64,000 nucleotides of DNA from Candidatus Omnitrophota bacterium. GTDB lineage: Bacteria; Omnitrophota; Gorgyraeia; Pluralincolimonadales; Pluralincolimonadaceae. Made by a program: the position numbers and the translations under genes. Positions 1-64,000 of the stretch are shown here, piece after piece. The first letter of the stretch is position 1. Each line of letters begins with the position of its first letter. Below the pieces are notes generated by a model. That model saw only the letters and a program-made list of their open reading frames with translations. It searched no databases and was not told the origin of the DNA. Location: positions 19,545 to 83,544 of the forward strand of contig JAQUPL010000001.1 in assembly GCA_028716565.1 (NCBI GenBank). Direction: 5' to 3'.

Positions 1-2
1 GG

Positions 3-105
3 AAGCCTTCGGAGAAGAAAGAGGTATATGACAACCAGCTCCAGACCGCAGTGGACGCGATAAAGACGATGAGGATATACAAGTCCTCCGTTGTTAAAAA
101 ATGAG
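3..105 (+). CDS. 3' end of an upstream CDS running off the window start (C-terminus ...IKTMRIYKSSVVKK); product unknown
   Basis: Frame 3 is open from the window edge to TGA at 103-105. It overlaps the next ATG by 4 nt (ATGA), typical of operon coupling. No recognisable motif. Confidence 0.3.
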
Positions 106-1282
106 CAGGATAAACATCCGCAATATTATAGTTGTCATAGCGGCGGTTATATGCGCTGCTTTCCTGTTCAATGCGGCCAGGGACCTGTTTCACGACAGGA
201 CTATCGAGCGCATCCTGAATGCCGAACTCGCCGCCGGGAAGGTCTCCAACAAGGACATGGTCGGCAAAGTAAAACATGTCTACCTCGAAAAGAGATACTG
301 GGTCCCGGATTCTTTCTCCTTCGATGATTTCGAAAGGCGTCTCGGTAAGTCACTCGACAAGGCCGGGTTTAAATTATTGCCGGTCTCGAGGACGGTAAAA
401 GAGAGCGCGGTAAAGGCCGCAGTCCCCGGAGGGAGCAGGGCCCCGGCGGGGGCCAAGAAAGAATTAAGGGAAGAGGCGTCTTTCCTGATCGCGGAACGCC
501 CGTCGAGCAACCCCGTATTCCGCCTGACGCTTATCCACAGGGTTCCGGCCATCCCGGCGCCGCCGGCTCCGAAACCCCCGGTCATCCCTGCGCCCCCTGG
601 AGTAAAACCGTCCCCGGTAACTCCGCGTCCGAAGCTGGCTATAGTGCTGGACGACTGGGGATACAACACGAAAAATCTCGACACTCTTCTGCAATTGGAC
701 ATGCCTCTGACGGTTTCGGTCCTGCCCGACCTGCCGTATTCTACGCTCATCGCGCAAAAAGCGAAAGAGCGCGGCTTCGAGGTGATCCTGCACATGCCCA
801 TGGAACCTAAGGCCAAGATGAGGCTTGAGCTGATGACGCTTCGCACCGACATGAGCGAAAAAGAGATACAGGCCGGGTTTTCCAAGGCGCTGCAGACAGT
901 CCCCGGCGCGGACGGGGTCAATAATCACGAGGGATCCAAGGCTACCGAGGACCGTAAGTTCATGAGGGTAGTGTTCGGCGAACTTAAAAAGAATAACATG
1001 TTCTTCCTCGACAGCCTCGTTACGAACTATTCCGCTTGCGAGCGGGTCGCGAAAGAGACTGGCGTGAGGTTCGTCAAGAGGTCGGTATTCCTCGATAACG
1101 AGAGCGATCCCGCCTATATAAAAAAGCAGGTCGAAAAGGCGATGGCCCTCGCGATAAAGAGCGGCGCCGCGGTAGCGATCGGGCACGACCGCCCTAACAC
1201 CATAGCCGTTCTGAAAGAGATGATACCGGTCATCGCGAGCAAGGGCATAGAGATGGTATACGTATCGAATTTGGCGAGGTAA
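101..1282 (+). CDS. divergent polysaccharide deacetylase (YibQ/DUF610 family) with N-terminal TM helix and Pro-rich linker
   Basis: 393-aa ORF with an N-terminal hydrophobic segment (IIVVIAAVICAAFLF) and a PAPPAPKPPVIPAPPG linker. The C-terminal half (LAIVLDDWGYN...ILHMPMEP...GVNNHEGS...IGHDRPNT) matches the YibQ-type divergent polysaccharide deacetylase fold. Confidence 0.7.
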   Translation: MSRINIRNIIVVIAAVICAAFLFNAARDLFHDRTIERILNAELAAGKVSNKDMVGKVKHVYLEKRYWVPDSFSFDDFERRLGKSLDKAGFKLLPVSRTVKESAVKAAVPGGSRAPAGAKKELREEASFLIAERPSSNPVFRLTLIHRVPAIPAPPAPKPPVIPAPPGVKPSPVTPRPKLAIVLDDWGYNTKNLDTLLQLDMPLTVSVLPDLPYSTLIAQKAKERGFEVILHMPMEPKAKMRLELMTLRTDMSEKEIQAGFSKALQTVPGADGVNNHEGSKATEDRKFMRVVFGELKKNNMFFLDSLVTNYSACERVAKETGVRFVKRSVFLDNESDPAYIKKQVEKAMALAIKSGAAVAIGHDRPNTIAVLKEMIPVIASKGIEMVYVSNLAR

Positions 1283-1287
1283 GGATA

Positions 1288-2283
1288 ATGCTTGTCCTCG
1301 GCATCGAGACATCTTGCGATGAGACGGGTGCCGGCGTGGTAAAGGACGGCAACAGAGTGCTCTCCGACGCGGTAGCTTCTTCTCTCGAATTCCATAAGAG
1401 ATACGGCGGTGTAGTACCGGAGATAGCCACGCGCTACCATCTGGAAGTCATCGATTATGTGGTGAAGGATTCGCTCAGATCGGCCGGCAAAACGTTGAAA
1501 GATATCGATCTCGTCGCGGTGACACAGGGGCCGGGACTGGTCGGCGCGCTCCTTGTCGGGATATCGTTCGCAAAATCCCTCAGTTATTCCCTCGGTATAC
1601 CGGTCGTAGGCGTAAACCATCTCTGGGCGCATATCTACTCAGGGCTCATCGGCCGCACCAAGGTCAAATTCCCGATCATGGGCCTTGTCGTTTCCGGAGG
1701 CCATACCAGCCTCGTCCTTTGCGAAGATATAGGAAAATTCAGGTTGCTCGGCCAGACGAGGGACGACGCGGTGGGCGAGGCGTTCGACAAGGTCGCAAAG
1801 ATACTAGGGCTTGGTTATCCGGGCGGGCCGGCGATCGAAAAGGCGGCGCTCCGCGGCGACCCGGACGCAGTCAGGTTTACTTACCCATATATGGGCGATG
1901 ATTCATACGATTTTAGTTTCAGCGGGATGAAAACTGCGGTATTATATCATGTGAAGGGCCGGAAGCTTACCGCTGCAATGAAAGCGGATATCGCGGCGAG
2001 TTTCCAGAAGGCCGCTGTCGGAGCGATCGTCGAAAAAGCCGTATCGGCCTGCGCGGAAAAAAAGATAGGCTGCCTGGTCGTAGGCGGAGGTGTGAGCGCC
2101 AACAGGATATTAAGGGACAAACTTACCGGCGCCGGCGAAAGGAACGGGATAGAAGTCATATTCCCGCCGATGCGGCTTTCGCTCGATAATGGCGCGATGA
2201 TCGCCTCAACGGGTTACCTTTTATTCAAGAACGGGAAGAGGTCGGGACTATCCCTGACCGCTGAACCGGATCTCGGGATCTAG
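1288..2283 (+). CDS. tsaD: tRNA N6-adenosine threonylcarbamoyltransferase TsaD (Kae1/Gcp family)
   Basis: N-terminus MLVLGIETSCDETGAGVV, a HxxH-like metal site (VNHLWAHIY), GVSAN and FPPMRLSLDNGAMIA motifs. About 331 aa, typical of TsaD. Confidence 0.92.
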   Translation: MLVLGIETSCDETGAGVVKDGNRVLSDAVASSLEFHKRYGGVVPEIATRYHLEVIDYVVKDSLRSAGKTLKDIDLVAVTQGPGLVGALLVGISFAKSLSYSLGIPVVGVNHLWAHIYSGLIGRTKVKFPIMGLVVSGGHTSLVLCEDIGKFRLLGQTRDDAVGEAFDKVAKILGLGYPGGPAIEKAALRGDPDAVRFTYPYMGDDSYDFSFSGMKTAVLYHVKGRKLTAAMKADIAASFQKAAVGAIVEKAVSACAEKKIGCLVVGGGVSANRILRDKLTGAGERNGIEVIFPPMRLSLDNGAMIASTGYLLFKNGKRSGLSLTAEPDLGI

Positions 2284-2299
2284 CTAGAAGGAGAGAGCG

Positions 2300-2983
2300 A
2301 TGGGACTTAGCGAATATGATATGATAATCAGGCTGTGCCTGGCCGCGATATTAAGCGGGTTTATAGGATACGAGCGCGAGGTCCACGGGAGGCTGGCCGG
2401 CCTGAGGACACATATCCTCGTAGGTATCGGCTCGACCCTCATAATGCTTACTTCGATGCATATATTTGATATATACAGGGGAGTGGCGACCCCCGACCCT
2501 GCCCGCATCGCGGCGCAGGTCGTTAGCGGTATAGGTTTTCTCGGAGCCGGCACGATAATAAGGTTTAAGGCCTCGGTCCGCGGCCTTACGACCGCGGCAA
2601 GCCTCTGGACCGTCGCGGGCCTCGGCCTCGCGGTCGGCGCGGGCTTATTTATAGCGGCTACCGTTACGACGATCCTGGCGTTAGTGGCCCTCTTCTTCCT
2701 TAACAGGCTGGAGAGGGTAATGATAAGGAGGGATTGGTATAAGTTCCTCGAGATAGACACAAAGGCCGGCGCCTCTCAGCTCCAGGAGATACGGTCGGTC
2801 CTTTCCGAGTATGACGCGGAGATAAAAGATTTCGACGTGAAAAGATCCTCGTCTTCCGAGGACCTCATCATAAAGATCAATGTCAAGCTTTTGACCAACG
2901 AATTCGATAGCGAGATATTGTCCAAGATTCGCGAACTGGACGGGGTCAAGAGAGCGGGTTGGTCGTCGTCGGTCGATTCATAA
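2300..2983 (+). CDS. mgtC: MgtC/SapB family membrane protein with C-terminal ACT-like domain
   Basis: The MgtC signature (LAAILSGFIGYEREVHGRLAGLRTHILVGIGSTLIM...GIGFLGAGTII) is followed by a soluble C-terminal domain. Confidence 0.8.
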   Translation: MGLSEYDMIIRLCLAAILSGFIGYEREVHGRLAGLRTHILVGIGSTLIMLTSMHIFDIYRGVATPDPARIAAQVVSGIGFLGAGTIIRFKASVRGLTTAASLWTVAGLGLAVGAGLFIAATVTTILALVALFFLNRLERVMIRRDWYKFLEIDTKAGASQLQEIRSVLSEYDAEIKDFDVKRSSSSEDLIIKINVKLLTNEFDSEILSKIRELDGVKRAGWSSSVDS

Positions 2984-3005
2984 AAGCACGAGAGGGGGTG
3001 TCAAG

Positions 3006-3539
3006 ATGCTCGGCAAAGGAAGGAAAGCGGAAGAGAAGGTATTGGATGTCGATGCCAGCATGCAGGGAACGATGTCTTTCAAGGACCCGGTGAATTTGCA
3101 GATAAACGGGAGGTTTGAAGGCACGCTTGACACGAAGGGAACGCTTACCATCGGAGAGAAGGCATTCGTAAGCGCGAACATAGTCGGAGACGAGATAACC
3201 ATTGCGGGCAGGGTGACCGGCGAAGTGGTCGCGAAAAAATCCCTTAAGCTCATCTCCCCGGCGCGCGTCGACGGGAACATAAAGACGCCGCTCCTGGAGA
3301 TAAGCAAGGGAGCCGTCCTGAACGGCAATTGCCAGATGGTCTCCGGAGGAAGGGCCTCGTCGCAGGCTGCGGCCGAATTGATGGAAGTGGAGGAGGTCGC
3401 CAGGTACCTCGAGGTCGATTCGTCGGTGGTCAGGGATTGGGCGGTCAGCGGAAAATTGCCCGCGATAAGGGAAGGTGACAGGCTGCATTTTGATAAAACC
3501 AAGATAGATGAGTGGATCGCATCGGAACGAATTAAATAA
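3006..3539 (+). CDS. bactofilin-domain protein fused to a C-terminal excisionase/MerR-type helix-turn-helix (HTH_17-like) domain
   Basis: Bactofilin beta-helix repeats (INGRFEGTLDTKGTLTIGEKAFVSANIVGDEITIAGRVTGEVVAKKSLKLISPARVDGNIKTPLLEISKGAVLNGN). The C-terminus (EVEEVARYLEVDSSVVRDWAVSGKLPAIREGDRLHFDKTKIDEWI) matches excisionase-family HTH DNA-binding domains. Confidence 0.65.
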   Translation: MLGKGRKAEEKVLDVDASMQGTMSFKDPVNLQINGRFEGTLDTKGTLTIGEKAFVSANIVGDEITIAGRVTGEVVAKKSLKLISPARVDGNIKTPLLEISKGAVLNGNCQMVSGGRASSQAAAELMEVEEVARYLEVDSSVVRDWAVSGKLPAIREGDRLHFDKTKIDEWIASERIK

Positions 3540-3903
3540 GGCATTCAACGCTCCGGCCGAACAGGAGAAGCTTATAAGCCTCCATGACGCCGCGGATATC
3601 CTTGAGTTGAGCGAGGAGGAACTGCGGCGTTTCGTCGCCGAAGGGAAGATCCCCGCTTACAGGATCGGCGGCGAATACCTGAGGTTCAGGAAGAGCCAAG
3701 TCGAGGCCTTGCGCAGCAGGATACGCATACTGAAGCACCAGTCGGTCCCGATACTCGACATCAGGCCGGCGCAGAGGGAAGAGAAGAAGGCCGGGTACTC
3801 GATATTCGACAGGATAAGGGATTTCGTATATTTTAACGATTTCTATATCCTCGCGTTCATTTTGATCGTCCTTTTAGTGGCGTTCATTCTCCTGAGAAGA
3901 TAG
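3508..3903 (+). CDS. excisionase-type HTH (HTH_17-like) protein with C-terminal transmembrane anchor
   Basis: LISLHDAADILELSEEELRRFVAEGKIPAYRIGGEYLRFRKSQVEAL is an HTH_17-like motif. The C-terminus (FYILAFILIVLLVAFILL) is a predicted TM helix. The ATG at 3508 overlaps the preceding gene by 32 nt, so the true start is uncertain. Confidence 0.5.
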   Translation: MSGSHRNELNKAFNAPAEQEKLISLHDAADILELSEEELRRFVAEGKIPAYRIGGEYLRFRKSQVEALRSRIRILKHQSVPILDIRPAQREEKKAGYSIFDRIRDFVYFNDFYILAFILIVLLVAFILLRR

Positions 3904-3908
3904 GCATC

Positions 3909-4658
3909 ATGGATTATTCCAGGCGTTCAATAAAAAAAGTACTCTCTCATCTTAAAGACGGCAGGATCTCCCGGGGGGCGGCTTTCAAGAAGTTCGAGCA
4001 TTTTCCTTTTCACGACATGGGTTTTGCCAAGATAGATTTCCACCGCGCCATCCGCAAAGGTTTCCCCGAAGTCATATTCGCGCCCGGCAAGAAAGACCGC
4101 GATATCGCCGAGATAGCGAAACGTATCATCGCCAGCGGGAATACGCTCCTTATCACCAAGGCCTCACCGGAATTATACGGGTATCTTCGTATCTCCATAC
4201 CCGTCCTGAAGTTCAACGAGGACGCGAGGATGATATATTACGCGAGGAAGCGGCCGCGGCTCAAAAAGAGCGAGGTGCTTATCGTGACCGCCGGCACATC
4301 GGATATTCCCGTCGCCGAGGAGGCGGTGTTGACGCTTGAACTCCTCGGGAACCGCGTTGGGAAGCTTTACGATGTCGGGGTCGCGGGCATACACAGGGTG
4401 GTCGGCAATATCCCGCTCCTGAAGAAGGCTAAGGTCATAATAGTCGTAGCCGGGATGGAGGGGGCGCTGGCCTCGATAGTCGGCGGGCTTGTCGCCTGCC
4501 CGGTCATAGCCGTGCCGACGTCGGTGGGATACGGCGCTTCGTTCGGCGGGCTGTCGTCGCTATTAACGATGCTGAACTCGTGCGCGCCCGGTGTGTGCGT
4601 GATGAATATCGATAACGGTTTCGGCGCCGGATATTTCGCGGGGCTTATAAATAAATGA
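3909..4658 (+). CDS. larB: nickel-pincer cofactor biosynthesis protein LarB (PurE-like nicotinic acid adenine dinucleotide carboxylase/hydrolase)
   Basis: PurE-like C-terminal domain (VLIVTAGTSDIPVAEEA...VVAGMEGALASIVGGLVACPVIAVPTSVGYG) with an N-terminal extension of about 100 aa, as in LarB. It is immediately upstream of larC, overlapping by 4 nt. Confidence 0.8.
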   Translation: MDYSRRSIKKVLSHLKDGRISRGAAFKKFEHFPFHDMGFAKIDFHRAIRKGFPEVIFAPGKKDRDIAEIAKRIIASGNTLLITKASPELYGYLRISIPVLKFNEDARMIYYARKRPRLKKSEVLIVTAGTSDIPVAEEAVLTLELLGNRVGKLYDVGVAGIHRVVGNIPLLKKAKVIIVVAGMEGALASIVGGLVACPVIAVPTSVGYGASFGGLSSLLTMLNSCAPGVCVMNIDNGFGAGYFAGLINK

Positions 4659-5839
4659 CCCATCACAAAAAAATATTATACCTTGATTGCCCGAGCGGGA
4701 TAAGCGGCGATATGTTCCTGGGGTCGCTCATAGATTGCGGCCTCGATATCAGGCGCCTCGCCTCGCAGCTGCGCAAGATTAAGATAGGCGTATATAAATT
4801 GGCGGCGCGCAAAGTCTCTCGCGCCGGCGTATCAGGCGTCAAATTCGACGTCATATATAAAAAGCACCGTGGGCACGAGCATACTGATGACAAGACATTC
4901 AAGGGCATCGCGAAGGCGATAAATTCATCAGGCCTCTCAAGCCGGGTCAAAGAAACATCCGTCGCGGTATTTACCAATCTCGCGAAAGCGGAGAGCAGGG
5001 CCCACGGGATCCCGGTTGGGAAGGTGCATTTCCACGAGGTCGGAGATATAGATTCCGTCGTGGATATAGTCGGCGCCTGCGTCGCTCTGGAGGAGATGGG
5101 AATAGATGAGGTTTATTCTTCGCGCCTCACTGTCGCCAATCCCGCTCCGGCGACCGCTTACCTGTTGCAGGGGATAGATATCTCCGTCGCCGTCTCGCCT
5201 TTTGAATTGGCCACACCCACAGGCGCCGCGCTCCTTAAGACATTTTCAAGATCACAGATCGATATACCGGCAATGAAGGTCCTCCGGGCCGGGTTCGGCG
5301 CCGGAAGCCGCGAGATCCCGGGCCGGCCGAACCTGCTCAAGGCGATAATAGGCGAGAGAAGGACAAACGGCGATGCGGATATCGTCACGGTATTGGAGAC
5401 CAACATCGATGATATGAACACCCAGGTCTACGGGTATCTTATCGACAGGCTCTTTGAGGCGGGGGCGCTGGATGTTTATATCACGCCTGCGATAATGAAA
5501 AAATCGCGGCCCGCCTGCGTATTGACGGTCCTCTCCGGGCCCTCGACGGCCGGGGTTCTCTCGGGGATCATCTTCGAAGAGACGTCCACATTCGGCATCA
5601 GGCGGCATAACGCCGAACGGCTGAAACTTGAACGTAAAATAGTTGAAGTAAAGACAAAATATGGTAATATAAAGGTGAAGGCGGGCTTCTACAAGGACTC
5701 GCTTAATATCTGTTCTCCGGAATACGAAGATTGCAAAAGGATCGCGGGGCTCAAAAAGGTTCCTTTTTCGGCCGTTAGGCGCGAGGCCGAGGCCGCAGCG
5801 CGCAGGAACATAAAAGGGGAGAAGCGGGGATTTGCTTAA
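4655..5839 (+). CDS. larC: nickel insertion protein LarC (DUF111; pyridinium-3,5-bisthiocarboxylate mononucleotide nickel chelatase)
   Basis: The N-terminus KILYLDCPSGISGDMFLGSLIDCGLD is the characteristic LarC/DUF111 start. Length is 394 aa. Confidence 0.85.
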   Translation: MTHHKKILYLDCPSGISGDMFLGSLIDCGLDIRRLASQLRKIKIGVYKLAARKVSRAGVSGVKFDVIYKKHRGHEHTDDKTFKGIAKAINSSGLSSRVKETSVAVFTNLAKAESRAHGIPVGKVHFHEVGDIDSVVDIVGACVALEEMGIDEVYSSRLTVANPAPATAYLLQGIDISVAVSPFELATPTGAALLKTFSRSQIDIPAMKVLRAGFGAGSREIPGRPNLLKAIIGERRTNGDADIVTVLETNIDDMNTQVYGYLIDRLFEAGALDVYITPAIMKKSRPACVLTVLSGPSTAGVLSGIIFEETSTFGIRRHNAERLKLERKIVEVKTKYGNIKVKAGFYKDSLNICSPEYEDCKRIAGLKKVPFSAVRREAEAAARRNIKGEKRGFA

Positions 5840-7541
5840 TAAGAGCAGGCTCATAGCCGAATACGTCAGGTCCATAGGGATCCTGGAAGAATCCCAGGTC
5901 AAGAACGTCCTTAAGTCACAGGTCGAATCAGGCGGCCGTCTCTCCGACATCCTCACCGGAATAGGTTTTTTAAAGATAGAGCAGCTCAGGGACCTCATCG
6001 TGCAGGAATTCTCCCTCGCCCGTTCCCCGATCTTCGACATGGAGATACCATTCGATGTGCTCCAGAAGGTAAAACCGAACATCGCCTACCGGCACAGGAT
6101 GGTGCCTATTAAATACGCGGACGACGTGCTTACGGTCGCCACCGATGATCCCATAAATCTCCTCGCGCAGGATAATCTCGAAGACTTAACCGGGTGTAAA
6201 TTAAATTTTGTCCTGACCTCGGAGACCAATCTTTCGATCGCGCTAGAAAAACATTACGGGGGCAGCAAGAACATCCTCGATGCGGTCGCGCAGAAAAAGG
6301 ATTCGGAGATAGCGGTATCTTTCAAGGGAGCGGCCGGAGAGGTCGCCAAGGAAGAGGAGAAAGAGGAAGCCCCGATAATAAAACTGGTCACGCAGATAAT
6401 CGCCGAGGCCGTAAAGAACCGTGCCTCGGATATCCATGTCGAGCCGCTCGAAGATAAATTCCGCATACGGTACAGGATAGACGGCGTCTTGCACGAAGTG
6501 CCGGGCCCGCCCAAGCAGCTGCAGCCGTCTATCATAAGCCGCCTGAAGATCATGGCCGGTATGAATATAGCGGAGAAGAGGTTGCCCCAGGACGGCAGGA
6601 TAAGGATCCATGGCGCGGGAAAGGACCTCGACCTGCGTGTTTCCACGCTCCCTGCTCTTTATGGTGAAAGCGTGGTCATGAGGATCCTCGATAAATCGAG
6701 CTTCATGCTGGGCCTTAAGGAATTGGGATTTCTCCATGGGGACGCGGACACGTTTGAAAGGCTGATACATCTCCCTTACGGGATGTTGCTTATAACCGGT
6801 CCCACCGGCAGCGGCAAAACGACGACGTTATACGCCTCGCTTAGCTATATCAATAAGCCGAACAAAAAATTAATAACGATCGAGGACCCGGTCGAATACC
6901 AGATCTCAGGGATAAACCAGGTCCACGTCAAGCCTTCGATCGGCCTGACTTTCGCTTCCGGCCTCAGGACGATGCTGAGGCAGGCGCCCGACGTCATAAT
7001 GGTCGGCGAGATACGCGATTTCGAGACGGCGTCTATCGCGATACAGGCGGCCCTGACCGGGCATCTCCTCTTCAGCACGCTCCATACCAACGACGCTGCC
7101 GGCGCTTTTACGCGCCTGATAGATATGGGCGTAAAATCGTATCTGGTGAGCTCTACGGTGCAGGCGGTCATGGCCCAGCGCCTCGTCAGGAAGATCTGCG
7201 ACAACTGCAGGGAAAACTATCAACCGAGCCTAGAGGAATTATATGTGCTTGGTTACAAACAGGACGATCCGAAAGCAAGCGAGATAAAATTATGGCGCGG
7301 GCACGGCTGCAAGAACTGCAATTATACGGGCTACCGGGGAAGGATAGGCATTTTCGAGCTTCTTATCAATACCGACGAAATAAGGGAGATGATCATAAAG
7401 AGGCTGCCTTCTCCCGAGATCAGGGACGCGGCCCGGAAGCACGGCATGAAACTCCTGCGCGAGGACGGCCTCTCGAAAGCGCTGGAGGGCATAACCACTA
7501 TATCTGAGGTCGTGCGCATAACGCACGGTTACGAGGAATAA
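5832..7541 (+). CDS. gspE: type II secretion / type IV pilus assembly ATPase (GspE/PilB family), paralog 1
   Basis: T2SSE_N-like N-domain, Walker A GPTGSGKTTT, Asp box, Walker B DVIMVGEIRD, His box LTGHLLFSTLHTNDAAGA and a tetracysteine zinc motif (CDNC...CKNC). Apparent TTG start overlaps the larC end by 8 nt. Confidence 0.9.
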   Translation: MLNKSRLIAEYVRSIGILEESQVKNVLKSQVESGGRLSDILTGIGFLKIEQLRDLIVQEFSLARSPIFDMEIPFDVLQKVKPNIAYRHRMVPIKYADDVLTVATDDPINLLAQDNLEDLTGCKLNFVLTSETNLSIALEKHYGGSKNILDAVAQKKDSEIAVSFKGAAGEVAKEEEKEEAPIIKLVTQIIAEAVKNRASDIHVEPLEDKFRIRYRIDGVLHEVPGPPKQLQPSIISRLKIMAGMNIAEKRLPQDGRIRIHGAGKDLDLRVSTLPALYGESVVMRILDKSSFMLGLKELGFLHGDADTFERLIHLPYGMLLITGPTGSGKTTTLYASLSYINKPNKKLITIEDPVEYQISGINQVHVKPSIGLTFASGLRTMLRQAPDVIMVGEIRDFETASIAIQAALTGHLLFSTLHTNDAAGAFTRLIDMGVKSYLVSSTVQAVMAQRLVRKICDNCRENYQPSLEELYVLGYKQDDPKASEIKLWRGHGCKNCNYTGYRGRIGIFELLINTDEIREMIIKRLPSPEIRDAARKHGMKLLREDGLSKALEGITTISEVVRITHGYEE

Positions 7542-7542
7542 A

Positions 7543-9279
7543 ATGGCTTCGGAAAAAGATCAACAGTCTAAACAGGAAAAATTCAAGAAGATAGGCCAGA
7601 TGCTTCTCGAGAAAGGCCTTATAAATGACCATCAATTGGAACAGGCCCTCGAGGAACAGAAACTGACGGGAAAACTCCTGGGCCGGATCTTGATCGATAT
7701 GGGGCTGGTCAAAGAGGAGGATATCCTCCAGGTCCTCGGCGCGCGCTCAGGCTTCTCGGTAGCAAGGCTTAAGGGTACGAAGATCCCGAAGGAGGTCATC
7801 GACAAGGTCCCGGCCTCGGTCGCCAAGATATATACTATCATTCCCGTCGCCATCGACGGTAACCAGCTCACCGTCGCTATCGCCGATCCGCTGAATGTGG
7901 CTGCCTTCGACGACCTGCGGTTTACCCTCGGGATGAACATCAAGGGCGTCGTAGCCAGTGATGAGGAGATAAAAGAGGAGATACAGAAATATTACGGCGC
8001 CGAGGGCGAGACGATACAGGATGTCCTGGGCGTATTCGGCGAAAAGATGGAACTCCTCCCGGTCGGAGAAGAAGCGACGGATATTTCCACGCTGCAGGAG
8101 CTCGCTTCCCGCGCCCCGGTCATAAAATTATTGAACATGATATTACTGCAGGGAGTCAAAGAGAAGGCCTCGGACATACATTTTGAGCCGTTCGAATCGG
8201 ATTACAGGATAAGATACAGGGTAGACGGCGTCCTTTATGAGGTGGCGCGGCCCCCGAAGAACTTGAGCCTCGGACTTTCGTCGAGGATAAAGGTCATGGC
8301 GAACCTCGATATAGCCGAACGAAGGCTTCCCCAGGACGGGCGCATCATGGTCACGATAGAAGGAAAGAGCGTCGACCTCAGGATCTCGACATTGCCGACG
8401 ATTTTCGGAGAGAGCGTCGTCATGAGGGTGCTCGACAGGACTACTGTCAGCCTTTCGATCGACGATGTGGGGATGCTCGAGGATACAAAGAAGAAGATAC
8501 GCGCCCTGATCATCAAGCCCAACGGGATACTCCTAGCTACCGGGCCGACAGGCTGCGGCAAAACGACCACTTTGTACGGCTGTATGAAGGAGATAAACAA
8601 GATAGAATATAAGGTCATCACGACCGAGGATCCCGTCGAGTACGACCTTAAAGGCGTAATACAGGTGCCGATAAACGCCAAGATCGGCCTCACCTTCGCG
8701 GCATCGCTGCGCCACATCTTAAGGCAGGACCCCGATATAATCATGGTCGGCGAGATCCGCGACGCCGAAACCGCCCAGATAGCCATCCAGGCCTCGCTCA
8801 CCGGACATCTCGTCTTCTCGACCATACACACCAATGACGCGGCAGGGACCATAACCAGGCTTATAGATATGGGCGTCGAGCCGTTCCTGGTGACCTCGAC
8901 GCTCGAGGCTGTACTTGCCCAACGCCTAGTCAGGAAGATATGCCAGTTCTGCAAAGAGGAATATACGCCCGAGCCGGAGATGCTATCCGACCTGGGGATA
9001 AAGCCTGAAGTCGCGAAGGGGAAGAAGTTCTACAGGGGAGCCGGCTGCGTAAAATGCAATAATTCCGGATATAAAGGAAGGACCGGCATATTTGAGCTCC
9101 TTATCCTTAACGACAAGCTCAGGGCACTGATAATAGAGAAGGCCCATACCGCATTGATAAAAGAGGCCGCCATAGAGGCCGGCATGAAGACCCTTCTTAA
9201 CGACGGCCTTGAAAAGGTATTCCTCGGCGCCACTACGCTCGAGGAGGTCCTTAAAGAAGCCCAGACTGCGATCCTTTGA
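7543..9279 (+). CDS. gspE: type II secretion / type IV pilus assembly ATPase (GspE/PilB family), paralog 2, with MshE-N-like N-terminus
   Basis: Walker A GPTGCGKTTT, Walker B DIIMVGEIRD, His box LTGHLVFSTIHTNDAAGT and a zinc motif CQFC...CVKC. The N-terminus (KIGQMLLEKGLINDHQLEQALEEQ then LGRILIDMGLVKEEDILQVL) fits the tandem MshEN c-di-GMP-binding pattern. Confidence 0.9.
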   Translation: MASEKDQQSKQEKFKKIGQMLLEKGLINDHQLEQALEEQKLTGKLLGRILIDMGLVKEEDILQVLGARSGFSVARLKGTKIPKEVIDKVPASVAKIYTIIPVAIDGNQLTVAIADPLNVAAFDDLRFTLGMNIKGVVASDEEIKEEIQKYYGAEGETIQDVLGVFGEKMELLPVGEEATDISTLQELASRAPVIKLLNMILLQGVKEKASDIHFEPFESDYRIRYRVDGVLYEVARPPKNLSLGLSSRIKVMANLDIAERRLPQDGRIMVTIEGKSVDLRISTLPTIFGESVVMRVLDRTTVSLSIDDVGMLEDTKKKIRALIIKPNGILLATGPTGCGKTTTLYGCMKEINKIEYKVITTEDPVEYDLKGVIQVPINAKIGLTFAASLRHILRQDPDIIMVGEIRDAETAQIAIQASLTGHLVFSTIHTNDAAGTITRLIDMGVEPFLVTSTLEAVLAQRLVRKICQFCKEEYTPEPEMLSDLGIKPEVAKGKKFYRGAGCVKCNNSGYKGRTGIFELLILNDKLRALIIEKAHTALIKEAAIEAGMKTLLNDGLEKVFLGATTLEEVLKEAQTAIL

Positions 9280-9334
9280 CTTTCGGTAACTTATAGGGTA
9301 TATTTATATTATAGACGAGAGAGGAACTACAACT

Positions 9335-10603
9335 ATGGCAATATTCAATTACGTGGCTATCGACAAGGACGGGAAAGAGATAAAAGGCAGGCTAGAGGTC
9401 AACTCTAACGATGAGGTGGTGACCCAGCTCCGCCAAAAGGGGCTTTATCCGGTAAGCGTAAGCGAGGAGAAGTCGAAAACGCCCGCCGCCGGCGCGGTTA
9501 AAGACCTGCGTGAAAGCCCTGCCCCGGCTAATAAAGTATCTATACTGAATCTCTCGTTGGGAGGGGTCAGCCAGAAGCAGGTGACCGTTTTTACGAGGCA
9601 GCTGGCCACGCTTATCGGGTCAGGCCTTCCTCTCGTGCGCGCGCTTTACGTCCTTGAGCGCCAGGAGAAAGGGGCCCTGAAAACGACCATCCGCGGCCTG
9701 GCCGAACAGGTAGAGGGCGGCAGTTCTTTTTCCGAAGCGCTCTCGAAATATCCGAAGGCTTTCCCTCCGCTTTATGTAAATACGGTCAAGGCCGGCGAGA
9801 CCGGCGGCGTCCTTGAAGTCGTCCTGACGCGCCTGGCTGAATTCGCCGAGAAGTCACAGAAGCTGAACAGCAGGATAAAGGCCGCCCTTATATATCCCGC
9901 CCTTGTCCTGACGTTGGCGCTTTCGGTCTTATTTTTCCTGATAACTTTCATAGTCCCGAAATTCATGCAGATATTCAAAGAGATGAACGTCGAACTGCCG
10001 ACCCCGACAAAGGTGCTCCTCTTCGTCAGCAGTTTGATGAAAGACAGATGGTTTGTCGGGCTCGGGATCATTATTTTTGTCATCGTGACCTATACGATAT
10101 TGTCCAAGGTAGCGGCGACGAGGCTGGTGATCGACAGGATAAAATTGGAGCTTCCGGTAATGGGGCCGTTGATCCGCAGGATAGCCATCGCGCGTTTCTC
10201 GAGGACTCTGGGCACTTTGCTTTCGAGCGGCGTCCCCATCCTCCAGTCGCTTATGGTCGCAAAAGATACGACCGGTAACGAGGTCATGGCGCGCTCGATA
10301 GTCCATGTCCACGACAGCGTACGCGAGGGAGAGACTGTGGCCAAGCCGCTTTTAAAGGCCGGCTTGTTCCCGGCGATGGCCGTCAACATGATATCTGTCG
10401 GCGAGGAGACCGGCGCTCTCGACCAGATGCTCCTCAAGATCGCGGACGTCTATGATGAAGAGGTGGATGTCACGGTAACGGGCCTTATGTCGTTATTGGA
10501 ACCTTTCCTTATTATCGGCATGGGCCTGATCGTCGGTTTTATAGTAGTTTCGATGTTTATGCCGCTCTTCAACCTCATAACCGCATTGGGAGGGAATGGT
10601 TAA
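9335..10603 (+). CDS. gspF: type II secretion / type IV pilus platform protein (GspF/PilC family)
   Basis: Two repeated GspF domains, three TM segments and the typical RxLxTLLxSGxPLxxAL motifs (RQLATLIGSGLPLVRAL and RTLGTLLSSGVPILQSL). Length is 422 aa. Confidence 0.9.
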   Translation: MAIFNYVAIDKDGKEIKGRLEVNSNDEVVTQLRQKGLYPVSVSEEKSKTPAAGAVKDLRESPAPANKVSILNLSLGGVSQKQVTVFTRQLATLIGSGLPLVRALYVLERQEKGALKTTIRGLAEQVEGGSSFSEALSKYPKAFPPLYVNTVKAGETGGVLEVVLTRLAEFAEKSQKLNSRIKAALIYPALVLTLALSVLFFLITFIVPKFMQIFKEMNVELPTPTKVLLFVSSLMKDRWFVGLGIIIFVIVTYTILSKVAATRLVIDRIKLELPVMGPLIRRIAIARFSRTLGTLLSSGVPILQSLMVAKDTTGNEVMARSIVHVHDSVREGETVAKPLLKAGLFPAMAVNMISVGEETGALDQMLLKIADVYDEEVDVTVTGLMSLLEPFLIIGMGLIVGFIVVSMFMPLFNLITALGGNG

Positions 10604-11072
10604 AATGGAAAAACGTAAAGGCGGGTTTACGATAATAGAGTTGATAGTCGTCATGACGATCATCCTTATATTGGCTGGCCTTATAACCGGCGCCGCGCAG
10701 AAGGCGAAGCAGCAGGCTATGGTGGCCAAGGCTAGGTCGATGATCGCCGGCCTGGAGACGTCGCTTGGGATGTTCCAGGCGGATACGGGGATATATCCCG
10801 CCACCGGCAATTTGTACTCGAACCTTACCAGTTCCGCCGGCCTTACGACCGCCCAGGCTGCGAATTGGGCCGGGCCTTACATGAATTTCCAGACGAATGA
10901 AGTAAATACCGTCGCCGGCACTATACTCGACCCCTGGAACAACGCCTATCATTACGCTAATACCGGCGCGGCCGCGCACGGTTTCGATCATTACATTGAT
11001 ATCTGGTCCAACGGCCCTAACAAAGTGGACAATAGCGGCGCGGGCGACGATGTAACCAACTGGAGAAGATAG
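10596..11072 (+). CDS. gspG: major pseudopilin, GspG-type (prepilin N-terminal cleavage/methylation motif)
   Basis: KGGFTIIELIVVMTIILILAGLI (G|FTxxE prepilin motif) followed by GspG-type globular domain motifs (DTGIYP, DPWNNAYHY, NGPNK...GDDVTNW). Confidence 0.85.
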   Translation: MVKMEKRKGGFTIIELIVVMTIILILAGLITGAAQKAKQQAMVAKARSMIAGLETSLGMFQADTGIYPATGNLYSNLTSSAGLTTAQAANWAGPYMNFQTNEVNTVAGTILDPWNNAYHYANTGAAAHGFDHYIDIWSNGPNKVDNSGAGDDVTNWRR

Positions 11073-11084
11073 CTCCTTAACATC

Positions 11085-11438
11085 ATGAGAAAAGGTTTTA
11101 CGTTAATCGAGATAGTCATATCGCTCGCGATACTCGCTGTAGGGTTGGTGGGCATATTGTCGCTTTTTCCGATAGGTTTTGACTCGGCTAGGCGCTCGAT
11201 GAATTCCACGCAGGTCGCGATCTTTGCCAATGAGAAGCTCGAAGAACTGAGGAACACCGGATTTCCCTCTTTAGGCGTCACGAGCGGGGCCTTCTCCGAC
11301 GCGTCTTATGCGTGGTCGCAGAGCGTTTCAACCGTAGACGCGATCGACGCATTAAGGAAGGTGGATCTGACGGTAACCTGGGAATACAGGAGCCGCCCTT
11401 ACCAGCAGGTATTCACGACCTATGTGGCGACCAGATAG
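11085..11438 (+). CDS. minor pseudopilin, GspI-like (prepilin-type N-terminal methylation motif)
   Basis: MRKGFTLIEIVISLAILAVGLVGILSLFP. Length is 117 aa, typical of GspI. Confidence 0.65.
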   Translation: MRKGFTLIEIVISLAILAVGLVGILSLFPIGFDSARRSMNSTQVAIFANEKLEELRNTGFPSLGVTSGAFSDASYAWSQSVSTVDAIDALRKVDLTVTWEYRSRPYQQVFTTYVATR

Positions 11439-12198
11439 ATATATAAGAAGGAATAGCTCCGGCCTGACCTTGGTCGAGATCCTCGTCGTGGCCGTCATCT
11501 TCTCCATACTAGTTACCTCCCTGTTTACGGTCTTCAGGGGCGGGCTCGATTCCTGGCACAAGGCCGAGACGATCCTAGATATGTACCAGAACGCTAGGTT
11601 CGCGCTCGACATAATGGAGAGGGAGATAGCCTCCGCCTGCCTCTACCAGGAAAGCTCCAACACCGCATACTGGACTAAATTCGAGGGTTATCGTTATCCC
11701 TCCGTGTCCGGCCTAAAGACCGGCTCCGCAGGCGACGAGATCTTTTTCGTCGCGCCGATAGCGAATAATTCGGCCAAGCAGGACCTATGCGAAGCCGGAT
11801 ATTGGCTCAGGAACGATAACCGCCTCATGCACCATTTCGAGTATTTCGACGGAAGCGTAGTGCCGGTTGCCTATGATTTTTCAAAGAAGGCCGACGGTTC
11901 CGCGGATACCGGGGCATCCGATACCACAGTCGCCCGCAATGTCACGGCTTTGCAGTTTACTTATTATTACAGGCATGCGGCCGCCGCCGCGCCGGATTTC
12001 GATACTCCGGCATTGCATACATGGAATTCCGGATCGGATAATCCGGGAGGAAGGGCCGAGAACTACGATTCGGACGGAAACGCTAAGAATCCCGACGGCT
12101 TGCCTGACGCGGTGGAAATATCCATAACGCTGCAGAGCAAGGACGGCAGCCAGACAAAGACCTTTACGGATTTCATAAGGATCGTAGGTGCGAGATGA
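11422..12198 (+). CDS. minor pseudopilin, GspJ-like (prepilin-type N-terminal methylation motif)
   Basis: SGLTLVEILVVAVIFSILVTSLFTVF prepilin motif with a larger globular domain. The start overlaps the previous gene. Confidence 0.6.
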   Translation: MWRPDRYIRRNSSGLTLVEILVVAVIFSILVTSLFTVFRGGLDSWHKAETILDMYQNARFALDIMEREIASACLYQESSNTAYWTKFEGYRYPSVSGLKTGSAGDEIFFVAPIANNSAKQDLCEAGYWLRNDNRLMHHFEYFDGSVVPVAYDFSKKADGSADTGASDTTVARNVTALQFTYYYRHAAAAAPDFDTPALHTWNSGSDNPGGRAENYDSDGNAKNPDGLPDAVEISITLQSKDGSQTKTFTDFIRIVGAR

Positions 12199-15173
12199 AA
12201 GAGACTAGCCCCAAATACAAAAAGAAGAGAGGCGTAGCCCTCATAATCTCGGTGGGCATCCTGGCGCTCATCGCGATGATAGCCACGAGTTTCGCTATAA
12301 ACATGCAGATCGAGTATAGGGCCGCGGCGAATTTTATGTATTATACCGTAGCTAAAGAGCTATCCGGCGCGGGCCTTGATAAGACGATTGCCGATATCCG
12401 GGCTTTGGCGGCAAACAACAGTTACGACGACGTCATGACTACCATAAATGCATCTCCTTACGCCGACCCGGGGACCGAGGTGAATTTAGCGGAGGGAAGC
12501 TATCAGGTCTATGTGGAGCGGGAGGACCAGAAGATAAACATAAACGCCCTTGATGAGACCGATTATCCGTGGATAGATGAGTTGAAAAGCAAGGGCCTTT
12601 CATACGATGACATCGCGAAGATAATCAATTATCGCGTTCCGGAGACGGAGTATAGCAGTATCACCTCTGTATTGACCGCCACCGGCCCTCAGTCCTGTAA
12701 CAGCGGCACCATCCAGAAGCACGGGCCTTACGCAACAGTCGAAGAATTGCGGCTTGTCCTTAACGACGACGTCAAATATAATGCCATAAAAGACTTCGTT
12801 ACCGTCTATGCCCCGGTGATACCGGGAGGGCTTACCGGTAAGTATTACTCCCAACCCGATAATACGGTGTGGGATAAAAACTCGATCCTGGGCCTTGGTA
12901 ATTTTTGCGGCAAAGTCGTGGAATTTCGCGCCCTTAAAGAGGCGAAGGACTCCGGTTCAGACCCCTGGCCTCCTTCCGGGACGTTCCCGGGCGCCGACGG
13001 GGATTGGAACGGATGGAGCGAGGCGCACGACGCGGAATTTGCGGGGGGTTATATAGCCGCTGACTGGACGTGGCGGTCGGGATTGGATTATTTCGGCGCG
13101 GTATTCACCGGCTATATATACATACCTCAGGATAAGGTAAATCAGGATATAACCTTCAAGATGCGCAGCGAGAACGGCTGCAGGCTTTTTATAGACGGGA
13201 CAAAATTGATCGAAGATTGGACCGACAGGAACATGGGCGGCTGGCCGTCAGATAATGTCCTTGTCGCTCCGGTTGTTGTCTTCAGCCGCGCCGGCTGGCA
13301 CTCGATAAGGGTCGAATACTACAACAAAGAGAACCAAAATACGGTCCAGCTTAAATGGGACGCCTACGGTTCTGATGATTACGTTCCGGCCGAATACTTC
13401 GGATATAATCCCTCTTCTTTTTACGGGGATATCGCGGTCGACTCGAACCCGGTGACGACGCCTAAGACATACAGGGCTGCCTCCAGGCTCGGGACGGATT
13501 ATAACTCGGCCGGTATCCTGAAGATAGTCTCTACAGGGAAGACGAAAAAGAACGGAGTCGTCGTAGCCGAAAAGAAGACGGCCTCGGTCATCCAGGTCTT
13601 TAATACCCTTACGCAATCGACGCGGGCGGAATTTTGGGCGCCGTGGTTCTCGCTCTACAACAATTTCAGCGATGGGGAGGTAAGGAACGTGACCTGGCTC
13701 GATTCGTGTCCGACCAGCCAGGATGGTTTCGACGGCAGCAAGATGAATTGGGAGGGGAATTACACGACCACCCCCGATTCCGTCAAGCTCGGATACTGGG
13801 ATAACTTCAACGACGATATTGCCTACACCGCGATAATATTGAAGGGGGGATATGTAACGAAGTTATTCGGTATAGCGTGGTGGGATTGGGATGTTCACAC
13901 ATTTCCCAGCACCCATGAACACTGGCTTCCTAGGGGAAGAATAGACGGTGAAGATGCAACTGCTATAAATTGGGACGGCGATTATGTGTGGCCCTGCACT
14001 TTCGGCGATTTTTCCGTCCCGGAAGGGTTCAAGGAAGATGGCATTAATGGCACGTATTGCCTCAGAATGGATGTACCGGGATATTATTACGATGGATGCA
14101 GGGCTGAGGAAAGGCAAGCTGAATTAAACAGTTATTACTACAAAGCAGACTCGCCGTTGGGCTACGATATCTTCGCCAGGTCTTATGTCTATGACAACGG
14201 ACAGAAGCAGACATGGGACAGCAACTGGCAACGGCCTCCAAGCCAGCGCTTGGCTAATCCGGGATATGCCTCCCATATTCCGTCATTTTTGACGGGGTAT
14301 CTCATCCTCAAGACCGATCCGCCGTATACAACTGACCATCAGACAAAACCCGGAGACGTTTATTATACTTTTGTCCAAAACGGGACCGACTGGTTCGGTT
14401 CCTCCGACTCGGATGCGAGCGTAATATATTGTCCAGGCAAGACAGACTCGACAGTCGGCGCCTGTTATTCCTGGAATGAGGATACGCAACAGACGCAGTA
14501 CTACATATTAGCGGCGATAGGGGTGGGAACCACGTATAAGGCTTATTATTCCTATACTACTCAGGATGGTTCCGGTTGGGTCACCACGGGAGCATCCGGA
14601 ACAGGCAGCGCGTCTAAAGCAGGTGTCGTAGCATTCCGGGCAAACAATATATATTATGTCGATCTCGACTTATTCTGGCAGGGGGACCCTCCCTACACCA
14701 ATGAAGTATTCGTCGATATGGTATACGACAGGACTGACGGGATCACCGACAATAACCCCAGATATATTGGCAGCACCAGCGAATGCGTGACCGACTTCGA
14801 TAACGTCAGGGTCATATATCCAAAGGGTTATATAGTATCCGCGCCGCTTATAGCTAAGCCTCCTTCGGATAACGCCAATATAATATGGGATACGATAACG
14901 TGGAATGATGCGAACCCGAATCCTGCCAATACCTCAATAACGATGTATGCCAGGGCGGCCGACACCCCTTCCGCAAGCGATGATTTCTCGACTGAATACT
15001 CCAAAGGGGACTCATTGTCATCCCTTTCAGGCGGTAAGTTCCAGTATAAGGCTTTATTGGGCACGACAGCGTTGAACCCTAATGACTATTCGGCCAGCAG
15101 CTCCACGCCTGTCCTGAAGGGCGTCACCGTGATGTACCACCGGCCGAAAGCCCGGGTATTTTACCAGCAGTAG
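12195..15173 (+). CDS. giant GspK-like pseudopilin (992 aa) with internal PA14 domain and long C-terminal extension
   Basis: GspK-type N-terminus (KKKRGVALIISVGILALIAMIATSFAINMQ) and a GspK-like helical region (QKININALDE...TVEELRLVLNDD). A PA14-like segment lies at about nt 12825-13370 (TGKYYSQP...FTGYIYIPQD...FKMRSENGCRLFIDG...HSIRVEYYNKEN...LKWDAYG), followed by about 600 aa of W/Y-rich sequence. Confidence 0.65.
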   Translation: MKETSPKYKKKRGVALIISVGILALIAMIATSFAINMQIEYRAAANFMYYTVAKELSGAGLDKTIADIRALAANNSYDDVMTTINASPYADPGTEVNLAEGSYQVYVEREDQKININALDETDYPWIDELKSKGLSYDDIAKIINYRVPETEYSSITSVLTATGPQSCNSGTIQKHGPYATVEELRLVLNDDVKYNAIKDFVTVYAPVIPGGLTGKYYSQPDNTVWDKNSILGLGNFCGKVVEFRALKEAKDSGSDPWPPSGTFPGADGDWNGWSEAHDAEFAGGYIAADWTWRSGLDYFGAVFTGYIYIPQDKVNQDITFKMRSENGCRLFIDGTKLIEDWTDRNMGGWPSDNVLVAPVVVFSRAGWHSIRVEYYNKENQNTVQLKWDAYGSDDYVPAEYFGYNPSSFYGDIAVDSNPVTTPKTYRAASRLGTDYNSAGILKIVSTGKTKKNGVVVAEKKTASVIQVFNTLTQSTRAEFWAPWFSLYNNFSDGEVRNVTWLDSCPTSQDGFDGSKMNWEGNYTTTPDSVKLGYWDNFNDDIAYTAIILKGGYVTKLFGIAWWDWDVHTFPSTHEHWLPRGRIDGEDATAINWDGDYVWPCTFGDFSVPEGFKEDGINGTYCLRMDVPGYYYDGCRAEERQAELNSYYYKADSPLGYDIFARSYVYDNGQKQTWDSNWQRPPSQRLANPGYASHIPSFLTGYLILKTDPPYTTDHQTKPGDVYYTFVQNGTDWFGSSDSDASVIYCPGKTDSTVGACYSWNEDTQQTQYYILAAIGVGTTYKAYYSYTTQDGSGWVTTGASGTGSASKAGVVAFRANNIYYVDLDLFWQGDPPYTNEVFVDMVYDRTDGITDNNPRYIGSTSECVTDFDNVRVIYPKGYIVSAPLIAKPPSDNANIIWDTITWNDANPNPANTSITMYARAADTPSASDDFSTEYSKGDSLSSLSGGKFQYKALLGTTALNPNDYSASSSTPVLKGVTVMYHRPKARVFYQQ

Positions 15174-15183
15174 GGATAACAAT

Positions 15184-16053
15184 ATGAAAAAAATAATCGC
15201 GTTCTCCGTCATCCTGTTTTTAAGCTTATGCCTGCGGGCCTCTGCCGCTCCCGGGGATAAATACGCGATAAGGGTGCCGGGGGACTGTAAGACCATCAGG
15301 GAAGCGTGCGAGAAGTCCTTTCCGGGCGATACCATATACATAGGCGCAGGCGAATACACGGAGAAAGAGGGATTTACCGTTAAGAGTAATATCAAGCTTG
15401 TCGGGCAGGGCGCCGACAAGACCCTTATCAAACTTGGAAAGAGCGGATTATCCATAATCTCATCGCGCGGGAGCGTGAATAACGTTGCCATAAAAGACCT
15501 CTCCATAGAGGTCAACGGGCAGCCCTTAAGGGTTAGTGGCGTCGACAGTTTTCTTTTAAAGGACTGTGTCTTAATAAGCAGGAACCTGTCTACCTGCATA
15601 GAGGTCAGCGGCGTAAAGAACGCGCAGATATTGAACTGCGATATAGTGAACGCAAGTTACGGCCTGATGCTTTGGGGCGGGCCGATCGAGCTTGTCGTAA
15701 GGAATTCGGTCTTTTACAACAATAAGGTCGGTATCTGCTCCGCCAAACTTCCGCCGCCGGGGAATCCCCGGGACCTGCCTAAAGGATATCTGGAAGAATA
15801 TTATAATAAGCCGCGCGAGGACATCAGCCTTACGCTTAGCTACAACCTTTTTTATAACCTGAAGGATTTTTTGGATTGCCGGAAAGGGGAGAAGGACATA
15901 TTGCTGGATCCCAGGTTCGCGAATGCCGCGAAAGACGATTTTCACCTTAGGGGAGATTCCCCCTGTGTTGATGGCGGCGACCCGGACGCCAAGTATAACG
16001 ACCCAGACGGCTCAAGGAACGACATCGGGGCTCTCCCATTTGCCGGAAAATAA
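15184..16053 (+). CDS. secreted right-handed parallel beta-helix (pectin-lyase-fold) repeat protein
   Basis: Signal peptide (MKKIIAFSVILFLSLCLRASAAP) and PbH1-like repeats (NVAIKDLSIEVNG, LKDCVLISRN, NCDIVNASYGLMLWGG, VRNSVFYNNKVGI). Confidence 0.55.
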   Translation: MKKIIAFSVILFLSLCLRASAAPGDKYAIRVPGDCKTIREACEKSFPGDTIYIGAGEYTEKEGFTVKSNIKLVGQGADKTLIKLGKSGLSIISSRGSVNNVAIKDLSIEVNGQPLRVSGVDSFLLKDCVLISRNLSTCIEVSGVKNAQILNCDIVNASYGLMLWGGPIELVVRNSVFYNNKVGICSAKLPPPGNPRDLPKGYLEEYYNKPREDISLTLSYNLFYNLKDFLDCRKGEKDILLDPRFANAAKDDFHLRGDSPCVDGGDPDAKYNDPDGSRNDIGALPFAGK

Positions 16054-16113
16054 TAAAATTACCAGGAAGCGGAGTTGTTTTTATGTCAGCTACCCTCGCG
16101 GGCATACGAGAAA

Positions 16114-18681
16114 ATGAAAATAAGAATAAGAAAAAATAACAAGGGTATCGCCCTCATAGTGACGGTCGGCGTCCTCGCGATGATGCTGATAATCGGGACA
16201 TCTTTCACCATCAATATGATGGCCGATCACAGGTCGTCGGTGAATATGGCGATGGCGGCGCAGGCCAGGGCCGCGGCAGAGGCGGGATTGAATATCGCTA
16301 TCGTATCGGCGAGGAACCTGGCCGTCAGCGATTTCAACGGCGTGCCTGCCGCTACCATGAGCGGCTCTCTCGGGAACGTGGGGAGGGGGAATACCGCCGC
16401 CTATTCCGTCAATATAACCGATACCGCGAGCCAGCTCAACGTAAACGACACAAATCCCGGGTTGGAAGATATGCTCGAAAGCCTTGTTGCCATACTGGGA
16501 AGCCCTCTTCAGGCCGGCGACGGGACCGCGATTATTTCATACCGCTCGACCCTCACGGGCGGAGTTTATATCACAAAGGAACAGGTTACCGACGCGTTTT
16601 CCGGCACAACCTCCGTAAAACAGGCCAAGTTCAACAAGATAGCGGAATATGTGACGGTAAATGGTTATATAGACGAGAACAGCGAGGATTCTACGGCCTC
16701 GTCTTTTACAGGCCTGGATAATCCTAACTCGACTTACCAGCGCAAGGCGCCGGTAAATATAAATAAAGCGGACGCTAAAGTGCTTAGGGCTGTTTTAGCG
16801 CCTGTCATTACGCCGACAGATCCTGCCACGTTAGCCGGTGATATTATTACAAGAAGAAACACGAATTTCTTTACCAGTTGGAATGATTTTGACGGTTTTA
16901 TAGACGGCCTTGGTTACCTGACCGCCGCTGAAAAAATAAAAATAAAAAATAACGCGAATCCGAATAAAGTAAAAGTTGATAGCGTGGGAGTCCCCCTCTC
17001 TTATACAACTGATTTTTGCTTCCATCCCGGCGGCGTTTACGAGATAACATCTACCGGGACGGCCGGACCGGCCCAGAAACGGATAACCGCTCTCGTGCGG
17101 ATATATGATGTCATAAATTACACGACGAAAGAGCAGTTCAGGGGAGATACTTACACGGTCATCCCTGCCGTATATGATGGCACATTGCCGATTTTTAAGA
17201 ACGTAAATTGGCTTAACAGCTGTCCGGTTACCTCCGATTACGACAATGGATTGGAGGTCGACCCGCCAAACTACAGCACTAACGCCATCGCTAATTCCCT
17301 TAAACTGGGTTTCTGGGATAACTTTGATGAAGATAATGATAATGTCAGTAAAACAGGATGGAGCTGGCGGAATTGGCAAGATTCCAGTCCCGATGGTCAT
17401 GATATAGTAATAACTGATGTTAATCCCGTGTATCCTAACCCCCCCGGTGCCCATGGTCCTCAACCTAATTTAACGGATGGCGATAACGAATTGAGCGATG
17501 ACGCATCTTATGGACCGACGGCGTTGGCTTATCTAGATTTACGGGGCACTCAAAGCGGACAGTGGAATTGCAATCAGGAATTCTCCCTGAGAGTCTATTG
17601 TAATGTTCTTAAAAATCCTCCGCCTCAGGCTGGCTATCCTCTTGCTAATAATTATTATGACAGCAATGACCGCTGGGAGGGTTATGAGGATACTGAGCAG
17701 ATAGACTTCGTTCCTGCGGGCCAGACGGGCCAGATATATATCAGTAACTTTCGTTGTGTGTACTTTGGGGACTACGGGTCCAGGGCAATCATCGATGGAA
17801 TAGGGTACGACGTACCCGGCGATTTTATAGATTCCATGTTAAGATTGAATTTCTACGGCGGCGGTGGTGACCATTATATGTACTTAAACAAGGACATGGA
17901 CGGCAACTACATGTATTCTTCGATAGGCGACGTGTCTCCTTTACATACACTGGTTCCGGCGGATGCGAACAGGATAGTTCCTATTAATGCTACTTTCAGG
18001 TTGATTGTACATGGGGCAGCAGACAACAATTATCAGATTTATCTGGCAGTTTCCCCCACCGGGATCGCTTATCATGAATGGCCGGACTCAACGAACGCTC
18101 AGGCTGGGATATGTGAGGCTGACGGAGGGGCATGGATTCCCTGGCTTTGGCAGATTCATTATCTTATCTACAATGCCGTTGACAAAAACTATCATCAATT
18201 TGTCGATACGGGAGCGGATGACAGATATGGCTATATGGAGTCGCAGTTTTGGCATGACCAAACAGCAAACAGATTTATATATACTGATTGGTATTTGAGA
18301 TTAATTAACCATCCGTCCACGATTTACGGACGTTACGCTTTATTCGATGAAGTCCGCTTGATCCCTGACCAGGGCTATTACATTTCTCCCGCGTCCACCA
18401 CGGCAAGTAACGGGCGCTTTGGCACCGCGTCGTGGACTTTGGCTATCCCGCCGGGCGCAGTTACTAATGAAAGGGCTGCGGTGGAAATTTCCAGAGACGG
18501 GGGGGCTAGCTTTAGTCCGGTAAATATCAACGGTGGCGCGAATATCGATCCTTCGACGACCATGTGTTTCAAAGTCACTTTATTATCGGACGACCCGCAG
18601 CATTTACAGACGCCTGTCCTTGAGGACATTACTCTTACCCGTTTGCCAAAGGTAGCGGTCTTATATTGCAAATATGAGTAA
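16114..18681 (+). CDS. second giant GspK-like pseudopilin (about 855 aa)
   Basis: N-terminus MKIRIRKNNKGIALIVTVGVLAMMLIIGTSFTINM and GspK-like motifs (SQLNVNDTNPG, PVNINKADAKVLRAVLAPV). The C-terminal about 600 aa are W/Y/N/D-rich. The ORF is open from 16075; the ATG at 16114 is preferred by analogy with the first GspK-like gene. Confidence 0.6.
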   Translation: MKIRIRKNNKGIALIVTVGVLAMMLIIGTSFTINMMADHRSSVNMAMAAQARAAAEAGLNIAIVSARNLAVSDFNGVPAATMSGSLGNVGRGNTAAYSVNITDTASQLNVNDTNPGLEDMLESLVAILGSPLQAGDGTAIISYRSTLTGGVYITKEQVTDAFSGTTSVKQAKFNKIAEYVTVNGYIDENSEDSTASSFTGLDNPNSTYQRKAPVNINKADAKVLRAVLAPVITPTDPATLAGDIITRRNTNFFTSWNDFDGFIDGLGYLTAAEKIKIKNNANPNKVKVDSVGVPLSYTTDFCFHPGGVYEITSTGTAGPAQKRITALVRIYDVINYTTKEQFRGDTYTVIPAVYDGTLPIFKNVNWLNSCPVTSDYDNGLEVDPPNYSTNAIANSLKLGFWDNFDEDNDNVSKTGWSWRNWQDSSPDGHDIVITDVNPVYPNPPGAHGPQPNLTDGDNELSDDASYGPTALAYLDLRGTQSGQWNCNQEFSLRVYCNVLKNPPPQAGYPLANNYYDSNDRWEGYEDTEQIDFVPAGQTGQIYISNFRCVYFGDYGSRAIIDGIGYDVPGDFIDSMLRLNFYGGGGDHYMYLNKDMDGNYMYSSIGDVSPLHTLVPADANRIVPINATFRLIVHGAADNNYQIYLAVSPTGIAYHEWPDSTNAQAGICEADGGAWIPWLWQIHYLIYNAVDKNYHQFVDTGADDRYGYMESQFWHDQTANRFIYTDWYLRLINHPSTIYGRYALFDEVRLIPDQGYYISPASTTASNGRFGTASWTLAIPPGAVTNERAAVEISRDGGASFSPVNINGGANIDPSTTMCFKVTLLSDDPQHLQTPVLEDITLTRLPKVAVLYCKYE

Positions 18682-18700
18682 AAGGAGAAAAAAGAATAAA

Positions 18701-19780
18701 ATGAGACAGGTGTTTCCCGTATTTTTTTTGATGTTCTTTTTGGCCGCGGCTTTTCCGGCCACGGCAGCCGATGTTAGCCAGCCGGAAGCACTTGATGAAT
18801 CCGTAGGCCATCCGGATGCCCTTGGCGAATTCAACAAAAGATTTTCGGAGATAAAGGCAGGTGATGCCGCGGCTTATTATAATTTGGCGGTGTACTGTCT
18901 AGATAACGATCTCCCGGAACAAGCGGAATACCTGCTCGGTGAAGCAGCTAAAGATCCATCTTTTGAAAAAAGGGCGAAAAGACTTCTCGAAGTGCTTACA
19001 GGTGAACCGGACAAGTCTTATTATGAATCCGCGTTTAAGCACTATGAATCGGGGTATCTTGCGGAGGCTAAAGCAGAGATCGAAATGCTAAAAGCCTCTT
19101 ATCCCAAAAGCCATTATATTCGTAAAGCGAGGTCTCTTCTGAAAAAGATTGACAAGGAAGCGCTTGATAAACCTTATCTTTTGACGAATTCCGCCGATCC
19201 CGGTAAAATTATTGCTTCTTTGAATCAGAGCGCGGAAAAAGAGGAAGGCAATGCGGAGGAATTGAAAAAGGAATATCTTACGGATATCCTCAAGAAGGCT
19301 GAGTATTTCGCGGATGTTATGGCAGCCAAAGCTCCTTCCAAGGGAAAAAAGGAAGAATATTTATTCTATGCGATAAAATGCGCGGAAAAAGTATCCGGAT
19401 TGTCGGATGACGCTGAATTAAAAAATAAAGCCGGGGATCTGAGAGGCAAGATCACCAAGCAATTATTTGTTGAACACCCGGTATCCGAAGATTTGAAAAA
19501 TATAGACAGCTATTATGAGAAGTTATACTTGGTCAAAGATAGTGGTTTTGTCGAGGATGTATGCGGCAAATATACCAAGACGGGAGAGGAATATTTAAAG
19601 AAAGCCCGGAAGGCCTCGGGCGCTGAAAAAATAAGTAATCTTGTTAGCGCCTATAGATGTTTCTCGTTTGCCAATGCCTATACGAAGTCCGAGAAGATGA
19701 AACAGGAGACTTTTCAAAAGATGGAGCTTATTAATGCCGAAAAAAGGAAGGAGATAAGCAAGAAGAAAACGTCAAATTAG
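18701..19780 (+). CDS. secreted lysine-rich helical/TPR-like protein of unknown function within the secretion locus
   Basis: Signal peptide MRQVFPVFFLMFFLAAAFPATAA. The mature part is K/E/A/Y-rich with TPR-like pairs. An AAGGAG RBS lies upstream of the ATG at 18701; the ORF is open from 18674. Confidence 0.45.
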   Translation: MRQVFPVFFLMFFLAAAFPATAADVSQPEALDESVGHPDALGEFNKRFSEIKAGDAAAYYNLAVYCLDNDLPEQAEYLLGEAAKDPSFEKRAKRLLEVLTGEPDKSYYESAFKHYESGYLAEAKAEIEMLKASYPKSHYIRKARSLLKKIDKEALDKPYLLTNSADPGKIIASLNQSAEKEEGNAEELKKEYLTDILKKAEYFADVMAAKAPSKGKKEEYLFYAIKCAEKVSGLSDDAELKNKAGDLRGKITKQLFVEHPVSEDLKNIDSYYEKLYLVKDSGFVEDVCGKYTKTGEEYLKKARKASGAEKISNLVSAYRCFSFANAYTKSEKMKQETFQKMELINAEKRKEISKKKTSN

Positions 19781-19817
19781 GCGCCCATCGAATTTTTTGC
19801 TTTTTGAAAAGAAATAA

Positions 19818-19846
19818 TTGACAACATTTGCTTAATCCTATAAAAT
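19818..19846 (+). promoter_or_regulatory. putative sigma70-type promoter upstream of the PilM-PilN fusion gene
   Basis: TTGACA (19818-19823), a 17-nt spacer and TAAAAT (19841-19846) in one of the few real intergenic gaps (19781-19858). Confidence 0.45.
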
Positions 19847-19858
19847 ATACGCAACCAT

Positions 19859-21508
19859 ATGGGAAAACGTGCTCTAGGGATCGATATAGGCGCGGGCTCG
19901 GTAAAACTCGTAGAGCTGGAAAAGACGGTTGAGGGCATTCAGCTCATCCGGGCGAAATTTTTTGATTTGACCCAATATGCCGACCAGGAAAAAAGGGACA
20001 CCCTGATCAGGGAAGGCATAGAGGGGTTGTTGAGAACAGAAAAGATAAAGAGCGGCAGGCTCGCGCTCTCCCTCTCGGGCCAGTCGGTATTCATCCGCTT
20101 CCTCAAGCTCCCCAAGATCCAGCAAGGCAAGATAGACAAGATAATAAAATACGAAGCACAGCAGCAGATCCCTTTTCCCCTCGATAAGATAAGCTGGGAC
20201 CACCAGATCTTCCGCTCCGGCGCGGGCCCGGAAGAGGACGTCCTTTTCGTCGCCGCGAAAAAAGAGATCGTCGAAACTACGCTTTCGCACGTAGCGAGGA
20301 CCAACCTGGACATAGAGTTCGTCGATGTCAGCCCGCTGGCCCTCCTTAACGCCATAACTTACAATGAGCCCCTCGGCAAGGGACTGATCCTTGATATCGG
20401 CGCCAAGGCGACCAATCTTATCGTCATCTCGGACAAGGGGTTCTGGGTCCGTTCGATACTTATCGCCGGCGACGAGATGACCCATGCTATCGCCTCAAAG
20501 TTAAATATACCTTTCGACAAGGCGGAAGAGCTTAAGCGCAAAGAGGGGATGGTGGTCGCATCAGACAGCCTTGTTCCCTCGAACATCACCCCGGCCGGCA
20601 AAGACCTCGTTAATGCCCTGAACCCGGTCGTCTCCGACCTGATATCTTCGATAGTCCAGTCGATGGAATTTTACAGGACCAAACATGCCCGCGATACCGC
20701 CTTCAACGAGATCATATTATCGGGCGGCGGCTCAAAGCTCAAGGGCATAGAGGATTTCCTGGCGAAGGGGCTCGGCATGCAGATAAGGCGCGCCAACCTG
20801 GGCCAGAAGATAAAATGCCCGTCCAACCTCAGGGTCGATATAGATTTCCAGACACGCTTCGGCTCTTCGATCGGCCTGGCCCTGCGCCTGCTCCAGAGAT
20901 GCCCGACCAATATAGACCTGTTGCCGGTCGAGAGGAAAGAGGAAAGAGATTTCAAGAAAGAAAAATTCTGGATCATCTCTGCGGGCCTCCTTATCGCCGT
21001 GATACCGCTCACGATAGGGTATAATATCTGGTTCCAGACGTCGACCCTAAGGAAGGAAGTGGCCTTCCTGGATTCGCTTTTGTCGGATTACGAGAACATC
21101 AACAAGGAAATAGCCAAGCTTAAGGAAGATATAAAGAACAGCGAGGCAAGGCTGGAACCTTTTGAAAATCTGGCCATAAAGAAAAGCCTCTCGCTTGAGG
21201 CCATATTGGGGATAAGGAAGCTCCTACCCGAAGAGACCTGGTTGACGTCGGTCTCCAAGGAGAAGGACTTCTTCTCGCTGGAAGGCAGGACGGCCTCGAG
21301 CCTCCTGACCATAAACGATTTCAAGAACAGGCTCGCATCCTCGCCGTTATTCGATTCGGTAGAGATAATATACGCGAGCCTGCCCCGCCAGACCGAAGAG
21401 GGCGCGGGACAATTCAGGGATTTTTCCATAAAGTTCAGGTTCAAGGGGACCGGCGCGGCTGCGGCGGCCCCGAAGGGCGAGAAGGACGAAACGAAAGGCA
21501 ATAAATAG
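19859..21508 (+). CDS. PilM-PilN fusion (GspL-like): actin-like ATPase-fold cytoplasmic domain + TM + periplasmic coiled-coil domain
   Basis: PilM N-terminus (LGIDIGAGSVKLVELEK) and actin-like fold, then a TM segment (FWIISAGLLIAVIPLTIGYNIWF), then a PilN/GspL-like coiled coil. Length is 549 aa. Confidence 0.75.
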   Translation: MGKRALGIDIGAGSVKLVELEKTVEGIQLIRAKFFDLTQYADQEKRDTLIREGIEGLLRTEKIKSGRLALSLSGQSVFIRFLKLPKIQQGKIDKIIKYEAQQQIPFPLDKISWDHQIFRSGAGPEEDVLFVAAKKEIVETTLSHVARTNLDIEFVDVSPLALLNAITYNEPLGKGLILDIGAKATNLIVISDKGFWVRSILIAGDEMTHAIASKLNIPFDKAEELKRKEGMVVASDSLVPSNITPAGKDLVNALNPVVSDLISSIVQSMEFYRTKHARDTAFNEIILSGGGSKLKGIEDFLAKGLGMQIRRANLGQKIKCPSNLRVDIDFQTRFGSSIGLALRLLQRCPTNIDLLPVERKEERDFKKEKFWIISAGLLIAVIPLTIGYNIWFQTSTLRKEVAFLDSLLSDYENINKEIAKLKEDIKNSEARLEPFENLAIKKSLSLEAILGIRKLLPEETWLTSVSKEKDFFSLEGRTASSLLTINDFKNRLASSPLFDSVEIIYASLPRQTEEGAGQFRDFSIKFRFKGTGAAAAAPKGEKDETKGNK

Positions 21509-21511
21509 AAG

Positions 21512-22273
21512 ATGCCAAAAGGCATGAACGAGTCGTTGACGACTAAGATCTCCTTGGGAGCGGTCATACTTGTCTCATTTCTTTTTTTAGGGATAACCGT
21601 GTATGACAGGTTGAGGATCGAAGGGGCTGTCGTGCAGAAGCAGGAGCAGCTCAAGGTCTACAAAAACCAGGGCCTCGGTTTCCTGAGCAGCGAAAAGAAC
21701 CGCCTTGAGAGGCAGCTCAAGGCCATGCGGGGAGCCGACAAGGAGATAAGCGGCATGCTCTTCTCTAAACCGTCCTCCCGGATGGTTAAGGAGGTCGGGG
21801 ATCCCCTTAAATTCAAGGAGGAGTTGTACAAGGTCCAGAATAAGATAAAAGAGGACGGCGCTTCCATAAATTTCCAATTCCCGTTCTGGCTGGGTTTCGA
21901 GAGGTACCAACACGATATACCGAATCCGGCGGACCTTCCGTTCAGGGTAAAGCAGCTCGACATAATAAACGAGATCGGCAGCCTTGCCCTGGCCTCGAAG
22001 GTGCCGGAGATCTCGACGATCGAATTCCTTGAGATCAGGAAAATAACGGCGGACAACAAGGAAATCCTTTTCATGGAATTTCCCGTCAGGGTGGTCATTA
22101 AGTGCGGTAACGAGAGCCTGACCAATTTTATGTATAAGCTGAGCGTCGCGGATATGCCTTTCAGGGTGGATTCGTTTAAAATAAAAGTTTCCGCAGACGA
22201 AAGCGCGGCCGAGGGTGACATGACCGGCGAGTTGGTCATAGTCGCTGCCGTATTGCCGGCGGAGAAGATATGA
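21512..22273 (+). CDS. GspM/PilO-like inner-membrane assembly protein
   Basis: N-terminal TM (ISLGAVILVSFLFLGITVY), a coiled-coil segment and a C-terminal alpha/beta domain. It sits between the GspL-like gene and the GspC/PilP-like gene. Confidence 0.5.
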   Translation: MPKGMNESLTTKISLGAVILVSFLFLGITVYDRLRIEGAVVQKQEQLKVYKNQGLGFLSSEKNRLERQLKAMRGADKEISGMLFSKPSSRMVKEVGDPLKFKEELYKVQNKIKEDGASINFQFPFWLGFERYQHDIPNPADLPFRVKQLDIINEIGSLALASKVPEISTIEFLEIRKITADNKEILFMEFPVRVVIKCGNESLTNFMYKLSVADMPFRVDSFKIKVSADESAAEGDMTGELVIVAAVLPAEKI

Positions 22274-22947
22274 AAGGCGCATCCCGGATAGTAGCCGCAG
22301 CAGCGTTCATTCTATGGATATTGGCGATGTGGAAATCGTCTTCGGTCTTTGAGTCAAAGCAAGTCCCATTCTATCCGGAAGAAGGCAAAGGGGAAGCTAT
22401 TCCCGCTAAGGAAGGCGCCGCCGCCCTGCCGAACTCTTTTTCGTACGTGGAAGAATTGCTCAAATCCCCCTATGCCGTCTCGAGATACAAGCCCCTCCTC
22501 GACAAGAACATGTTCATAAAGCCCGAACCCCCGGTCAAGGTCTTTTCGCCTGAAGACCTGACGTTAGTATCCGTCACGGCCGTACCCCTGCCTTTTATGT
22601 ATAAAGGTTTTATCGAGGTGTCGGACGGGACCATAATAGGCCAGATCAACTGGTCCGGTAAGACGTATTTCGTGAAGAAGGGGCAAAAGGTCAAAGACTA
22701 CAAAGTGACGGAGATCAACAGCAAGATTGTCAAGATGGAAAACAAGGATGGCCAGGTTACCCTCGAGTTAAAGAAACCCGCGAAGAGCAAGGAATTGGTC
22801 GCAAAACTGCACGATTCGATGAATAATAAGGATATCGAGGCAAAGAAGGGTGACCTGATCGGAGAGTATAAAGTTCTTGACATAAAAACCGATTCTGTGG
22901 TATTATACGGCCAAAATAAAGAGTGGGTTATAACAAAGGGGAGATGA
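22270..22947 (+). CDS. membrane-anchored periplasmic protein, possible GspC/PilP-like secretin-interacting component
   Basis: N-terminal TM (IVAAAAFILWILAMW) and a beta-rich C-terminal domain. Assignment rests on position only; there is no strong motif. Confidence 0.35.
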   Translation: MKGASRIVAAAAFILWILAMWKSSSVFESKQVPFYPEEGKGEAIPAKEGAAALPNSFSYVEELLKSPYAVSRYKPLLDKNMFIKPEPPVKVFSPEDLTLVSVTAVPLPFMYKGFIEVSDGTIIGQINWSGKTYFVKKGQKVKDYKVTEINSKIVKMENKDGQVTLELKKPAKSKELVAKLHDSMNNKDIEAKKGDLIGEYKVLDIKTDSVVLYGQNKEWVITKGR

Positions 22948-22952
22948 TATAA

Positions 22953-24080
22953 ATGAGTATGACCAATGAGGTTAAAAGAACAGCGGGTAGGTTCTTTGTT
23001 TGCATCTTTTTGGCTTTTGATTCGTTCTTTATTATCTCATTAGGTAATGCTTTTTGCGCCAGGGTTTACGCCGCTTCCGATGCTGATATAGCCGGGGACT
23101 CAGTCGAGGCGAGGATAATAGCACAGGACCTGGCCAAAGAGAAAAAAGTCGAACAAAAATCCCTCATTAAAGACCTCTTCGATCAAGCCAAGAGCGAATA
23201 CGACGCTAAAAATTACGAAACGGCGCAGCGGATTTTCGAGAGGATAGTCCAGCTGGACCCCAAGAATAAACAGGCCGTCCATTATGTCGAGATGTGCAAA
23301 GAGGGCATAGTAAAGACCGTCCCCGATACGATAACAGGCTCTATGATAAAGCGCGGCAAAGCGAATTACGCGAAAAAAGAATATTCCGCAGCGGTAGGTG
23401 ATTTTGAAAGCGCGCTCGCCGCGAACCCCAGTGACGCCGAAGCCCGGGATTGGTTGATCAAGGCGAGGCAGGCCGAGGGGTTAGTCGCGAGGGAAAAGGC
23501 TACCAAGGAAGAGCGCAAGTATGTCGTAAAGGACAGGCACGTAACGAACGAGGAGAAGGATACATCCGAGCAGAAGGCACTGCTCGACGTGGATAGAGGA
23601 TGGCTGCCTCCGGAGAAGACCGGCAGGGAAGAGTTGCAGGTTGAAGAGGTGATACCTGAGTCGGAAAAGGCCGACATGGAAGCGAGGAAGAAGCTCGAGG
23701 AAAAGATGGCGAGTGTTATCGTCCCGGCCATATCGGTTACCGACGCCGACGTCCAGGACCTTATCCGACAGTTGACTGAGATGACGGGAGTAACTATCGT
23801 CATCGACGAGAAGGAGCTGTCCGCCCTCACCAGAGAGCAGCCGCTGAAGATCACGATCAGCACGGCTGCGCCTATGCCGTTGCTCGATATACTGGGTATC
23901 GCGTTCAAGACTACGCAACTCGCTTATAAGGTCGAGCCGAATTACGTTTATGTATCGAGCAGAGAGAATATAATGAGAGAAGGCCTTGTCACGAGGACTT
24001 ACAAGCTCAAATACGGCGAACGCAAAACTCGCGCAGTCAAATTAACAGAGTTTGAAACCAAGTCGGCAGAGGCGAAATGA
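22953..24080 (+). CDS. TPR-repeat protein with C-terminal secretin N0-like (Secretin_N) domain; stand-alone secretin N-terminal module
   Basis: Signal/TM segment, TPR-like repeats (AKNYETAQRIFERIVQLDPKN; KKEYSAAVGDFESALAANPSD), then a segment (ISVTDADVQDLIRQLTEMTGVTIVIDEKELS...KITISTAAPMPLLDILGIAFKTTQLAYKVEPNYVYVSS) resembling PilQ/GspD N0 domains, at nt about 23709-23967. Confidence 0.55.
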   Translation: MSMTNEVKRTAGRFFVCIFLAFDSFFIISLGNAFCARVYAASDADIAGDSVEARIIAQDLAKEKKVEQKSLIKDLFDQAKSEYDAKNYETAQRIFERIVQLDPKNKQAVHYVEMCKEGIVKTVPDTITGSMIKRGKANYAKKEYSAAVGDFESALAANPSDAEARDWLIKARQAEGLVAREKATKEERKYVVKDRHVTNEEKDTSEQKALLDVDRGWLPPEKTGREELQVEEVIPESEKADMEARKKLEEKMASVIVPAISVTDADVQDLIRQLTEMTGVTIVIDEKELSALTREQPLKITISTAAPMPLLDILGIAFKTTQLAYKVEPNYVYVSSRENIMREGLVTRTYKLKYGERKTRAVKLTEFETKSAEAK

Positions 24081-25198
24081 AGAAAAAGTTTATCGCGGGA
24101 GCGGTAATAATTTGTTTGACGATCCCCCAGATCGCGCTCTTTGCGGCTGATGACGGCAGCCTCAATATCAAAGATTATCTCGAGCAAAGCCTGCCTGCCC
24201 AGGAGGGGAGAAAGATAACCTATAATAACGGCACGAGGCTCCTGACCGTTACCGATACGAAAGACAACCAGGAACTCATCAGGAGTTTAATAAAGGGGTT
24301 TGAGGTCGGTCCCAAACAGGTGATGATCGAGACCAGGTTCGTGGAAGTGTCCGTCACCGACCTGGACGAGTTGGGTATAGAATGGGATTTCTTCCATCCC
24401 GGCAACGCCAACGACAAAAACAGCGGATTTACCATAGGCGCTCCTGTGGGTACGCAGTATCAGGGCCTGCGCTGGAATAATGATATAGCCTCCACGTTCC
24501 CCGTAGTGGGAAATTTCGCCGGCCAGGTCATGATGTTCAAAGTTTTGGCCAACGGCGAGGCCTATATAGCGAATCTCAGATTTTTAGAGCAACAGGGTAA
24601 GGCCAATCTCCTTTCCGCTCCCAAGGTTACTGCGATCTCCGGCCAGATGGCGAACATCCAGGTGGTAAGGACATATCCTTACGTATCTGATTTTACGCTT
24701 GAGAACATAGGGACGGCTGAGTTCCCTATCTGGAGTTACAAATTGTCCCTTGCCGAAAAACCGGTAGGCATATTCCTTGAAGCGACCCCTTATGTCACCG
24801 AAGGGTCGAATACCATAACTTTAGACCTGCATCCGGAGGTGAGTGTCCTGCGGTCGCAAGTGGCCATCTCTAACCTAAGTACGAGCGGCGAGACGGGGCA
24901 GCTGGGTAATGTAACCTCCGCAACAAACGTAAAACTCATACCGACTGACCTGGGCTGGCCTGTTGTGGACGTAAGGACCACCCAGACGAGCGTTTCGGTA
25001 GACAGCGGTGCGACGATAGTGCTGGGCGGGCTTATTAAGGACAGTGAGACGATAACGAGGAGAAAGATCCCGGTCCTGGGGGATATACCTTTGTTAGGCC
25101 AGGCTTTCCGGTATGATTACAAAAACCAGACCAAGACGAACCTGCTTATATTTATTACCGCGAGCATTATCGACGCGAGAGGCGAGGTCATAAGATGA
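24077..25198 (+). CDS. short secretin (GspD/PilQ family C-terminal secretin domain), paralog 1
   Basis: Signal peptide and an N1/N3-like segment (LTVTDTKDNQELIRSLI...VMIETRFVEVSVTDLDELGIEW). The secretin domain carries the signature VLGDIPLLGQAFRYDYKNQTKTNLLIFITASII. Length is 373 aa. Confidence 0.85.
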   Translation: MKKKFIAGAVIICLTIPQIALFAADDGSLNIKDYLEQSLPAQEGRKITYNNGTRLLTVTDTKDNQELIRSLIKGFEVGPKQVMIETRFVEVSVTDLDELGIEWDFFHPGNANDKNSGFTIGAPVGTQYQGLRWNNDIASTFPVVGNFAGQVMMFKVLANGEAYIANLRFLEQQGKANLLSAPKVTAISGQMANIQVVRTYPYVSDFTLENIGTAEFPIWSYKLSLAEKPVGIFLEATPYVTEGSNTITLDLHPEVSVLRSQVAISNLSTSGETGQLGNVTSATNVKLIPTDLGWPVVDVRTTQTSVSVDSGATIVLGGLIKDSETITRRKIPVLGDIPLLGQAFRYDYKNQTKTNLLIFITASIIDARGEVIR

Positions 25199-26298
25199 AG
25201 AATAAATACGGCGTTTCTTTGCCGCAGGTGATATTGTGTTCGGCGGTGATCCTCCTTTCGTTCGCGTCCGGGCAGGTCTTTGCGGCGGATGAGCCTGCCG
25301 CGGGAGAGGCGGCAGGCATCGAGCAATATCTGCAGGACGCCCTGCCTGAGAACCCGGAAAGGAAGGTTGTTTATGACTCATTGACCGGTGTGCTTACCGT
25401 TACCGATACCCCGACTAACCAGGCGATGGCCAAGGACCTGATAAGTCTATGGGATACCGGGTCCACGCAGGTAAGGATACAGGCGAGATTTGTGGAGATC
25501 CAGGTCACTGATATAGAGGAGTTAGGGATCGAATGGCAGATCTTTAAGGCGCAAAGATATCCCATGGATAAGAACGGCCACTGGAGCAACTTTGGGACCA
25601 GTGTTTCTAGCGGGACATTAAGCGAGGATCAGGCTAACGCCGCTTTCTTCGGAACGGCAAACGAGACTTCGGGTCTGGGTTTGACTATCGGAAAGTTCAC
25701 GAACGCGGGGGATATGTATAGGGCATATATAAAGGCGCTTATCGAGCAGGGGAAAGCCAGTCTCTTGTCTTCTCCTTCGGTGACCACTATCTCCGGCCAG
25801 ATGGCGAACATCCAGGTAGCTAACATAGTCCCTTACGCCTCGGATTTCACGAGGACTAACATCGGCACCGCCGATTTCCCGGTCATGGTCGAGATATACA
25901 AAGTGGCGGAAAAGGTGACCGGCATATCGCTTGAGGTGACGCCTTCGGTGGGAGGCGACAGTAAGGTGGTCACGATGGATATACATCCCGAGGTCAGCAT
26001 CCTGGTCGACCAGATCCCGATCTCTTCTTCGGACGATTTCCCCGCAAACTTAGGATACCCGGTCATCGACACGAGGACAACGCAGACGTCGGTAGTCGTC
26101 AAGAGCGGAGAGACGGTCGTACTGGGCGGATTAATAAGGGAAGATGAAAGAACTACGAAAAGGAAGATCCCGGTCCTGGGCGACATACCACTCCTGGGCA
26201 GACTATTTACTACCGACCACACCGACAAGTCAAAGAAGAACCTGTTGATCTTCCTGACAGCCACGATATTGGACTCAAGAGGAGAGCCGGTGCTATGA
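25195..26298 (+). CDS. short secretin (GspD/PilQ family), paralog 2
   Basis: Same architecture as paralog 1 (LTVTDTPTNQAMAKDLI...VRIQARFVEIQVTDIEELGIEW...VLGDIPLLGRLFTTDHTDKSKKNLLIFLTATIL). It overlaps paralog 1 by 4 nt. Confidence 0.85.
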   Translation: MKNKYGVSLPQVILCSAVILLSFASGQVFAADEPAAGEAAGIEQYLQDALPENPERKVVYDSLTGVLTVTDTPTNQAMAKDLISLWDTGSTQVRIQARFVEIQVTDIEELGIEWQIFKAQRYPMDKNGHWSNFGTSVSSGTLSEDQANAAFFGTANETSGLGLTIGKFTNAGDMYRAYIKALIEQGKASLLSSPSVTTISGQMANIQVANIVPYASDFTRTNIGTADFPVMVEIYKVAEKVTGISLEVTPSVGGDSKVVTMDIHPEVSILVDQIPISSSDDFPANLGYPVIDTRTTQTSVVVKSGETVVLGGLIREDERTTKRKIPVLGDIPLLGRLFTTDHTDKSKKNLLIFLTATILDSRGEPVL

Positions 26299-26627
26299 AA
26301 CGCGCAATATTGTTGATATCCGTTCTTTTATGCGCTATTATCTTATCGTCAGCCGTGATGGCCCAGTACCTTCCCACTGCCTCTTCTACGACTGCAAAGA
26401 GCACTAAACCGAAGGACGTTGTCCTCACTACCTCGGACATAAAAGATTCCTATAAGGTCATAGGGATCGTTTCGGTCCGTGGCGGCGAAGTGAACCTCGA
26501 CGCCTTAAACAGCAAACTTAAGGACGCGGGAAAGGAATTAGGGGCCGATTACATCATAGGCATACAGTATTTTACCTACAGCGGCTACGTGTATGGCTAT
26601 GGGACGGCTGTAAAGATCAAGGAATAG
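26295..26627 (+). CDS. small secreted YbjQ/UPF0145 (DUF74)-like protein
   Basis: Signal peptide (MKRAILLISVLLCAIILSSAVMA) and a C-terminal segment (LGADYIIGIQYFTYSGYVYGYGTAVKIK) resembling the YbjQ family. Translationally coupled to secretin 2. Confidence 0.45.
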   Translation: MKRAILLISVLLCAIILSSAVMAQYLPTASSTTAKSTKPKDVVLTTSDIKDSYKVIGIVSVRGGEVNLDALNSKLKDAGKELGADYIIGIQYFTYSGYVYGYGTAVKIKE

Positions 26628-26685
26628 GAAGAACAATCCGGAAAGACCACGCCTTTTTCATTTTTCCCCGTAAAAACTTATACTA

Positions 26686-29355
26686 ATGACGGAAAATCCA
26701 GATCGTCTTTTCTTAATAGACGGTAATTCATTCTGCTATAGGGCATTCTACGCTATCCGCAGCCTCACGAACTCAAAAGGCCAGCCGACGAACGCGATAT
26801 ACGGGTTCATAACCATGATCAAGAAATTGATCGAGGACGAGAAGCCCGGATACCTGGCGATAGCATTCGACCTCAAAGGGCCGACGTTCAGGCATAAGAA
26901 GTTCGAGGAATACAAGATCCACAGGAAGCCGATGCCGGATGAGCTGGTCGACCAGATGCCGCTGATAAAAGAAGTGGTCAGGGGTTATAATATCCCGCTC
27001 TTCGAGATGCAGGGTTATGAGGCAGACGACGTCCTGGCGACGCTGGCGGTAAAGGCGGCGGAGAAGGGATATGAGGTCTACATAGTGACCGGCGATAAGG
27101 ACATGCTCCAGCTCGTCGGGCCGCGCATAAAAGTGTATAACGTCCACAAGGAAGGGCTCATCTACGACAAAGATAAAGTGAAAGAACGCTACGGCGTCCC
27201 TCCGGAGGGGATAGTTGACCTGATCGCCCTCATGGGAGATTCCTCGGACAATATACCGGGCGTAACCGGTATAGGCGAGGTCACCGCGAAGAAGCTTATG
27301 GAGGATTTCGGCAGCCTCGATAAGGTCCTTTCGGCCGGGGATAGGATAAAATCCGAGAGTCTGCGGAAAAAGCTGGCCGAATACAGGGACCAGGCGATAT
27401 TAAGCAAGGAGCTCGCGACCGTGGACAGGGATGTCCCGGTAAAGATAGATTTCGACGAACTTAAGGTAAAGGTCCCGGATAACGCCAGGCTCTACGAGCT
27501 GTTCAACGAGCTTGAGTTCAAGCGCCTGCTCAAAGATCTTTCAGGCCCGGGGAAACAGCTTACCGGGAAGTACCGCCTCATAGAGGACAAGGGCGCGCTT
27601 GACGGCCTGGTGAAGAAATTAGCCGGGCAGAAGGAGTTCGCCCTGGATTTTGAGACGACAGGGACCGACCCTCTTTCATGCGAGCCGGTCGGGATATCTT
27701 TCTGCTGGGAAGAAGGCGCCGCGTATTACGTGCCTATAGGGGACGTGAAAGGCGGTTTCGATAAGGCGGCATTGTTCGGGGAACTGAAGCTTGTTTTGGA
27801 AGATAAGAGAAAACTCAAAATAGGCCAAAACATTAAATACGAACAGCTCCTGCTCGCGGTGAACGGCATCAATATGGAAGGGCCGGTCTTCGATACGATG
27901 GTCGCTTCGTACTTGCTAAATCCCTCGAAATTGAACCATAACCTCGAGGACATAACACTGGAATATCTTAATTTCAATAAAACTCCGATAACCGACCTAA
28001 TAGGCGAGGGCAAGAAGAAGATAACGATGAAGGAAGTGGAGATAGAAAAGATAAAGGATTATTGCTGTCAGGACTCGGATGCGGCCTTCAGGTTAAAGAA
28101 CGTCCTCGAAGCCCAGCTCGAAGAGAAGAACCTGTACAAGCTTTTCCACGAAGTCGAGATGCCGCTGCTCGGTTGCCTCGCAGCGATGGAGCTGACCGGC
28201 GTCGCGATAGACGTCGATTACCTGGCTAAGATGTCGAAAGAGATGGAGAAGCAGCTCGAGAAGACGACGGCCGAGATCTATGAGATCGCAGGGACGGAAT
28301 TCAATATTAATTCTCCGAAACAATTATCCGAGATACTATTTGTGAGGATGAAGCTCCCTGTCGTCAAAAAGACCAAGACCGGGCATTCGACCGATGTCGA
28401 GGTCCTCGAGGCGCTTTCGGCGGTCCATGCCCTGCCGGCGCTGCTGCTGAAATACAGGGAGATCTCGAAATTGAAATCGACGTATGTGGACGCCCTGCCC
28501 CAGCTCGTAAACCCGAGGACGGGCCGGGTGCATACTTCGTTCAACCAGACTGTCACTGCGACAGGAAGGCTGAGTTCGTCAGACCCGAATTTCCAGAACA
28601 TACCGATAAAGACCGAGGCGGGAAGGCAGATAAGGCGCGCGTTTGTCCCGGGGACGAAGGGATGGGTGATCGTGTCGGCCGATTATTCCCAAATAGAGCT
28701 GAGGATACTCGCGCATTTTTCACAGGACAAGGAGCTCCTCGAGGCATTCGATAATGGCCGCGACATCCACACCCATACGGCCTCGCTCATATTCGGCGTC
28801 AAGGAAAGCGAAATCACCCCGGAGATGCGATCGATAGCCAAGACGGTCAACTTCGGGATCATCTACGGCATGAGCCCGTTCGGCCTTTCCAGGGAATTGA
28901 AGATCGAGGTCTCGAAGGCGAAGGAGTTCATAGACGCCTATTTCGAAAAATACGGACGGGTAAAGACGTTCCTCGATGACCTCGTGAACGAGGCTAGGGA
29001 GAACGGCTACGTGACGACCATATTGAACCGCAGGAGATACCTGCCAGAGATAAACAGCCAGAACAATTCCGTAAGGCAATTCGCCGAGAGGGCGGCCATA
29101 AACGCCCCGATACAGGGTTCGGCGGCCGATCTCATAAAAATAGCGATGATAAACATACATAATATTTTGAAGGAAAAGAAACTCACCTCAAAGATGATAC
29201 TTCAGGTGCACGACGAGCTGGTCTTCGAGGTTCCCGGCGACGAGGTAGAAGAGATGAAGAAGATAGTCAAGACCAGGATGGAGGAGGTCGTAAAGCTCAC
29301 CGTCCCGGTCAGGGTCCAGGTGAAATCCGGCAAGAACTGGCTGGAGGCGGCCTGA
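26686..29355 (+). CDS. polA: DNA polymerase I
   Basis: 5'-3' exonuclease N-terminus (LFLIDGNSFCYRAFYA), a 3'-5' exonuclease-like middle domain, and polymerase motifs A (VSADYSQIELRILAH), B (RSIAKTVNFGIIYGMS) and C (LQVHDELVFE). Length is 889 aa. Confidence 0.95.
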   Translation: MTENPDRLFLIDGNSFCYRAFYAIRSLTNSKGQPTNAIYGFITMIKKLIEDEKPGYLAIAFDLKGPTFRHKKFEEYKIHRKPMPDELVDQMPLIKEVVRGYNIPLFEMQGYEADDVLATLAVKAAEKGYEVYIVTGDKDMLQLVGPRIKVYNVHKEGLIYDKDKVKERYGVPPEGIVDLIALMGDSSDNIPGVTGIGEVTAKKLMEDFGSLDKVLSAGDRIKSESLRKKLAEYRDQAILSKELATVDRDVPVKIDFDELKVKVPDNARLYELFNELEFKRLLKDLSGPGKQLTGKYRLIEDKGALDGLVKKLAGQKEFALDFETTGTDPLSCEPVGISFCWEEGAAYYVPIGDVKGGFDKAALFGELKLVLEDKRKLKIGQNIKYEQLLLAVNGINMEGPVFDTMVASYLLNPSKLNHNLEDITLEYLNFNKTPITDLIGEGKKKITMKEVEIEKIKDYCCQDSDAAFRLKNVLEAQLEEKNLYKLFHEVEMPLLGCLAAMELTGVAIDVDYLAKMSKEMEKQLEKTTAEIYEIAGTEFNINSPKQLSEILFVRMKLPVVKKTKTGHSTDVEVLEALSAVHALPALLLKYREISKLKSTYVDALPQLVNPRTGRVHTSFNQTVTATGRLSSSDPNFQNIPIKTEAGRQIRRAFVPGTKGWVIVSADYSQIELRILAHFSQDKELLEAFDNGRDIHTHTASLIFGVKESEITPEMRSIAKTVNFGIIYGMSPFGLSRELKIEVSKAKEFIDAYFEKYGRVKTFLDDLVNEARENGYVTTILNRRRYLPEINSQNNSVRQFAERAAINAPIQGSAADLIKIAMINIHNILKEKKLTSKMILQVHDELVFEVPGDEVEEMKKIVKTRMEEVVKLTVPVRVQVKSGKNWLEAA

Positions 29356-30749
29356 TGCCTAAGGTCAACAAATTAAAAGTGCTCTTCGCGTCAAGCGAGG
29401 TAGACCCTTTCTCCAAGACCGGCGGCCTAGCCGATGTGGCGGGGAGCCTTCCCGTGGCCCTGGACAAGGCCGGGGTGGAGGTCAGGGTGATAACGCCGCG
29501 TTACAGGTGCGTAAGGGCCTTCGGCAACGAGGCGATGCTGGCCGATAAGGTGCCGGTCTATTTCGTGAAGAACGACAAATTTTTTATGAGGGATAATCTC
29601 TACGCGGATAAGAAGGGCGACTATGCCGACAATCTGGATAGGTTCTCGTTCTTCTCGAGGAGCGTGATCGAGCAGTTGAAGGACTTGGATTTCAAGCCTG
29701 ACGTGATCCATTGCAACGACTGGCAGACGGCCTTGATCCCGGTCTATTTAAAGGAGATATACGGCAAAAAAGATAAGTTTTACCAAAAGATGAAGACCGT
29801 GCTTACGATCCATAACCTGGGATACCAGGGGGTATTCCCGAAGCAGGAATTGCCGAGGACCGGCCTCGGTTGGGAATATTTCACGATGAACAGGCTCGAA
29901 TTTTACGACAAAGTGAATATCCTGAAAGGCGGGCTCGTCTTCACCGACGCGATAACGACGGTCTCTCCGACCTACGCGAAGGAGATACAGACGGCCGAAT
30001 TCGGATGGGGCCTCAACGGGCTGCTATCGGAGAGGAAGAAGGACCTTTCCGGGATCCTGAACGGCATCGATTACGATGAGTGGAACCCTTTGAAAGATAA
30101 AGAGCTTAAATACCATTTTTCGCCGTCGAAATCAGAAGGAAAATATAAGAATAAAGCCCTGCTCCAAAAGGAAGCTGGCCTGGACGAAAGGCAGGACGTG
30201 CCCCTTATCGGGATGATATCAAGGCTTGCCGACCAGAAAGGCCTTGACCTTATCGCCAGGATAATCGGCCCGCTCCTGGACCACGACGTCCAATTCCTTT
30301 TGCTGGGCACCGGCGAGGAGAAGTATCACAGGCTGTTCGAGGAAATAAAAAAGAAGTTTCCCCGCAAGGCGTCGATAAACCTTAAATTCGACGAGATCCT
30401 GGCGAAGAAGATATACGCCGGCGCGGATATATTCCTGGTGCCGTCGAGATATGAGCCGTGCGGCCTCAGCCAGATGATATCGCTCAGGTACGGTACCGTC
30501 CCGGTCGTCCGGAGGACAGGCGGCCTTGCAGATACGATAACCGAATACGACCCCGGGACGACGCGCGGCAACGGATTTGTTTTCGATGCATATGACGCGT
30601 GGGAGCTTTTAGATGCCATAAAGAGGGCGATATCCCTCCATAAGCAGAAGGGCTTGTGGGCGAAACTCGTCTCGAACGCGATGAAATGCGATTTCTCGTG
30701 GGATAGATCCGCGGAAAAATATCTTGAAGTATACAAGAAACTGGTGTGA
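29355..30749 (+). CDS. glgA: glycogen synthase (ADP-glucose type)
   Basis: LKVLFASSEVDPFSKTGGLADVAGSLP, IHCNDWQTAL and FLVPSRYEPCGLSQM motifs. Confidence 0.9.
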   Translation: MPKVNKLKVLFASSEVDPFSKTGGLADVAGSLPVALDKAGVEVRVITPRYRCVRAFGNEAMLADKVPVYFVKNDKFFMRDNLYADKKGDYADNLDRFSFFSRSVIEQLKDLDFKPDVIHCNDWQTALIPVYLKEIYGKKDKFYQKMKTVLTIHNLGYQGVFPKQELPRTGLGWEYFTMNRLEFYDKVNILKGGLVFTDAITTVSPTYAKEIQTAEFGWGLNGLLSERKKDLSGILNGIDYDEWNPLKDKELKYHFSPSKSEGKYKNKALLQKEAGLDERQDVPLIGMISRLADQKGLDLIARIIGPLLDHDVQFLLLGTGEEKYHRLFEEIKKKFPRKASINLKFDEILAKKIYAGADIFLVPSRYEPCGLSQMISLRYGTVPVVRRTGGLADTITEYDPGTTRGNGFVFDAYDAWELLDAIKRAISLHKQKGLWAKLVSNAMKCDFSWDRSAEKYLEVYKKLV

Positions 30750-31351
30750 TGATGATCATAATCGGGGTAACGGGAAGCATAGGCACGGGTAAGACGACTG
30801 TCTCGGGGATGTTCAGGAGGATGGGGGCCGTGGTGATCGACGCTGACGAGATCTCCCACCGGCTTATTTATCCGGGAAGGCCCGCGTGGAAGAGGATTGT
30901 TTCCGCTTTTGGGGAAACAATCCTGAAGCGCGACCATTTTATCGACAGGAAGGCTTTGGGGCGTATTGTATTTTCCGACAGCCGGAAGCTTAAAAAGTTG
31001 AGCGGAATTATCCATCCTCTCGTCTATAAGGAGATACGCGGAAGGATCGCGAAGATAAAAAGGTCGGACCCGTCATCGATCGTCATAGTCGATGTGCCTC
31101 TTTTGCTGGAAAGCGGGGGCCGGAAGCATATAGACAAACTGATAGTGGTGACCGCGCCGCGCGGCGCCCAATTAAAAAGGTCGTGCGGGAAATTCGGGAT
31201 CAGCAGGTCCGACGTTATGCGGCGCATAAAGGCGCAGATGCCGCTAAGGGATAAGGTAAAGGCCGCCGATTTCGTGATCGATAACGGCGGGAGCATTATC
31301 TCTACGGCGAAACAGTCAAGGGCCATATGGAAGAAGCTGGTGGGAGCGTAA
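30746..31351 (+). CDS. coaE: dephospho-CoA kinase
   Basis: IIIGVTGSIGTGKTTVS P-loop and ...VIDADEISH. Confidence 0.88.
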   Translation: MMMIIIGVTGSIGTGKTTVSGMFRRMGAVVIDADEISHRLIYPGRPAWKRIVSAFGETILKRDHFIDRKALGRIVFSDSRKLKKLSGIIHPLVYKEIRGRIAKIKRSDPSSIVIVDVPLLLESGGRKHIDKLIVVTAPRGAQLKRSCGKFGISRSDVMRRIKAQMPLRDKVKAADFVIDNGGSIISTAKQSRAIWKKLVGA

Positions 31352-31845
31352 GCTGTCCTCATAGGATAGAGGATGTCCTCGATGTCCTTAACAATGAGAT
31401 ATCGGGATCGAAGAACAAGAGGATACTTCCGTCTATCGCGCTTCTTTTGGTCGATATAGATAATTTAGAGAGGGTCAACCGGTGGTACGGCAGGAACACC
31501 GGCAATGAGGTGCTGTCGGCTACGGCTAAGATCCTGCACCGTACGATCAGGGAGGACGACCTTCTCGCCAGGTTCGGCGGGGACGAATTCCTTCTGCTCT
31601 TTCGCGGGATCACCCTGAAGGAAGCGAAGGAGAAGGCGTCAAAGATAATAGAGTCTTTGAAGAACCACGATTTCGCCTCGGACAGGCTGAAGATCTCGGC
31701 TTCGATCGGGATAGCGCATTATTTCTCTTTCGCTTTCTCGGGTGATGAACTGCTGGGATGCGCCGTGGAGGCTTTAGCGTTGGCACAAAAAGAGGGAGGA
31801 ACATTCAAGGTGTTTATGGAAGAGGAGGAATGGAATGAAGACTAA
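31327..31845 (+). CDS. minimal stand-alone GGDEF-domain protein (putative diguanylate cyclase)
   Basis: [24 protein letters not shown] and an intact [11 protein letters not shown] active-site motif. It is only 172 aa with no sensory domain; the start is uncertain because it overlaps the coaE end. Confidence 0.6.
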
Positions 31846-33166
31846 TAACGAAGAACCAAACGGGAAACAGGCGGGTAAAGAGACGGCCGAGGCAAAGGAG
31901 CCGTCCGGCGCGGGCTTTAACATAACGAAGCTCAAGAAGATGACGATCCAGGAGCTTACGAAGGCCGCTAAGGACCTCAACGTAAATTCGATAAGCGGCT
32001 TGAAGAAGCAGGATCTCATCTTCAAGATACTCCAGGCGCAGGCCGAGAAGGAAGGCTTTATGTTCGGCGAGGGCGTCCTCGAGATACTCCCGGACGGGTT
32101 CGGCTTCCTGCGTTCGTCGAACTATAATTACCTGCCTTCGCCGGACGACATCTATGTATCGCCGAGCCAGATAAGGAGGTTCGACCTGCGCACCGGCGAC
32201 ACTGTCAGCGGACAGATACGCCCGCCGAAAGAGGGCGAACGTTATTTCGCGCTGCTCAAGGTGGAAGTCGTGAACATGGAGCATCCTGAATCGATGAAAG
32301 AACGCACTTTATTTGATAACCTGACGCCGCTCTACGCCAACGAAAGGTATGTCCTGGAGACCGACACTGAAGAGATCTCGATGAGGATCATGGACCTTTT
32401 GACCCCGATCGGAAAAGGCCAGAGGGGCCTCATCGTCGCGCAGCCGTACAGCGGCAAGACGATACTGCTTCAAAAGATCGCGAACTCCATCATGAAGAAC
32501 TATCCGGAGGTCGTCCTTATAGTGCTGTTGATCGACGAGCGGCCCGAAGAGGTCACCGATATGCAGCGTTCGGTCAAGGGCGAGGTCGTGAGTTCGACTT
32601 TCGATGAGCCGGCCGAGAGGCACATTCAGGTCGCCGAGATAGTACTCGAAAAGGCGAAGAGGCTTGTCGAGAACAAGAGGGATGTCGTTGTCCTCCTCGA
32701 CTCGATAACGCGCCTCGCGCGCGCCTATAACACGGTAGCCCCGCATAGCGGAAAGATATTGTCGGGTGGGGTCGATTCGAGCGCGCTGCACAAGCCGAAG
32801 AGGTTCTTCGGCGCCGCCCGCGCCGTAGAGGAGGGCGGGTCGCTTACGATCATCGCGACCGCGCTCGTAGATACGGGCAGCCGCATGGACGAGGTCATCT
32901 TCGAGGAGTTCAAGGGCACGGGCAACATGGAATTACAGCTCGACAGGAACATGTTCCAGAAGAGGATCTACCCGGCCATAGACATCAAGCGTTCCAACAC
33001 GAGGAAAGAGGACCTGCTTTTCAAGGAGGATGAGCTCAAGCGCATTTGGATAATGAGGAAGGTCCTCAACGAGATGAATTCGGACGAGGCTATGGAGCTG
33101 CTCGTAGACAGGTTAGGCAAGACCAAGACGAACGCCGAATTTCTGTTGAATATGCAGGCAAAATAA
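31835..33166 (+). CDS. rho: transcription termination factor Rho
   Basis: N-terminal RNA-binding OB domain ([14 protein letters not shown]), P-loop AQPYSGKT, Walker [10 protein letters not shown], and [26 protein letters not shown]. Confidence 0.93.
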
Positions 33167-33184
33167 CAAAAAGGAGAAACCGGA

Positions 33185-33385
33185 ATGAAAGACAAGATCC
33201 ATCCGAAGTATGAAGCCGCGACGATCACCTGCGCGTGCGGAGAAGTGATCCATACGCGCTCTACCAAACCGAACATAAAGGTCGAGATCTGCTCGAAATG
33301 CCATCCGTTCTTTACCGGCCTTACAAAGCTGATGGATGTCGCGGGCAGGGTCGAGAAATTCAAGAAGAAATACAACAAGAAGTAA
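33185..33385 (+). CDS. rpmE: 50S ribosomal protein L31
   Basis: [26 protein letters not shown]...[10 protein letters not shown]. Length is 66 aa. Confidence 0.9.
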
Positions 33386-33400
33386 AAGGGCTTATACAGG

Positions 33401-34471
33401 ATGTTTGAGGCTTTGGAGACCAGGGTCAGGCGCTATGAGGAGCTCGAGAAGCTGATCACCGATCCGAAGGTGATAGCGGATTCGTCCGCCTACCAGCGGT
33501 ATACGAAGGAATTAGCTTCGCTCAGGCGCATAGTCTCCAAGTACAGGGAGTACAAGAAAATAGATTCGGAGATCGGCGAGCTCGAGGACCTTCTGGAGAA
33601 GAAGTCTTCCGACGCGGAATTCGCCGAGATGGCAAAAGAGGAATTATCCGGCCTCAGGAAAATAAGGCCGGGCCTCGAGAGAGAAGTCGAGGAGATGCTC
33701 CTCGAGAACGACCCGGATGCGGATAAGAATATAATCGTCGAGATCCGCGCAGGCACCGGAGGACAAGAGGCGTCGCTTTTCGCCGCCGACCTCTTCAGGA
33801 TGTATTCCAGGTACGCCGCGAGCCAGGACTGGAAGGTCGAGTTGCTGAATTCGAGCTTATCAGAAGCCGGCGGGTTCAAGGAAGTCGTCTTCGGTGTGGA
33901 CGGCAACGGCGTATACCGGAAGATGAAATTCGAGTCGGGCGTCCACAGGGTGCAGAGGGTCCCGGCCACTGAAGCGTCGGGCAGGATACATACCTCGACT
34001 GTCTCGGTAGCGGTGCTCCCGGAGGCCGAGGACGTGGACATAAAGATCGACGCGAAAGACCTTAAGGTGGATGTATTCAGGTCGTCAGGCGCCGGAGGCC
34101 AATCCGTAAATACCGCGGACTCGGCTGTCAGGATCACACACATCCCTACCGGGATAGTGGTCCAATGCCAAGACGAGCGTTCCCAGTTGAAGAATAAGAA
34201 TAAGGCGATGAAGGTCCTGCGCGCGAGGATAATGGATAAGGCGGTGACCGAGCAGCAGCAGAAGATAGCCAATGAGCGCAAGACGCAGATAGGCACGGGA
34301 GAACGAAGCGAGAAGATACGGACTTATAATTACCCGGACAGGCGCATCACCGATCACAGGATAGGTTTTACTGTCCATAATCTCGAGAACGTCCTTGAAG
34401 GCGACCTCGAGGAGGTCATAATGGCGCTTTTAAAGCAGGAGAAAGACCTCAAGCTCAAGGAGGCAAAATAA
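33401..34471 (+). CDS. prfA: peptide chain release factor 1
   Basis: GGQSVNTADSAVRITHIPTGIVV (GGQ motif) and a PxT-type tripeptide region. Length is 356 aa. Confidence 0.93.
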   Translation: MFEALETRVRRYEELEKLITDPKVIADSSAYQRYTKELASLRRIVSKYREYKKIDSEIGELEDLLEKKSSDAEFAEMAKEELSGLRKIRPGLEREVEEMLLENDPDADKNIIVEIRAGTGGQEASLFAADLFRMYSRYAASQDWKVELLNSSLSEAGGFKEVVFGVDGNGVYRKMKFESGVHRVQRVPATEASGRIHTSTVSVAVLPEAEDVDIKIDAKDLKVDVFRSSGAGGQSVNTADSAVRITHIPTGIVVQCQDERSQLKNKNKAMKVLRARIMDKAVTEQQQKIANERKTQIGTGERSEKIRTYNYPDRRITDHRIGFTVHNLENVLEGDLEEVIMALLKQEKDLKLKEAK

Positions 34472-34473
34472 AT

Positions 34474-35259
34474 ATGGATTCACTAGAACAGCTTGCGTGC
34501 TGGGCGTTCAATTGCGACCGCGCGCAATTATATACAGGCGATTACGAGGCGGACGAGGAGAACATAAAACTCTTCCATGAGGCGCTGGACTCATACGCCC
34601 GCGGTATCCCGGTCCAATACATCACCGGCGAGGCGGAGTTCATGGGTTTCGATTTCGACGTCAACCCGTCCGTCCTCATACCGAGGCCCGAGACGGAGAT
34701 ACTCGTCGAGAGGGTCCTGGCGCTTATGGAGAGGGAAGGCATCACGGAACCGTCCATCCTAGACCTCGGGACCGGTTCAGGGGCAATAGCCGTCAGTTTG
34801 ACAAAACTGAGCCCGTCCTGTAAAATAGTAGCCTCCGACGTTTCCGAAGAGGCCCTGGAAGTCGGCAGGGAGAACGCCGCGGCAAACGGCGTAGGCGACA
34901 GGATAGAATTCGTCCTATCCGACCTGTTTGAGCGCATTCCCGGCAGGAGGAAGTTCGACCTGGTCATCTCGAACCCGCCCTATATACCGAGCGAGGATTA
35001 CGGTTCCCTGCCTCCGGAGGTGAGGAGCGAGCCGAGGATCGCCCTGGACGGCGGGTTGAAAGGCCTGGAGTTTTATAAAAGGATAATCCCTGACGCCGCA
35101 AAGAGGTTGAACCGCGGCGGGTATCTTGCGCTGGAGATAGGATACGGCCAGGCGCGGGAGATAAACGGTCTTCTCGCGTCCTCGGGATCATATGCCGATG
35201 TCGAGATATTGAAAGATTATAACGATATAGACAGGATAGTTTTCGCTAAGAGGCGTTGA
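34474..35259 (+). CDS. prmC: release factor glutamine N5-methyltransferase PrmC (HemK)
   Basis: LDLGTGSGAIAV SAM motif and the LVISNPPYIP catalytic motif. Confidence 0.85.
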   Translation: MDSLEQLACWAFNCDRAQLYTGDYEADEENIKLFHEALDSYARGIPVQYITGEAEFMGFDFDVNPSVLIPRPETEILVERVLALMEREGITEPSILDLGTGSGAIAVSLTKLSPSCKIVASDVSEEALEVGRENAAANGVGDRIEFVLSDLFERIPGRRKFDLVISNPPYIPSEDYGSLPPEVRSEPRIALDGGLKGLEFYKRIIPDAAKRLNRGGYLALEIGYGQAREINGLLASSGSYADVEILKDYNDIDRIVFAKRR

Positions 35260-36524
35260 TGGATAAGATAGTAATTGAAGGCCCGACGAGATTAAGGGGG
35301 ACGGTCGAGGTAAGCGGGGCGAAGAATTCGGCGCTGCCGATAATGGCAGCCACGCTCCTTACCGATGAGAAGTGCGTATTAAAACGTGTCCCTCCCTTGC
35401 GCGACGTAAACACCATGATAAAGATCCTGCGCAACCTGGGCGTGAAAGTGCAGGTGGAGCCCGGGCGGTTGGTGATAGAACCCAGGGGATATAAAAATTA
35501 TATAGCGCCGTATAAATACGTCAAGGAGATGCGCGCCTCATTCTGCGTCCTCGGGCCGATCCTCGCGAAGCACAGGAAGGCCCAGGTATCGTATCCGGGA
35601 GGCTGCGCCATCGGGAACCGTCCGGTGGACCTCCACCTTAAAGGCATAAGGGCGCTCGGCGCGGACCTGAAGATAGAGCATGGTTACGTCGTGGGCGAGA
35701 CGAAGCAGCTTAAAGGGGCGCATGTATATTTAGGCGGGGCGTTCGGCTCGTCGGTCCTGGCGACCGATAACGTCATGATGGCCGCGACTCTGGCTAAGGG
35801 CAGGACCGTTATAGAGAACGCGGCCTGCGAGCCGGAAGTCGTAGACCTCGCGGATTTCCTGAATAAGATGGGCGCGAAGATAAGAGGGGCCGGGACGCAT
35901 TTTATCGAGATAGAGGGTGTAAAGAGGTTGGGCGGGGCCGAGGCCGAGGTGATACCCGACAGGATAGAGGCCGGCACTTTCATGGTCGCGGCCGCGATCA
36001 CCGGGGGCGATATCACCGTAAAAGGGGCGAGGTTCGACCATCTCGGCGCGCTGGTGGATAAATTACAGGATTCAGGCGTCACGATAACGCGCCACGGAAA
36101 AGATATACGCGTCCGGGTCCAGAGGCAGTTGAGGCCGGTCGATATAACGACCCTGGCTTATCCCGGGTTCCCGACCGACCTGCAGGCGCAGATGATGGCA
36201 CTAATGACTACAATAAACGGGATAAGCGTCATAACAGAGAAGATATATCCCGACAGGTATATGCATGTGAGCGAGCTGGCAAGGATGGGAGCGCAGATAA
36301 AACTCGAGGGCGACTCGGCTATCGTAAAGGGAATAAAACAGCTGAGCGGCGCCCCGGTGATGGCGTCGGATCTGCGCGCCTCGGCCGCGCTTGTATTGGC
36401 CGGCATGGCCGCGAGAGGCAGGACCGACGTCTCAAGGGTCTACCATTTGGATAGGGGTTATGATAGGATAGAGAATAAACTGTCGCAATTGGGAGCGAAT
36501 ATACACAGAGAAAGGGAGGAGTAA
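35256..36524 (+). CDS. murA: UDP-N-acetylglucosamine 1-carboxyvinyltransferase
   Basis: KIVIEGPTRLRGTVEVSGAKNSALPIMAA and the catalytic-loop region ...GGCAIGNRPVDLH. Length is 422 aa. Confidence 0.93.
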   Translation: MMDKIVIEGPTRLRGTVEVSGAKNSALPIMAATLLTDEKCVLKRVPPLRDVNTMIKILRNLGVKVQVEPGRLVIEPRGYKNYIAPYKYVKEMRASFCVLGPILAKHRKAQVSYPGGCAIGNRPVDLHLKGIRALGADLKIEHGYVVGETKQLKGAHVYLGGAFGSSVLATDNVMMAATLAKGRTVIENAACEPEVVDLADFLNKMGAKIRGAGTHFIEIEGVKRLGGAEAEVIPDRIEAGTFMVAAAITGGDITVKGARFDHLGALVDKLQDSGVTITRHGKDIRVRVQRQLRPVDITTLAYPGFPTDLQAQMMALMTTINGISVITEKIYPDRYMHVSELARMGAQIKLEGDSAIVKGIKQLSGAPVMASDLRASAALVLAGMAARGRTDVSRVYHLDRGYDRIENKLSQLGANIHREREE

Positions 36525-36527
36525 TCA

Positions 36528-36770
36528 ATGGCAGCAGTGATCAGGTTGAAGAGGCTGGGGACAAAGAAGATGCCGCATCAGAGGATAATCGTCATAGATG
36601 GCCACAAGGGCCGCGATATGAAGGCGATCGAAGAGCTCGGCTATTATGATCCAACGAAGAAGCCGGCATTCGGCAACCTCAAGAAGGAGAGAATACTGCA
36701 CTGGATAAAGCTCGGCGCGAAGCCTTCTCCGGCCGTATCGAACATATTCAGGAAATCCGGCATAATCTAA
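36528..36770 (+). CDS. rpsP: 30S ribosomal protein S16
   Basis: MAAVIRLKRLGTKKMPHQRIIV...LGYYDP. Confidence 0.9.
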   Translation: MAAVIRLKRLGTKKMPHQRIIVIDGHKGRDMKAIEELGYYDPTKKPAFGNLKKERILHWIKLGAKPSPAVSNIFRKSGII

Positions 36771-36774
36771 TTTG

Positions 36775-37506
36775 ATGCGGATAGATATTCTTACGCTCTT
36801 CCCGAAGATGTTCGAGGGCGTGCTCGAGGAATCGATAATAAAGCGCGCGCGGAAAAGCGGGAAAGCGGATATACGGGTGCATAACCTGCGCGACTGGACC
36901 GACGACAAGCATAAGAAAGTCGACGACAAGCCGTTCGGCGGCGGGCCGGGAATGGTCATAAAACCGCAACCGCTCTTTGACTCGGTTAGGGATTTAAAGA
37001 CGAGATCAGCAAGGGTCGTTTTAATGACGCCCCAGGGAAAGAGGCTGGACCAGCAGGTTGCCGGTAAAATGTCCGGGTATAAGCATATCATAATAGTCTG
37101 CGGACATTATGAGGGCATCGACGAGCGCTTCCGGAAGAAGCTCGTTACCGATGAGATATCGCTCGGGGATTTCGTCCTGACCGGCGGGGAGATACCCGCT
37201 ATGGCGCTGGTCGACAGCCTGGTAAGGCTCGTGCCCGGCGTAGTCGGGGATAAGGATTCGCTAGAATTTGAGTCGTTCGCGTCCGGCCTCCTGGAATACC
37301 CGCAGTACACAAGACCGGCAGAGTTCAGGGGCCTTAAGGTGCCGGAAGTGCTTTTGTCCGGCGACCATAATAAGATAGATGAATGGAGAAGAGAGATGGC
37401 AATGAAGAGGACGAGATCGCGGCGTCCTGATATGTATAAAAAATTGAGCCTCCGCATCGGCGGGGCGAAATCCCGCCTCAGCGGGATAACTAAGGAGAAG
37501 AAGTGA
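36775..37506 (+). CDS. trmD: tRNA (guanine37-N1)-methyltransferase
   Basis: [17 protein letters not shown]... and YEGIDERF...[20 protein letters not shown]. The ATG at 36775 is preferred; the ORF is open from a TTG at 36772. Confidence 0.9.
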
Positions 37507-37841
37507 TGAATAAATGCGCTGCAGCGGAAAAGGATTACCTTAAGAAAGAGATACCGGCGTTCAAGGTCGGGGATACGGTAAAGGTCATGGTAAAGATCAG
37601 GGAGGAGGATAAGTTCCGCCTCCAGGCCTTTGAGGGTGTCGTTATAAAAAAGAGAGGAAGCGGCATCTCGTCGAGTTTCACGGTCCGCCGCGTCTCTTAC
37701 GGCGAGGGCGTGGAGAGGACTTTCCCGCTCCATTCGCCTTCGGTCGATAAGGTCGAGGTGGTAAAATCCTCGAAGCCGAAAAGGGCAAAGCTCTATTACA
37801 TGCGTAAAAATGTCGGCAAAAAGGCTGATGTTGTATCATGA
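37503..37841 (+). CDS. rplS: 50S ribosomal protein L19
   Basis: [35 protein letters not shown]...[15 protein letters not shown]. Confidence 0.9.
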
Positions 37842-38412
37842 GCGTAAATTAAGCAGGCAAGGCAAAAAACAGGTCGCGGGGATAGATGAGGCAGGGCGAG
37901 GTCCGCTGGCCGGCCCGGTCGTCGCCGCCGCGGTAATATTAAGGGATCTCAGGTTCAAGAACAGGATAGCCGATTCCAAGGTCCTCTCAAGGTTTGCGCG
38001 CGAGAGGGCCTACGAGGAGATACTCAGGAAAGCGGATATCGGGATCGGCATCGTAGGCGAAAAAGATATAGACAGGATAAATATCCTGCGGGCGAGCCTC
38101 CACGCCATGGAGTTGGCGGTCTACGACCTCGGCATAAGGCCTGACCACCTCCTTATAGACGGCAACATCCAACCGGAATTACCCCACCCAAAGACGACAT
38201 TAATAGGCGGAGAATCGCGTTCCATCTCTATTGCCTGCGCTTCTATCGTCGCTAAGGTCACGAGGGATTTTATAATGACTTATTACGATGCCTTATACCC
38301 CGAATACGGGTTCGCCAGGCACAAGGGCTACGGGACGCGTTTGCATTTCATCGCGATAAGGAGGTTCGGCCCGTCGCCGATCCACAGGCGGAGTTTTACC
38401 CTTATAAAATGA
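37810..38412 (+). CDS. rnhB: ribonuclease HII
   Basis: [23 protein letters not shown] and ...DSK...HKGYG motifs. Confidence 0.88.
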
Positions 38413-39014
38413 ACTTATTCATATTGAGGCACGGCGAATCGGTCTGGAATAAAGAGGACAGGGTCCAGGGAAGGAAGGACCCGGGGCTTAGCGGCGCAGG
38501 AAAACGCCAGGCCGAGGCCGCCGGTAAACGGCTCAAGAAAGAAAAGATCGGGATCATCTATTCCAGCACCCTTAAGCGTTGCGTCCAGACCGCGCGGATA
38601 ATCGCGCGCCGGACAGGGGCCAAGATAAAATTCGAACCCGATATGCAGGAGATAATCCTTGGCGTCTGGCAGGGTAAGACGATAGACGAGGTAAAAAAAC
38701 TTTATCCCAGGTCATACGCGGTCTGGCTTAAGGACCCTTCGAAGGCGGGTATCCCGGGCTGGGAGGGTGTGCCGAAGTTCAGGAAGAGGGTAGACCGCGC
38801 CTTCGGTTCGATATTGGGAAAAGACGCCGCGGCGAATGTCTGCGTCGTGACGCACTGGGGCGTGATAGCCGCCCATCTGGCGAAGACGTTCGACGCTGAT
38901 TTCGACCGTATCTTCCAGAGGATAAGGGTGGATAATTGCGGCATCAGCAAAATTTCATATTTTAACGGAAAGGGGATAATACAATGCGTAAACGATACGC
39001 GGCATCTGAGTTAG
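38409..39014 (+). CDS. histidine phosphatase family protein (phosphoglycerate mutase-like)
   Basis: LFILRHGESVWN catalytic RHG motif and ...VVTHWGVI. Confidence 0.7.
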   Translation: MNLFILRHGESVWNKEDRVQGRKDPGLSGAGKRQAEAAGKRLKKEKIGIIYSSTLKRCVQTARIIARRTGAKIKFEPDMQEIILGVWQGKTIDEVKKLYPRSYAVWLKDPSKAGIPGWEGVPKFRKRVDRAFGSILGKDAAANVCVVTHWGVIAAHLAKTFDADFDRIFQRIRVDNCGISKISYFNGKGIIQCVNDTRHLS

Positions 39015-39058
39015 GCAATCGGTTCGCTCGGCCTTACTTTATTACTCGAAACAAATCT

Positions 39059-40384
39059 ATGGCGGGCTGCGTCATAAACCGGCTCTTCGCTCACCCGATT
39101 GCCTTAACTCTGATTTCGTGTTTTTTTATTACGCTCGTTTTTCCCCCCGTTTTTTCGCAAGAAATACAACAAGGAAGCATTGTCAAAATCACAGGTCAAA
39201 AAGGAAGCTGGGTGCTCGAGGTCAACGGCAAGCCGTTCTATATCAAAGGCGCCGGGGTCGGAAGGATGACCGGCGCGGGCGGCGCCGATTACCTTAAAAT
39301 GGCGCAGGAACTGGGCGCCAATGCCGTACGCACCTGGGGCACCGACCAGGGCACGCAGGAATATTTCGATACCGCGCTTAAGTACGGCCTTATGGTCGAC
39401 GCCGGGATATGGCTTAATTACGCCAAGAAAGGCACGGAATATACTTATATCGGCGATAACGTGTATAAACAGAATAAGACGCAGGAGATAACAGGTTACG
39501 TAAATAAATTCAAGGGCCATCCGGCGCTGTTGATGTGGAACATAGGCAACGAGGCGATCTTTTTCACTAAGGACGAGGAAGAACGCGTAGCATTGGCGAA
39601 ATTCCTCGAGGAAACGGTGCAGATGGTCCATAAGCTCGACCCCAACCATCCGGTCATCTATACCTCGGCCGATACGACCGCGTTACCGTATATACAGCAA
39701 TACGCCCCAAGCCTCGATATATTCGGCATGAATATATACGGCAGCGTAAGGATGTCGCACGCCAAATGGGACAAATCCGGGTTGGAAATGCCGTATTGCG
39801 TTACCGAATACGGGCCGCACGGGCCGTGGGACGTCAAGAAGGACCAGAACGGCGCCTCGCTGGAGGAACCCGACCAGGCGAAAGCGGCCATATACAGGAA
39901 TATGACGCGCGAGATAATGAACTTCAAGGGATATGATATCGGAGGCTTCGCGTTCCACCTCGGGGAGACTTCGCAGGAGTCGCTTACGTGGTGGAATATA
40001 AACCAAAAGTTGCTGAAGAAGGCCTCCTTCTGGGAATTATACAAAATATATACCGGAGGCAGGCCGCTAAATCTCCCTCCGCGGATAACAACGTTGAAAT
40101 TGGGCAAGACAAAAAATATCGCTCCCGGGGAGACTATAGGTATCACGGCCGAGGCAGCCGACTCCGACAGCAATCCACTCGATTACTCCTTCGTCGTATC
40201 GACGGCGCAAGAAGGGATACTGCAGTATTATGTCAACAAGGAGGTGCCGGTGAAGTTCGAGAACGTCGGCGCAAGATTCAGGATGACCGCTCCCGCCGCC
40301 AAAGGGCTCTACAGGCTTTATCTCATCGTAAACGACGGGAACGGGAACGCAGCCGCCGCTAACAGGTCGTTCAAGGTCGAATAA
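39059..40384 (+). CDS. secreted clan GH-A-type glycoside hydrolase-like TIM-barrel protein with C-terminal Ig-like domain
   Basis: Signal peptide (MAGCVINRLFAHPIALTLISCFFITLVFPPVFSQ), a TIM-barrel region with a WNIGNEA (NE acid/base-like) motif, and a beta-rich C-terminal domain. The ORF is open from 38984, but that start overlaps the previous gene by 31 nt. Confidence 0.55.
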   Translation: MAGCVINRLFAHPIALTLISCFFITLVFPPVFSQEIQQGSIVKITGQKGSWVLEVNGKPFYIKGAGVGRMTGAGGADYLKMAQELGANAVRTWGTDQGTQEYFDTALKYGLMVDAGIWLNYAKKGTEYTYIGDNVYKQNKTQEITGYVNKFKGHPALLMWNIGNEAIFFTKDEEERVALAKFLEETVQMVHKLDPNHPVIYTSADTTALPYIQQYAPSLDIFGMNIYGSVRMSHAKWDKSGLEMPYCVTEYGPHGPWDVKKDQNGASLEEPDQAKAAIYRNMTREIMNFKGYDIGGFAFHLGETSQESLTWWNINQKLLKKASFWELYKIYTGGRPLNLPPRITTLKLGKTKNIAPGETIGITAEAADSDSNPLDYSFVVSTAQEGILQYYVNKEVPVKFENVGARFRMTAPAAKGLYRLYLIVNDGNGNAAAANRSFKVE

Positions 40385-40391
40385 AAGACAT

Positions 40392-41492
40392 ATGCCCGAA
40401 AAAAAAGAGGACATAAAAGACCTCTCCCTCGATGAACTCAAGGCGCGTATCCGCAGCCTCAATGAGCCTCCGTATAGGGCGGAGCAGATCTTCGAATGGA
40501 TATACAAAAAAGGGGCCAGGTCATTCGGCGTCATGACTGACCTTCCCGCCAAACTCCGCGATTATCTCACCAATAAATTCTTCATTACCGGCTCGGAGAC
40601 AATAAAAAAACAGGTCTCAAAATCCGATGGCACCCGGAAATACCTCTTCAAATTAAATGACGGCGAGGAGATTGAGAGCGTTTATATCCCGGCCAAAGAT
40701 CGAACAGGCAGGCACACGGTATGCCTCTCATCGCAGGCGGGGTGCGCCTTCGGCTGTTATTTCTGCGCTAGCGGGTTGCTCGGGTTCAAGAGGGACCTGC
40801 GCTGCGGGGAGATACTCGACCAGGCGCTAGCCATACAGGATGATATCGGAGCGGCTAAGGTCCCTGTGGGGTCCAAGGGCACTGCGGGGGCCAGGCGCAT
40901 AACCAATGTGGTAATGATGGGCACCGGCGAGCCGCTCGTTAATTACGATAACGTTATCAAGGCCGTCGGGATAATGAATTCCCCCCTGGGGCTTGGCATC
41001 GGCGCGAGGAAGATAACCGTCTCGACTGCCGGATACATCCCCGGGATGAAACGGTATATGCAGGAGAAAGAACAGTTCGAGCTTTCAGTCTCGCTGCACG
41101 CCGCCGATGACATAAAACGGTCAAGGCTCATGCCAATAAACAAAAAGTATCCCCTCTCCGAACTGATGGAAGTTTGCCGCGAATACACAAAAGGTAAGGG
41201 GAGGATAATCACTTTCGAATATATCCTTATCAAGGATGTCAACTCTTCGCCTACCGACGCGCAAAATCTTGTCAGGCTGCTAAAGGCGCTTAACTGCAAA
41301 GTGAACCTTATCCCGTTCAATGCGGTCCCTGATTTTAAATTTGCCACGCCATCTAATAAGGATGTCGGAAATTTCCAGGAGATATTGGAGAAAGGCGGGA
41401 TAAACTCGACCATAAGGGCGCAGAGGGGCGCCGACATCGACGCCGCCTGCGGGCAATTACGCCTGCGCGAGGCGGGAGGGGAGAAATGCTGA
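40392..41492 (+). CDS. rlmN: 23S rRNA/tRNA adenine-C2 methyltransferase RlmN (radical SAM)
   Basis: CLSSQAGCAFGCYFCASG radical-SAM cysteine motif and the NLIPFN C-terminal motif. Confidence 0.9.
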   Translation: MPEKKEDIKDLSLDELKARIRSLNEPPYRAEQIFEWIYKKGARSFGVMTDLPAKLRDYLTNKFFITGSETIKKQVSKSDGTRKYLFKLNDGEEIESVYIPAKDRTGRHTVCLSSQAGCAFGCYFCASGLLGFKRDLRCGEILDQALAIQDDIGAAKVPVGSKGTAGARRITNVVMMGTGEPLVNYDNVIKAVGIMNSPLGLGIGARKITVSTAGYIPGMKRYMQEKEQFELSVSLHAADDIKRSRLMPINKKYPLSELMEVCREYTKGKGRIITFEYILIKDVNSSPTDAQNLVRLLKALNCKVNLIPFNAVPDFKFATPSNKDVGNFQEILEKGGINSTIRAQRGADIDAACGQLRLREAGGEKC

Positions 41493-43513
41493 ACAGGAAT
41501 AAGACCATAACCTTCCTCGCCTTAATCCTGCTTGTTACGCAAGGCCTTTGCTTATCCGAAGAAGAGAAGGGCTGGGTGCCGTATTATTTCGGACCGGCTA
41601 CGTCCGGCGGGCTCGTCTCGGAAAACGACGAGGGGATCATCCTATCCCTCGATAAGGCAGGCGCGTTCGGCGCCTATAATCCCAGCAAGTTCGGCGGCAA
41701 TTTTGACGCGCAGACCGAGATAAAGACCGGGAAGGGCATCTGCGGGATGATGTTGTTCAAGGACAACGGCGGCAGACCCGACCCGTCAAATTTCGTCGGC
41801 ATAGAGAGGCGGGAAGACGAGGACGGCAACAAGACGGTGAGGGTCTTCGCGATAAAAGACGGGCAGGATTTCACGCAGCAGGGCGCCCAGTGGAACCCGC
41901 GTTTCGAAGCGGTCCTGAATAACGAGTCGTTCGGCTTCGAGGCGAAGGCCTTCCGGATACTCGAGGACGAGAAGGCGAAATGCCTTCATTTTTATTACAA
42001 ATACGAGAGGAAGATCGACGGGGAGAAGAGGGAGGGGTGGCTGGAGTTCTCGACGCTTCCCGATTGGGACGGGAAACCGTTCTATTTCTATCCGTATGTG
42101 AAAAGCAACGGCGATTTTACCTCGAAAGCGGTCTTTATGAAACCTATGGTAATGCTTACGCCGTCCGATGACAGGTCCGACAAGGATACTGGGTTTAAGG
42201 CTACGAGGCGCGATTACACTTTTTCGGGATTCTCCGGGGACGCGGTCGTCGTCACCTTCGACAGGGAATTTCCGTTTTACGATAAGGCCAAATTCGTCTT
42301 CTGGAGCGAGGCGGAATATATACCCTGGTGGCATATCGACGACAAATGCGCGGCATATTATGAATTCTGCGAGATATGGGGCGGCGCGACCGAGGGCTGC
42401 GATGAGCCTATGGGCGACCGGCTGCTGCGTTGGACCAAGGCGGATATCGTAGAGTCGAACAAGGCGCGCGTCATAGTCCATTGGCGTTATGTGTTGGCGG
42501 ACCCCGAATACAAGTGGTGGAGCATGGACCCGGTCGAAAAGCCTTATGCGGACGAGTGGTACTGTTTTTACCCGGACGGGACCGGGGTGAGGAAAGTCAC
42601 ATATACGCCGGTCACCACTTCGAAATACGAGACCGATTGGAACGAAATATCGGAGTTGACCGTCATAAAGCGCGGCGGCGTAAAGCCGTCCGAGATCATA
42701 GACAAAAAAGCCGTCTCGATATTCAATCTTGACGGGAAGAAGGTCGATTACCTGTGGGACCTCTCCAAGAAAAGGACGCCGGCGAAGAGGGACGATGAGA
42801 CCAGGAACTGGCCCGAAGCGATATGCCGCGTGAACCTCAAGGACAGGCCTGCCGTATTCGAGGTATTCGCGCAGGGCGAGGAGGCGTATAAAAAGACTTT
42901 CCCCGAGCCGTTCAAGAACTGGTGGGGGCATTACGGCGAGGATTGGGCGTTTGAGATGCGGGGCCAGAAGGAATACGAAGGTGATTTCGGTGTATTCTCG
43001 CACTGGCCGATAAGCAAAATGCCTTATGAAGAACCAGACAAGACGTTCGGCAGGTACCTGCGCGAGCCGGGCCATATATCGCTATTGCCGATCGCCGGCC
43101 ATCCCAAAGTCAAGGGCCCGACGACGTGGGCGATGCTTGTGGGTATGAGCAAGCCTTGGGACGACCAGGATGCCCGCGACAGGACTTCGTCCTGGCTTTA
43201 TCCCGGCGACATCAGCATGATAGACGAGAACGCGAAATTCATCGGGAACGACTATTACCAGCGCGCGCTCGTATTTGAGACGGACAAGCTTAACCGCGCC
43301 TGCCAGTTCACTATGTATCCTAAGATCATCTCTTCCGTCGTCGTAAATCCCGTATTCATCATAAAGAACTGGGGCAATAACCCGGTCTCGGTCACGATGA
43401 ACGGCAAACCGCTCAAAGAAGGCCTCGACTACCGCTGCGCCATTGAAGGCGACTCCGCCGTCATCTGGGTCAAGGCCAAATTCTCCGGCCAAACCGCGTT
43501 CTTGATAAAGTAA
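41486..43513 (+). CDS. large secreted W/Y-rich protein of unknown function (675 aa)
   Basis: Signal peptide (MLNRNKTITFLALILLVTQGLCLS). Composition and codon usage are consistent with the + strand genes, whereas the long antisense ORF (41786-43075) is Arg/Leu-rich, typical of an artefact. No recognised catalytic motif. Confidence 0.5.
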   Translation: MLNRNKTITFLALILLVTQGLCLSEEEKGWVPYYFGPATSGGLVSENDEGIILSLDKAGAFGAYNPSKFGGNFDAQTEIKTGKGICGMMLFKDNGGRPDPSNFVGIERREDEDGNKTVRVFAIKDGQDFTQQGAQWNPRFEAVLNNESFGFEAKAFRILEDEKAKCLHFYYKYERKIDGEKREGWLEFSTLPDWDGKPFYFYPYVKSNGDFTSKAVFMKPMVMLTPSDDRSDKDTGFKATRRDYTFSGFSGDAVVVTFDREFPFYDKAKFVFWSEAEYIPWWHIDDKCAAYYEFCEIWGGATEGCDEPMGDRLLRWTKADIVESNKARVIVHWRYVLADPEYKWWSMDPVEKPYADEWYCFYPDGTGVRKVTYTPVTTSKYETDWNEISELTVIKRGGVKPSEIIDKKAVSIFNLDGKKVDYLWDLSKKRTPAKRDDETRNWPEAICRVNLKDRPAVFEVFAQGEEAYKKTFPEPFKNWWGHYGEDWAFEMRGQKEYEGDFGVFSHWPISKMPYEEPDKTFGRYLREPGHISLLPIAGHPKVKGPTTWAMLVGMSKPWDDQDARDRTSSWLYPGDISMIDENAKFIGNDYYQRALVFETDKLNRACQFTMYPKIISSVVVNPVFIIKNWGNNPVSVTMNGKPLKEGLDYRCAIEGDSAVIWVKAKFSGQTAFLIK

Positions 43514-43519
43514 TATGCC

Positions 43520-43549
43520 TTGACGCAAATCGTTTGTTTGCCTATAATA
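43520..43549 (+). promoter_or_regulatory. putative sigma70-type promoter upstream of fhs
   Basis: TTGACG (43520-43525), an 18-nt spacer and TATAAT (43544-43549), just before the fhs start. Confidence 0.45.
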
Positions 43550-43559
43550 AAGATTCACC

Positions 43560-45239
43560 ATGTTCGCTAAAAAACCGCATTCCACATCAGAGATCGCGAG
43601 GCTCACGCATCCCAAGCAGATCGTTGGGGTTGCGACAAAAGCCGGCTTAAACGCCGACGAGCTCGAGCTTTACGGCAATTTCAAGGCCAAGATCACGCTC
43701 GCCGTACTGCAGAGGCTGAAGCAACGCCCTGACGGGAAACTTATCCTGGTCACGGCAATGACCCCGACTAAGTACGGCGAAGGCAAGACATGCATTTCGA
43801 TAGGCCTTACCCAGGCGCTGGGACGCCTGAAGAAACGCGTCATTCTATGCCTTCGCGAACCGTCGCTGGGACCGGCATTAGGGCTTAAGGGCGGCGGCTG
43901 CGGCGGAGGATACGCGCAGGTCCTGCCGATGGAGGATATAAATCTCCATTTCACGGGCGATATACACGCGGTAACCGCGGCGCACAATCTTTTGAGCGCC
44001 ATCATAGATAACCACTTGGCGAAGGGGAATGAATTAAAGCTTGACCCGAAAAGGATAATCTGGCGCAGGACGATAGACCTTTGCGACAGGAGTTTGCGCG
44101 AGGTACAGGTCGGCATTGCCGAAGGCGCGGTAAAGAGGCGCGAGGGCTTTGATATCACGGCCGCCTCGGAGATAATGGCGTGCCTGGCGCTCACTACGGG
44201 CTACAAAGACCTAAAAGAGAGGCTCGGGAAGATAATAATCGGTTTTACGAATAAGGGCAGGCCTGTCACCGCGTCCGAGATGAAGGTCGTCGGCGCGATG
44301 GCCGCCATATTAAAGGACGCGATAAAGCCCAATATGGCGCAGACGCTCGAGGGCCAGCCGGCATTCGTGCACATGGGGCCGTTCGGTAACATCGCCCACG
44401 GAACGAACAGTATCTTAGCTACGCAGATGGCTCTCAAACTCGCCGATTACGCGATAGTCGAGACCGGCTTCGGCACCGACCTGGGATTCGAGAAATTTTG
44501 CGATGTGGTTACGAGGCAGGGAAAATTCAAGCCCGACTGCGCGGTAGTGGTCGCGAGCGCGAGGGCGTTGAAGTCCCACGGCGGCGCGGCTGATACTGAC
44601 CTCGAGAAGGAAGACCAGGAAGCGCTTAATAAAGGCCTGCCGAACCTCGAACGGCACATCGAGAACGTAAAGAAATTCGGGATCTGGCCGGTCGTGGCGA
44701 TAAACAGGTTCCCGGGGGATCCGGAGAACGAATTGAACAGGGTAAAGGAATTTTGCAGGAGCAAGGGGGTCCTCGCCGAGATAGCGGAGGTGGTCGCCAA
44801 GGGCGGGGAGGGCGGCGAGAAACTCGCGCAGGCAGTCATCGCGACCATGCAGGAGCATCCCTCGAAATTCAAGCCGCTTTACGACCCGGAGCTTTCGATA
44901 AAAGAGAAGATAGAGAAGATCGCCACCGAGGTATACGGCGCCGAGGGCGTGGTATACGTCGGGACATCAGAAGATGATATAAATTTCCTCACCGAAAATA
45001 ACTACGATGAGCTTCCGGTGAATATGGCCAGGACGCACCTGTCGTTTACCGACGACCCGAAGGTGAAGGGCGCCCCGGCGGGATGGCGGCTCAAGGTCAA
45101 AGAGGTGAAGGTCTCGGCAGGCGCGGGTTTCCTGGTCGCGTTGACCGGCGAGATGAACCTGATGCCCGGGATGCCGAAGGTCCCGCTTGCCGAGCGGGTC
45201 GACGTGGATAACGACGGCAATATAACGGGGTTATTCTAA
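43560..45239 (+). CDS. fhs: formate--tetrahydrofolate ligase
   Basis: PTKYGEGKTCISIGLTQAL, GGGYAQVLPMEDINLHFTGDIHA and other Fhs signatures. Length is 559 aa. Confidence 0.93.
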   Translation: MFAKKPHSTSEIARLTHPKQIVGVATKAGLNADELELYGNFKAKITLAVLQRLKQRPDGKLILVTAMTPTKYGEGKTCISIGLTQALGRLKKRVILCLREPSLGPALGLKGGGCGGGYAQVLPMEDINLHFTGDIHAVTAAHNLLSAIIDNHLAKGNELKLDPKRIIWRRTIDLCDRSLREVQVGIAEGAVKRREGFDITAASEIMACLALTTGYKDLKERLGKIIIGFTNKGRPVTASEMKVVGAMAAILKDAIKPNMAQTLEGQPAFVHMGPFGNIAHGTNSILATQMALKLADYAIVETGFGTDLGFEKFCDVVTRQGKFKPDCAVVVASARALKSHGGAADTDLEKEDQEALNKGLPNLERHIENVKKFGIWPVVAINRFPGDPENELNRVKEFCRSKGVLAEIAEVVAKGGEGGEKLAQAVIATMQEHPSKFKPLYDPELSIKEKIEKIATEVYGAEGVVYVGTSEDDINFLTENNYDELPVNMARTHLSFTDDPKVKGAPAGWRLKVKEVKVSAGAGFLVALTGEMNLMPGMPKVPLAERVDVDNDGNITGLF

Positions 45240-45241
45240 AG

Positions 45242-45727
45242 ATGAAGATAAGCGCGAAGAACAGGATCGATCTTTTTGTAAAAGAACTGGGAGAGAGGAA
45301 GCCCTCACCCGGCGGCGGCGCGGGAGCGGCTTTAACCGGCGCCCTCGGGGCCGCGCTCATAATAAAAGTCGCGAATTTTACGATCGGAAAAAAGAAATAT
45401 AAAAGATACGATAATGAAGCCAGGTCTATGGCAAAAAAGGCCGAGGCGTTAAGGAATAAATTGGGCGCCTGTATAGAAAGGGACGCCAGGAGATATAACG
45501 AATACGCGAGGACCAGGAGCAAGGCCTCGATGCAAAAGGCCTCGGATTGCGCGGCAGAGATATCGAAACTTTCCGGGCAAGGCGTGAAGATATGCATGAG
45601 GCTAAAGAAGATAGGGAATAAGAACCTGAAGGGGGATATAACCGCCGCGGAATTATTTTTGCGGGCGGCGGCCAAGGCGTCGGGGAACCTGATAAAGCAG
45701 AAAAAGAAGAGGTGGATCGTCAGATGA
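45242..45727 (+). CDS. fchA: cyclodeaminase-domain protein (FTCD_C family), probable methenyl-THF cyclohydrolase FchA-like
   Basis: PSPGGGAGAALTGALGAALIIKVANFTIGKKKY matches the formiminotransferase-cyclodeaminase C-domain. It lies between fhs and folD, as fchA does in acetogen methyl-branch operons. Confidence 0.7.
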   Translation: MKISAKNRIDLFVKELGERKPSPGGGAGAALTGALGAALIIKVANFTIGKKKYKRYDNEARSMAKKAEALRNKLGACIERDARRYNEYARTRSKASMQKASDCAAEISKLSGQGVKICMRLKKIGNKNLKGDITAAELFLRAAAKASGNLIKQKKKRWIVR

Positions 45728-46539
45728 CGGCCAAGATACTGGACGGAAAAGAGCTCGCCTCTAAATTAAAAGCGCAGCTGAAGCGCGAGGTGGGTGCCAT
45801 AAAGAAAAAATACGGCAGGACGCCCATGCTCTCGGTCATACAGGTGGGCGTGCACAAGCCGGCGACCATCTACATAAATTCACAGGAGAAACTGGCCAGG
45901 GAACTCGGCATAAAATACAGGAAGGTCTGTTTAGGCGCTTCGGTCTCGCAGGACGAGCTTATCCGCGCGATAAAGAAATTGAACAGGGATAAGGCGACGA
46001 CCGCCGTAATGCTCGGCCTGCCTCTGCCGAAGACGATAAACCTCAAACAGACGATATTCTATATAGATCCGTCCAAGAACGTCGAGAGGGTCAACCCCAC
46101 GGCGTCGGCGGTGATGGAGATAATAAGGTCGACCGGGATAAGCCTCTTCGGCAGGGAAGCGGTTGTTGTGGGGCATGGCGAATTGGTCGGTAAACCCATA
46201 GCGATGTCTTTGTTGGATAAGCTGGCTACCGTGACTGTCTGCCACATCGGCACGGCCGCGCGAGGGGACCTTAAGGACCATATATCGCGCGCCGAGGTGC
46301 TGGTTGTCGCGGTCGGAAAACCGAACCTCGTAAAAGGCGGATGGATAAAGAAGGGCGCCATCGTGGTCGATGTCGGCATAACCAAAGTAGGCGGCAGGAT
46401 AGTCGGCGATGTGGAATTCGATACAGCGAAGAAGCGCGCGGGGTTCATAACCCCCGTCCCCGGAGGGGTCGGGCCGCTCACCGTGATAATGTCGATGTGC
46501 AATTGTATGGCGCTCTTTAAGGAGCAGGTGAAAAGATGA
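45712..46539 (+). CDS. folD: bifunctional methylene-THF dehydrogenase / methenyl-THF cyclohydrolase
   Basis: AKILDGKELASKLKAQLKREV, a VVGHGELVGKP-type NAD(P) site and GGVGPLTVIM. Confidence 0.92.
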   Translation: MDRQMTAKILDGKELASKLKAQLKREVGAIKKKYGRTPMLSVIQVGVHKPATIYINSQEKLARELGIKYRKVCLGASVSQDELIRAIKKLNRDKATTAVMLGLPLPKTINLKQTIFYIDPSKNVERVNPTASAVMEIIRSTGISLFGREAVVVGHGELVGKPIAMSLLDKLATVTVCHIGTAARGDLKDHISRAEVLVVAVGKPNLVKGGWIKKGAIVVDVGITKVGGRIVGDVEFDTAKKRAGFITPVPGGVGPLTVIMSMCNCMALFKEQVKR

Positions 46540-47198
46540 TAATCACGAAACAGAAACCCATAGATGAGATACTCAAATACCTCGAAGGCGTTAAGAACGT
46601 CTTCATAGCCGGCTGCGCCCAGTGCGCGACCGTCTGCAAGACCGGCGGGGAGGATGAGGTAAAGAAAATGGAAGAGCTCCTCAAGGGTCACGGCAAGAAT
46701 ATCACGGCCATAGAGATATGGGACCCGCCTTGCCACCTGCTCGAGGTCAGGAAACGGGCGCGCGACAATAAAGCGGCGCTCGACAAGGCCGATGTCATAC
46801 TTTCGATGAGCTGCGGCGACGGATGTTTCACGATATTCCACGGGACCGGCAAGAAGGTGGTCCCGGCCACCGATACGTTATTTTTGGGCGAGGCCGAAAG
46901 GGCCGGACATTTCGCAGAGGTGTGTTCGCTCTGCGGCGACTGCACGTTATTCATGACCGGCGGTTACTGCCCGAATACGTTCTGTCCCAAGGGGCTGCAG
47001 AACGGGCCGTGCGGCGGAGTCAAGGACGGCAAATGCGAAGTGAGCCCGGATATCGACTGCGGCTGGCTGTTGATATATAACCGCCTCAAGGAGCTCGGGG
47101 AACTGGACAAGATGAAAAAGATCCATCCCCCGAAGGACCACTCTAAATCGATAAAACCGCGCAAGGTCGTGGTCGATGCTGTAAAGAAAAGGACATAG
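46536..47198 (+). CDS. metV: methylene-THF reductase-associated Cys-rich subunit (MetV-like)
   Basis: Cys-rich small protein (GCAQCATVC, CGDGC, CSLCGDC, CPNTFCPKGLQNGPCGG) immediately upstream of metF, as in acetogen metVF pairs. Confidence 0.7.
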   Translation: MIITKQKPIDEILKYLEGVKNVFIAGCAQCATVCKTGGEDEVKKMEELLKGHGKNITAIEIWDPPCHLLEVRKRARDNKAALDKADVILSMSCGDGCFTIFHGTGKKVVPATDTLFLGEAERAGHFAEVCSLCGDCTLFMTGGYCPNTFCPKGLQNGPCGGVKDGKCEVSPDIDCGWLLIYNRLKELGELDKMKKIHPPKDHSKSIKPRKVVVDAVKKRT

Positions 47199-48065
47199 AT
47201 GACCTTAAAAGAAAAAATTAAAAATAAGAAGTTCATGATAACGAGCGAGATAGGCCCGCCTAAAGGGACCGACGTCAAAACTATCCTCGAGGAGGCGCGC
47301 CTTCTTAAGGGCAGGGTCGACGCGGTCAACGTGACCGATTCGCAGAGCGCGGTGATGAGGCTCGGCTCGCTCGCCGTCAGCCGGCTTTTGAAAGAAGAAG
47401 GCGTGGAGCCTGTATACCAGCTGACCTGCCGCGACAGGAACAGGATAGCGCTGCAGTCCGACGCTTTGTCCGCGGCCGTCCTGGGCATAGAGAATATCCT
47501 GGTGCTGACCGGCGACCACCCGTCGCGCGGCGACCATCCGGAAGCGAAGCCTGTCTTCGACCTCGACTCGGTCCAGCTGATCGAGACCTTAAAGAAGCTC
47601 GAGAGCGGGAAGGACCTTTCCGGGAAGGAACTTAAGGGTGCCCCGAAATTCTGCATCGGCGCGGTCGTAAACCCGGGCGCGGACCCGGTTGAGCCGGAAC
47701 TGATAAAATTCGAGAAGAAGTTAAAGGCGGGCGCCGAGTTCTTCCAGACGCAGGGCGTCTATGACGTTAAGGCATTCGCGAAATTCATCGATAAGGTAAA
47801 ACAATATAATACCTGTATAATCGCGGGCATCATACTTATTAAATCTCCTGACATGGCGAGGTTCATGAACAAGAACGTCGCCGGGATATTTATACCTGAC
47901 AGCCTGATAAATGAAGTCGAAGGCGCCGCCGATAAGCAGGATAAGGCCGTTGAGATAGCGGCGCGCACCATAAAAGAGTTGAAAGGCCTGGCGCAGGGCG
48001 TCCATATAATGTCGTTGGGCTGGAACAGGCTCGTCCCCCGCATCCTGGATGCCGCGGGCCTTTAG
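47199..48065 (+). CDS. metF: 5,10-methylenetetrahydrofolate reductase
   Basis: FMITSEIGPPKG..., the typical MTHFR beta8alpha8 barrel motifs, and LTCRDRNRIALQSD. Confidence 0.88.
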   Translation: MTLKEKIKNKKFMITSEIGPPKGTDVKTILEEARLLKGRVDAVNVTDSQSAVMRLGSLAVSRLLKEEGVEPVYQLTCRDRNRIALQSDALSAAVLGIENILVLTGDHPSRGDHPEAKPVFDLDSVQLIETLKKLESGKDLSGKELKGAPKFCIGAVVNPGADPVEPELIKFEKKLKAGAEFFQTQGVYDVKAFAKFIDKVKQYNTCIIAGIILIKSPDMARFMNKNVAGIFIPDSLINEVEGAADKQDKAVEIAARTIKELKGLAQGVHIMSLGWNRLVPRILDAAGL

Positions 48066-48191
48066 GAGATAAAGATCGTCTTTCTGAAGAATATCCCTAT
48101 AAAGATACCGGCGGACCTCGTCCTCTCGCGCCTCAAATTCGCTAAATATAAGACAAAGGCGGACAAGAAGATATTCGCGTTCATCTCCTGC

Positions 48192-48740
48192 GTGATCGAG
48201 GAGGGCCATTCGCTCGCGGAGCCGAAGGCTGCCTACGGGATATTTGATGTCGCGGTGAGCCGCGAAGTGGTAAGGTTCACTTCAATGAACCTTACCATAA
48301 AAAGCAGCGGCCTGGCGAAACGGCTTAAGGGAGCCGGCAAGGCGGCGCTCTTTGTATGCACGATCGGTAAAGATCTCACCGATGCGGTGAACGGATACGT
48401 GACCAAAGGCGAGATAGCGCGCGCGACGGTCCTGGACGCGGCCGGCTCGGAAGCCGTCGAGGCGCTCGCCGAGCTTATAGACAATGTGATAAAGGCGAAA
48501 GCCAAGGCCGAGGGTTGCGCGGCAACGGCGCGGTTCAGCCCGGGATACGGGGACTGGACGATATTCGACCAGCCTAAAATATTAAAAGTCATGAGGTCGG
48601 ACAAGATCGGAGTAAAGGCGGTAAAGAGCTGCATCATGGTCCCGGAGAAATCTGTCACGGCATGCATCGGCCTTATAAAGAAAGGCCAAAGGCCCATAAG
48701 AAAGGTATATGAAAAAAATATCGGCCCGCTTAAAAAATGA
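48192..48740 (+). CDS. stand-alone cobalamin-dependent methionine synthase activation (AdoMet-binding, reactivation) domain protein
   Basis: The RFSPGYGDW motif is typical of the MetH C-terminal activation domain. The frame is open back to 48066 without an ATG, so the true start may be non-canonical or upstream. Confidence 0.65.
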   Translation: MIEEGHSLAEPKAAYGIFDVAVSREVVRFTSMNLTIKSSGLAKRLKGAGKAALFVCTIGKDLTDAVNGYVTKGEIARATVLDAAGSEAVEALAELIDNVIKAKAKAEGCAATARFSPGYGDWTIFDQPKILKVMRSDKIGVKAVKSCIMVPEKSVTACIGLIKKGQRPIRKVYEKNIGPLKK

Positions 48741-51126
48741 GATACTGATATACGACGGCGCGCTGGGCACTGTCTTACAGGAGACAGGGGCGCTGAAGGC
48801 CGGGGCCTGCCCCGAGGAATTGAATCTCCTGGAGCCCGATATCATAAGGGCCATCCATCTTGATTACATAAAAGCCGGTGCCGATATCATCGAAACGAAC
48901 TCTTTCGGCGGCAGCAAATTAAAACTCGCGGCATACGGGCTTGAGAAAGAGGCAGACAGGATAAATTACGAGGCGGCGCGCATCGCGAGGTCCGCGGCCG
49001 CAGGTAAGGCATATGTCGCGGGCTCTGTCGGGCCTCTCGACAGGCAGTTAACGCCGCTGGGCGACCTATCTTTTGACGAAGCGGTAAAGATATTCGAGGA
49101 CCAGATACGGGCCCTTAAGGAAGGCGGATGCGACCTGATAATATTGGAGACCTTCGCCGATATAAAGGAGCTGAAGGCTGCATTCGTCGCGGCCCGCCAG
49201 GCAGGCGGCCGGATCCCCATACAGGCGCAGATGACGTTTGAGGGCGGCGAGCGCAGCACATACGGAACTCCGCCGTCGGCGTTCGCGGTCTTGTTCCGGT
49301 CTCTCGGCGCGGATATCATCGGAACGAACTGTTCTACCGGCCCGAAGGAATTGATAAAAGTAGTTAAAGAGATCATCTTATATACCGATAGATCCATCTC
49401 ATGCCTTCCGAACGCGGGTCTTCCGGAATTACGCGCAGGCAAGACATATTTTCCCGAAAGCCCGAAGTCCTTCGCGAGATACGCCGCGGAGTTCGCCGGA
49501 TTGGGCGTGAACCTGATCGGCGGATGCTGTGGTACCACTCCGGAGCATATAAATGAACTGAAAAAGATCTTAAAAAACAGGAGGCCGGCAAAGAGGAAGT
49601 ATTCCCCCGCGTTCAGGCTATCCTCGAGGACAAAGGTCGTGGAGCTTAACGCGAAGACGCGCCCGTTGATCATAGGCGAGCGCATCAACCCGACCGGGAA
49701 GAAAAACCTCCAGGAGGAGATAAAGGCCGGCAAGTCCGTCACTATCAGGCGCGAGGCGATAGAGGAGACCAAAAAAGGCGCGGACATCCTGGATATTAAT
49801 GTCGGTGTGCCGGGGACGCGCGAGCAGGAGACGATCGTCCCGGCCATAGAGGCTGTCCAGGCGGTCAGCGAAGCGCCGGTGTCTATAGACAGCGCGAATC
49901 CCGCGGCCGTCGAAGCGGCGCTGAAGGAAGTCTCCGGAAAGCCGCTGATCAATTCGGTCAACGGCGAGAAGGATAAGATAAATTTCATCCTGCCGCTCGC
50001 GAAGAAATACGGGGCGGCGATACTCGTCCTGACCCTGGATAAGTGCGGTATTCCGAAGGATTCGAAAGCCCGCGTTAAGATCGCAACAAGCGTCATAAAT
50101 AAGGCGCTAGCGCTCGGCATACAAAAAGAAGATATAATCGTAGACCCGCTCACGCTGGCCATATCGGCTGAGCCTAAGCAGGTGAAGGAGACGCTCAAAG
50201 CGATCAAGGAACTGAAGAAGAAAGGATTCTCCTCCTCGTTAGGCGTAAGCAATGTGTCGTTCGGGCTGCCGAACAGGAGGAAGATAAACGCGGATTTTTT
50301 CTCGCTGGCGCTCGCATCCGGCCTTGATCTCGCGATAATAAACCCGAGCGACGACAATATGTTCTGGGTCGCGAAACAAAAGAAGAGGCGCGCTGCGGAC
50401 GAAGCCGGTATAAAGAAATTCCTGAAGGCCGCGCTCAGCCCTATCGAAGAGGTTTCGAGGAAAAAGCTGGAAGTAAAGCCGGGCGAGCATAAAGACGTGA
50501 AGACGCGGCTTAAAGAAGCGGTCCTCTACGGCGACAAGGAAAATATCACCTCGTATGTCGAAGAGGCGCTTTCCCAAGGCATCGCCCCACTCGAGATAAA
50601 CAGCAAGATACTTATCCCAGCCCTGGAGGTAGTCGGCGAGAAATTCGGCAAAAGGGAATATTTCCTCCCGCAAGTGATATTATCGGCGGAGGCAGTCCAG
50701 CGGGCGTTCGGGCGGCTCAAGAAAGAGATAAAACCCGGCGAAGAGGAAGATAAGGGTACTATCGTGATCGCGACCGTCGAGGGCGATATACATGATATCG
50801 GGAAGAATATCGTCATATCGGTCCTGGAAAACCACGGCTATAAGATATTCGATCTCGGCCGCGGCGTGCCGGCCGATACGATAATAAAAGAAGCGGTAAA
50901 GAACAAAGCCGATATAATCGGCTTGAGCTCCCTGATGACGACGACAATGATACAGATGGAGCGCGTCATAAAGGAATTGAAGAAGAAGGGCCTTAATTTC
51001 AAGACGATAGTGGGCGGCGCGGTAGTGACCGAGGCGTTCGCCAAAGAAATAGGCGCCTCAGCCTACGCGCGCGACGCGATCGAGGCGGTCAATATCGTAA
51101 AATCGCTCATGAAAGAGGGAAGGTGA
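48709..51126 (+). CDS. metH: methionine synthase core (homocysteine S-methyltransferase + pterin-binding + cobalamin-binding domains; no activation domain)
   Basis: Hcy domain (IYDGALGTVLQ and a GGCCGTTPEHI zinc site), pterin-binding domain, and a B12 domain with the DxHxxG motif (GDIHDIGKNIV). Length is 805 aa. Confidence 0.88.
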   Translation: MKKISARLKNEILIYDGALGTVLQETGALKAGACPEELNLLEPDIIRAIHLDYIKAGADIIETNSFGGSKLKLAAYGLEKEADRINYEAARIARSAAAGKAYVAGSVGPLDRQLTPLGDLSFDEAVKIFEDQIRALKEGGCDLIILETFADIKELKAAFVAARQAGGRIPIQAQMTFEGGERSTYGTPPSAFAVLFRSLGADIIGTNCSTGPKELIKVVKEIILYTDRSISCLPNAGLPELRAGKTYFPESPKSFARYAAEFAGLGVNLIGGCCGTTPEHINELKKILKNRRPAKRKYSPAFRLSSRTKVVELNAKTRPLIIGERINPTGKKNLQEEIKAGKSVTIRREAIEETKKGADILDINVGVPGTREQETIVPAIEAVQAVSEAPVSIDSANPAAVEAALKEVSGKPLINSVNGEKDKINFILPLAKKYGAAILVLTLDKCGIPKDSKARVKIATSVINKALALGIQKEDIIVDPLTLAISAEPKQVKETLKAIKELKKKGFSSSLGVSNVSFGLPNRRKINADFFSLALASGLDLAIINPSDDNMFWVAKQKKRRAADEAGIKKFLKAALSPIEEVSRKKLEVKPGEHKDVKTRLKEAVLYGDKENITSYVEEALSQGIAPLEINSKILIPALEVVGEKFGKREYFLPQVILSAEAVQRAFGRLKKEIKPGEEEDKGTIVIATVEGDIHDIGKNIVISVLENHGYKIFDLGRGVPADTIIKEAVKNKADIIGLSSLMTTTMIQMERVIKELKKKGLNFKTIVGGAVVTEAFAKEIGASAYARDAIEAVNIVKSLMKEGR

Positions 51127-51986
51127 CGGCAATGGAGCGGAAGAAGATAACCATACCGGATATCCAGAAGAAGAAACAGGAAGGCAGGAAGATAACGCTG
51201 CTTACCGCCTATGATTACCCGTCCGGGCGGCTCATCGACGAAGCGGGCGTTGATATCATACTTATAGGCGATTCGCTGGCGATGACCGTGCTGGGGTATG
51301 AGTCGACCGTCCCCATAACTATGGATGAGATGATCCATCACGCCAAAGCCGTAAAGCGCGGCGTCAGATACGGGCTTATGATAGGCGATATGCCTTTTAT
51401 GACATATAACATAGGCGAGAAAGAGACCGTAAGAAATGCAGGCAGGTTCATAAAAGAGGGCGGCTGCGGTGCCGTAAAGATCGAGGGCGGCACCGAGATG
51501 ACGGGTGTCGTAAAAGCATTGGTAAAGGCAGGAATTCCGGTCCTGGGACACATAGGACTAACGCCTCAGACCGCTACGCAACTCGGCGGGTTCAAGGTAC
51601 AGGGCAAGGATGCCGCGAGCGCGCAAAAACTCCTGGATTCCGCGCTTGCGCTGGAAAAAGCCGGCTGCTTCGCGATGATCCTCGAGTGCGTCCCGGACAA
51701 GCTCGCGAAATTGATAACGGAAAAACTTGAGGTTCCCGCTATAGGGATAGGCGCGGGCGCGTATTGCGACGGCCAGGCGCTCGTCACGAACGATATGATA
51801 GGATTATTCGACCGCTTCACGCCGAAGTTCGTCAAGAAATACGCCGACCTTTGGCCGTTACTTCTGAATGCGTTCAAGAGATATAAAGATGAAGTTGAGA
51901 TAGGCAAGTTCCCGACCGAAGAGCACAGCTTTACGATGAATGAATCGGAGCTTAAAAAGATAAAAACCAAGAGGAGAGGCAAATGA
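51123..51986 (+). CDS. panB: 3-methyl-2-oxobutanoate hydroxymethyltransferase
   Basis: LTAYDYPSGRLIDEAGVDIILIGDSLAMTVLGY and GAVKIEGG motifs. Confidence 0.9.
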   Translation: MTAMERKKITIPDIQKKKQEGRKITLLTAYDYPSGRLIDEAGVDIILIGDSLAMTVLGYESTVPITMDEMIHHAKAVKRGVRYGLMIGDMPFMTYNIGEKETVRNAGRFIKEGGCGAVKIEGGTEMTGVVKALVKAGIPVLGHIGLTPQTATQLGGFKVQGKDAASAQKLLDSALALEKAGCFAMILECVPDKLAKLITEKLEVPAIGIGAGAYCDGQALVTNDMIGLFDRFTPKFVKKYADLWPLLLNAFKRYKDEVEIGKFPTEEHSFTMNESELKKIKTKRRGK

Positions 51987-52017
51987 AAAGGGCAGTCCCA
52001 ACAACCGGAGTGATAGC

Positions 52018-52827
52018 ATGCATAAGATAGCGGAGAAGAAGCAACTTGCGGATACGATAACTTTAATGAAAGTCGAAGCGCCGATGGTAGTGCGCGAGGC
52101 GAAGCCCGGGCAGTTCGTGGTCGTCCGGCTCGATGAGTTCGCCGAGAGGATACCGCTTACGATATGCGACGCTGACAAGGCGCGCGGGACCGTGACGCTC
52201 ATCATACAGCAGCTCGGCAGGTCGACGAAAGACCTCTGCGCGTTAAAGGCGGGGGACCAGATAAGGGATATATTGGGGCCGCTGGGCAACCCCACGGAGA
52301 TCGAAAAGTTCGGGACCGTGGTGATAATCGGCGGCGGCGTCGGCGCTGCGGAATTATATACCGCGGCAAAGGCCCTGAAAGAAAAAGGCAATAAGGTCAT
52401 CACCATAATCGGCGCCCGCAACAAGAGTCTTATAATACTCGAGGATGAATTCAAGCCGATCGCCGACGAGGTGCTTATCACCACAGACGACGGAAGCTAC
52501 GGCATCAAGGGTTTCGTGACCGACGCCCTTAAAAAGGTCATCTCGGAACAGAAGGTCGACCGCGTCATCTGCTGCGGCCCGATACCGATGATGAAAGCGG
52601 TCACCATGACCGCGAAGCCGCATAATATCCCCGCGATAGTGAGCCTGAACGCGATACTTTTGGACGCGACAGGGATGTGCGGGAGCTGCCGCTGCACCAT
52701 AGAGGGCAAGACGAAGTTCTCGTGCGTCGACGGCCCGGAATTTGACGGATATAAAGTGGATTTTGACGAACTCATGGCGAGGAACAAGAGGTTCCTGGAC
52801 GAAGAAAGGAGAGCGCTCGAGGTATAA
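52018..52827 (+). CDS. nfnA: FAD/NAD(P)-binding oxidoreductase small subunit (NfnA / sulfide dehydrogenase-like / PyrK-like)
   Basis: PyrK-like ferredoxin-NADP reductase fold (RIPLTICDAD..., a GGGVGAA Rossmann motif) and a C-terminal Cys cluster (CGSCRC). It is adjacent to a GltD-like subunit. Confidence 0.75.
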   Translation: MHKIAEKKQLADTITLMKVEAPMVVREAKPGQFVVVRLDEFAERIPLTICDADKARGTVTLIIQQLGRSTKDLCALKAGDQIRDILGPLGNPTEIEKFGTVVIIGGGVGAAELYTAAKALKEKGNKVITIIGARNKSLIILEDEFKPIADEVLITTDDGSYGIKGFVTDALKKVISEQKVDRVICCGPIPMMKAVTMTAKPHNIPAIVSLNAILLDATGMCGSCRCTIEGKTKFSCVDGPEFDGYKVDFDELMARNKRFLDEERRALEV

Positions 52828-54224
52828 TGGCTATCAATAAGACACCCAGGCAAGAGATACCGGCCCGCAATCCGGAGGAGAGGAACAAGGATTTCAAGGA
52901 AGTATCATTGGGTTTCACCGAAGAGCAGGCGGTGCTCGAGGCGCAGCGCTGCATAGCGTGCAAGAAAAAGCCCTGCTGCAACGGCTGCCCGGTCGAGATA
53001 GACATACCTGAATTCATAAAACTCGTCGCGAAGAAAGATTATAAAGGCGCGATACAAAAGATAAAAGAGAAGAATAATCTCCCGGCCATCTGCGGGCGCG
53101 TCTGCCCGCAGGAGACACAGTGCGAGGCGTTATGCACTTTGATCGCTAAGGGCCAACCGGTCGCTATCGGCGCGCTGGAGAGGTTCGTTGCCGACCGGGA
53201 AGCGGAGCACCCGGGATCGAAAGAACCGCCTGTCATAAAAGAGAAGAAGGATATCAAAGTCGCCGTGGTCGGCGCCGGGCCGGCCGGGTTGACAGCTGCC
53301 GCAGACCTCGCCAGGTACGGTTATAAGGTAACACTCTTCGAATCGTTGAGCGCGAGCGGCGGCGTCTTAAGATACGGCATTCCCGAGTTCAGGCTTCCCA
53401 AGGCGATCCTCGACCGCGAGACCGAATATATAAAGTCGCTCGGCGTGGAGATAAAATATAACATCCTTATCGGCAGGACATTCTCGATAGCCGACCTTTT
53501 CAAGGACGGATACAAGGCGATATTCCTCGGGACAGGCGCCGGGCTGCCGTATTTCCTGGGCATCCCGGGCGAGAACTTAAACGGCGTCTATTCCGCCAAC
53601 GAGTTCCTGACGCGGGTCAACCTTATGCACGCGTATGAGTTCCCGAAATATAAGACGCCGGTGAAGATCGGCGAACGCGTGGCTGTAGTCGGCGCGGGTA
53701 ACACAGCCATGGACTGCGTGCGAGTGGCCAAGCGCCTGGGCGCCAAGGACGCGATAATAGTATACAGGAGGAGCGAGGCCGAGGCCCCGGCAAGGCGCGC
53801 GGAACTCGAGCACGCGAAAGAAGAACGTATAGAATTCCGGTTCCTTACGGCTCCTATCAAAATAGAGGGGAATGAAAAGGGCGAGGTAAAGAGCATGACC
53901 TGCCTGAAGATGGAGCTTGGCGAACCGGACGCGAGCGGCAGGAGGCGTCCGGTCCCGATAAAGGGTTCCGAATATGAGATGCCGGTCGATACAGTGATAA
54001 TCGCGGTCGGGCAGGGGCCGAACCCCCTGATAGCGCATACGACAAAAGAACTCGCGGTCGACGAAAAATCCGGCGAGCTTAAGATAGACGAAAACTGCAT
54101 GACCTCGATAAAAGGTATATTCGCCGGCGGAGATATCACTACCGGGGAAGGCACGGTCATCGCTGCTATGGGCGCGGGCAAGAAAGCCGCCGCGGCGATA
54201 GACAAGTTCCTTAAGAAAAAATAA
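52827..54224 (+). CDS. nfnB: glutamate synthase small-subunit-like NAD(P)H oxidoreductase (NfnB/GltD family)
   Basis: Two Fe-S Cys motifs (CIACKKKPCCNGCP; CGRVCPQETQCEALC), FAD/NAD Rossmann motifs (VAVVGAGPAGLTAAADLA; VAVVGAGNTAMDC) and the C-terminal GIFAGGD. Confidence 0.8.
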   Translation: MAINKTPRQEIPARNPEERNKDFKEVSLGFTEEQAVLEAQRCIACKKKPCCNGCPVEIDIPEFIKLVAKKDYKGAIQKIKEKNNLPAICGRVCPQETQCEALCTLIAKGQPVAIGALERFVADREAEHPGSKEPPVIKEKKDIKVAVVGAGPAGLTAAADLARYGYKVTLFESLSASGGVLRYGIPEFRLPKAILDRETEYIKSLGVEIKYNILIGRTFSIADLFKDGYKAIFLGTGAGLPYFLGIPGENLNGVYSANEFLTRVNLMHAYEFPKYKTPVKIGERVAVVGAGNTAMDCVRVAKRLGAKDAIIVYRRSEAEAPARRAELEHAKEERIEFRFLTAPIKIEGNEKGEVKSMTCLKMELGEPDASGRRRPVPIKGSEYEMPVDTVIIAVGQGPNPLIAHTTKELAVDEKSGELKIDENCMTSIKGIFAGGDITTGEGTVIAAMGAGKKAAAAIDKFLKKK

Positions 54225-55301
54225 ATGAAGAAGTCCCTCTTTTTAGCGCTCTTGCCGCTCGTCGCTCTTTGCGCCAGCGGTTGTTTCATAAATATGGCCG
54301 CTACGACGAAGATAAACGACGACGGTTCGGGTTTCCGCATAACCGCCTATTCCGCTGACGGCGCGTCCGAGAAAGAGGAAGTGCTCAAGAATTATCTCCT
54401 GCCTCCGGGCGGCGAATGGAGGCTCAACCAGTATGTAAAAGATTCCCCGCCCCAGCATATCTACGAGGCAAAGCAGGTATTTACCGACCTGAATAAGCTG
54501 GCGCCGGACTATTACAGGAAAGGCGCGAAGCCCGGCGATGTTTCGGCCAATAAATTCTCCCTCAAGATCAACAGGGGCATATTATTTACGACTTACGAAT
54601 ACGGGGAGACGTATAAGGACTGCACCGACAGCGCCAGGATCAGGAAATTATGCGATAGCTGGTATGAACACTCCATAGAGACGGCCGCCACGGAAGTGGC
54701 GCGGGCTTTCCCGAAGGCGATAAAAAAGGAGAAAGCCAGGGAGCTGCTGGAAGCCGTATATCGTCCGTATTTTGATTATATGACCGCGGAATTTACCAGC
54801 GCCGGCCGGCAGGCGTTTGATGAGAAAAATGTGCAGTTCAAGGCGAAGATGGATGAGTTCGAGAAGAAATTCACCGCCGAGGGGTTCTCCGCGATCTTCG
54901 CCGGTTACATAATATCCGCGGATAAGGCGTCCGGCAAGGAAGCCATCTTGGAAAAATTGATGGCGGTGCACGCGAGCATCGACAAACAGCTTTCGGATTA
55001 CGGGACCGCGATGAATGAGGCGAATTACGACGACGCTTTCGGTGTGTACGGCTGGCCGATATTCATGGGCTATTCGTTCGATATATCGGTCGTCATGCCC
55101 GGGCGGATGATCGAGGCCAATGCCGGTAAGATGACTTTGAATTCGGCGAAATGGGAATTCAAGAACGACGATTTCCTCCTCAAGGAATTTACCCTCCGGG
55201 CGAAGTCGCGTAAACTCAACCTGGCCGGCATCGGTATCATAGTAGCGATCCTGGCGGCGGCATTACTGGTAGCGTGTAAGAGGGAACGGAAGAATAAGTG
55301 A
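54225..55301 (+). CDS. lipoprotein of unknown function with C-terminal TM anchor
   Basis: Lipobox (LVALCASGC) and C-terminal TM (LAGIGIIVAILAAALLVAC). No recognisable domain. Confidence 0.45.
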   Translation: MKKSLFLALLPLVALCASGCFINMAATTKINDDGSGFRITAYSADGASEKEEVLKNYLLPPGGEWRLNQYVKDSPPQHIYEAKQVFTDLNKLAPDYYRKGAKPGDVSANKFSLKINRGILFTTYEYGETYKDCTDSARIRKLCDSWYEHSIETAATEVARAFPKAIKKEKARELLEAVYRPYFDYMTAEFTSAGRQAFDEKNVQFKAKMDEFEKKFTAEGFSAIFAGYIISADKASGKEAILEKLMAVHASIDKQLSDYGTAMNEANYDDAFGVYGWPIFMGYSFDISVVMPGRMIEANAGKMTLNSAKWEFKNDDFLLKEFTLRAKSRKLNLAGIGIIVAILAAALLVACKRERKNK

Positions 55302-56365
55302 AAAAAGCCGTTGTCGCTATGAGCGGCGGCGTCGATTCATCGGTCGCCGCTTTTTTATTGAAAAAAGAGGGTTACGAGGTCATCGGTATCACCATGCAGC
55401 TCTGGTCGAAGGACCTCTGCGGAAAACACGGAGGGAAGAGCTGCTGCTCGCTAGAGGCGATAGAGGACGCCAGGAAGGTCGCCTCGCTCCTCGATATCCC
55501 GCATTACGTAATGAACCTCGAGAAGGATTTCAGCGATTCCGTCATTAAGTATTTCTGCTCCGAGTATGAGAAAGGGCGGACGCCTAATCCCTGCGTCGTC
55601 TGCAACAGCAGGATGAAGTTCGGCAAGCTAATGGAGAGGGCGAAGGTCCTCGGCGCGGAGCATGTCGCGACCGGCCATTACGCGAGGCTCGGCCGCGGCG
55701 AGAGCAACGGCCGGTATTACATAAACGAGGCCGCGGACAAGACTAAGGACCAGTCGTATTTTCTCTTCGACCTGTCCCAGGAGCAGCTTGAACATACGCT
55801 CTTTCCGCTCGGCGGGTTATCGAAGAAAGAGGTCAGGGAGATTGCCAGGTCGAACGGCCTGAAGGTCCATGATAAGCCCGAGAGCCAGGATATCTGTTTT
55901 GTGATAAAAGGCGATTATCGCGATTTTATAAAGGACAAGATAAAGAGAGTGAAACCCGGCAGGATAGTCGATACCGGAGGAAAGGTTTTGGGCGAGCATA
56001 AGGGCATTGCGTTCTATACGATAGGGCAAAGGGAAGGCCTGGGCGTCGCGGCCGGTAAGCCGGTATATGTCGTAAAGATCGACGCAGCAAAGAATGAGAT
56101 CGTATTGGGCGACGCCGGAGAGGCGAAGGGCAGGGAATTGACGGCGAGAGGAATCTCATGGATGGCTGTAGAAGGACCGGATTCCGGCATCCGCGCTGAG
56201 GCGAAGATAAGGTATAACCACCCTAAGGCCGCCTGCGAGGTCATACCGGTCTCCGGCAAAAAAATGAAAGCCGTATTCGATGAGCCGCAGTACGCGATAA
56301 CCCCGGGCCAGGCATTCGTATTTTATGAAGGCGAAAAGATATTAGGCGGCGGATGGATAGATTAA
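55298..56365 (+). CDS. mnmA: tRNA-specific 2-thiouridylase
   Basis: VVAMSGGVDSSVAA PP-loop, catalytic-Cys context (NPCVVCN), and ...GQ.FVFY. Length is 355 aa. Confidence 0.9.
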   Translation: MKKAVVAMSGGVDSSVAAFLLKKEGYEVIGITMQLWSKDLCGKHGGKSCCSLEAIEDARKVASLLDIPHYVMNLEKDFSDSVIKYFCSEYEKGRTPNPCVVCNSRMKFGKLMERAKVLGAEHVATGHYARLGRGESNGRYYINEAADKTKDQSYFLFDLSQEQLEHTLFPLGGLSKKEVREIARSNGLKVHDKPESQDICFVIKGDYRDFIKDKIKRVKPGRIVDTGGKVLGEHKGIAFYTIGQREGLGVAAGKPVYVVKIDAAKNEIVLGDAGEAKGRELTARGISWMAVEGPDSGIRAEAKIRYNHPKAACEVIPVSGKKMKAVFDEPQYAITPGQAFVFYEGEKILGGGWID

Positions 56366-57153
56366 AAAAGATCTTAATGAGGCTGGGCAAGGTGGTGATC
56401 GCTTTTTCCGGCGGGGTGGATTCGACGTTCCTGCTCAAAGTAGCTAAAGATACTCTAGGCAGAAATAACGTCCTAGCTATCACCGCGACATCCGAGACCT
56501 ACCCGTCTTCGGAACTCAGGGATGCCAAGAGGCTCGCGAAAAAAATAGGCGTCAGGCAGGTGGTGATAAGGACCGGAGAGTTCAACGATCCCAGGTTCAG
56601 GAAGAATCCTCCTCAGAGATGTTATTACTGCAAAAAAGAGCTCTTTAAAGAGATCGGGAAGGTCGCCCGGCGCGAAGGGTTCAGGCATATCGCCGATGCC
56701 TCCAATTATGACGACAGGAAAGATTTCAGGCCGGGCAGCCGCGCCGCAAAAGAGAGCGGCGTAGCCAGCCCGTTAAAAGAGGCGCGACTGACCAAGGACG
56801 ATATACGCAGGCTGTCGAAAAAGCTGGGGCTGCCGACATGGGATAAGCCGTCTTATGCCTGCCTCGCGTCGCGCATACCTTATCATGATACGATAACCAG
56901 GCGGAAATTGGAGATGATAGAAAAAGCAGAGGATATCTTGCGGAATAATTACAGTTTCAGCCAAGTGCGCGTCCGCTGCCATGGTGATATCGCGAGGATC
57001 GAAGTGGCTCCGCGCGAGATACGGAAGTTCTTCAAAGGGGAAGCGGCTTCCGGGGTTGGAAAAAACCTTCAAAAACTGGGTTTTAAATATGTCACCGTGG
57101 ACATATTGGGTTACCGGACGGGAAGCATGAACGAAACTTTATGGAGACGCTGA
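56353..57153 (+). CDS. larE: ATP-dependent sacrificial sulfur transferase LarE (PP-loop)
   Basis: VVIAFSGGVDSTFLLK PP-loop, the SYACLASR Cys-containing loop, and VRVRCHGDIARIE / GFKYVTVDILGYRTGSMNE. These closely follow the Lactobacillus LarE pattern as I recall it. Confidence 0.85.
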   Translation: MDRLKKILMRLGKVVIAFSGGVDSTFLLKVAKDTLGRNNVLAITATSETYPSSELRDAKRLAKKIGVRQVVIRTGEFNDPRFRKNPPQRCYYCKKELFKEIGKVARREGFRHIADASNYDDRKDFRPGSRAAKESGVASPLKEARLTKDDIRRLSKKLGLPTWDKPSYACLASRIPYHDTITRRKLEMIEKAEDILRNNYSFSQVRVRCHGDIARIEVAPREIRKFFKGEAASGVGKNLQKLGFKYVTVDILGYRTGSMNETLWRR

Positions 57154-57857
57154 TGAAAGAGAAAGTGATCTTTTCCTGGAGCGGCGGCAAGGACAGCGCG
57201 CTAGCGCTCCATGAACTGAAAGAGACGGGTAAATATGATATTGCCGCATTGCTTACGACGGTCACGAAGGATTATGACAGGGTAAGCATGCATGGCGTAA
57301 GGACTGCGCTGCTTGAGGCGCAGGCGGCGTCGCTCGGCATAAAACTTGAAAAGGCGTTGATGTCGAAGGGTGCCTCCATCGAAGAGAACGAGTCGAAGAT
57401 CGGCGAGATAATGAGGCGGTATTTTGCCGAAGGGATCCTTTTGGCCGGAGCGGGAGATATCTGGCTGGAGGATGTGAGAAAATACAAAGATGACAACCTC
57501 GCGCGCATCGGGATGAAGGGCATCTATCCGCTATGGAAGCGCGACAGCGGCCAATTGGCCCGCAAGTTCATCGATTTGGGATTTAAGTCGGTCATCGTAT
57601 GCGTCGACTCGACGCTCCTTTCCAAGGATTTTATAGGCAGGGAGTTCGACGGGTCTTTTCTGGCCGACCTGCCTGCCGGCGTCGACCCATGCGGAGAGAA
57701 CGGCGAATTCCATTCATTCGTATACGCGGGCCCGGTATTCCGCCATGAGATACCGTTCGTAAAAGGCGAGATCGTACTCAGGGACAACCGCTATTATTTC
57801 TGCGACCTCTTGCCCGCAAATGCCGCCGTGGCGGCGCAGGAAACTGTTGATTTTTGA
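57141..57857 (+). CDS. PP-loop ATP pyrophosphatase of the Dph6/MJ0570-like (ATP_bind_4, DUF71) family
   Basis: VIFSWSGGKDSALAL PP-loop and an EFHSFVYAGP-type C-terminal motif. Confidence 0.7.
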   Translation: METLMKEKVIFSWSGGKDSALALHELKETGKYDIAALLTTVTKDYDRVSMHGVRTALLEAQAASLGIKLEKALMSKGASIEENESKIGEIMRRYFAEGILLAGAGDIWLEDVRKYKDDNLARIGMKGIYPLWKRDSGQLARKFIDLGFKSVIVCVDSTLLSKDFIGREFDGSFLADLPAGVDPCGENGEFHSFVYAGPVFRHEIPFVKGEIVLRDNRYYFCDLLPANAAVAAQETVDF

Positions 57858-57897
57858 CGTTTTTGTGATAACATAGGAAACCTAAACCAAAAAATTT

Positions 57898-57974
57898 GGC
57901 GGCGTAGCTCAGATGGTTAGAGCGAGCGGCTCATACCCGCTATGTCATCCGTTCGATCCGGATCGCCGCCACCA
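57898..57974 (+). tRNA. tRNA with CAU anticodon (elongator tRNA-Met or lysidine-modified tRNA-Ile2), encoded CCA
   Basis: Manually folded cloverleaf: acceptor GGCGGCG/CGCCGCC, D arm GCTC/GAGC, anticodon stem AGCGG/CCGCT with loop CTCATAC, variable loop ATGTC, T arm ATCCG-TTCGATC-CGGAT, and a 3' ACCA. The 1-72 G-C pair argues against an initiator. Confidence 0.85.
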
Positions 57975-58027
57975 TCCTATTTCGCGGAAAACAGAGGAAA
58001 AGGCATATGGATATGCCGCCATTCGAG

Positions 58028-58060
58028 AACAACCCGTTGTAATCAAGGGTTGTTTCTTGT
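58028..58060 (+). terminator. putative Rho-independent terminator downstream of the tRNA
   Basis: Inverted repeat AACAACCC(G)TTG-taat-CAAGGGTTGTT followed by a T-rich tail TCTTGTT. Confidence 0.5.
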
Positions 58061-58078
58061 TATTGAGGAGGGAAATCG

Positions 58079-58678
58079 ATGAAAAAGCTGGTCGTGTTTG
58101 TTTTGGCGTTTTCTTTCTTAGGCGTCTTGGGCCATGCCCAGATCCTGAAGCGTCCGGGCTCCGGCTCGGTAAAGACCGTCCAGAAGGTCGCGGTATATGA
58201 TGAAGGGAAAGGCATCTTTGTCCCGAGCGGATGGATGGGCGATGTGGGCGCGATAAAAGTCGAGCCCAAGTGCGCCGAAAAGCCGAAGAAGGGAAAATAT
58301 TGCATGAAATGGACATATGATATTTCCAAAGACGCCAAGAACGGTTGGGCCGGCGTTTATTGGCAGTATCCGGCGAACAATTGGGGTACCAAGAGCGGCC
58401 TCGATCTCACCGGCCACAAAAAACTTACTTTTTGGGCGAAGGGAGAAACGGGCAAAGAGGTCATAAATATCATAGCCGGAGGCATAAAAGGACAAGTCCC
58501 CGACTCGTTCGTCAAAGAACTGAAAGGCACTAAGCTCTCTTCTGGATGGAAGCAGTATACTATAGACCTTTCAGGCAGGGACCTCTCCAATGTCTCGGGG
58601 GGTTTTTGCTGGACGGCGGACAGCAAGTTAAATAAAGGGGCCGTAACTTTTTATTTTGACGATATACTCTACGAATGA
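58079..58678 (+). CDS. secreted beta-sandwich-like protein of unknown function (possible carbohydrate-binding module-like)
   Basis: Signal peptide MKKLVVFVLAFSFLGVLGHAQ. A W/Y-rich 180-aa mature region. No catalytic motif. Confidence 0.45.
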   Translation: MKKLVVFVLAFSFLGVLGHAQILKRPGSGSVKTVQKVAVYDEGKGIFVPSGWMGDVGAIKVEPKCAEKPKKGKYCMKWTYDISKDAKNGWAGVYWQYPANNWGTKSGLDLTGHKKLTFWAKGETGKEVINIIAGGIKGQVPDSFVKELKGTKLSSGWKQYTIDLSGRDLSNVSGGFCWTADSKLNKGAVTFYFDDILYE

Positions 58679-58682
58679 TCGC

Positions 58683-60071
58683 ATGCTCATCAATACGATA
58701 GAAAAGACGATTAAAAAATACGGGTTAATAGAGAAAGGCGACAGGGTGGTAGTGGCCGTTTCCGGAGGCCCGGACTCTACCGCGCTCCTGCTCGCGCTCA
58801 ACGGTTTGAAACGCGAGTACGGCCTTAGGCTCCGCATAGCCCATCTCGACCACATGTTTCGCGCGGCCGGGGAGACGAAGAAGGACCGCGAATACGTATC
58901 GTCGCTTTCCAGGAGGCTTGGCATCCCCCTTATTTTTGAGCGGATCGATGTCCCCGCGTACGCCAAAGAGAGCGGGCTTTCGCTTGAGGAGGCGGCGCGC
59001 GAGAAGAGATACGGATTTTTGCTCAAAGCCGCAAAGGACTCCGGCGCGAAAAAGATCGCGCTCGGCCATACCATGGACGACCAGGCCGAGACCGTCCTGA
59101 TGAGGCTTATCCGCGGCTCCGGTTTGGGAGGCCTGCGCGGCATACCGCCGAAGCGTCCCCTCGACGGCGTATTAATAGTGCGGCCGCTTATAGAGGCCTG
59201 GAGAAAAGAGGTCGAGGAATATCTGAAGGGGAAGGGCGTAAAACCGCGCCTGGATGCCACTAATTTTATGCGTAAGTTCCTGCGGAACAGGATCAGGCAT
59301 GAACTGATCGCCGTCCTCAAGAAATATAACCCGAACATCAAAGAGGTCCTTGCCAGGAGCGCGCAGAATTTCAGCTATGACTACGAGGCCCTCTCTGACG
59401 CCGTAGACAGGTCGTGCAAGGGATGCCTCAAGGCTAAGGGCGGTTCCGCGGCAGTGGACCTGCGGAGATTAAAAGGCAAGCAGGCAGGCATACGCCGCGG
59501 CATCCTGCGGAAGGCCATAGAGATATCAAAAGGGGACCTGCGCGGCATAGATTATTCACATATCGAGGATATAGAGGACCTCATAAAAACGGGAAAAGGC
59601 GCTATTGACCTTCCCGGAAAGATGAGGGTCGTGAGGAAAAAAGATGCCCTGATATTCGGCAAAACGGAAGCCGGGGCTGTTTTCCCCAAGGTGTTGAAAC
59701 GGATATCCGTGCCAGGATCGACGTTTATCCCCGGGCTGAAATTGACCTTCGCTACGAAGTTCTCGGGATCAAATGTGAAGCTGGGCGGATCGAAGTCCGC
59801 CGAATATGTCGATTTTGCGAAGATAAAAGGGCCCCTCTATGTAAGGACCTGGGAGAAGGGTGACAGGTTCAGGCCGCTCGGGATGGCTAAGGAGAAGAAA
59901 TTGCAGGATTTTTTCATGGACCTGAAAGTCCCCCGCGGCAAAAGGGAAAGGGTGCCTTTGCTCGTCTCCGGCAGGGATATAATCTGGGTTTGCGGCCTGC
60001 GGCTTTCCGACGCGGTGAAGATCGATAACGGCACGGAACGCGTCCTCAAGATCTCATACAAGACGGCCTAA
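58683..60071 (+). CDS. tilS: tRNA(Ile)-lysidine synthetase
   Basis: VVVAVSGGPDSTALLLAL PP-loop, ...RIAHLDHMFR..., and a C-terminal domain. The ATG at 58683 is preferred, just after the upstream stop; the ORF is open from 58656. Confidence 0.85.
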   Translation: MLINTIEKTIKKYGLIEKGDRVVVAVSGGPDSTALLLALNGLKREYGLRLRIAHLDHMFRAAGETKKDREYVSSLSRRLGIPLIFERIDVPAYAKESGLSLEEAAREKRYGFLLKAAKDSGAKKIALGHTMDDQAETVLMRLIRGSGLGGLRGIPPKRPLDGVLIVRPLIEAWRKEVEEYLKGKGVKPRLDATNFMRKFLRNRIRHELIAVLKKYNPNIKEVLARSAQNFSYDYEALSDAVDRSCKGCLKAKGGSAAVDLRRLKGKQAGIRRGILRKAIEISKGDLRGIDYSHIEDIEDLIKTGKGAIDLPGKMRVVRKKDALIFGKTEAGAVFPKVLKRISVPGSTFIPGLKLTFATKFSGSNVKLGGSKSAEYVDFAKIKGPLYVRTWEKGDRFRPLGMAKEKKLQDFFMDLKVPRGKRERVPLLVSGRDIIWVCGLRLSDAVKIDNGTERVLKISYKTA

Positions 60072-60076
60072 TTCTC

Positions 60077-60106
60077 TTGCCTTTTACGGCGGCTTTCTGT
60101 TATAAT
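60077..60106 (+). promoter_or_regulatory. putative sigma70-type promoter upstream of ftsH
   Basis: TTGCCT (60077-60082), an 18-nt spacer and TATAAT (60101-60106), 26 nt before the ftsH ATG. Confidence 0.4.
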
Positions 60107-60131
60107 CAAAACCTCTAAAGGAAGATCCCCG

Positions 60132-61964
60132 ATGGCAAACGGAAATAAGAAGAAAAAAAAGAACAATCAGGTATTTTTCATAACACAACGGCTGGTTATG
60201 GCCTTGCTGTTCGTTGTGATTTTGATGTATGTCTTCCGCGAGCCGATGAACCTGCAGCAGCAGTCCGAGGAGATAAGCCTCTCCGACTTCACCAAATTAC
60301 TCGTCGCCAAAAAAGTCGCGACCGCCGTAAAGAAAGACTATTCCATTACCGGGAAACTTGTCGGTGAAAAACCCTATAAGGTCTTCGTCCCGGATTTCTA
60401 TCCCGAACTCAATACTCTCTTGACGCAGAATACCGATTTTAAGGTAAGCGTAAACAACGCATTCTTGGCGAATTTCTTCTGGACCTTCGTGCCTGTCCTG
60501 CTGCTCATAGGGTTCTGGCTGTACCTTTCCAGGAACGCTCAGGCTGCCGGCGGCAGGATATGGTCCTTCGGAAAGAGCCGCGCGCGGCAGTTTGCCGGCG
60601 GGGCGGTGAAGATCACGTTCCAGGATGTCGCGGGCGTAGATGAAGCGAAGGAAGAGCTCCAGGAGGTAATAGAATTTTTGAAGGACCCGCGCAAATTCAC
60701 GCGCCTCGGCGGAAAAATACCGAAGGGCGTCTTGCTTATCGGCCCGCCGGGAACCGGGAAGACGCTCCTCGCCAAGGCGGTCGCAGGAGAGGCCGATGTC
60801 CCGTTCTTCTCCATAAGCGGATCGGATTTTGTCGAGATGTTCGTCGGAGTCGGCGCATCGAGGGTGCGCGACCTCTTTGAGGAGGCAAAACGCGCCGCGA
60901 AGTTAGGCGGCAAGGGATGCATAATTTTCGTCGATGAGATCGACGCGGTCGGAAGACAGCGGTTCGCAGGAGTCGGAGGCGGCAATGACGAGCGCGAACA
61001 GACGTTGAACGCCCTTCTCGTCGAGATGGACGGTTTCGGCACCCAGGAAGGCGTCATAGTCATCGCCGCGACCAACAGGCCGGATGTCCTTGACAGCGCT
61101 CTCCTACGTCCGGGTAGGTTCGACAGGGTAATTTACGTTACAGAGCCCGACATCATAGGAAGAGAAGCGATACTTAAAGTCCACGCGAAGAACGTGAAAC
61201 TGGCGCCCGAAGTAGACCTGAAACTGGTGGCGCAAAGGACCGTAGGATTTTCCGGGGCGGACCTGGCCAATCTCGTAAATGAGGCGGCATTGCTCGCTTC
61301 ACGCAGGAATAAAGATGCCGTTACGATGGAGGAGTTGGGCGAATCGATAGAGAGGGTCATTGCCGGGCCGGCGAGAAAGAGCCGCGTAATGTCGGCGCAC
61401 GAGAAGGAGATAACCGCCTACCACGAATCCGGACATGCCCTTCTTTCACTCCTGATCGCGAAGGCCGAACCGTTACATAAGGTGACTATACTTCCGAGGG
61501 GCATGGCAGGCGGGTATACGCTCACCGCCCCGTCCGAGGACAGGTATTATAAATCCAAGAACGATCTTTTTGCCGAGATAACCGTGTCGTTAGGCGGCCG
61601 CGCATCCGAGGAGATCATGTTCAACGATGTGACTACGGGCGCCAGGAGCGATATCAAAGTTGCGACCAAAATAGCGAGGCGCATGGTGACTGAATTCGGG
61701 ATGAGCGACAAGCTTGGAAATCTTACTCTCGGGTATAGGCCGGACCAGATTTTCCTGGGAAGGGATATCTATGAGGAAAAAAATTACAGCGACCAGACCG
61801 CATTGATCATAGACGAGGAAGTGAAGCGTATCGTCGATGAATGCTACATCCGCGCGAAACAGACTCTCATTGATAACAAGGACAAGCTGACCGCGCTGGC
61901 GACGAAGCTGTTGGATAAAGAGGTCCTCGACGTCAAGGAAGTAAAAGAACTCCTGGGGATTTAA
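60132..61964 (+). CDS. ftsH: ATP-dependent zinc metalloprotease FtsH
   Basis: N-terminal TM helices, AAA Walker [19 protein letters not shown], Walker [13 protein letters not shown], the SRH motif, and the zinc site HESGHAL. Confidence 0.95.
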
Positions 61965-61965
61965 T

Positions 61966-63183
61966 ATGGACCTCCGCGTCATTGAAATAAAAGACCTGGA
62001 GGAGGCGGAGGAGGAACTTGCCGCGCTCAATGTCCATAAGGGCGGCGTCGCGATAATGGCGCCCAAAGCGGTCACGAGGATAATAAAGATCGGCGGGATC
62101 GATTCAGTGGCGCTGAATATCCTCAAGCAGGAGATGCTCTCGGCCGGAGGCGACTGCGCCGTCTCTTGGGATGCCTTCATAAGAAGGAACAAGGATTCCG
62201 AGGGGATACTGATCGGCACTATAGCGCAGATAAGCGAGGTCTGCGAGAAACTTGAAAAACAGCCGTTCGGGCTTTCCGCGCTGGCGCAAAAGATACGGGC
62301 TCTTGAGGCGGGTTATTGCAGGAAAGATATTGTGCTGCGCGCCGGCAGATATAAGTTGAACCTGGGGAAGCGCGCTCATATAATGGGCGTATTGAACGTA
62401 ACGCCCGATTCGTTCTCTGACGGCGGGATGTTTTTTGACAGGGAATACGCGGTCGGCCGCGGCCTGAAGATGGAATCGGACGGCGCCGACATAATAGATA
62501 TCGGAGGGGAATCGACACGGCCCGGAGCCAAGCCGGTCCCGGTCAGGGAAGAATGCAGGCGCGTCATCCCTGTGATCAAGGCCCTGGCAAAGCGGCTTCG
62601 GACACCTGTTTCGGTCGATACCTCAAAATCTGAAGTCGCGGAAAAAGCGCTGGATGCCGGCGCGGCGATGATAAATGACGTCACCGGGTTAAGAAGAGAC
62701 CGGCGAATAGCAAAACTTGCCGTCAGGTATAAGGCCGCGTTAGTCCTGATGCACATGAAGGGCTCGCCTCGGACGATGCAGAAGGACCCGCGTTATAAAG
62801 ACCTGATGTCGGAGATAGCGGACAGCCTGCGCAAAAGCGCCGCAGTAGCGGAGGAGGCGGGCGTATCCGGGGACAGGATCGTCGTCGACCCGGGCATAGG
62901 CTTCGGCAAGACGCTTGAGCATAACCTGATAATATTGAATAAACTGGGCGAATTGAGGTCTCTTGGTTACCCGGTCATGGTCGGGCCGTCGCGTAAGGCT
63001 TTCATAGGGAAGGTGTCCGGCGCCGGGACAGGCGGCAAGGTCCCGCCGGAGCGGGGCAGGGCATTCGGTACCGCGGCGGCGGTGGCTTTGGCCATAAATG
63101 CCGGCGCGGATATAGTAAGGGTCCATGACGTGAAAGAGATGCGGCAGGTCGCGCAAATAACGGAAGCTATCTCAAATGTTTGA
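61966..63183 (+). CDS. folP: dihydropteroate synthase with about 125-aa N-terminal extra domain
   Basis: The DHPS core from HIMGVLNVTPDSFSDGG through ...DIIDIGGESTRPGA... to ...VGPSRKAFIG. The N-terminal about 125 aa are not part of canonical FolP. Confidence 0.88.
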   Translation: MDLRVIEIKDLEEAEEELAALNVHKGGVAIMAPKAVTRIIKIGGIDSVALNILKQEMLSAGGDCAVSWDAFIRRNKDSEGILIGTIAQISEVCEKLEKQPFGLSALAQKIRALEAGYCRKDIVLRAGRYKLNLGKRAHIMGVLNVTPDSFSDGGMFFDREYAVGRGLKMESDGADIIDIGGESTRPGAKPVPVREECRRVIPVIKALAKRLRTPVSVDTSKSEVAEKALDAGAAMINDVTGLRRDRRIAKLAVRYKAALVLMHMKGSPRTMQKDPRYKDLMSEIADSLRKSAAVAEEAGVSGDRIVVDPGIGFGKTLEHNLIILNKLGELRSLGYPVMVGPSRKAFIGKVSGAGTGGKVPPERGRAFGTAAAVALAINAGADIVRVHDVKEMRQVAQITEAISNV

Positions 63184-64000
63184 AGAAATTTTCGATCTAT
63201 CGCAAGCGAAGACGCCCACCGAGCTCATCATAAAAGTCTGGAAACCGCTTATAGAGGTCGGGATAATCTGGTATATGATCTATAAGCTGCTCGAATTCTT
63301 AAAGGGCACGCGCGCCGTCCAGGTATTGAGGGGCATAATAATCATCGCAGTCATATTCTTCCTTACGCAGCAGCTCCGTTTCGACGTCATAAACTGGATA
63401 TTTACTAAACTCTTCGCCCTTTCGGTCATTGCTTTCCTGGTCGTCTTCCAGCCTGAGATGAGGAGCGGTCTCGCCAGGATAGGCAGGGAGAAAGTATTCG
63501 GGAACATAATAACCGAAGAGCGGACCATAGATGAAATCGCGAAATCAGTATCGATACTCGCCAGGAAAAAGATAGGGGCGATAATCGCGATACAAAGGGA
63601 AGTGAACCTCGAACCATATACCGAGAGCGGCGTCCAGCTAGACAGCGTGATCACGAGCGAGCTGTTGAACACGATATTTATGCCTAATACGCCCCTGCAC
63701 GACGGAGGGGTGATCGTCCACGGGGACAGGGTAGTGGCTGCCGGCTGCCTATTCCCGCTCTCGCAGAGCCCGGATATAAGCAAGCTGCTCGGCACAAGGC
63801 ACAGGGCCGCAATAGGGTTGACAGAGGAGACGGATTCGGTATGCGTGCTCGTCTCCGAAGAGACAGGGATAATATCTATCGCGAACGCAGGAAAGCTCAC
63901 GCGCGACCTGGACAGGGACCGCCTCATAAACCATCTGCGTTCCCTGCTCTACAGGCCCAAGAAAGAGAAGAGATCGCACGTGAAGTTGTCCATGGACCGT
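63176..64000 (+). CDS. cdaA: diadenylate cyclase CdaA (DisA_N domain), 3'-truncated by window end
   Basis: N-terminal TM helices, then a DAC domain (IGAIIAIQRE..., the DGA-type motif LHDGGVIV, and GTRHRAAIGLTEETDSVCVLVSEETG). The ATG at 63176 overlaps the folP stop. The ORF runs to the window end. Confidence 0.8.
   Translation, partial: MFEEIFDLSQAKTPTELIIKVWKPLIEVGIIWYMIYKLLEFLKGTRAVQVLRGIIIIAVIFFLTQQLRFDVINWIFTKLFALSVIAFLVVFQPEMRSGLARIGREKVFGNIITEERTIDEIAKSVSILARKKIGAIIAIQREVNLEPYTESGVQLDSVITSELLNTIFMPNTPLHDGGVIVHGDRVVAAGCLFPLSQSPDISKLLGTRHRAAIGLTEETDSVCVLVSEETGIISIANAGKLTRDLDRDRLINHLRSLLYRPKKEKRSHVKLSMDR

Follow-up and report, generated by a model that had tools for sequence, protein, structure and literature searches.

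A bactofilin fused to an excisionase-type winged helix and its predicted tail-anchored winged-helix partner form a conserved gene pair in Omnitrophota

A bactofilin that carries a C-terminal winged helix-turn-helix (wHTH) domain and, directly 3′ of it, a second wHTH protein with a predicted C-terminal membrane anchor together make up a module of two genes, a core feature of the Omnitrophota. The pair lies on the forward strand of a 64-kb stretch of Candidatus Omnitrophota DNA (64,000 nucleotides, hereafter the window), with ORF1, the fusion protein, at 3006..3539 (177 aa) and ORF2, its partner, at 3508..3903 (131 aa). Known bactofilins act as scaffolds, and their clients are recruited either by disordered tails or by the core. 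Interest in this pair rests on the folded domain of a nucleic-acid-binding type, the housekeeping-level conservation and the constant membrane-anchored partner. The first-pass annotation, made from the sequence alone, knew of no characterised example, and full-text literature searches likewise returned no paper on such a fusion.

Results

ORF1 joins a bactofilin core to a conserved winged helix

Pfam assigns residues 12–110 of ORF1 to Bactofilin (PF04519; E 2.7e-24, 85.7 bits against a cut-off of 27.9, covering profile positions 2–98 of 98) and residues 126–174 to HTH_17 (PF12728; E 6.7e-10, 39.5 bits against a cut-off of 27). Both matches exceed the gathering cut-offs, so that the earlier description of ORF1 as a bactofilin with a C-terminal HTH_17 motif holds at its exact coordinates and the HTH segment stands up in profile searches. 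Homologues, structure prediction and fold searches agree with this architecture: the AlphaFold2 model (mean pLDDT 83.7) consists of a beta-helix, a disordered stretch and a winged helix.

The right-handed beta-helix at residues 12–111 (3039..3338; pLDDT 86–97 over residues 20–110) corresponds to the bactofilin polymerisation domain. Its best PDB folds in Foldseek are BacA (2n3d; TMt 0.85) and the Thermus bactofilin TtBac (6rib; TMt 0.89), and the DUF583 beta-helix core is common to ORF1 and these canonical bactofilins (2n3d, 6ria/6rib; TMt 0.85–0.89). They also have a hydrophobic polymerisation position in common, since L105 of ORF1 aligns with the polymerisation residues F130 of BacA and F105 of TtBac, and the family column at this position (L51/F20/I7/V1) is hydrophobic throughout. 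In the family the beta-helix opens with nearly invariant turns (VLDVDASMQG...DPVNL.ING), which is unusual compared with canonical bactofilins. Among close relatives of this bactofilin subfamily the C-terminal modules differ (a PilZ domain in P0156, for example), consistent with a polymer on which an effector domain is presented.

The core is preceded by a short basic tail, MLGKGRKAEEK (residues 1–11; 3006..3038). In BacA, the membrane-targeting sequence MFSKQAKS depends critically on F2, K4 and K7, and the global bactofilin consensus is MFSKKKK (PMC12448750). The ORF1 tail resembles the BacA sequence in being short and basic with a hydrophobic residue at position 2 (L2) and lysines at positions 4 and 7 (K4, K7), and the N-termini of the family, although variable, are M-[LMAI]-x-[KR]-rich with a mean net charge of +1.9, some starting MRRRR. 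This resemblance suggests that the tail may bind the membrane.

Between core and winged helix lies a flexible linker (residues 112–124; 3339..3377), whose alignment columns are gapped and unconserved, varying in both length and sequence, and which is predicted to be disordered at residues 114–122 (pLDDT <50). Whereas ordinary bactofilins end in short, disordered and poorly conserved tails (PMC12448750), ORF1 then continues into a folded and highly conserved wHTH of the Xis/BldC/MerR type (residues 125–177; 3378..3536), in which W145 is invariant. Its best PDB folds are BldC (6ama/6amk) and the Pukovnik Xis (4j2n), the match to 6amk reaching TMt 0.82 at 33% identity, and its predicted topology, helix-helix-strand-strand-helix, is that of the ORF2 winged helix as well.

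The charge of this domain is atypical. In BldC, Arg30 and Lys26 contact bases, and the R30A mutation abolishes DNA binding (PMC5859096). The position equivalent to Arg30 is Glu or Asp in 90% of the ORF1 family (D/E144 here) and that of Lys26 is Ser, Asn or Gly. The wing carries the acidic residues E156 (acidic in 96% of the family) and D158 (47%), and the domain as a whole is net acidic, with a family mean net charge of −2. Judged by this alignment, the ORF1 winged helix diverges from its DNA-binding relatives precisely at their DNA contacts.

ORF2 is a winged-helix protein with a predicted tail anchor

ORF2, whose sequence is that of MDD5072770.1 from a Candidatus Omnitrophica MAG (100% identity), had been described as an overlapping HTH_17-like protein with a C-terminal transmembrane anchor, and Pfam and AlphaFold2 bear out both parts of that description. 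HTH_17 (PF12728) matches residues 25–68 (E 1.1e-8, 35.7 bits against a cut-off of 27) within a winged helix that, together with the helix that follows it, spans residues 21–77 (3568..3738). A PDB profile search matches this domain to the Pukovnik Xis 4j2n (E 5e-6), and fold searches match it to RacA (5i44), BldC and Xis. Taken across both winged helices, the fold matches comprise BldC–DNA, Pukovnik Xis, RacA–DNA, RdfS and the DNA-binding domain of pSK1 Par.

The ORF2 wing is canonical and basic (G-G-x-F-L-R-F-R-K, starting at G54 and G55), with R59 conserved in 100%, R61 in 99% and K62 in 75% of the family; the positions of K52 and K40 are basic in 76% and 74%. Overall the domain is weakly basic, with a mean net charge of +0.8 that ranges from −6 to +6 across the family. 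The recognition helix opens with a conserved acidic run (E36–E38), and the position equivalent to BldC R30 is basic in 49% of the family.

A linker predicted to be disordered follows (residues 78–97, 3739..3798; pLDDT <50 at 79–97). Its length is highly variable, and total protein length in the family ranges from 93 to 151 aa. It leads into a juxtamembrane motif at residues 98–113 (3799..3846) that family column statistics reveal to be nearly invariant: D-R-I-R-D-F-x-Y-F-N-D-F-Y here, RDFFYFNDFY as the family consensus, with D105 and F112 at 100%, D111 at 97%, and Y108 and Y113 at 96%. Pfam contains no match to this motif, and in the approximately 0.8 Mb of sampled loci motifs of the RDFFYFNDFY type are confined to ORF2 orthologues.

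The motif runs into a hydrophobic segment at residues 111–130 (3838..3897), which is modelled as a helix (pLDDT 87–93); its first 19 residues (111–129, DFYILAFILIVLLVAFILL) have a mean Kyte-Doolittle hydropathy of 2.97. One or two basic residues follow this helix before the protein ends. With one hydrophobic helix at the extreme C-terminus, a soluble wHTH at the N-terminus and no signal peptide, ORF2 is a predicted tail-anchored membrane protein. The succession of motif, transmembrane helix and basic tail also recalls general sorting signals of the PEP-CTERM/LPXTG kind, a reading that we reject because in the sampled loci the motif occurs only in ORF2 orthologues, a signal peptide is absent, and there is no match to the NCBIfam sorting domains.

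The two reading frames overlap

A Shine-Dalgarno-like sequence, GAGAGGGGG, can be read at 2990..2998, 7 nt upstream of the ORF1 ATG. The end of ORF1 and the start of ORF2 overlap by 32 nt (3508..3539), with ORF2 in the +1 frame, and this arrangement suggests translational coupling. The same overlap (−32) is found in 16 of the closer loci L001–L018, and the overlapping ORF2 ATG is kept in this near clade; in other clades the distance runs from −28 to +129 nt, giving a range of −32 to +129 nt across all loci. A later ORF2 start, past the ORF1 stop, was rejected, there being no in-frame ATG, GTG or TTG ahead of the HTH. Two minus-strand ORFs, 2946–3548 and 2978–3544, were treated as shadows of ORF1. 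No promoter or terminator signals above shuffled expectation were found in positions 1–6000, nor any RNA elements above chance around the pair.

The pair is conserved across Omnitrophota

A search for the fusion in other genomes, as the first-pass annotation had proposed, recovers it in at least 572 species-representative genomes, nearly all of them labelled Omnitrophota. The best 120 homologues of ORF1 are 173–188 aa long and all 120 contain both domains. In a sample of 80 fusion loci, the HTH-TM gene lies directly 3′ of the fusion in 75 by BLAST and in one more (L080) by inspection; the remaining four are contig ends, so that all 76 loci with enough downstream DNA are paired. The pair is also kept in a divergent clade in which the flanking genes are others, namely a SPOR-domain gene and a TPR-PDZ gene. 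In distant loci the median identity of ORF1 is 55%, alongside 53.5% for TsaD and 56.7% for LarB, its housekeeping neighbours, and that of ORF2 is 38.5%. A syntenic pair at the core of a whole phylum is thus of more significance than a one-off fusion.

The gene order deacetylase–TsaD–MgtC–pair–LarB–LarC is kept across the Omnitrophota. We nevertheless reject a functional link to these flanks or to a pilus or secretion cluster: MgtC is missing from some fusion loci, only 18 of the 80 have a GspE-type ATPase next to the pair, and the flanks of the divergent clade are entirely different, which together indicate a conserved gene order and not one system. Among the sampled loci no partition or division genes and no cell-wall enzyme are consistently adjacent to the pair, and no ParA or ParB gene adjoins it. 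No DNA motif or target site was found for either winged helix.

Discussion

A membrane-bound scaffold that may hold DNA

One possible role of the pair is to attach either DNA or a regulator to the cell membrane. Our preferred reading, to which we hold tentatively, is that a membrane-bound bactofilin scaffold and a tail-anchored wHTH partner hold DNA at the membrane, with the ORF1 winged helix acting mainly as a coupling module. In this mechanism we infer four activities of the pair from its architecture: polymerisation, membrane binding, contact between ORF1 and ORF2, and DNA binding. The beta-helix core of ORF1 would polymerise into filaments without nucleotide, and the basic tail MLGKGRK would place these filaments against the cytoplasmic membrane from the inside. 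Each subunit would show its folded Xis/BldC-type wHTH on a flexible linker of approximately 12 residues and, with such a domain on every subunit, the polymer would constitute a multivalent wHTH array. ORF2, translated from the message of ORF1, would be inserted into the membrane through its tail anchor, and a disordered tether would keep its winged helix on the cytoplasmic side. The main DNA contacts would come from this canonical, basic winged helix of ORF2, and the atypical, acidic winged helix of ORF1 would chiefly couple, by head-to-tail wHTH–wHTH contacts as in BldC and Xis. BldC does form head-to-tail oligomers or filaments on DNA (PMC5859096). By clustering many weak binders, the ORF1 array could create a high-avidity patch, and the two proteins would form a single membrane-bound assembly that anchors or organises the nucleoid or chromosome.

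The first-pass annotation had suggested a cytoskeleton-to-DNA or membrane-tethering module, with chromosome or origin anchoring as examples. Tethering in general is plausible because DNA-bound wHTH proteins, the chromosome anchor RacA among them, are the nearest matches in fold, and because the pair is strictly co-conserved; the acidic residues of the ORF1 winged helix at the DNA contacts weigh against it, and origin anchoring in particular is without support in this analysis. RacA (5i44) and pSK1 Par (8csh), both among the fold matches, anchor or partition DNA by means of a MerR-like wHTH combined with a self-associating domain, RacA tethering the origin region to the pole via the membrane-associated DivIVA. 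Their self-association is by a coiled coil, not a bactofilin beta-helix, they have no transmembrane partner, and their identity to the present domains is 17–24%. A second precedent is found in Myxococcus, where the C-terminal tail of BacP binds the adaptor PadC, PadC binds ParA, and ParB–parS complexes attach to the ends of the scaffold (PMC5703909). There, as proposed here, a bactofilin scaffold (BacNOP) is linked to DNA-binding chromosome organisers (ParB/ParA). In Myxococcus, however, the link is indirect through PadC, whereas here a domain of a DNA-binding type is fused to the bactofilin itself and ParA and ParB are not adjacent.

Alternative readings of the pair

The same features could describe a pure protein scaffold that does not involve DNA, in which the winged helices are protein–protein adaptors and ORF2 is either an anchor or a client through which the polymer is nucleated or positioned, comparable to the cytoplasmic tail of PbpC in its binding to BacA. 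In such a scaffold the polymer would organise an envelope or cell-shape function in very small cells. RodZ offers a precedent for a membrane-anchored HTH on a cytoskeletal polymer: this bitopic membrane protein uses its cytoplasmic HTH to bind MreB rather than DNA. RodZ differs in having an N-terminal XRE-type HTH, a mid-protein transmembrane segment and a periplasmic domain, whereas ORF2 has an HTH_17 domain, is tail-anchored and lacks a periplasmic part. The winged helix of ORF1 is acidic and without canonical basic DNA-contact residues, yet very highly conserved, which points to a conserved protein interface, and charges are reversed at aligned positions of the two proteins (D144 of ORF1 against R41 of ORF2, D163 against R61). 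Bactofilins recruit membrane clients through juxtamembrane cytoplasmic peptides (PMC12448750), and the invariant ORF2 motif beside the membrane looks like such a peptide docking on a membrane-bound bactofilin. Protein-binding MerR-like folds do exist, CbpM (3ucs) being one of the fold matches, and a SPOR-domain gene adjoins the pair in the divergent clade. However, DNA binding is near-universal among characterised HTH_17, Xis and BldC domains, the top fold matches are DNA complexes, ORF2 retains its basic wing, and no cell-wall enzyme keeps constant company with the pair. On balance, we regard an adaptor function for both winged helices as doubtful.

A regulatory switch is the next candidate. 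The HTH protein BacR of B. subtilis shares an operon with the bactofilins BacE and BacF, which bind it, lower its DNA binding and keep it at the membrane (PMC13649987). By this precedent, one of the winged helices, likeliest that of ORF2, would be a transcription factor captured by the membrane-bound bactofilin, and the aligned DNA-facing positions of ORF1 and ORF2 do show a complementary charge pattern. The acidic winged helix of ORF1 would then mimic DNA and occlude the DNA-binding face of its partner. BacR (YhbD) is, like the present pair, an HTH protein encoded together with bactofilins. It differs in being a soluble DUF4004 protein of approximately 210 aa, whereas in the present pair the first HTH is part of the bactofilin polypeptide and the second has a predicted membrane anchor of its own. 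We rejected homology to BacR, as DUF4004 (PF13171) matches neither ORF even at E ≤ 1, and this lack of resemblance in both proteins counts against the switch. So does the permanent tail anchor predicted for ORF2, which would not allow relocation to the nucleoid without cleavage. The gap of only 22 nt between the stop of the upstream MgtC gene (2981–2983) and ORF1 leaves no intergenic operator region, promoter signal there does not rise above chance, and housekeeping-level, phylum-wide conservation would be unusual for a dedicated autoregulator. A switch of this kind therefore appears distinctly unlikely.

A role in mobile elements or defence, as excisionases (recombination directionality factors) or as MAD1-like components of methylation-associated defence, is very improbable. 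Both proteins do pass the NCBIfam TIGR01764 'excise' domain cut-off of 28.8 bits (34.1 for the ORF1 winged helix, 32.0 for ORF2), and MAD1 models match the HTH weakly, the scores for MAD1 (NF047737, PADLOC mad1) being 38.5 and 24.3 bits against a cut-off of 80. However, none of the 48 genes annotated in the window encodes an integrase, a recombinase, a methyltransferase or another mobile-element function, no defence genes lie near the pair in this annotated part, and chromosomal synteny is kept across the phylum. Given this housekeeping context without a mobile element, neither ORF1 nor ORF2 is an excisionase, and on the context together with the sub-threshold scores we reject MADS defence as well. 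We note that both winged helices have their best relatives, in sequence and in fold, in BldC and Xis (6ama, 6amk, 4j2n). These relatives consist of the wHTH alone and are basic and 50–70 aa long (BldC approximately 68), whereas ORF1 and ORF2 are multi-domain and have no recombinase nearby; both also fall below the NCBIfam BldC model (NF033787), ORF1 with 25.8 bits against a cut-off of 77. Finally, a frameshift or assembly artefact fusing two genes can be discounted almost entirely, because the same single ORF of 173–188 aa with both domains recurs in hundreds of independent assemblies and yields a confident two-domain model.

Implications for Omnitrophota

A bactofilin of this kind, with its constant partner, would represent a new route by which a cytoskeletal polymer is coupled to DNA or to a regulator. 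If instead the winged helices prove not to be DNA-binding, the pair would plainly illustrate the reuse of an excisionase-type fold as an adaptor for the cytoskeleton. The Omnitrophota are without isolates (PMC10066038), and the pair, with both proteins small and testable in vitro and in heterologous hosts, provides an experimental handle on the cell biology of the phylum. At its boldest, and we consider this speculative and on present evidence rather unlikely, the module would mean that Omnitrophota own a DNA-binding cytoskeleton, in which the wHTH array of the bactofilin polymer and its ORF2 partner grip the chromosome directly. If true, this would be a minimal, phylum-specific device for nucleoid anchoring or segregation in ultra-small cells, with one or two proteins doing a job that needs several in the RacA–DivIVA or BacNOP–PadC–ParB systems.

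Domain architecture of the gene pair

ORF1 (3006-3539, + strand, 177 aa) encodes a bactofilin domain (PF04519, aa 12-110, E 2.7e-24, 85.7 bits against a Pfam cut-off of 27.9) followed by an HTH_17 domain (PF12728, aa 126-174, E 6.7e-10, 39.5 bits; cut-off 27). ORF2 (3508-3903, + strand, 131 aa), whose ATG lies 32 nt inside the 3' end of ORF1, carries a second HTH_17 domain (aa 25-68, E 1.1e-8, 35.7 bits; cut-off 27). Both proteins also score above the cut-off of the NCBIfam "excise" domain model, and match the BldC and MAD1 models only far under their cut-offs.

The AlphaFold2 model of ORF1 (input alignment of 60 sequences, mean pLDDT 83.7) reveals a beta-helix (aa 12-111), a disordered linker (114-122) and a winged helix of helix-helix-hairpin-helix order (125-176). 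In Foldseek comparisons with the PDB, the first domain matches Caulobacter BacA (2n3d) and the Thermus bactofilin (6rib), and the second matches BldC-DNA complexes (33% identity, TMt ~0.8), with further matches to Pukovnik Xis, RacA-DNA, RdfS, the pSK1 Par DNA-binding domain and CbpM; profile searches against PDB sequences are concordant. The ORF2 model is weaker (mean pLDDT 64) and comprises a winged helix (aa 21-77), a disordered segment (79-97) and helices at 99-109 and 111-130, the latter at pLDDT ~90. Its fold matches RacA, BldC, Pukovnik Xis and MerR-type DNA-binding domains. For the 19 residues ahead of the terminal RR, the Kyte-Doolittle mean is 2.97, and ORF2 is therefore a predicted tail-anchored protein. 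The first-pass annotation, which had read ORF1 as a bactofilin with a C-terminal HTH_17-like motif and ORF2 as an overlapping ORF with a second HTH_17-like motif and a C-terminal TM anchor, is thus borne out on both points, and the coordinates it gave coincide with the two ORFs.

The pair sits among densely packed genes on a single strand. A Shine-Dalgarno-like GAGAGGGGG lies 5' of ORF1, only 22 nt separate ORF1 from the stop of an MgtC-family gene, and searches around the pair gave no conspicuous promoter, terminator or Rfam element. Two ORFs opposite ORF1 (2946-3548 and 2978-3544, - strand; 200 and 188 aa) were treated as shadow ORFs, because the + frame has Pfam domains and hundreds of homologues. 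LarB and LarC (3909-5839), of nickel-pincer cofactor biosynthesis, begin 5 nt past ORF2; neither LarA nor LarE is adjacent in the window, and no link in function to the bactofilin pair is evident.

The fusion is conserved and paired across loci

In a collection of 5.8 billion proteins, the best 120 ORF1 homologues are all 173-188 aa long and all carry both Pfam domains, which disposes of a frameshift between two separate genes; an artefact of any kind retains a negligible probability at most. Their named sources are Candidatus Omnitrophota or Omnitrophica. The fusion recurs in other genomes, at least 572 when each GTDB species is represented by a single genome. The 80 records retrieved are labelled Omnitrophota or bear the placeholder "uncultured Planctomycetia" with the same gene neighbourhood. 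Among 1.84 billion representatives clustered at 50% identity, exhaustive searching with HMMER recovered no more than 48 clusters at E <= 1e-30, of which ~25 were full length, and we therefore regard the fusion as a narrow, coherent family and not a common architecture. ORF2 is 100% identical to MDD5072770.1 from an Omnitrophica MAG. Median identity to the window protein across distant loci is 55.3% for ORF1, 53.5% for TsaD, 56.7% for LarB and 38.5% for ORF2.

By BLAST, an ORF2 orthologue lies directly 3' of the fusion in 75 of the 80 retrieved loci. Of the five without a match, four are cut off by a contig end and the fifth (locus L080) has a divergent HTH-plus-TM gene at the same place, so that an HTH-TM gene follows the fusion in 76/76 informative loci, at intergenic distances of -32 to +129 nt. 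The gene order deacetylase-TsaD-MgtC-pair-LarB-LarC is widespread and not obligatory (LarB is syntenic with the pair in 46/80 loci). The divergent fusion P0139 has different neighbours, a SPOR-domain gene and a TPR-PDZ gene, and still precedes an HTH_17 protein of 97 aa that ends in a TM helix. The still more distant clade of P0180 and P0336 is without the HTH-TM partner and lies near a ParA/MinD-like ATPase.

Individual loci add further observations. At L081 (1-4841, GCA_964565945.1), from a divergent clade, fusion and partner follow SPOR-domain and TPR-PDZ proteins, not TsaD and MgtC. SPOR domains typically bind septal peptidoglycan, and this neighbour is therefore a possible hint of a division-site connection. 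At L084 (1-4850, JGI metagenome 3300009777), the distant bactofilin-HTH_17 fusion P0336 (188 aa) has in its vicinity a volactin-like actin gene (PF25216) and genes for two proteins of 216-217 aa without Pfam match; three genes away is a ParA/MinD-like ATPase of 465 aa to which a glycogen-binding CBM48/AMPK1_CBM domain is fused. The MAG Go_SlDig_bin_77 holds the entire TsaD-MgtC-fusion-partner block on two contigs (L009 and L011; fusions 84% and 82% identical to ORF1), probably reflecting strain mixture or bin contamination and not true paralogy.

Residue-level anatomy of the two families

The short, basic N-terminus of ORF1, MLGKGRK, has L2, K4 and K7; the corresponding BacA sequence, MFSKQAKS, depends critically on F2, K4 and K7 (PMC12448750). 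The N-terminus varies across the family, hardly any variation is seen in the first turns of the beta-helix (VLDVDASMQG...DPVNL.ING), and the polymerisation-critical Phe position holds L, F or I. Behind a linker variable in length and sequence, the winged helix is highly conserved, with W145, L135, P152, F162 and W170 invariant. ORF2 proteins span 93-151 aa and have a linker of very variable length, followed by a motif of consensus RDFFYFNDFY and then the TM helix. In this motif D105 and F112 are invariant and Y108, D111 and Y113 are at least 96% conserved; it matches no Pfam family and occurs within the sampled DNA in ORF2 orthologues only.

Winged-helix residues and DNA binding

The fold itself speaks for DNA binding, its nearest relatives being DNA complexes; the residues of the two winged helices point both ways. 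BldC contacts bases through Lys26 and Arg30 of its recognition helix and the minor groove through His46, Arg47 and Arg48, and R30A or H46E abolishes binding (PMC5859096). In the ORF1 family, the position of Arg30 is Glu/Asp in 90% (D144 in the window), that of Lys26 is Ser, Asn or Gly, and nowhere on the recognition helix is a basic residue conserved. E156 (96% acidic) and D158 lie in the wing, and the mean net charge of the winged helix is -2. We read this domain as constrained for a function distinct from canonical DNA reading.

The ORF2 wing is canonical (G54, G55, R59 100%, R61 99%, K62 75%), with further basic positions at 40 (74%) and 41 (49%), an acidic run at 36-38 and a mean net charge of just +0.8. 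By hhalign the winged helices of ORF1 and ORF2 are homologues (probability 96.8%, identity 23%), with charge reversals at aligned positions (D144 versus R41; D163 versus R61). Judged by these residues, ORF2 is more likely than ORF1 to bind DNA. The HTH part of the profile also matches P0169 (417 aa), P0196 (479 aa), P0177 (231 aa) and P0213 (135 aa), proteins composed of 2-7 tandem HTH_17 repeats of canonical basic sequence; with its excisionase-type winged helices in tandem, one such chain is a covalent equivalent of the head-to-tail oligomers of BldC and Xis.

Genomic context

Fifty-seven of the 58 predicted genes (>=90 aa) in window 1-64000 are on the + strand, and many genes abut or overlap at their stop and start codons, which indicates extreme co-directional packing over 64 kb; GC content is 53%. 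Annotation covered the first 48 of the 58 genes, up to ~52 kb. The annotated genes are housekeeping (TsaD, MgtC, LarB, LarC, PolA, glycogen synthase, CoaE, Rho, RF1, PrmC, TrmD, L19, RNase HII, folate/methyl-branch enzymes, MetH, PanB, and the pilus/secretion-like cluster described below). None of the 48, up to ~52 kb, is an integrase or other mobile-element gene, and an excisionase role is therefore excluded. A broader mobile-element or defence role is likewise very improbable. PADLOC matches are domain-level only.

A large type IV pilus / type II secretion-like cluster (5832-26298, +) includes two tandem GspE/PilB ATPases (5832-7541 and 7543-9279, +), two tandem secretins (24077-25198 and 25195-26298, +), a GspF/PilC gene, three N-methyl pseudopilins, a 992-aa PA14-domain protein, a beta-helix protein, a 549-aa PilM-PilN fusion, a TPR protein and two large proteins without Pfam match (868 and 368 aa). 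The ATPase pair adjoins the bactofilin module in only 18/80 related loci. Sizeable window ORFs without Pfam match measure 675, 868, 368, 253, 225 and 182 aa, and such ORFs lie at 41486-43513, 16075-19780, 21512-22947 and 48192-48740. A methyl-branch/folate run (43560-51126) comprises formate-THF ligase, an FTCD_C cyclodeaminase-like protein, FolD, an MTHFR C-terminal-domain protein, MTHFR and an 805-aa MetH-like B12-dependent methyltransferase, and is compatible with C1 metabolism in this Omnitrophota lineage.

Discussion

The pair is a real, phylum-wide, strictly paired module in a non-mobile-element context, with one gene each for a bactofilin displaying a winged helix and a tail-anchored winged-helix protein. 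Full-text literature searches turned up no paper on a bactofilin fused to an HTH, in keeping with the first-pass statement that no characterised example was known, and none on bactofilins in Omnitrophota. The nearest precedents are BacNOP-PadC-ParB of Myxococcus (PMC5703909) and three systems cited below: client recruitment by bactofilins, BldC filaments, and BacR with its bactofilins in B. subtilis.

We tentatively prefer a membrane-bound scaffold that keeps DNA at the membrane. ORF1 would polymerise and lie on the membrane, and ORF2 would be co-translated and co-assembled with it via wHTH-wHTH contacts and/or the invariant juxtamembrane motif of ORF2; bactofilin clients are recruited through juxtamembrane peptides (PMC12448750). 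ORF2 would be the chief DNA contact and ORF1 the source of clustering and avidity, and BldC forms head-to-tail filaments on DNA (PMC5859096). The cytoskeleton-to-DNA or membrane-tethering role first proposed for the pair is partly supported, by DNA-complex fold relatives and the basic ORF2 wing, but not by the ORF1 winged helix, which lacks the basic contacts and is net negative.

A somewhat less probable reading involves no DNA: the pair would be an adaptor or anchor system in the manner of RodZ or PbpC; the non-canonical ORF1 residues are set here against the DNA-bound relatives of both winged helices. A 2026 report describes B. subtilis bactofilins that capture the HTH protein BacR, retain it at the membrane and reduce its binding to DNA (PMC13649987). 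A BacR-like switch, in which the acidic ORF1 winged helix masks the DNA-binding face of ORF2, would accommodate the charge reversals, and we consider it improbable.

The close relatives P0156 and P0148, from the set of representatives, belong to the same bactofilin subfamily, sharing V[DT]A[SN]MQGT...DPVNLRI, and carry other C-terminal modules: PilZ in P0156 (PF07238, E 6.7e-10) and hydrophobic, TM-like helices in P0148. These modules suggest that the subfamily follows a modular "polymer plus displayed domain" design that displays effector domains, and we class the module as a bactofilin with a folded effector domain. It is uncharacterised, shows deep conservation within an uncultured phylum, and lends itself to direct tests, as both its proteins are small.

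Follow-up and report, generated by a model that had tools for sequence, protein, structure and literature searches.

Which kind of machine is encoded by a compact gene block that joins pilins of the type II secretion system (T2SS) to an inner-membrane platform of the PilM/PilN/PilO type? The question is raised by a MAG of Candidatus Omnitrophota, in which a stretch of 64,000 nucleotides (hereafter the window) carries such a mixture of G, I, J and K pilins and PilM/N/O-type components, as an earlier annotation made from the bases alone (the sequence-only reading) had rightly noted. At a probability of roughly 60%, the locus encodes a filament machine that resembles a type IVa pilus and is conserved in the Omnitrophota, in a PVC-style variant. 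Its most likely function would be that of a putative glycan-binding adhesive pilus that sticks to other cells. It would be a known kind of machine, in a version with two motors, a three-protein outer-membrane pore and very large putative sugar-binding tips.

The block spans positions 5832-26627 of the + strand and holds 17 genes, all co-directional, in the order E1-E2-F-G-I-J-K1-beta-helix protein (BH)-K2-TPR protein (L368)-PilM/N fusion (MN)-PilO-like (O)-PilP-like (P225)-TPR/N0 protein (TPRN)-secretin (SecA)-secretin (SecB)-110 aa protein (Y110). All 17 genes listed in the sequence-only reading were found, in the same order and over exactly this span, and the count of 19 in its title was an error, as no gap fits more. 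Gaps longer than 25 nt occur at E2/F (55 nt) and L368/MN (78 nt), with a third only if K2 starts at 16114; because the intergenic gaps are few and short, there is no room for further genes. E1 and E2 are separated by 1 nt, and overlaps of the 4-nt ATGA type are found at J/K1, O/P, TPRN/SecA, SecA/SecB and SecB/Y110. Pfam, NCBIfam, PDB-profile and fold searches, a check that had been proposed earlier, gave domain or family calls across all 17 genes and confirmed nearly every label, the exceptions being a PA14 domain on both giant proteins and a lipoprotein, which were not upheld as such, and the GspC/PilP-like and YbjQ-like labels, which are weak.

The first two genes encode assembly ATPases of the PilB/GspE type, both with T2SSE and MshEN domains, in agreement with the two motors proposed earlier. 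E1 (5832-7541, +; 569 aa) scores 472.7 bits on T2SSE and 52 bits on MshEN in Pfam, and 631 bits on PilB (TIGR02538) and 625 bits on GspE in NCBIfam, both below cutoff; its MshEN c-di-GMP motif is degenerate (22 bits on the motif model NF053729, cutoff 38), and the PDB structure it matches best is Geobacter PilB (5zfr). E2 (7543-9279, +; 578 aa; T2SSE 467.9 bits) reaches 648 bits on GspE (TIGR02533), above the cutoff of 630, and 632 bits on PilB, and carries an intact tandem MshEN c-di-GMP-binding motif (66.8 bits on NF053729, above the same cutoff), with Geobacter PilB (6olj/5tsg) as its best PDB match. The PilB equivalog cutoff of 675 is missed by both (631-632 bits), and Geobacter and Myxococcus PilB lead the PDB matches of both. 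Judged by NCBIfam bits and PDB matches, each ATPase scores at least as well on PilB as on GspE, and the plain GspE label that both had been given is not supported in that form. E1 and E2 are 46% identical and form one orthologous clade each, which points to an ancient duplication with retention of both copies. In a regular-expression search for the c-di-GMP motif, strict or relaxed, nearly all E2 orthologs match and only one E1 ortholog does. The two are homologs of hexameric ATPases of the PilB/GspE type, both catalytically intact, and of the pair E2 alone has kept the c-di-GMP-binding MshEN motif.

The platform protein F (9335-10603, +; 422 aa) is of the PilC/GspF type, with two T2SSF repeats (207 bits); it falls just below the GspF cutoff in NCBIfam (TIGR02120, 409.8 bits, cutoff 424) and scores 393 bits on the Thermus-type PilC model. 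Neither PilT nor a prepilin peptidase (A24/PilD) was found among the ORFs of at least 150 aa in the 64-kb window, as the sequence-only reading had stated. This result covers the coding ORFs of the + strand, by direct scan or from precomputed Pfam assignments, and extends to all but three minus-strand ORFs (36525-37091, 37107-37733 and 63280-63927; 188-215 aa), which are too short for a PilT of about 350 aa. The prepilin peptidase gene is often located elsewhere in the genome (PMC6668835). In more distant Omnitrophota with the same synteny, E1 and E2 flank a protein that reaches 426-453 bits on pilT_fam (cutoff 319), giving these orthologous loci the order E1-PilT-E2-F. The clade of the window has lost pilT from the locus, and the missing retraction ATPase, earlier taken as a feature of the design, is better described as a lineage-specific loss. 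Because a true PilT is encoded in the locus of these distant members, the machine is considered to be the type IVa-pilus-like system of the phylum rather than an exoprotein T2SS.

The major subunit G (10596-11072, +; the start may be 10605) is a GspG-type (pseudo)pilin with the cleavage motif G|FTIIE, an N_methyl match and 51.6 bits on T2SSG. Structures of PulG/EpsG/GspG cover its entire globular domain (5wda, E 9e-7), and those of PilA/PilE align with the N-terminal helix only; a PilA/PilE-type identity for G was ruled out on the basis of this GspG-type domain. Two minor pilins with N_methyl matches follow. The I-like pilin (11085-11438, +; 117 aa; G|FTLIE) weakly matches GspI, XpsI, PilV and Verru_Chthon cassette B (E ~1e-7), and the J-like pilin (11422-12198, +; 258 aa; G|LTLVE) has orthologues with T2SSJ Pfam matches. 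The GspG, GspI and GspJ labels assigned earlier agree with the domain match of G and the G|F/LTxxE N-termini of I and J. Class III signal peptides are present in G, I and J, with Glu5, and in K1 and K2, in the GspK-type form that lacks Glu5. No GspH is encoded in the main locus, and within the GspH/I/J/K set all equivalog cutoffs are missed, I-like, J-like and K-fold proteins being present. In J, a hypervariable loop lies at about residues 168-225: against a MAG with 99.6% overall identity, 84 of 105 differences fall within 11750-12250 and differences elsewhere are sparse. A loop that separates near-identical strains would fit what is expected of an exposed structure.

The two tip pilins K1 and K2 are giant GspK-type proteins, three times the usual size of GspK. 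K1 (12195-15173, +; 992 aa) consists of a GspK-like N-terminal domain, a PA14 domain and one or more ConA-like beta-sandwich domains, and its fold matches are to XcpK, to PA14 adhesin lectins and to lectins or glucanases of ConA-like fold, from which K1 may be expected to bind sugars. K2 (16075-18681 or 16114-18681, +; 868 or 855 aa) matches GspK (NF037980, E 1.4e-7) and has homologues with T2SSK, HHH_3 and PilX_N matches, which NCBI and JGI already name GspK/PulK. PA14, earlier attributed to both giants, is present in K1 and absent from K2. Structure prediction of the giants had also been proposed, and the AF2 model of K2 (pLDDT 71.7) has as its sole significant fold matches XcpK (9a1f_T, E 1.4e-7, TMt 0.66), XcpX (5vtm_X) and GspK (3ci0_K). 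The GspK-type N-termini and GspK folds of both giants thus speak for the pseudopilin identity suggested earlier. The full-length C-terminal architecture of K1/K2 (a WL[DN]SCP...KLG[YF]WDNF core, PA14, ConA-like) was found only in Omnitrophota.

Each giant is followed by a smaller exported protein. BH (15184-16053, +; 289 aa) is a secreted right-handed beta-helix protein (Beta_helix PF13229, 26.8 bits) with a signal peptide visible in its translation. It is paired with K1 in 15 of 18 non-redundant main-locus copies that have a K1-type gene. The exceptions are L019, which lacks BH, and L013 and L020, which stop where K1 does or close to it, so that BH directly follows K1 in all main-locus copies reaching past K1 except L019. 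L368 (18674-19780, +; 368 aa) has BamD/pilotin-like TPR repeats, detected with a family profile (consensus TPR E 2e-12, BamD E 6e-6) and giving no match in a single-sequence Pfam search. Of the earlier label of TPR lipoprotein, the repeats were recovered and the lipoprotein was not, as the signal peptide lacks a cysteine. K2-L368 tandem pairs, evidently co-duplicated, occur in three loci (L003, L006, L009), and relatives carry tandem K2-L368 copies together with stand-alone H-I-J-K satellite cassettes. K1-BH and K2-L368 behave as modules, in which each giant has its own accessory protein. Gene order suggests that BH, L368, P225 and Y110 are putative partners of the machine.

Downstream of the tip genes, a PilM-PilN fusion (19859-21508, +; 549 aa) of GspL-like architecture scores 118 bits on PilM_2 and 31 bits on PilN. 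Its PilM part exceeds the pilM cutoff (TIGR01175, 142 bits, cutoff 133) and its PilN part passes the Pfam cutoff, in support of the fusion recognised earlier. The PilO-like protein (21512-22273, +; 253 aa) is a homolog of Akkermansia Amuc_1100 (family E 1.3e-5), and its family profile matches Amuc_1100 structures (6lad/6kny, E 5e-7 over ~200 residues) and PilO structures (5uvr/2rjz) at E 0.14-0.2. P225 (22270-22947, +; 225 aa) is a candidate PilP/GspC-like periplasmic linker; its matches are weak (GspC_delta E 1.4e-4, PilP E 4e-4), leaving the earlier GspC/PilP-like label at E ~1e-4, and its family profile matched nothing in the PDB. Its place after the PilO-like gene and ahead of the secretin genes is conserved. 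The three proteins are predicted to form the inner-membrane alignment complex, with P225 as the probable PilP; GspL, GspM and GspC-PDZ are absent from the main locus.

The secretin is split and duplicated, as the sequence-only reading had recognised. TPRN (22953-24080, +; 375 aa), with TPR families and a weak STN match, is its detached N-terminal part, consisting of TPR repeats and an N0/STN-like domain. It matches positions 210-370 of 805 in the Amuc_1098 family and aligns with residues 103-314 of an unsplit 706-aa secretin (L030), and its L029 orthologue matches the N-terminal end of the PilQ model (positions 6-79 of 428), consistent with an N0-type domain. SecA (24077-25198, +; 373 aa; Secretin 134.8 bits) holds the N3 and secretin domains, matching positions 297-595 of the GspD model and residues 376-700 of the same unsplit secretin, and SecB (25195-26298, +; 367 aa; Secretin 147.4 bits) is a second short paralog. 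The two are 44% identical and form separate orthologous clades, with SecB always second in gene order; as with the ATPases, this indicates an old duplication of which both copies were kept. TPRN and SecA together are colinear with the unsplit 706-711-aa secretins of other Omnitrophota and match the TPR-secretin architecture of Akkermansia PilQ. The outer-membrane conduit is a PVC-type TPR-secretin cut into a TPR+N0 protein and two N3+pore paralogs. The last gene, Y110 (26295-26627, +; 110 aa), encodes a small exported protein and follows the second secretin gene in nine loci. It matches SeleniumBinding (E 4e-4), and its family profile reaches structures of the YbjQ and selenium-binding types with E no better than 0.2-0.6, such that the earlier YbjQ-like label, and the likeness to YbjQ/DUF1471 proteins in general, is weak.

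A search for this gene order in relatives, another check that had been suggested, showed that dozens of Omnitrophota genomes carry the locus at the same place, with larB/larC on one side and polA on the other, two loci (L001, L002) being from the population of the window itself. Orthologues in the pilT-less clade are 50-95% identical and keep the same order. Both distinctive and conserved are the two ATPases, the PilM-PilN fusion, the Amuc_1100-like PilO, the split and duplicated secretin, the GspG-type major pilin and the giant GspK-fold tips. The locus is no oddity of one genome; the phylum as a whole has inherited it vertically as its pilus locus. Type IVa pili have already been reported in nearly all Omnitrophota by published TXSScan surveys (PMC10066038).

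In the proposed mechanism, a prepilin peptidase encoded elsewhere would mature the pilins, and an I-J-K complex would prime and cap a GspG-type filament, with K1 or K2 as alternative caps at the tip. The PA14 and ConA-like lectin modules of K1 may attach to glycans on the surface of a host, of prey or of a substrate, and BH and L368 may serve as K-specific partners. E2 would couple extension to c-di-GMP through its MshEN domain, and E1 would be a second, c-di-GMP-independent motor. SecA and SecB may form a joint channel that is broad enough to let tip subunits of ~100 kDa through. In relatives, the filament would be retracted by the locus-encoded PilT; in the clade of the window, retraction may be absent, slow and PilT-independent, or driven by a PilT encoded elsewhere.

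Other explanations must be weighed against this one. The locus could encode a T2SS-like secretion machine, in which a short, I-J-K-capped GspG pseudopilus would work like a piston and drive folded exoproteins out through the secretin; candidate cargo would include the signal-peptide-bearing BH, and the target recognised by the lectin modules of the giants would be the cell envelope or glycosylated cargo. This reading, which is judged unlikely though it deserves serious attention, draws on the GspG/PulG match across the whole globular domain of G, the T2SS-like sequences of the I, J and K minor pilins with GspK folds in K1 and K2, the GspE equivalog score of E2, and the top scores of F and the secretins on the GspF and GspD models. 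The locus of the window's clade also lacks pilT and encodes a secreted beta-helix protein with a pectate lyase fold, and T2SS-like loci have been discussed as predation machinery of the Omnitrophota. However, PilT lies between the two ATPases in orthologous loci and is found in no characterised T2SS, and of the Gsp equivalog cutoffs only that of GspE is passed. The alignment complex is of the PilM/PilN/PilO type, with PilM above its cutoff, and the main locus lacks GspL, GspM, GspC-PDZ and GspH. In addition, the presence of several tip cassettes that can replace one another, and of a hypervariable loop in J, is more in keeping with an exposed adhesin than with an internal piston. The earlier view that this is not a canonical exoprotein T2SS is thus supported by PilT in orthologous loci and the PilM/N/O-type platform, and the adhesive surface filament suggested earlier is the best reading, given the same PilT genes and the PA14 and ConA-like lectin folds of K1.

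A DNA-uptake (competence) pilus, whose tip complex would bind extracellular DNA, is highly improbable. DNA uptake in several bacteria is carried out by type IVa-pilus-like machines with GspK/PilX-like tip pilins, the K2 homologues have helix-hairpin-helix (HHH_3) Pfam matches, and the locus adjoins polA. These motifs are, however, intrinsic to the GspK alpha-domain, the polA adjacency is conserved housekeeping synteny, the extra domains of K1 are lectin-type rather than DNA-binding, and comEA, comEC and dprA were not found among the ORFs searched in the 64-kb window. Almost no weight can be given to the possibility that the loss of pilT has left this clade with a remnant locus that is decaying or inactive. 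Although pilT is precisely missing from the 1-nt space between E1 and E2 and more distant orthologous loci do have it, none of the 17 ORFs is disrupted and the coupling between them is tight, gene order and sequence are conserved within the pilT-less clade at the identities given above, and the tip genes have diversified and been duplicated inside it. Furthermore, PilT loss is common among working type IV filament systems (PMC6668835).

The adhesive pilus proposed here shares parts with several known systems. With the T2SS (GspC-M; XcpGHIJK pseudopilus), it has in common a GspG-type major subunit, a GspI/J/K-type tip with a K that lacks Glu5, GspE- and GspF-like scores, a GspL-like PilM+PilN fusion and, in the window, the absence of PilT; it differs in its threefold larger K subunits with lectin modules, its two ATPases, its lack of GspH, GspL, GspM and GspC-PDZ, and the PilT of orthologous loci. 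The MSHA pilus of Vibrio, an MshE-dependent, c-di-GMP-activated type IVa pilus, resembles it in the intact MshEN motif of E2, a TPR protein in the locus and the lack of a PilT encoded there; MSHA reportedly uses a PilT encoded elsewhere (PMC9815625). The short secretins also have substantial scores on MshL (142-189 bits). Unlike in MSHA, the MshL (cutoff 250) and MshE equivalog cutoffs are missed, the pilins are Gsp-like rather than MshA-like, and there are two ATPases. The Verru_Chthon cassette proteins A-D (TIGR02596-02600) likewise combine huge K-type pilin-like proteins with small I-/J-like pilins in stand-alone, multi-copy cassettes, and K1, I and J weakly match proteins A, B and C. These matches do not extend beyond the pilin segment at the N-terminus and, at E 1e-5 to 1e-8, stay far short of the cutoffs, and the C-terminal architecture of K1/K2 is found full-length in Omnitrophota only.

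The type IVa pilus of Myxococcus, Pseudomonas and Geobacter (PilB-PilT-PilC, PilMNOPQ, FimU-PilVWX-PilY1) shares with the Omnitrophota machine PilB-type ATPases, a PilC platform, a PilM/N/O/(P) alignment complex with a secretin, and a priming minor-pilin set with a large tip adhesin. The E1-PilT-...-PilC order of the orthologous loci resembles the pilB-pilT-pilC order of Myxococcus and Geobacter, and Myxococcus has several alternative minor-pilin clusters per genome, as do Omnitrophota. In contrast to this pilus, Omnitrophota keep a second PilB paralog phylum-wide, fuse PilM to PilN, use a GspG-type major pilin and a split, duplicated secretin, and have the adhesin module grafted onto a GspK/PilX-type pilin in place of a separate PilY1; the locus of the window's clade also lacks pilT. 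The Amuc_1098-Amuc_1102 cluster of Akkermansia muciniphila, from the PVC superphylum, contains a homologous PilM-like fusion, an Amuc_1100 homolog and a TPR-secretin, in the gene order MN, O, (P), secretin. Scores on the Amuc_1101, Amuc_1100 and Amuc_1098 families are 274, 24.7 and 42-157 bits (cutoffs 650, 180 and 750), with TPRN, SecA and SecB all matching Amuc_1098, and the Omnitrophota proteins are best regarded as homologous to these families rather than as equivalog members. A single TPR-secretin of 805-907 aa in Akkermansia corresponds to three genes in Omnitrophota, whose locus adds ATPases, a platform and pilins to this core.

An adhesive type IVa-like pilus is the best-supported reading of the locus at 5832-26627 (+ strand), with a probability of about 0.6. 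ORF calling gives 17 genes in this interval rather than the 19 counted in the sequence-only reading, in the order E1-E2-F-G-I-J-K1-BH-K2-L368-MN-O253-P225-TPRN-SecA-SecB-Y110. Just two gaps exceed 25 nt, one of 55 nt at E2/F and one of 78 nt at L368/MN (a third is added if K2 starts at 16114), so there is no room for extra genes. Neighbouring genes overlap by 4 nt at J/K1, O/P, TPRN/SecA, SecA/SecB and SecB/Y110. A promoter and terminator scan returned consensus matches only, the two best putative promoter sites (9276-9304 and 19818-19846) lying in the two largest intergenic gaps.

The locus is flanked by larC upstream and polA downstream. Immediately upstream, larB (AIRC) and larC (Ni insertion) occupy 3909-5839 (+), with larC overlapping the start of E1 by 8 nt; in two distant relatives (L056 and L057) larC is absent from this position and larB abuts E1. 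Neither larA nor larE was seen in the window. The other + strand coding ORFs of at least 150 aa, scanned or taken from precomputed annotation, are housekeeping genes, among which lie ORFs of 675, 358 and 199 aa (41486-43513, 54225-55301 and 58079-58678, all +) without a Pfam family at E <= 0.001. An exact look-up of the protein encoded at 38984-40384 gave no recorded match. A Wood-Ljungdahl methyl-branch/one-carbon cluster at 43560-51126 (+), comprising formate-THF ligase, FTCD_C, FolD, DUF5981, MTHFR and a large methyltransferase/B12-binding protein, suggests an acetogenic-type metabolism in this lineage. Nearly all credible genes of the window (1-64000) are on the + strand and the cumulative GC skew climbs monotonically over 64 kb, consistent with one replichore with a strong gene strand bias.

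Scanning one genome per species yielded 50 loci, whose ORFs were searched with the 17 window proteins by BLASTP. The same gene order recurs across the Omnitrophota, as E1-E2-F-G-I-J, followed by K1-BH and/or at least one K2-L368 pair, and then by MN-O-P-TPRN-SecA-SecB-Y110-polA. Where the upstream flank is covered and larC is present, larC precedes E1, and the upstream synteny tsaD-mgtC-bactofilin-HTH-larB is likewise conserved. Given this conservation of order and flanks, the locus belongs to the vertically inherited core of the phylum and is not an island; horizontal acquisition was rejected, as the housekeeping flanks are shared across the phylum and the GC content does not stand out within the window. 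Full-length homologues of K1 are found nearly all in Omnitrophota-named records (24 proteins), with a few loci in MAGs named otherwise, such as an uncultured Planctomycetia, and two MAGs of Candidatus Omnitrophota (GCA_028714115.1 and GCA_028711645.1) have contigs encoding an identical K1.

The pilin genes encode a T2SSG major pilin (G, cleavage site G/FTIIE), two small pilins (I and J, G/FTLIE and G/LTLVE) and two giants, K1 (992 aa; KRG/VALII, no Glu5) and K2 (868 or 855 aa), both with the GspK-type N-termini that the sequence-only reading had ascribed to them. The PA14 domain it placed on the giants is found in K1 and not in K2. The AF2 models of both match GspK folds. For K2 (pLDDT 71.7, pTM 0.72), the significant fold matches are GspK proteins only, namely XcpK 9a1f_T (E 1.4e-7, TMt 0.66), XcpX 5vtm_X and ETEC GspK 3ci0_K, while K1 (pLDDT 74.9, pTM 0.74) matches XcpK and the PA14 lectins of the adhesins MpIBP, Epa1, Flo5 and RsgI in Foldseek. 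K2 homologues carry the Pfam domains T2SSK, HHH_3 and PilX_N and NCBI and JGI already call them GspK or PulK. A HMMER profile of K2 retrieved 375 clusters at E <= 1e-30 from 1.84 billion representatives, mostly of 650-1050 aa, and the family has a conserved N-terminal half and variable C-termini. K1 and K2 share a central WL[DN]SCP...KLG[YF]WDNF core and a C-terminal TPVL motif, which marks them as paralogs. The start of K2 is ambiguous (16075-16114): the longest ORF begins at a TTG at 16075 (868 aa) and one public annotation begins at 16114 (855 aa). Another public annotation splits the gene into a 774-aa protein and a spurious 43-aa minus-strand ORF, the DNA there being almost identical.

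Each giant has a partner gene. K1 is followed by BH, a 289-aa beta-helix protein with a signal peptide, in all main-locus copies extending past K1 except L019. L368 comes after the K2-type genes of 11 loci, and several main loci (L029, L030, L031 and L043) have a K2-type gene without it. Relatives thus carry K1-BH alone, K2-L368 alone, both, or K2-L368 twice. L368 (368 aa) has no Pfam/NCBIfam match as a single sequence; its family profile is TPR-/BamD-like. Of the earlier label of TPR lipoprotein, the TPR part stands and the lipoprotein part falls, since the signal peptide has no cysteine. Stand-alone tip cassettes also occur outside the main locus in the same genomes, at 8355-22181 of L022 and in L018 and L023, with shorter ones in L021, L025 and L026. 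The L022 cassette, between housekeeping genes (rpsA, tyrS), encodes a GspH-like protein, I, J, a K1-like PA14 giant and two K2-like giants (~1030 aa), each preceded by a 354-aa protein to which no family was assigned.

Variation is also seen at strain level. The window and GCA_028714115.1 (L001) are 99.6% identical overall, with sparse differences over 23 kb, and 84 of the 105 differences fall in a stretch of ~60 residues of J (11750-12250; residues ~168-225), including a 3-aa indel, the remainder of J being identical. The window's J allele is present in the other of the two MAGs (L002). Such clustering of differences is what one would expect of a tip surface that is exposed and under selection.

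The inner-membrane platform is of the Pil type. MN (549 aa) is a PilM+PilN fusion that passes TIGR01175. O253 (253 aa) matches Amuc_1100 weakly as a single sequence, and its family profile matches Amuc_1100 crystal structures at E 5e-7 over ~200 residues and PilO faintly. P225 (225 aa) had been called GspC/PilP-like, a label that does not hold beyond its position between the PilO-like gene and the secretin genes: the match is weak (E ~1e-4), and its family profile matched no solved structure. MN-O-P-secretin is therefore equivalent in order to the Amuc_1101, Amuc_1100, Amuc_1099 and Amuc_1098 families, in which the P position is presumably that of Amuc_1099. The YbjQ-like label given to Y110, an exported protein of 110 aa, did not hold beyond gene position, as its profile gave only matches at E > 0.2, to YbjQ and selenium-binding folds. 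In two relatives, one protein of 411-423 aa fills both the O and P positions (L030 7189-8424; L053 5081-6352).

The same two loci encode one unsplit TPR-secretin of 706-711 aa (L030 8493-10613; L053 6410-8545) in place of TPRN, SecA and SecB. TPRN (375 aa), with TPR and N0-like domains, matches the N-terminal third of the Amuc_1098 secretin family and aligns to residues 103-314 of the unsplit protein; SecA and SecB, short secretins of 373 and 367 aa with Secretin domain scores of 135 and 147 bits, both align to residues 376-700. The secretin is thus split and duplicated, as first proposed. TPR plus secretin is the architecture of the Akkermansia PilQ, Amuc_1098 (PMC4960237). L029 is intermediate, having a single short secretin beside a TPRN-like protein, and TPRN with two short secretins is found in the window and 13 other loci. 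In the tree, SecA and SecB form two orthologous clades with constant gene order, L043 having a separate secretin pair. Neither copy has been lost in any locus of the main two-secretin clade, which argues that both are needed. The simplest reading is that SecA and SecB would co-assemble into a single channel. In the more tentative joint reading given below, the detached TPR+N0 subunit would dock onto a barrel of these two anciently diverged pore paralogs. Secretins are described as homo-oligomers, and to our knowledge a heteromeric one has no precedent; a search of the accessible literature for heteromeric or duplicated secretins found no description, most matches concerning the hormone of that name and its receptor. 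The Omnitrophota pilus machine has repeatedly undergone fusion and fission.

E1 (569 aa) and E2 (578 aa), both on the + strand, have T2SSE and MshEN domains (Pfam/NCBIfam), in line with the two assembly-type ATPases of the initial description, and F is a T2SSF platform protein. The two ATPases are 46% identical. In a PilT-rooted neighbour-joining tree each forms a single clade with one gene from every locus, indicating an ancient duplication of which both copies were kept. Walker A and B, the Asp box, the His box and the tetracysteine motif can be read from the alignment in both, and the closest solved relatives of both are PilB of Geobacter and Myxococcus. Assigning E1 as PilB and E2 as GspE was unattainable, the model and PDB scores being too close. 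The two differ in the c-di-GMP-binding MshEN motif (NCBIfam model, cutoff 38), which E2 passes with 66.8 bits and E1 fails with 22.3 bits; by strict or relaxed motif regex, nearly every E2 orthologue matches and just one E1. From these motifs we infer that E2 may couple extension to c-di-GMP and that E1 would be a c-di-GMP-independent motor. A stand-alone GGDEF protein of 172 aa with an intact GGDEF motif is encoded at 31327-31845 (+), between coaE and rho and 4.7 kb downstream of the locus, and is a possible local source of c-di-GMP for the MshEN domain of E2.

Neither PilT nor a prepilin peptidase turned up in the window, in line with the sequence-only reading; the scan covered + strand ORFs of at least 150 aa, three minus-strand ORFs of 188-215 aa (36525-37091, 37107-37733 and 63280-63927) lying outside it. 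In distant Omnitrophota (L033, L043, L050, L054, L055, L056 and L057), E1 and E2 are separated by a gene encoding 354-383 aa, and the three copies scanned (L054, L043 and L033) score 426-453 bits on the PilT/PilU model (cutoff 319). Further syntenic E1-PilT-E2 loci surfaced in two follow-up look-ups. A dedicated retraction ATPase, which we know of in no characterised T2SS, is therefore part of the homologous machine. The locus of the window's clade lacks pilT cleanly, only 1 nt lying between E1 and E2. A query with the L033 PilT against a 5.8-billion-protein collection found PilTs of Omnitrophota by the hundred, but none that could be traced to GCA_028714115.1 or GCA_028711645.1.

Two features, PilT in orthologous loci and an alignment complex of PilM/PilN/PilO type, group the system with type IVa-like pili. 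Scores on Gsp models are nearly as high for the ATPases, F and the secretins, and G is GspG-like along its entire globular domain. The combination of a GspG-type major pilin with a PilM/N/O-type platform, noticed from the start, is borne out, and the machine is a genuine mosaic of T4aP-type and T2SS-type parts. Denise et al. (PMC6668835) describe chimeric 'generic' systems matched by both the gspE and the pilB profiles, frequent loss of PilT, and retraction that is possible in its absence. The main rival to a pilus is a piston of T2SS type that would export exoproteins such as BH. It is supported by the Gsp-like pilins and by the lack of pilT in the window's clade and weakened by the PilT of orthologous loci, by the platform of Pil type and by tip components that are interchangeable and hypervariable, and we consider it unlikely. 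A competence pilus is far less probable, and a decaying locus is the least probable of all. Identity with the T2SS-like locus upstream of Omnitrophota giant genes was rejected, as that locus lies ahead of a giant ORF and contains rcpC together with a Rotamase_2 PPIase, and the neighbours here are larC and polA with no ORF longer than 992 aa. In L055 the pilin and K genes are missing between F and the PilM/N fusion, which makes the pilin cassette a variable insert. The sequence-only description was largely correct apart from the gene count, PA14 on K2 and the lipoprotein label; its interpretation is supported in part, the mosaic character and the filament or adhesive reading being favoured. The locus is no one-off, and distant orthologous loci carry PilT.

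In the adhesive pilus, a GspG-type shaft would be primed and capped by I-J-K complexes, with K1 or K2 as alternative, lectin-bearing caps. E1 and E2 would power the filament under c-di-GMP regulation, and it would exit through the multi-gene secretin. In the window's clade, retraction may be absent, PilT-independent, or driven by a PilT encoded elsewhere. A tentative joint reading, doubtful as a whole, combines a heteromeric three-gene secretin, two non-redundant PilB-type motors (one c-di-GMP-gated, one not) and interchangeable ~100 kDa lectin-bearing GspK tips for nanobacterial host attachment, with no dedicated retraction motor in the window's clade. If true, it would describe a grappling hook with swappable tips, by which nanobacteria attach to host cells.

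Omnitrophota are ultra-small, uncultured and suspected to be parasites or predators, so an attachment apparatus would be central to their biology, and this locus, being phylum-core and syntenic, is the prime candidate for it. The lectin-type tip pilins, alternative cassettes and strain-level hypervariable loop offer testable handles on host or substrate specificity. The phylum also provides natural experiments on the role of two assembly ATPases in one machine, on whether a secretin may be modular and built from different subunits (this one phylum having fused, split and split-plus-duplicated versions), and on the combination of a T4aP-type platform with T2SS-type pseudopilins, which bears on the evolution of T2SS from pili.

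In the accessible portions of the earlier work, TXSScan T4aP calls are reported in nearly all Omnitrophota and host attachment is proposed, the highlighted clusters adjoining F-type ATPases (Seymour et al., PMC10066038). These calls very probably include the locus type of the window, though F-type ATPases are absent beside it. The T2SS-like locus upstream of giant genes has, in the portions available, a different content with rcpC and a PPIase (10.1101/2023.11.21.568195; 10.64898/2026.06.07.730766). Within the same portions of PMC10066038, 10.1101/2023.11.21.568195 and 10.64898/2026.06.07.730766, there is no description of paired ATPases flanking PilT or of a split and duplicated secretin, and the giant GspK-fold lectin pilins with their partner genes and the Amuc_1100 link are likewise undescribed.

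The sequence-level link to Akkermansia assigns its medically interesting protein Amuc_1100 to the PilO position of a pilus platform of PVC type that is widespread. The stand-alone tip cassettes resemble the Verru_Chthon cassettes of Verrucomicrobia, and they have a further likeness in Myxococcus, which has multiple minor-pilin/PilY1 clusters.

Follow-up and report, generated by a model that had tools for sequence, protein, structure and literature searches.

The 64,000 nt stretch of Candidatus Omnitrophota DNA analysed here (the window) encodes two paralogous extension ATPases, here named PilB1 and PilB2, that are conserved as a pair and probably (a probability of about 0.6) serve a single T4P/T2SS-like machine into which c-di-GMP would feed via PilB2 only. 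T4P extension is generally ascribed to a single PilB. Taken singly, each protein belongs unremarkably to a known family; the point of interest is their conserved pairing, which would provide a testable example, found in nature, of two motors with different inputs on one platform. The Omnitrophota, as yet uncultured, are regarded as host-dependent or predatory, and the PilB pair is likely to be the point at which regulation reaches their main surface filament. The only well-studied exception with two motors is PilB/TfpB of Acinetobacter, and the need for two extension motors is an open question (PMC11656802).

Two adjacent PilB/GspE-class ATPase genes

All features described here lie on the plus strand. 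The PilB1 gene (5832..7541; 569 aa) has a TTG start that overlaps the stop of the upstream larC by 8 nt, and a 1 nt gap separates its stop from the ATG start of the PilB2 gene (7543..9279; 578 aa). An earlier note on this DNA had described two tandem GspE/PilB-class ATPases of about 570 aa, and translation of the open reading frames and Pfam searches agreed with it exactly. T2SSE (PF00437) was found in both proteins, with E values of 8e-142 for PilB1 and 2e-140 for PilB2, as was MshEN (PF05157), at residues 67-146 and 73-156, respectively. As the PF05157 matches span only the C-terminal subdomain, they do not test the c-di-GMP motif and were not used as evidence for it. A protein 100% identical to PilB1 occurs in Candidatus Omnitrophota MAGs.

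Motif searches located the complete Walker A and B motifs, His boxes and tetracysteines that had been reported for both proteins. The catalytic core of PilB1 (6798..7319) comprises Walker A (GPTGSGKTT, 6798-6824), an Asp box (EDPVEY, 6882-6899), Walker B with the catalytic Glu (DVIMVGEIRD, 6990-7019), a His box (GHLLFSTLHTND, 7059-7094) and a CxxC...CxxC tetracysteine (7197-7319). That of PilB2 (8542..9057) comprises Walker A (GPTGCGKTT, 8542-8568), an Asp box (EDPVEY, 8626-8643), Walker B with the catalytic Glu (DIIMVGEIRD, 8734-8763), a His box (GHLVFSTIHTND, 8803-8838) and a CxxC...CxxC tetracysteine (8941-9057). The catalytic residues of each paralog are all invariant in 120/120 homologues, and both proteins would be catalytically competent motors of the hexameric type. 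PilB1 and PilB2 differ mostly in the N-terminal regulatory domain, with 24% identity there and 55% in the ATPase core.

Both are full-length PilB/GspE-class ATPases and neither is PilT-like. A PilT/PilU identity, already discounted in the earlier note, was rejected on TIGR01420 scores of 187 and 166 bits for PilB1 and PilB2 against a cutoff of 319, and the hallmarks that distinguish the extension class from PilT/PilU, an N-terminal GSPII (N1D) domain and the tetracysteine Zn motif, are present in both. Models of the two N-terminal domains match the structures of MshEN, PilF GSPII and XpsE-N. The best full-length PDB matches were the T4aP PilB proteins of Geobacter and Myxococcus (PDB 5TSG, 6OLJ, 3JC8; E about 1e-163), together, for PilB2, with Thermus PilF. 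With scores of 631.4 and 632.5, PilB1 and PilB2 both fall below the cutoff of the T4aP PilB equivalog TIGR02538 (675.65). On the T2SS GspE equivalog TIGR02533 (cutoff 630.25), PilB2 scored 648.4, in a match limited to residues 87-571, and PilB1 scored 625.1. A T4P-like context, rather than a classical T2SS one, is favoured by the presence of pilT in relatives and by a PilM-PilN fusion.

The N-terminal domains and c-di-GMP

The strict 2016 consensus for the c-di-GMP motif matches neither PilB1 nor PilB2, so we used NF053729, a curated 53 aa NCBIfam model of the motif (two 24-residue motifs and a 5-residue spacer; cutoff 38 bits), and the extended consensus from work on PilF GSPII-B. PilB2 passes NF053729 with 66.8 bits (E 1e-18, residues 16-66). 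Its tandem MshEN motif (K16-R68; 7588..7746), placed using this model and alignment to PilF GSPII-B and MshE, reads KIGQMLLEKGLINDHQLEQALEEQ-KLTGK-LLGRILIDMGLVKEEDILQVLGAR, where motif I starts with KIG, the 5 aa spacer is KLTGK and motif II starts with LLG, and Gly is at position 3 of each motif (G18 and G47). The earlier note had called this match almost perfect, which is a slight overstatement, as PilB2 departs from the strict consensus: K and I replace R and L in motif I, and L replaces R, I replaces L and R replaces the terminal Q in motif II. The published relaxed expression, [RKPN]hGxxhhxx[GAS]hhxxxxhxxxhxx[QNKRYWST] for both motifs, matches motif I, and motif II deviates from it at position 1 (Leu) only. 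As Leu is also found there in PilF GSPII-B, which has a K167/L196 first-residue pattern and binds c-di-GMP with a KD of 6 nM without the arginines (PMC11731258), the 2016 expression is outdated at this position.

The backbone amide of the position 3 Gly reads guanine O6/N7 (PMC5013675, PMC12002112), and the G11I substitution in Vibrio cholerae MshE abolishes c-di-GMP binding (PMC5013675). Among PilB2 orthologues, this Gly was found in 118/120 and 119/120, Leu was at position 1 of motif II in 105/120, and motif II ended in Gln in 80/120 and in Arg, as in PilB2, in 33/120. The AF2 model of the PilB2 N-terminal domain (pLDDT 81) superposes on c-di-GMP-bound MshE (5HTL_B) with a TM score of 0.85 and an rmsd of 2.1 Å, and in this model, which is not a structure, the four-helix bundle and alpha/beta subdomain are in a ligand-competent arrangement. 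PilB2 thus retains what looks like a working MshEN receptor of the Lys/Leu subtype, for which c-di-GMP binding is predicted from the motif and the model, and it would plausibly couple filament assembly to c-di-GMP.

One of the closest likenesses is to GSPII-B in Thermus thermophilus PilF (PDB 8PDK and 9G1W for the GSPII-B and GSPII-A domains), which has the same first residues, Lys in motif I and Leu in motif II, and shares the stretch TG[KD]LLGRIL[IV] with PilB2. PilB2 differs from it in having a full-length motif II whose last residue is Arg, not Gln. This Arg is the counterpart of R62 in the non-binding PilF GSPII-A, which counts against binding; R62Q is among the changes that GSPII-A required to regain it (PMC12002112). 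Putting back consensus residues alone left GSPII-A unable to bind (PMC12002112), so sequence motifs are imperfect predictors.

In PilB1, the corresponding 53 aa region (L7-E59; 5850..6008), placed using NF053729 and alignment to 5HTL, reads LIAEYVRSIGILEESQVKNVLKSQ-VESGG-RLSDILTGIGFLKIEQLRDLIVQE. It scored 22.3 bits on NF053729, below the cutoff of 38, and neither motif matched the strict, relaxed or core expressions. A degenerate motif with the Gly replaced had been noted previously, and the degeneracy goes further: neither glycine is kept (motif I has LIA, with A9, and motif II has RLS, with S38), and the terminal Gln is Glu. The model of the PilB1 domain (pLDDT 85), again not a structure, has the same fold elements but aligns to 5HTL with a TM score of only 0.55 and an rmsd of 7 Å, and is nearest to PilF GSPII-A. 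PilB1 resembles GSPII-A in combining the MshEN fold with a residue other than Gly at position 3; GSPII-A is non-binding, and Ala at this position costs it 10-30 fold in affinity (PMC12002112). In Thermus PilF, a single 889 aa ATPase fuses the domain that binds with the one that does not, whereas here they would be on two separate full-length ATPases.

The motif glycines are found in only 27/120 and 38/120 PilB1 homologues. Within the PilB1 clade, motif I varies at position 3 (G, E, A or K). Some close relatives (~85% identical) keep the motif I Gly, so in part of the clade its loss may be incomplete or recent. The profile check that the earlier note had proposed therefore came out differently for the two paralogs, and its view that both N-termini bind c-di-GMP is not upheld: only PilB2 passes the model, keeps the glycines and superposes on ligand-bound MshEN, and PilB1 fails on all three counts. 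Gating of assembly by c-di-GMP, also proposed there, is plausible for PilB2, where it is predicted, but not for PilB1, where the motif is degenerate, as it is in most of its orthologues across Omnitrophota. Having lost both guanine-reading glycines, PilB1 is predicted to be c-di-GMP-blind. However, G16, Q30 and G45 are invariant in the PilB1 clade's N-terminal domain and R36 is present in at least 90%, which hints at another ligand or a protein partner rather than simple decay.

Conservation of the pair and the surrounding cluster

A contig search with the PilB1-clade alignment matched generic Walker-type peptides, and the matches listed were near-random GspE/PilB loci from many phyla rather than orthologues from Omnitrophota; the context of Omnitrophota orthologues was obtained by locating contigs that encode the orthologous proteins (n=8 loci). 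The order pilB1-(pilT)-pilB2-pilC was found in 8/8 of these, always with pilC next after pilB2. In most relatives, pilT lies between pilB1 and pilB2. It is absent there in the window, and neither tblastn nor Pfam, the latter run on the majority of the larger ORFs of the plus strand, found a PilT in the window. Among the matches listed, loci from Planctomycetota and Verrucomicrobiota also show the pilB1-(pilT)-pilB2-pilC order, and the pairing apparently reaches beyond Omnitrophota to these phyla. For Planctomycetes, Verrucomicrobia and Omnitrophota alike, no account of a dual PilB was found in the literature searched, the coverage of which is incomplete, making this weak evidence of novelty.

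In neighbour-joining trees the ATPases fall into two paralog clades. With a tolerance of two taxa, these were recovered in 87 and 96/100 bootstraps; support for the exact clades in these distance-based trees was modest (47 and 51/100), and the PilB1 and PilB2 clades were sisters in 24/100. PilB1 evolves somewhat faster, with 57% identity compared with 62-65% for PilB2 at equal taxonomic distance. Judged from these comparisons, the two are ancient, phylum-spanning paralogs and not the product of a local duplication.

Downstream of PilB2 are genes for a GspF/PilC platform protein (9335..10603; two T2SSF domains), no other ORF with this domain having been found in the Pfam scan of cluster ORFs, a GspG-like major pseudopilin (10596-11072) and two N-methyl minor pilins (11085-11438 and 11422-12198), with Pfam matches to T2SSG and N_methyl among these three. 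Four further products are tied to the pilus machine by position only: a PA14 protein (12195-15173), a beta-helix protein (15184-16053), a PilX_N-like 868 aa protein with a weak Pfam match (16075-18681; E 0.003) and a large protein with no assigned family (18674-19780). Beyond these are the PilM-PilN fusion (19859-21508; PilM_2, PilN), two ORFs at the place of PilO/PilP (21512-22273 and 22270-22947), both unannotated and without a family match, a TPR/STN protein (22953-24080) and tandem secretin paralogs that are 44% identical (24077-25198 and 25195-26298; Secretin, Secretin_N). Promoter and terminator sites in 2900-11200 were no more numerous than in shuffled sequences, and they give no information on operon boundaries. 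The antiquity of the paralog pair, the absence here of the intervening pilT and the duplicated secretin are points that the earlier note had missed.

A short GGDEF protein (31327..31845; Pfam GGDEF E 3.6e-25) is encoded 22 kb downstream of the ATPase pair. Its GGDEF motif is intact (RFGGDEF) and is preceded by an RxxD I-site (REDD). Lying in this part of the genome, the protein is a candidate source of c-di-GMP, any link to the pilus being putative.

A probable single machine with two motors, and the alternatives

We favour a single machine because the ATPase genes are 1 nt apart and only one GspF, one set of pilins and PilMN come after them. Both motors would act on the PilC/GspF platform encoded directly downstream, a proposal for which gene order is the sole basis, and PilB1 would add another extension input, under different regulation or with a specialised task, such as initiation versus processive elongation. 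Acinetobacter baylyi offers a precedent, in that the same pilus is extended by PilB and also by TfpB (PMC8213720, PMC11656802). The duplicated secretins leave room for two sub-machines and count against a single machine.

An arrangement in which PilB1 and PilB2 power different filaments, such as a short pseudopilus for T2SS-type secretion and an extended pilus for adhesion, possibly with one secretin each, is unlikely. The cluster does mix T2SS-type features (the GspG-type major pilin, and PilB2 above the GspE cutoff) with T4P-type ones (PilM-PilN, and pilT in relatives), there are two secretins, and extension ATPases are usually system-specific (PMC11656802). However, the cluster in the window has a single gene for the platform and a single one for the alignment complex, and every sampled locus has one platform gene after PilB2. 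Further, in L083, the one relative for which the secretin region was recovered, the pair coexists with a single fused secretin, so the ATPase pair occurs independently of a duplicated secretin. Mixed hexamers, a possibility raised in the earlier note, in which c-di-GMP sensing in PilB2 would tune a composite motor, also seem improbable, although the genes are translationally coupled across the 1 nt gap and strictly paired in 8/8 Omnitrophota loci, the 55% identity of the cores suggests that interfaces may be compatible, and a review raises PilB-TfpB hetero-oligomers as a possibility and reports BACTH contacts between ATPase paralogs (PMC11656802). Against this, pilT separates the two genes in most relatives, so tight coupling is not ancestral, and no mixed PilB-type hexamer was found in the literature searched. 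Lost catalytic residues or arginine fingers often mark an obligate non-catalytic partner, but neither paralog has lost them, and, with every catalytic residue kept in 120/120 homologues of each, there is no sign that either is a degenerate partner subunit.

That PilB1 is a redundant duplicate with a drifting sensor and no role of its own is very improbable. The degenerate motif, its variable position 3 and the somewhat faster evolution of PilB1 would fit such a history, but the clade has been kept across Omnitrophota and apparently also in Planctomycetota and Verrucomicrobiota, and this retention, together with the invariant catalytic residues and the conserved G16, Q30, G45 and R36, points to strong purifying selection, not decay.

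The preferred reading, two motors on one machine, is best seen as a parallel to Acinetobacter PilB/TfpB without orthology. There too, two full-length, phylogenetically distinct PilB-type ATPases are tied to one filament and only one is differentially regulated, by CpiA, which inhibits PilB only (PMC8213720); here the predicted input is c-di-GMP. TfpB orthology was rejected on NF053534 scores of 471.2 (PilB1) and 457.1 bits (PilB2) against a cutoff of 850, and tfpB has been described among Gammaproteobacteria. The pair described here from its sequences is instead found in synteny with pilT and pilC, across Omnitrophota and PVC phyla. More tentatively, Omnitrophota, Planctomycetota and Verrucomicrobiota may share an ancestral type IV filament machine in which two dedicated extension motors with diverged N-terminal sensors, one reading c-di-GMP and the other another input, flank a retraction motor (pilB1-pilT-pilB2-pilC). 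If so, dual extension motors would have arisen a second time, independently and far more widely than in Acinetobacter, and could govern prey attachment in presumed predatory or epibiotic Omnitrophota.

The pilB-pilT-pilC operon logic of the Geobacter and Myxococcus T4aP systems is also seen here, but those systems have a single PilB; the M. xanthus PilB binds c-di-GMP via MshEN (PMC11656802). V. cholerae MshE (PDB 5HTL) has the same architecture as the window ATPases, an MshEN N1D, an N2D and a CTD with a tetracysteine, and the same 24+5+24 motif layout as PilB2, but N-domain identity is about 28% and the first-residue arginines are replaced here. The genetic context also differs, with a second ATPase, GspF, a GspG-type pilin, PilM-PilN, TPR and secretin genes as neighbours in place of mshI-Q and MshA-type pilins. 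The sole resemblance to the msh operon is a TPR protein ahead of a secretin.

Two tandem ATPases with different N-terminal domains

The two ORFs called in the earlier note lie on the forward strand where it placed them, with a 1-nt gap between pilB1 (5832–7541, TTG start, 569 aa) and pilB2 (7543–9279, 578 aa). Its assignment of both to the PilB/GspE class was borne out: Pfam T2SSE and PF05157 were found in each, as were complete Walker A, Asp box, Walker B with the catalytic Glu, His box and tetracysteine CxxC...CxxC motifs, and both score far under the PilT/PilU subfamily cutoff. Individually they are ordinary members of this family, in which MshEN-bearing PilBs are well known, and their closest solved relatives are Geobacter PilB, Myxococcus PilB, Thermus PilF and Vibrio GspE. 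The window derives from a Candidatus Omnitrophota MAG; a protein annotated Candidatus Omnitrophica matches PilB1 at 100%, and an identical PilB2 is encoded on contigs of GCA_028714115.1 and GCA_028711645.1. Overall, PilB1 and PilB2 are 46% identical, a figure that rises to 55% in the ATPase core (N2D and CTD) and drops to 24% in the N-terminal domain. When the best 120 homologues of each (mostly from Omnitrophota) were compared, the catalytic residues and four cysteines were invariant in 120/120 for both. From this we conclude that PilB1 is not a decaying copy: the enzyme is conserved and looks active, and its sensor domain has been remodelled.

The MshEN motif is RLGxx(L/V/I)(L/V/I)xxG(L/V/I)(L/V/I)xxxxLxxxLxxQ, present twice with a 5-residue spacer, and the relaxed search pattern is [RKPN]hGxxhhxx[GAS]hhxxxxhxxxhxx[QNKRYWST] (Wang et al., PMC5013675). 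The Pfam MshEN match spans only residues ~70–150, the C-terminal subdomain, and is uninformative on the ligand-binding four-helix bundle. With the curated 53-residue NCBIfam model of the c-di-GMP motif, NF053729 (cutoff 38), PilB2 scored 66.8 bits (E 1e-18) and PilB1 22.3 bits; thus, the motif proposed for both N-termini stands in PilB2 and falls in PilB1.

The PilB2 motif region, KIGQMLLEKGLINDHQLEQALEEQ / KLTGK / LLGRILIDMGLVKEEDILQVLGAR, retains both motif glycines, both turn glycines and every hydrophobic position, and departs from the consensus by K/I in place of R/L in motif I and by Leu instead of Arg, Ile instead of Leu and Arg instead of Gln in motif II. In Thermus PilF GSPII-B, a known c-di-GMP binder with this variant (PMC11731258), the first motif positions are likewise Lys and Leu (K167 and L196), and alignment of the two revealed a common TG[KD]LLGRIL[IV] stretch. 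A caveat for PilB2 is that the Arg at the end of motif II corresponds to R62 of the non-binding PilF GSPII-A, where R62Q is among the changes needed for restoring binding (PMC12002112). This Arg is permitted by the relaxed pattern, and among the best 120 PilB2 homologues 80/120 have Gln and 33/120 have Arg at the position. The top PDB match of an AF2 model of PilB2 residues 1–172 (pLDDT 81) was c-di-GMP-bound MshE (5HTL_B; TM 0.85, rmsd 2.1 Å), and the next were ligand-bound GSPII-B structures.

In PilB1, motif I reads LIA... and motif II RLS...E, and hence both guanine-reading glycines have been lost. Binding by MshE is abolished by G11I (PMC5013675), and in engineered PilF GSPII-A an Ala at the motif Gly position carries a 10–30 fold affinity cost (PMC12002112). 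The PilB1 model (pLDDT 85) has the same secondary-structure elements; its top match was the non-binding GSPII-A (9G1W), and it superposed poorly on ligand-bound MshEN (TM 0.55, rmsd 7 Å).

Sensor state and gene order in relatives

The same difference is seen in the two sets of 120 homologues. Gly occupies motif I position 3 in 118/120 for PilB2 and 27/120 for PilB1, and motif II position 3 in 119/120 and 38/120, respectively (Ser in 60 and Ala in 13 PilB1 homologues), while motif II position 1 is Leu in 105/120 PilB2 homologues and Arg in 102/120 PilB1 homologues. Across a subset of 35 PilB1 homologues, three residues never vary (G16, Q30 and G45) and a fourth, R36, is kept at ≥90%. Among the matches listed, several Planctomycetota PilB1-clade proteins retain both hG motifs and several Planctomycetota loci have intact MshEN motifs in both paralogs. 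In the Verrucomicrobiota loci L011, L020 and L038 the motifs are degenerate in both. As judged from these sequences, both paralogs probably had intact MshEN domains at the outset, and loss or retention of the sensor is lineage-specific and not tied to one paralog.

In all eight independent Omnitrophota loci with a PilB1 homologue (57–100% identity), a PilB2 homologue and then GspF come downstream, and at least 35 contig-length coincidences between the two homologue lists lend the pairing indirect support. Five loci (L083, L084, L086, L087 and L089) have a PilT-type retraction ATPase (354–358 aa) in between, and in the window, L085 and L088 the two are directly adjacent. By tblastn, no PilT is encoded within the whole 64-kb window. 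On at least two occasions in Omnitrophota, pilT was apparently lost or relocated from between the paralogs. Among the matches listed in a GTDB contig scan, the pilB-pilT-pilB' order was found in at least 11 Planctomycetota-labelled loci and in Verrucomicrobiota L020, two adjacent ATPases without pilT in L011 and L038, and one pilB followed by pilT in typical Deltaproteobacteria, Acidobacteriota and Nitrospirota loci.

In a neighbour-joining (NJ) tree, every first-position ATPase groups with PilB1 and every second-position ATPase with PilB2. Of 100 bootstraps, 87 and 96 contained these clades to within two taxa, 47 and 51 contained them exactly, and only 24 joined them as sisters. In another Omnitrophota genome (L073, 6900–11647), a PilT is accompanied by an isolated ORF that consists of MshEN alone and by a tandem of two full-length PilB-type ATPases. 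As these ATPases belong to neither clade, tandem ATPases arose more than once in Omnitrophota.

Proposed paired motors on a single platform

The best-supported model is that PilB1 and PilB2 would be two extension motors on one platform, with c-di-GMP entering through PilB2 only. What is observed is the identity of the genes, the state of their motifs, the similarity in fold and the conserved synteny; from these we infer c-di-GMP binding, a PilC shared by both motors and any split of tasks between them. A functional precedent is found in Acinetobacter baylyi, where efficient extension of one pilus requires TfpB, which is phylogenetically distinct, as well as PilB; the two have non-interchangeable roles, and the inhibitor CpiA acts on PilB only (PMC8213720; review PMC11656802). 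The window ATPases are not themselves TfpB orthologues (471 and 457 bits; cutoff 850).

The hetero-hexamer raised in the earlier note is possible, though nothing speaks for it specifically; the active sites are complete in both paralogs, and pilT usually separates the two genes. Two separate machines, one per ATPase, are a weakened alternative to two motors on one platform, as the cluster has a single platform gene and the one relative with its secretin region recovered (L083) has a single fused secretin.

No description of the pilB1-pilT-pilB2-pilC architecture, which spans all sampled Omnitrophota loci, with or without pilT, and Planctomycetota and Verrucomicrobiota loci, or of a systematic paralog difference in sensor integrity was found in the searchable literature. 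One Omnitrophota preprint reports T2SS-like loci with gspD/E/F beside giant genes, without paired-ATPase detail.

The surrounding genes

Downstream of pilB2 are the single GspF/PilC platform gene, a GspG-type major pilin with N-methyl minor pilins, and very large proteins within the pilin block (12195–18681), candidates for tip adhesins or for proteins that accompany the minor pilins: a 992-aa PA14-domain protein, also present in L083, a 289-aa beta-helix protein and an 868-aa protein with a weak PilX_N match. Beyond these lies a PilM-PilN fusion (19859–21508, 549 aa), found also in L083 (518 aa) and perhaps in L088, where a 543-aa PilM-domain protein may be another. A separate TPR/STN protein (22953–24080) then precedes two short tandem secretin paralogs (24077–25198 and 25195–26298; 373 and 367 aa, 44% identical). 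As L083 instead has a single 1033-aa TPR-STN-secretin fusion (2076–5177), we conclude that the outer-membrane channel was split and duplicated in the window lineage, and the secretin could be heteromeric. A stand-alone 172-aa GGDEF protein (31327–31845), without an obvious sensory domain, has an intact RFGGDEF and an RxxD I-site (REDD) five residues upstream, making c-di-GMP synthesis plausible in this organism.

Upstream (101–5839), the order is polysaccharide deacetylase-tsaD-mgtC-bactofilin/HTH-HTH-larB-larC-pilB1, preceded in L001/L002 by gatB-ctpB just outside the window. It is largely kept, with local gaps, in Omnitrophota relatives (L084–L088), even at 57–70% PilB1 identity, a stability that is unusual for unrelated functions; the bactofilin-HTH fusion (3006–3539) and the small HTH protein (3508–3903) may be regulators. 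Further downstream, 43560–51126 encodes formate-THF ligase, an FTCD_C cyclodeaminase-like protein, FolD, a two-part MTHFR and a MetH-like B12 methyltransferase, a folate/methyl-branch block consistent with anaerobic C1 metabolism.
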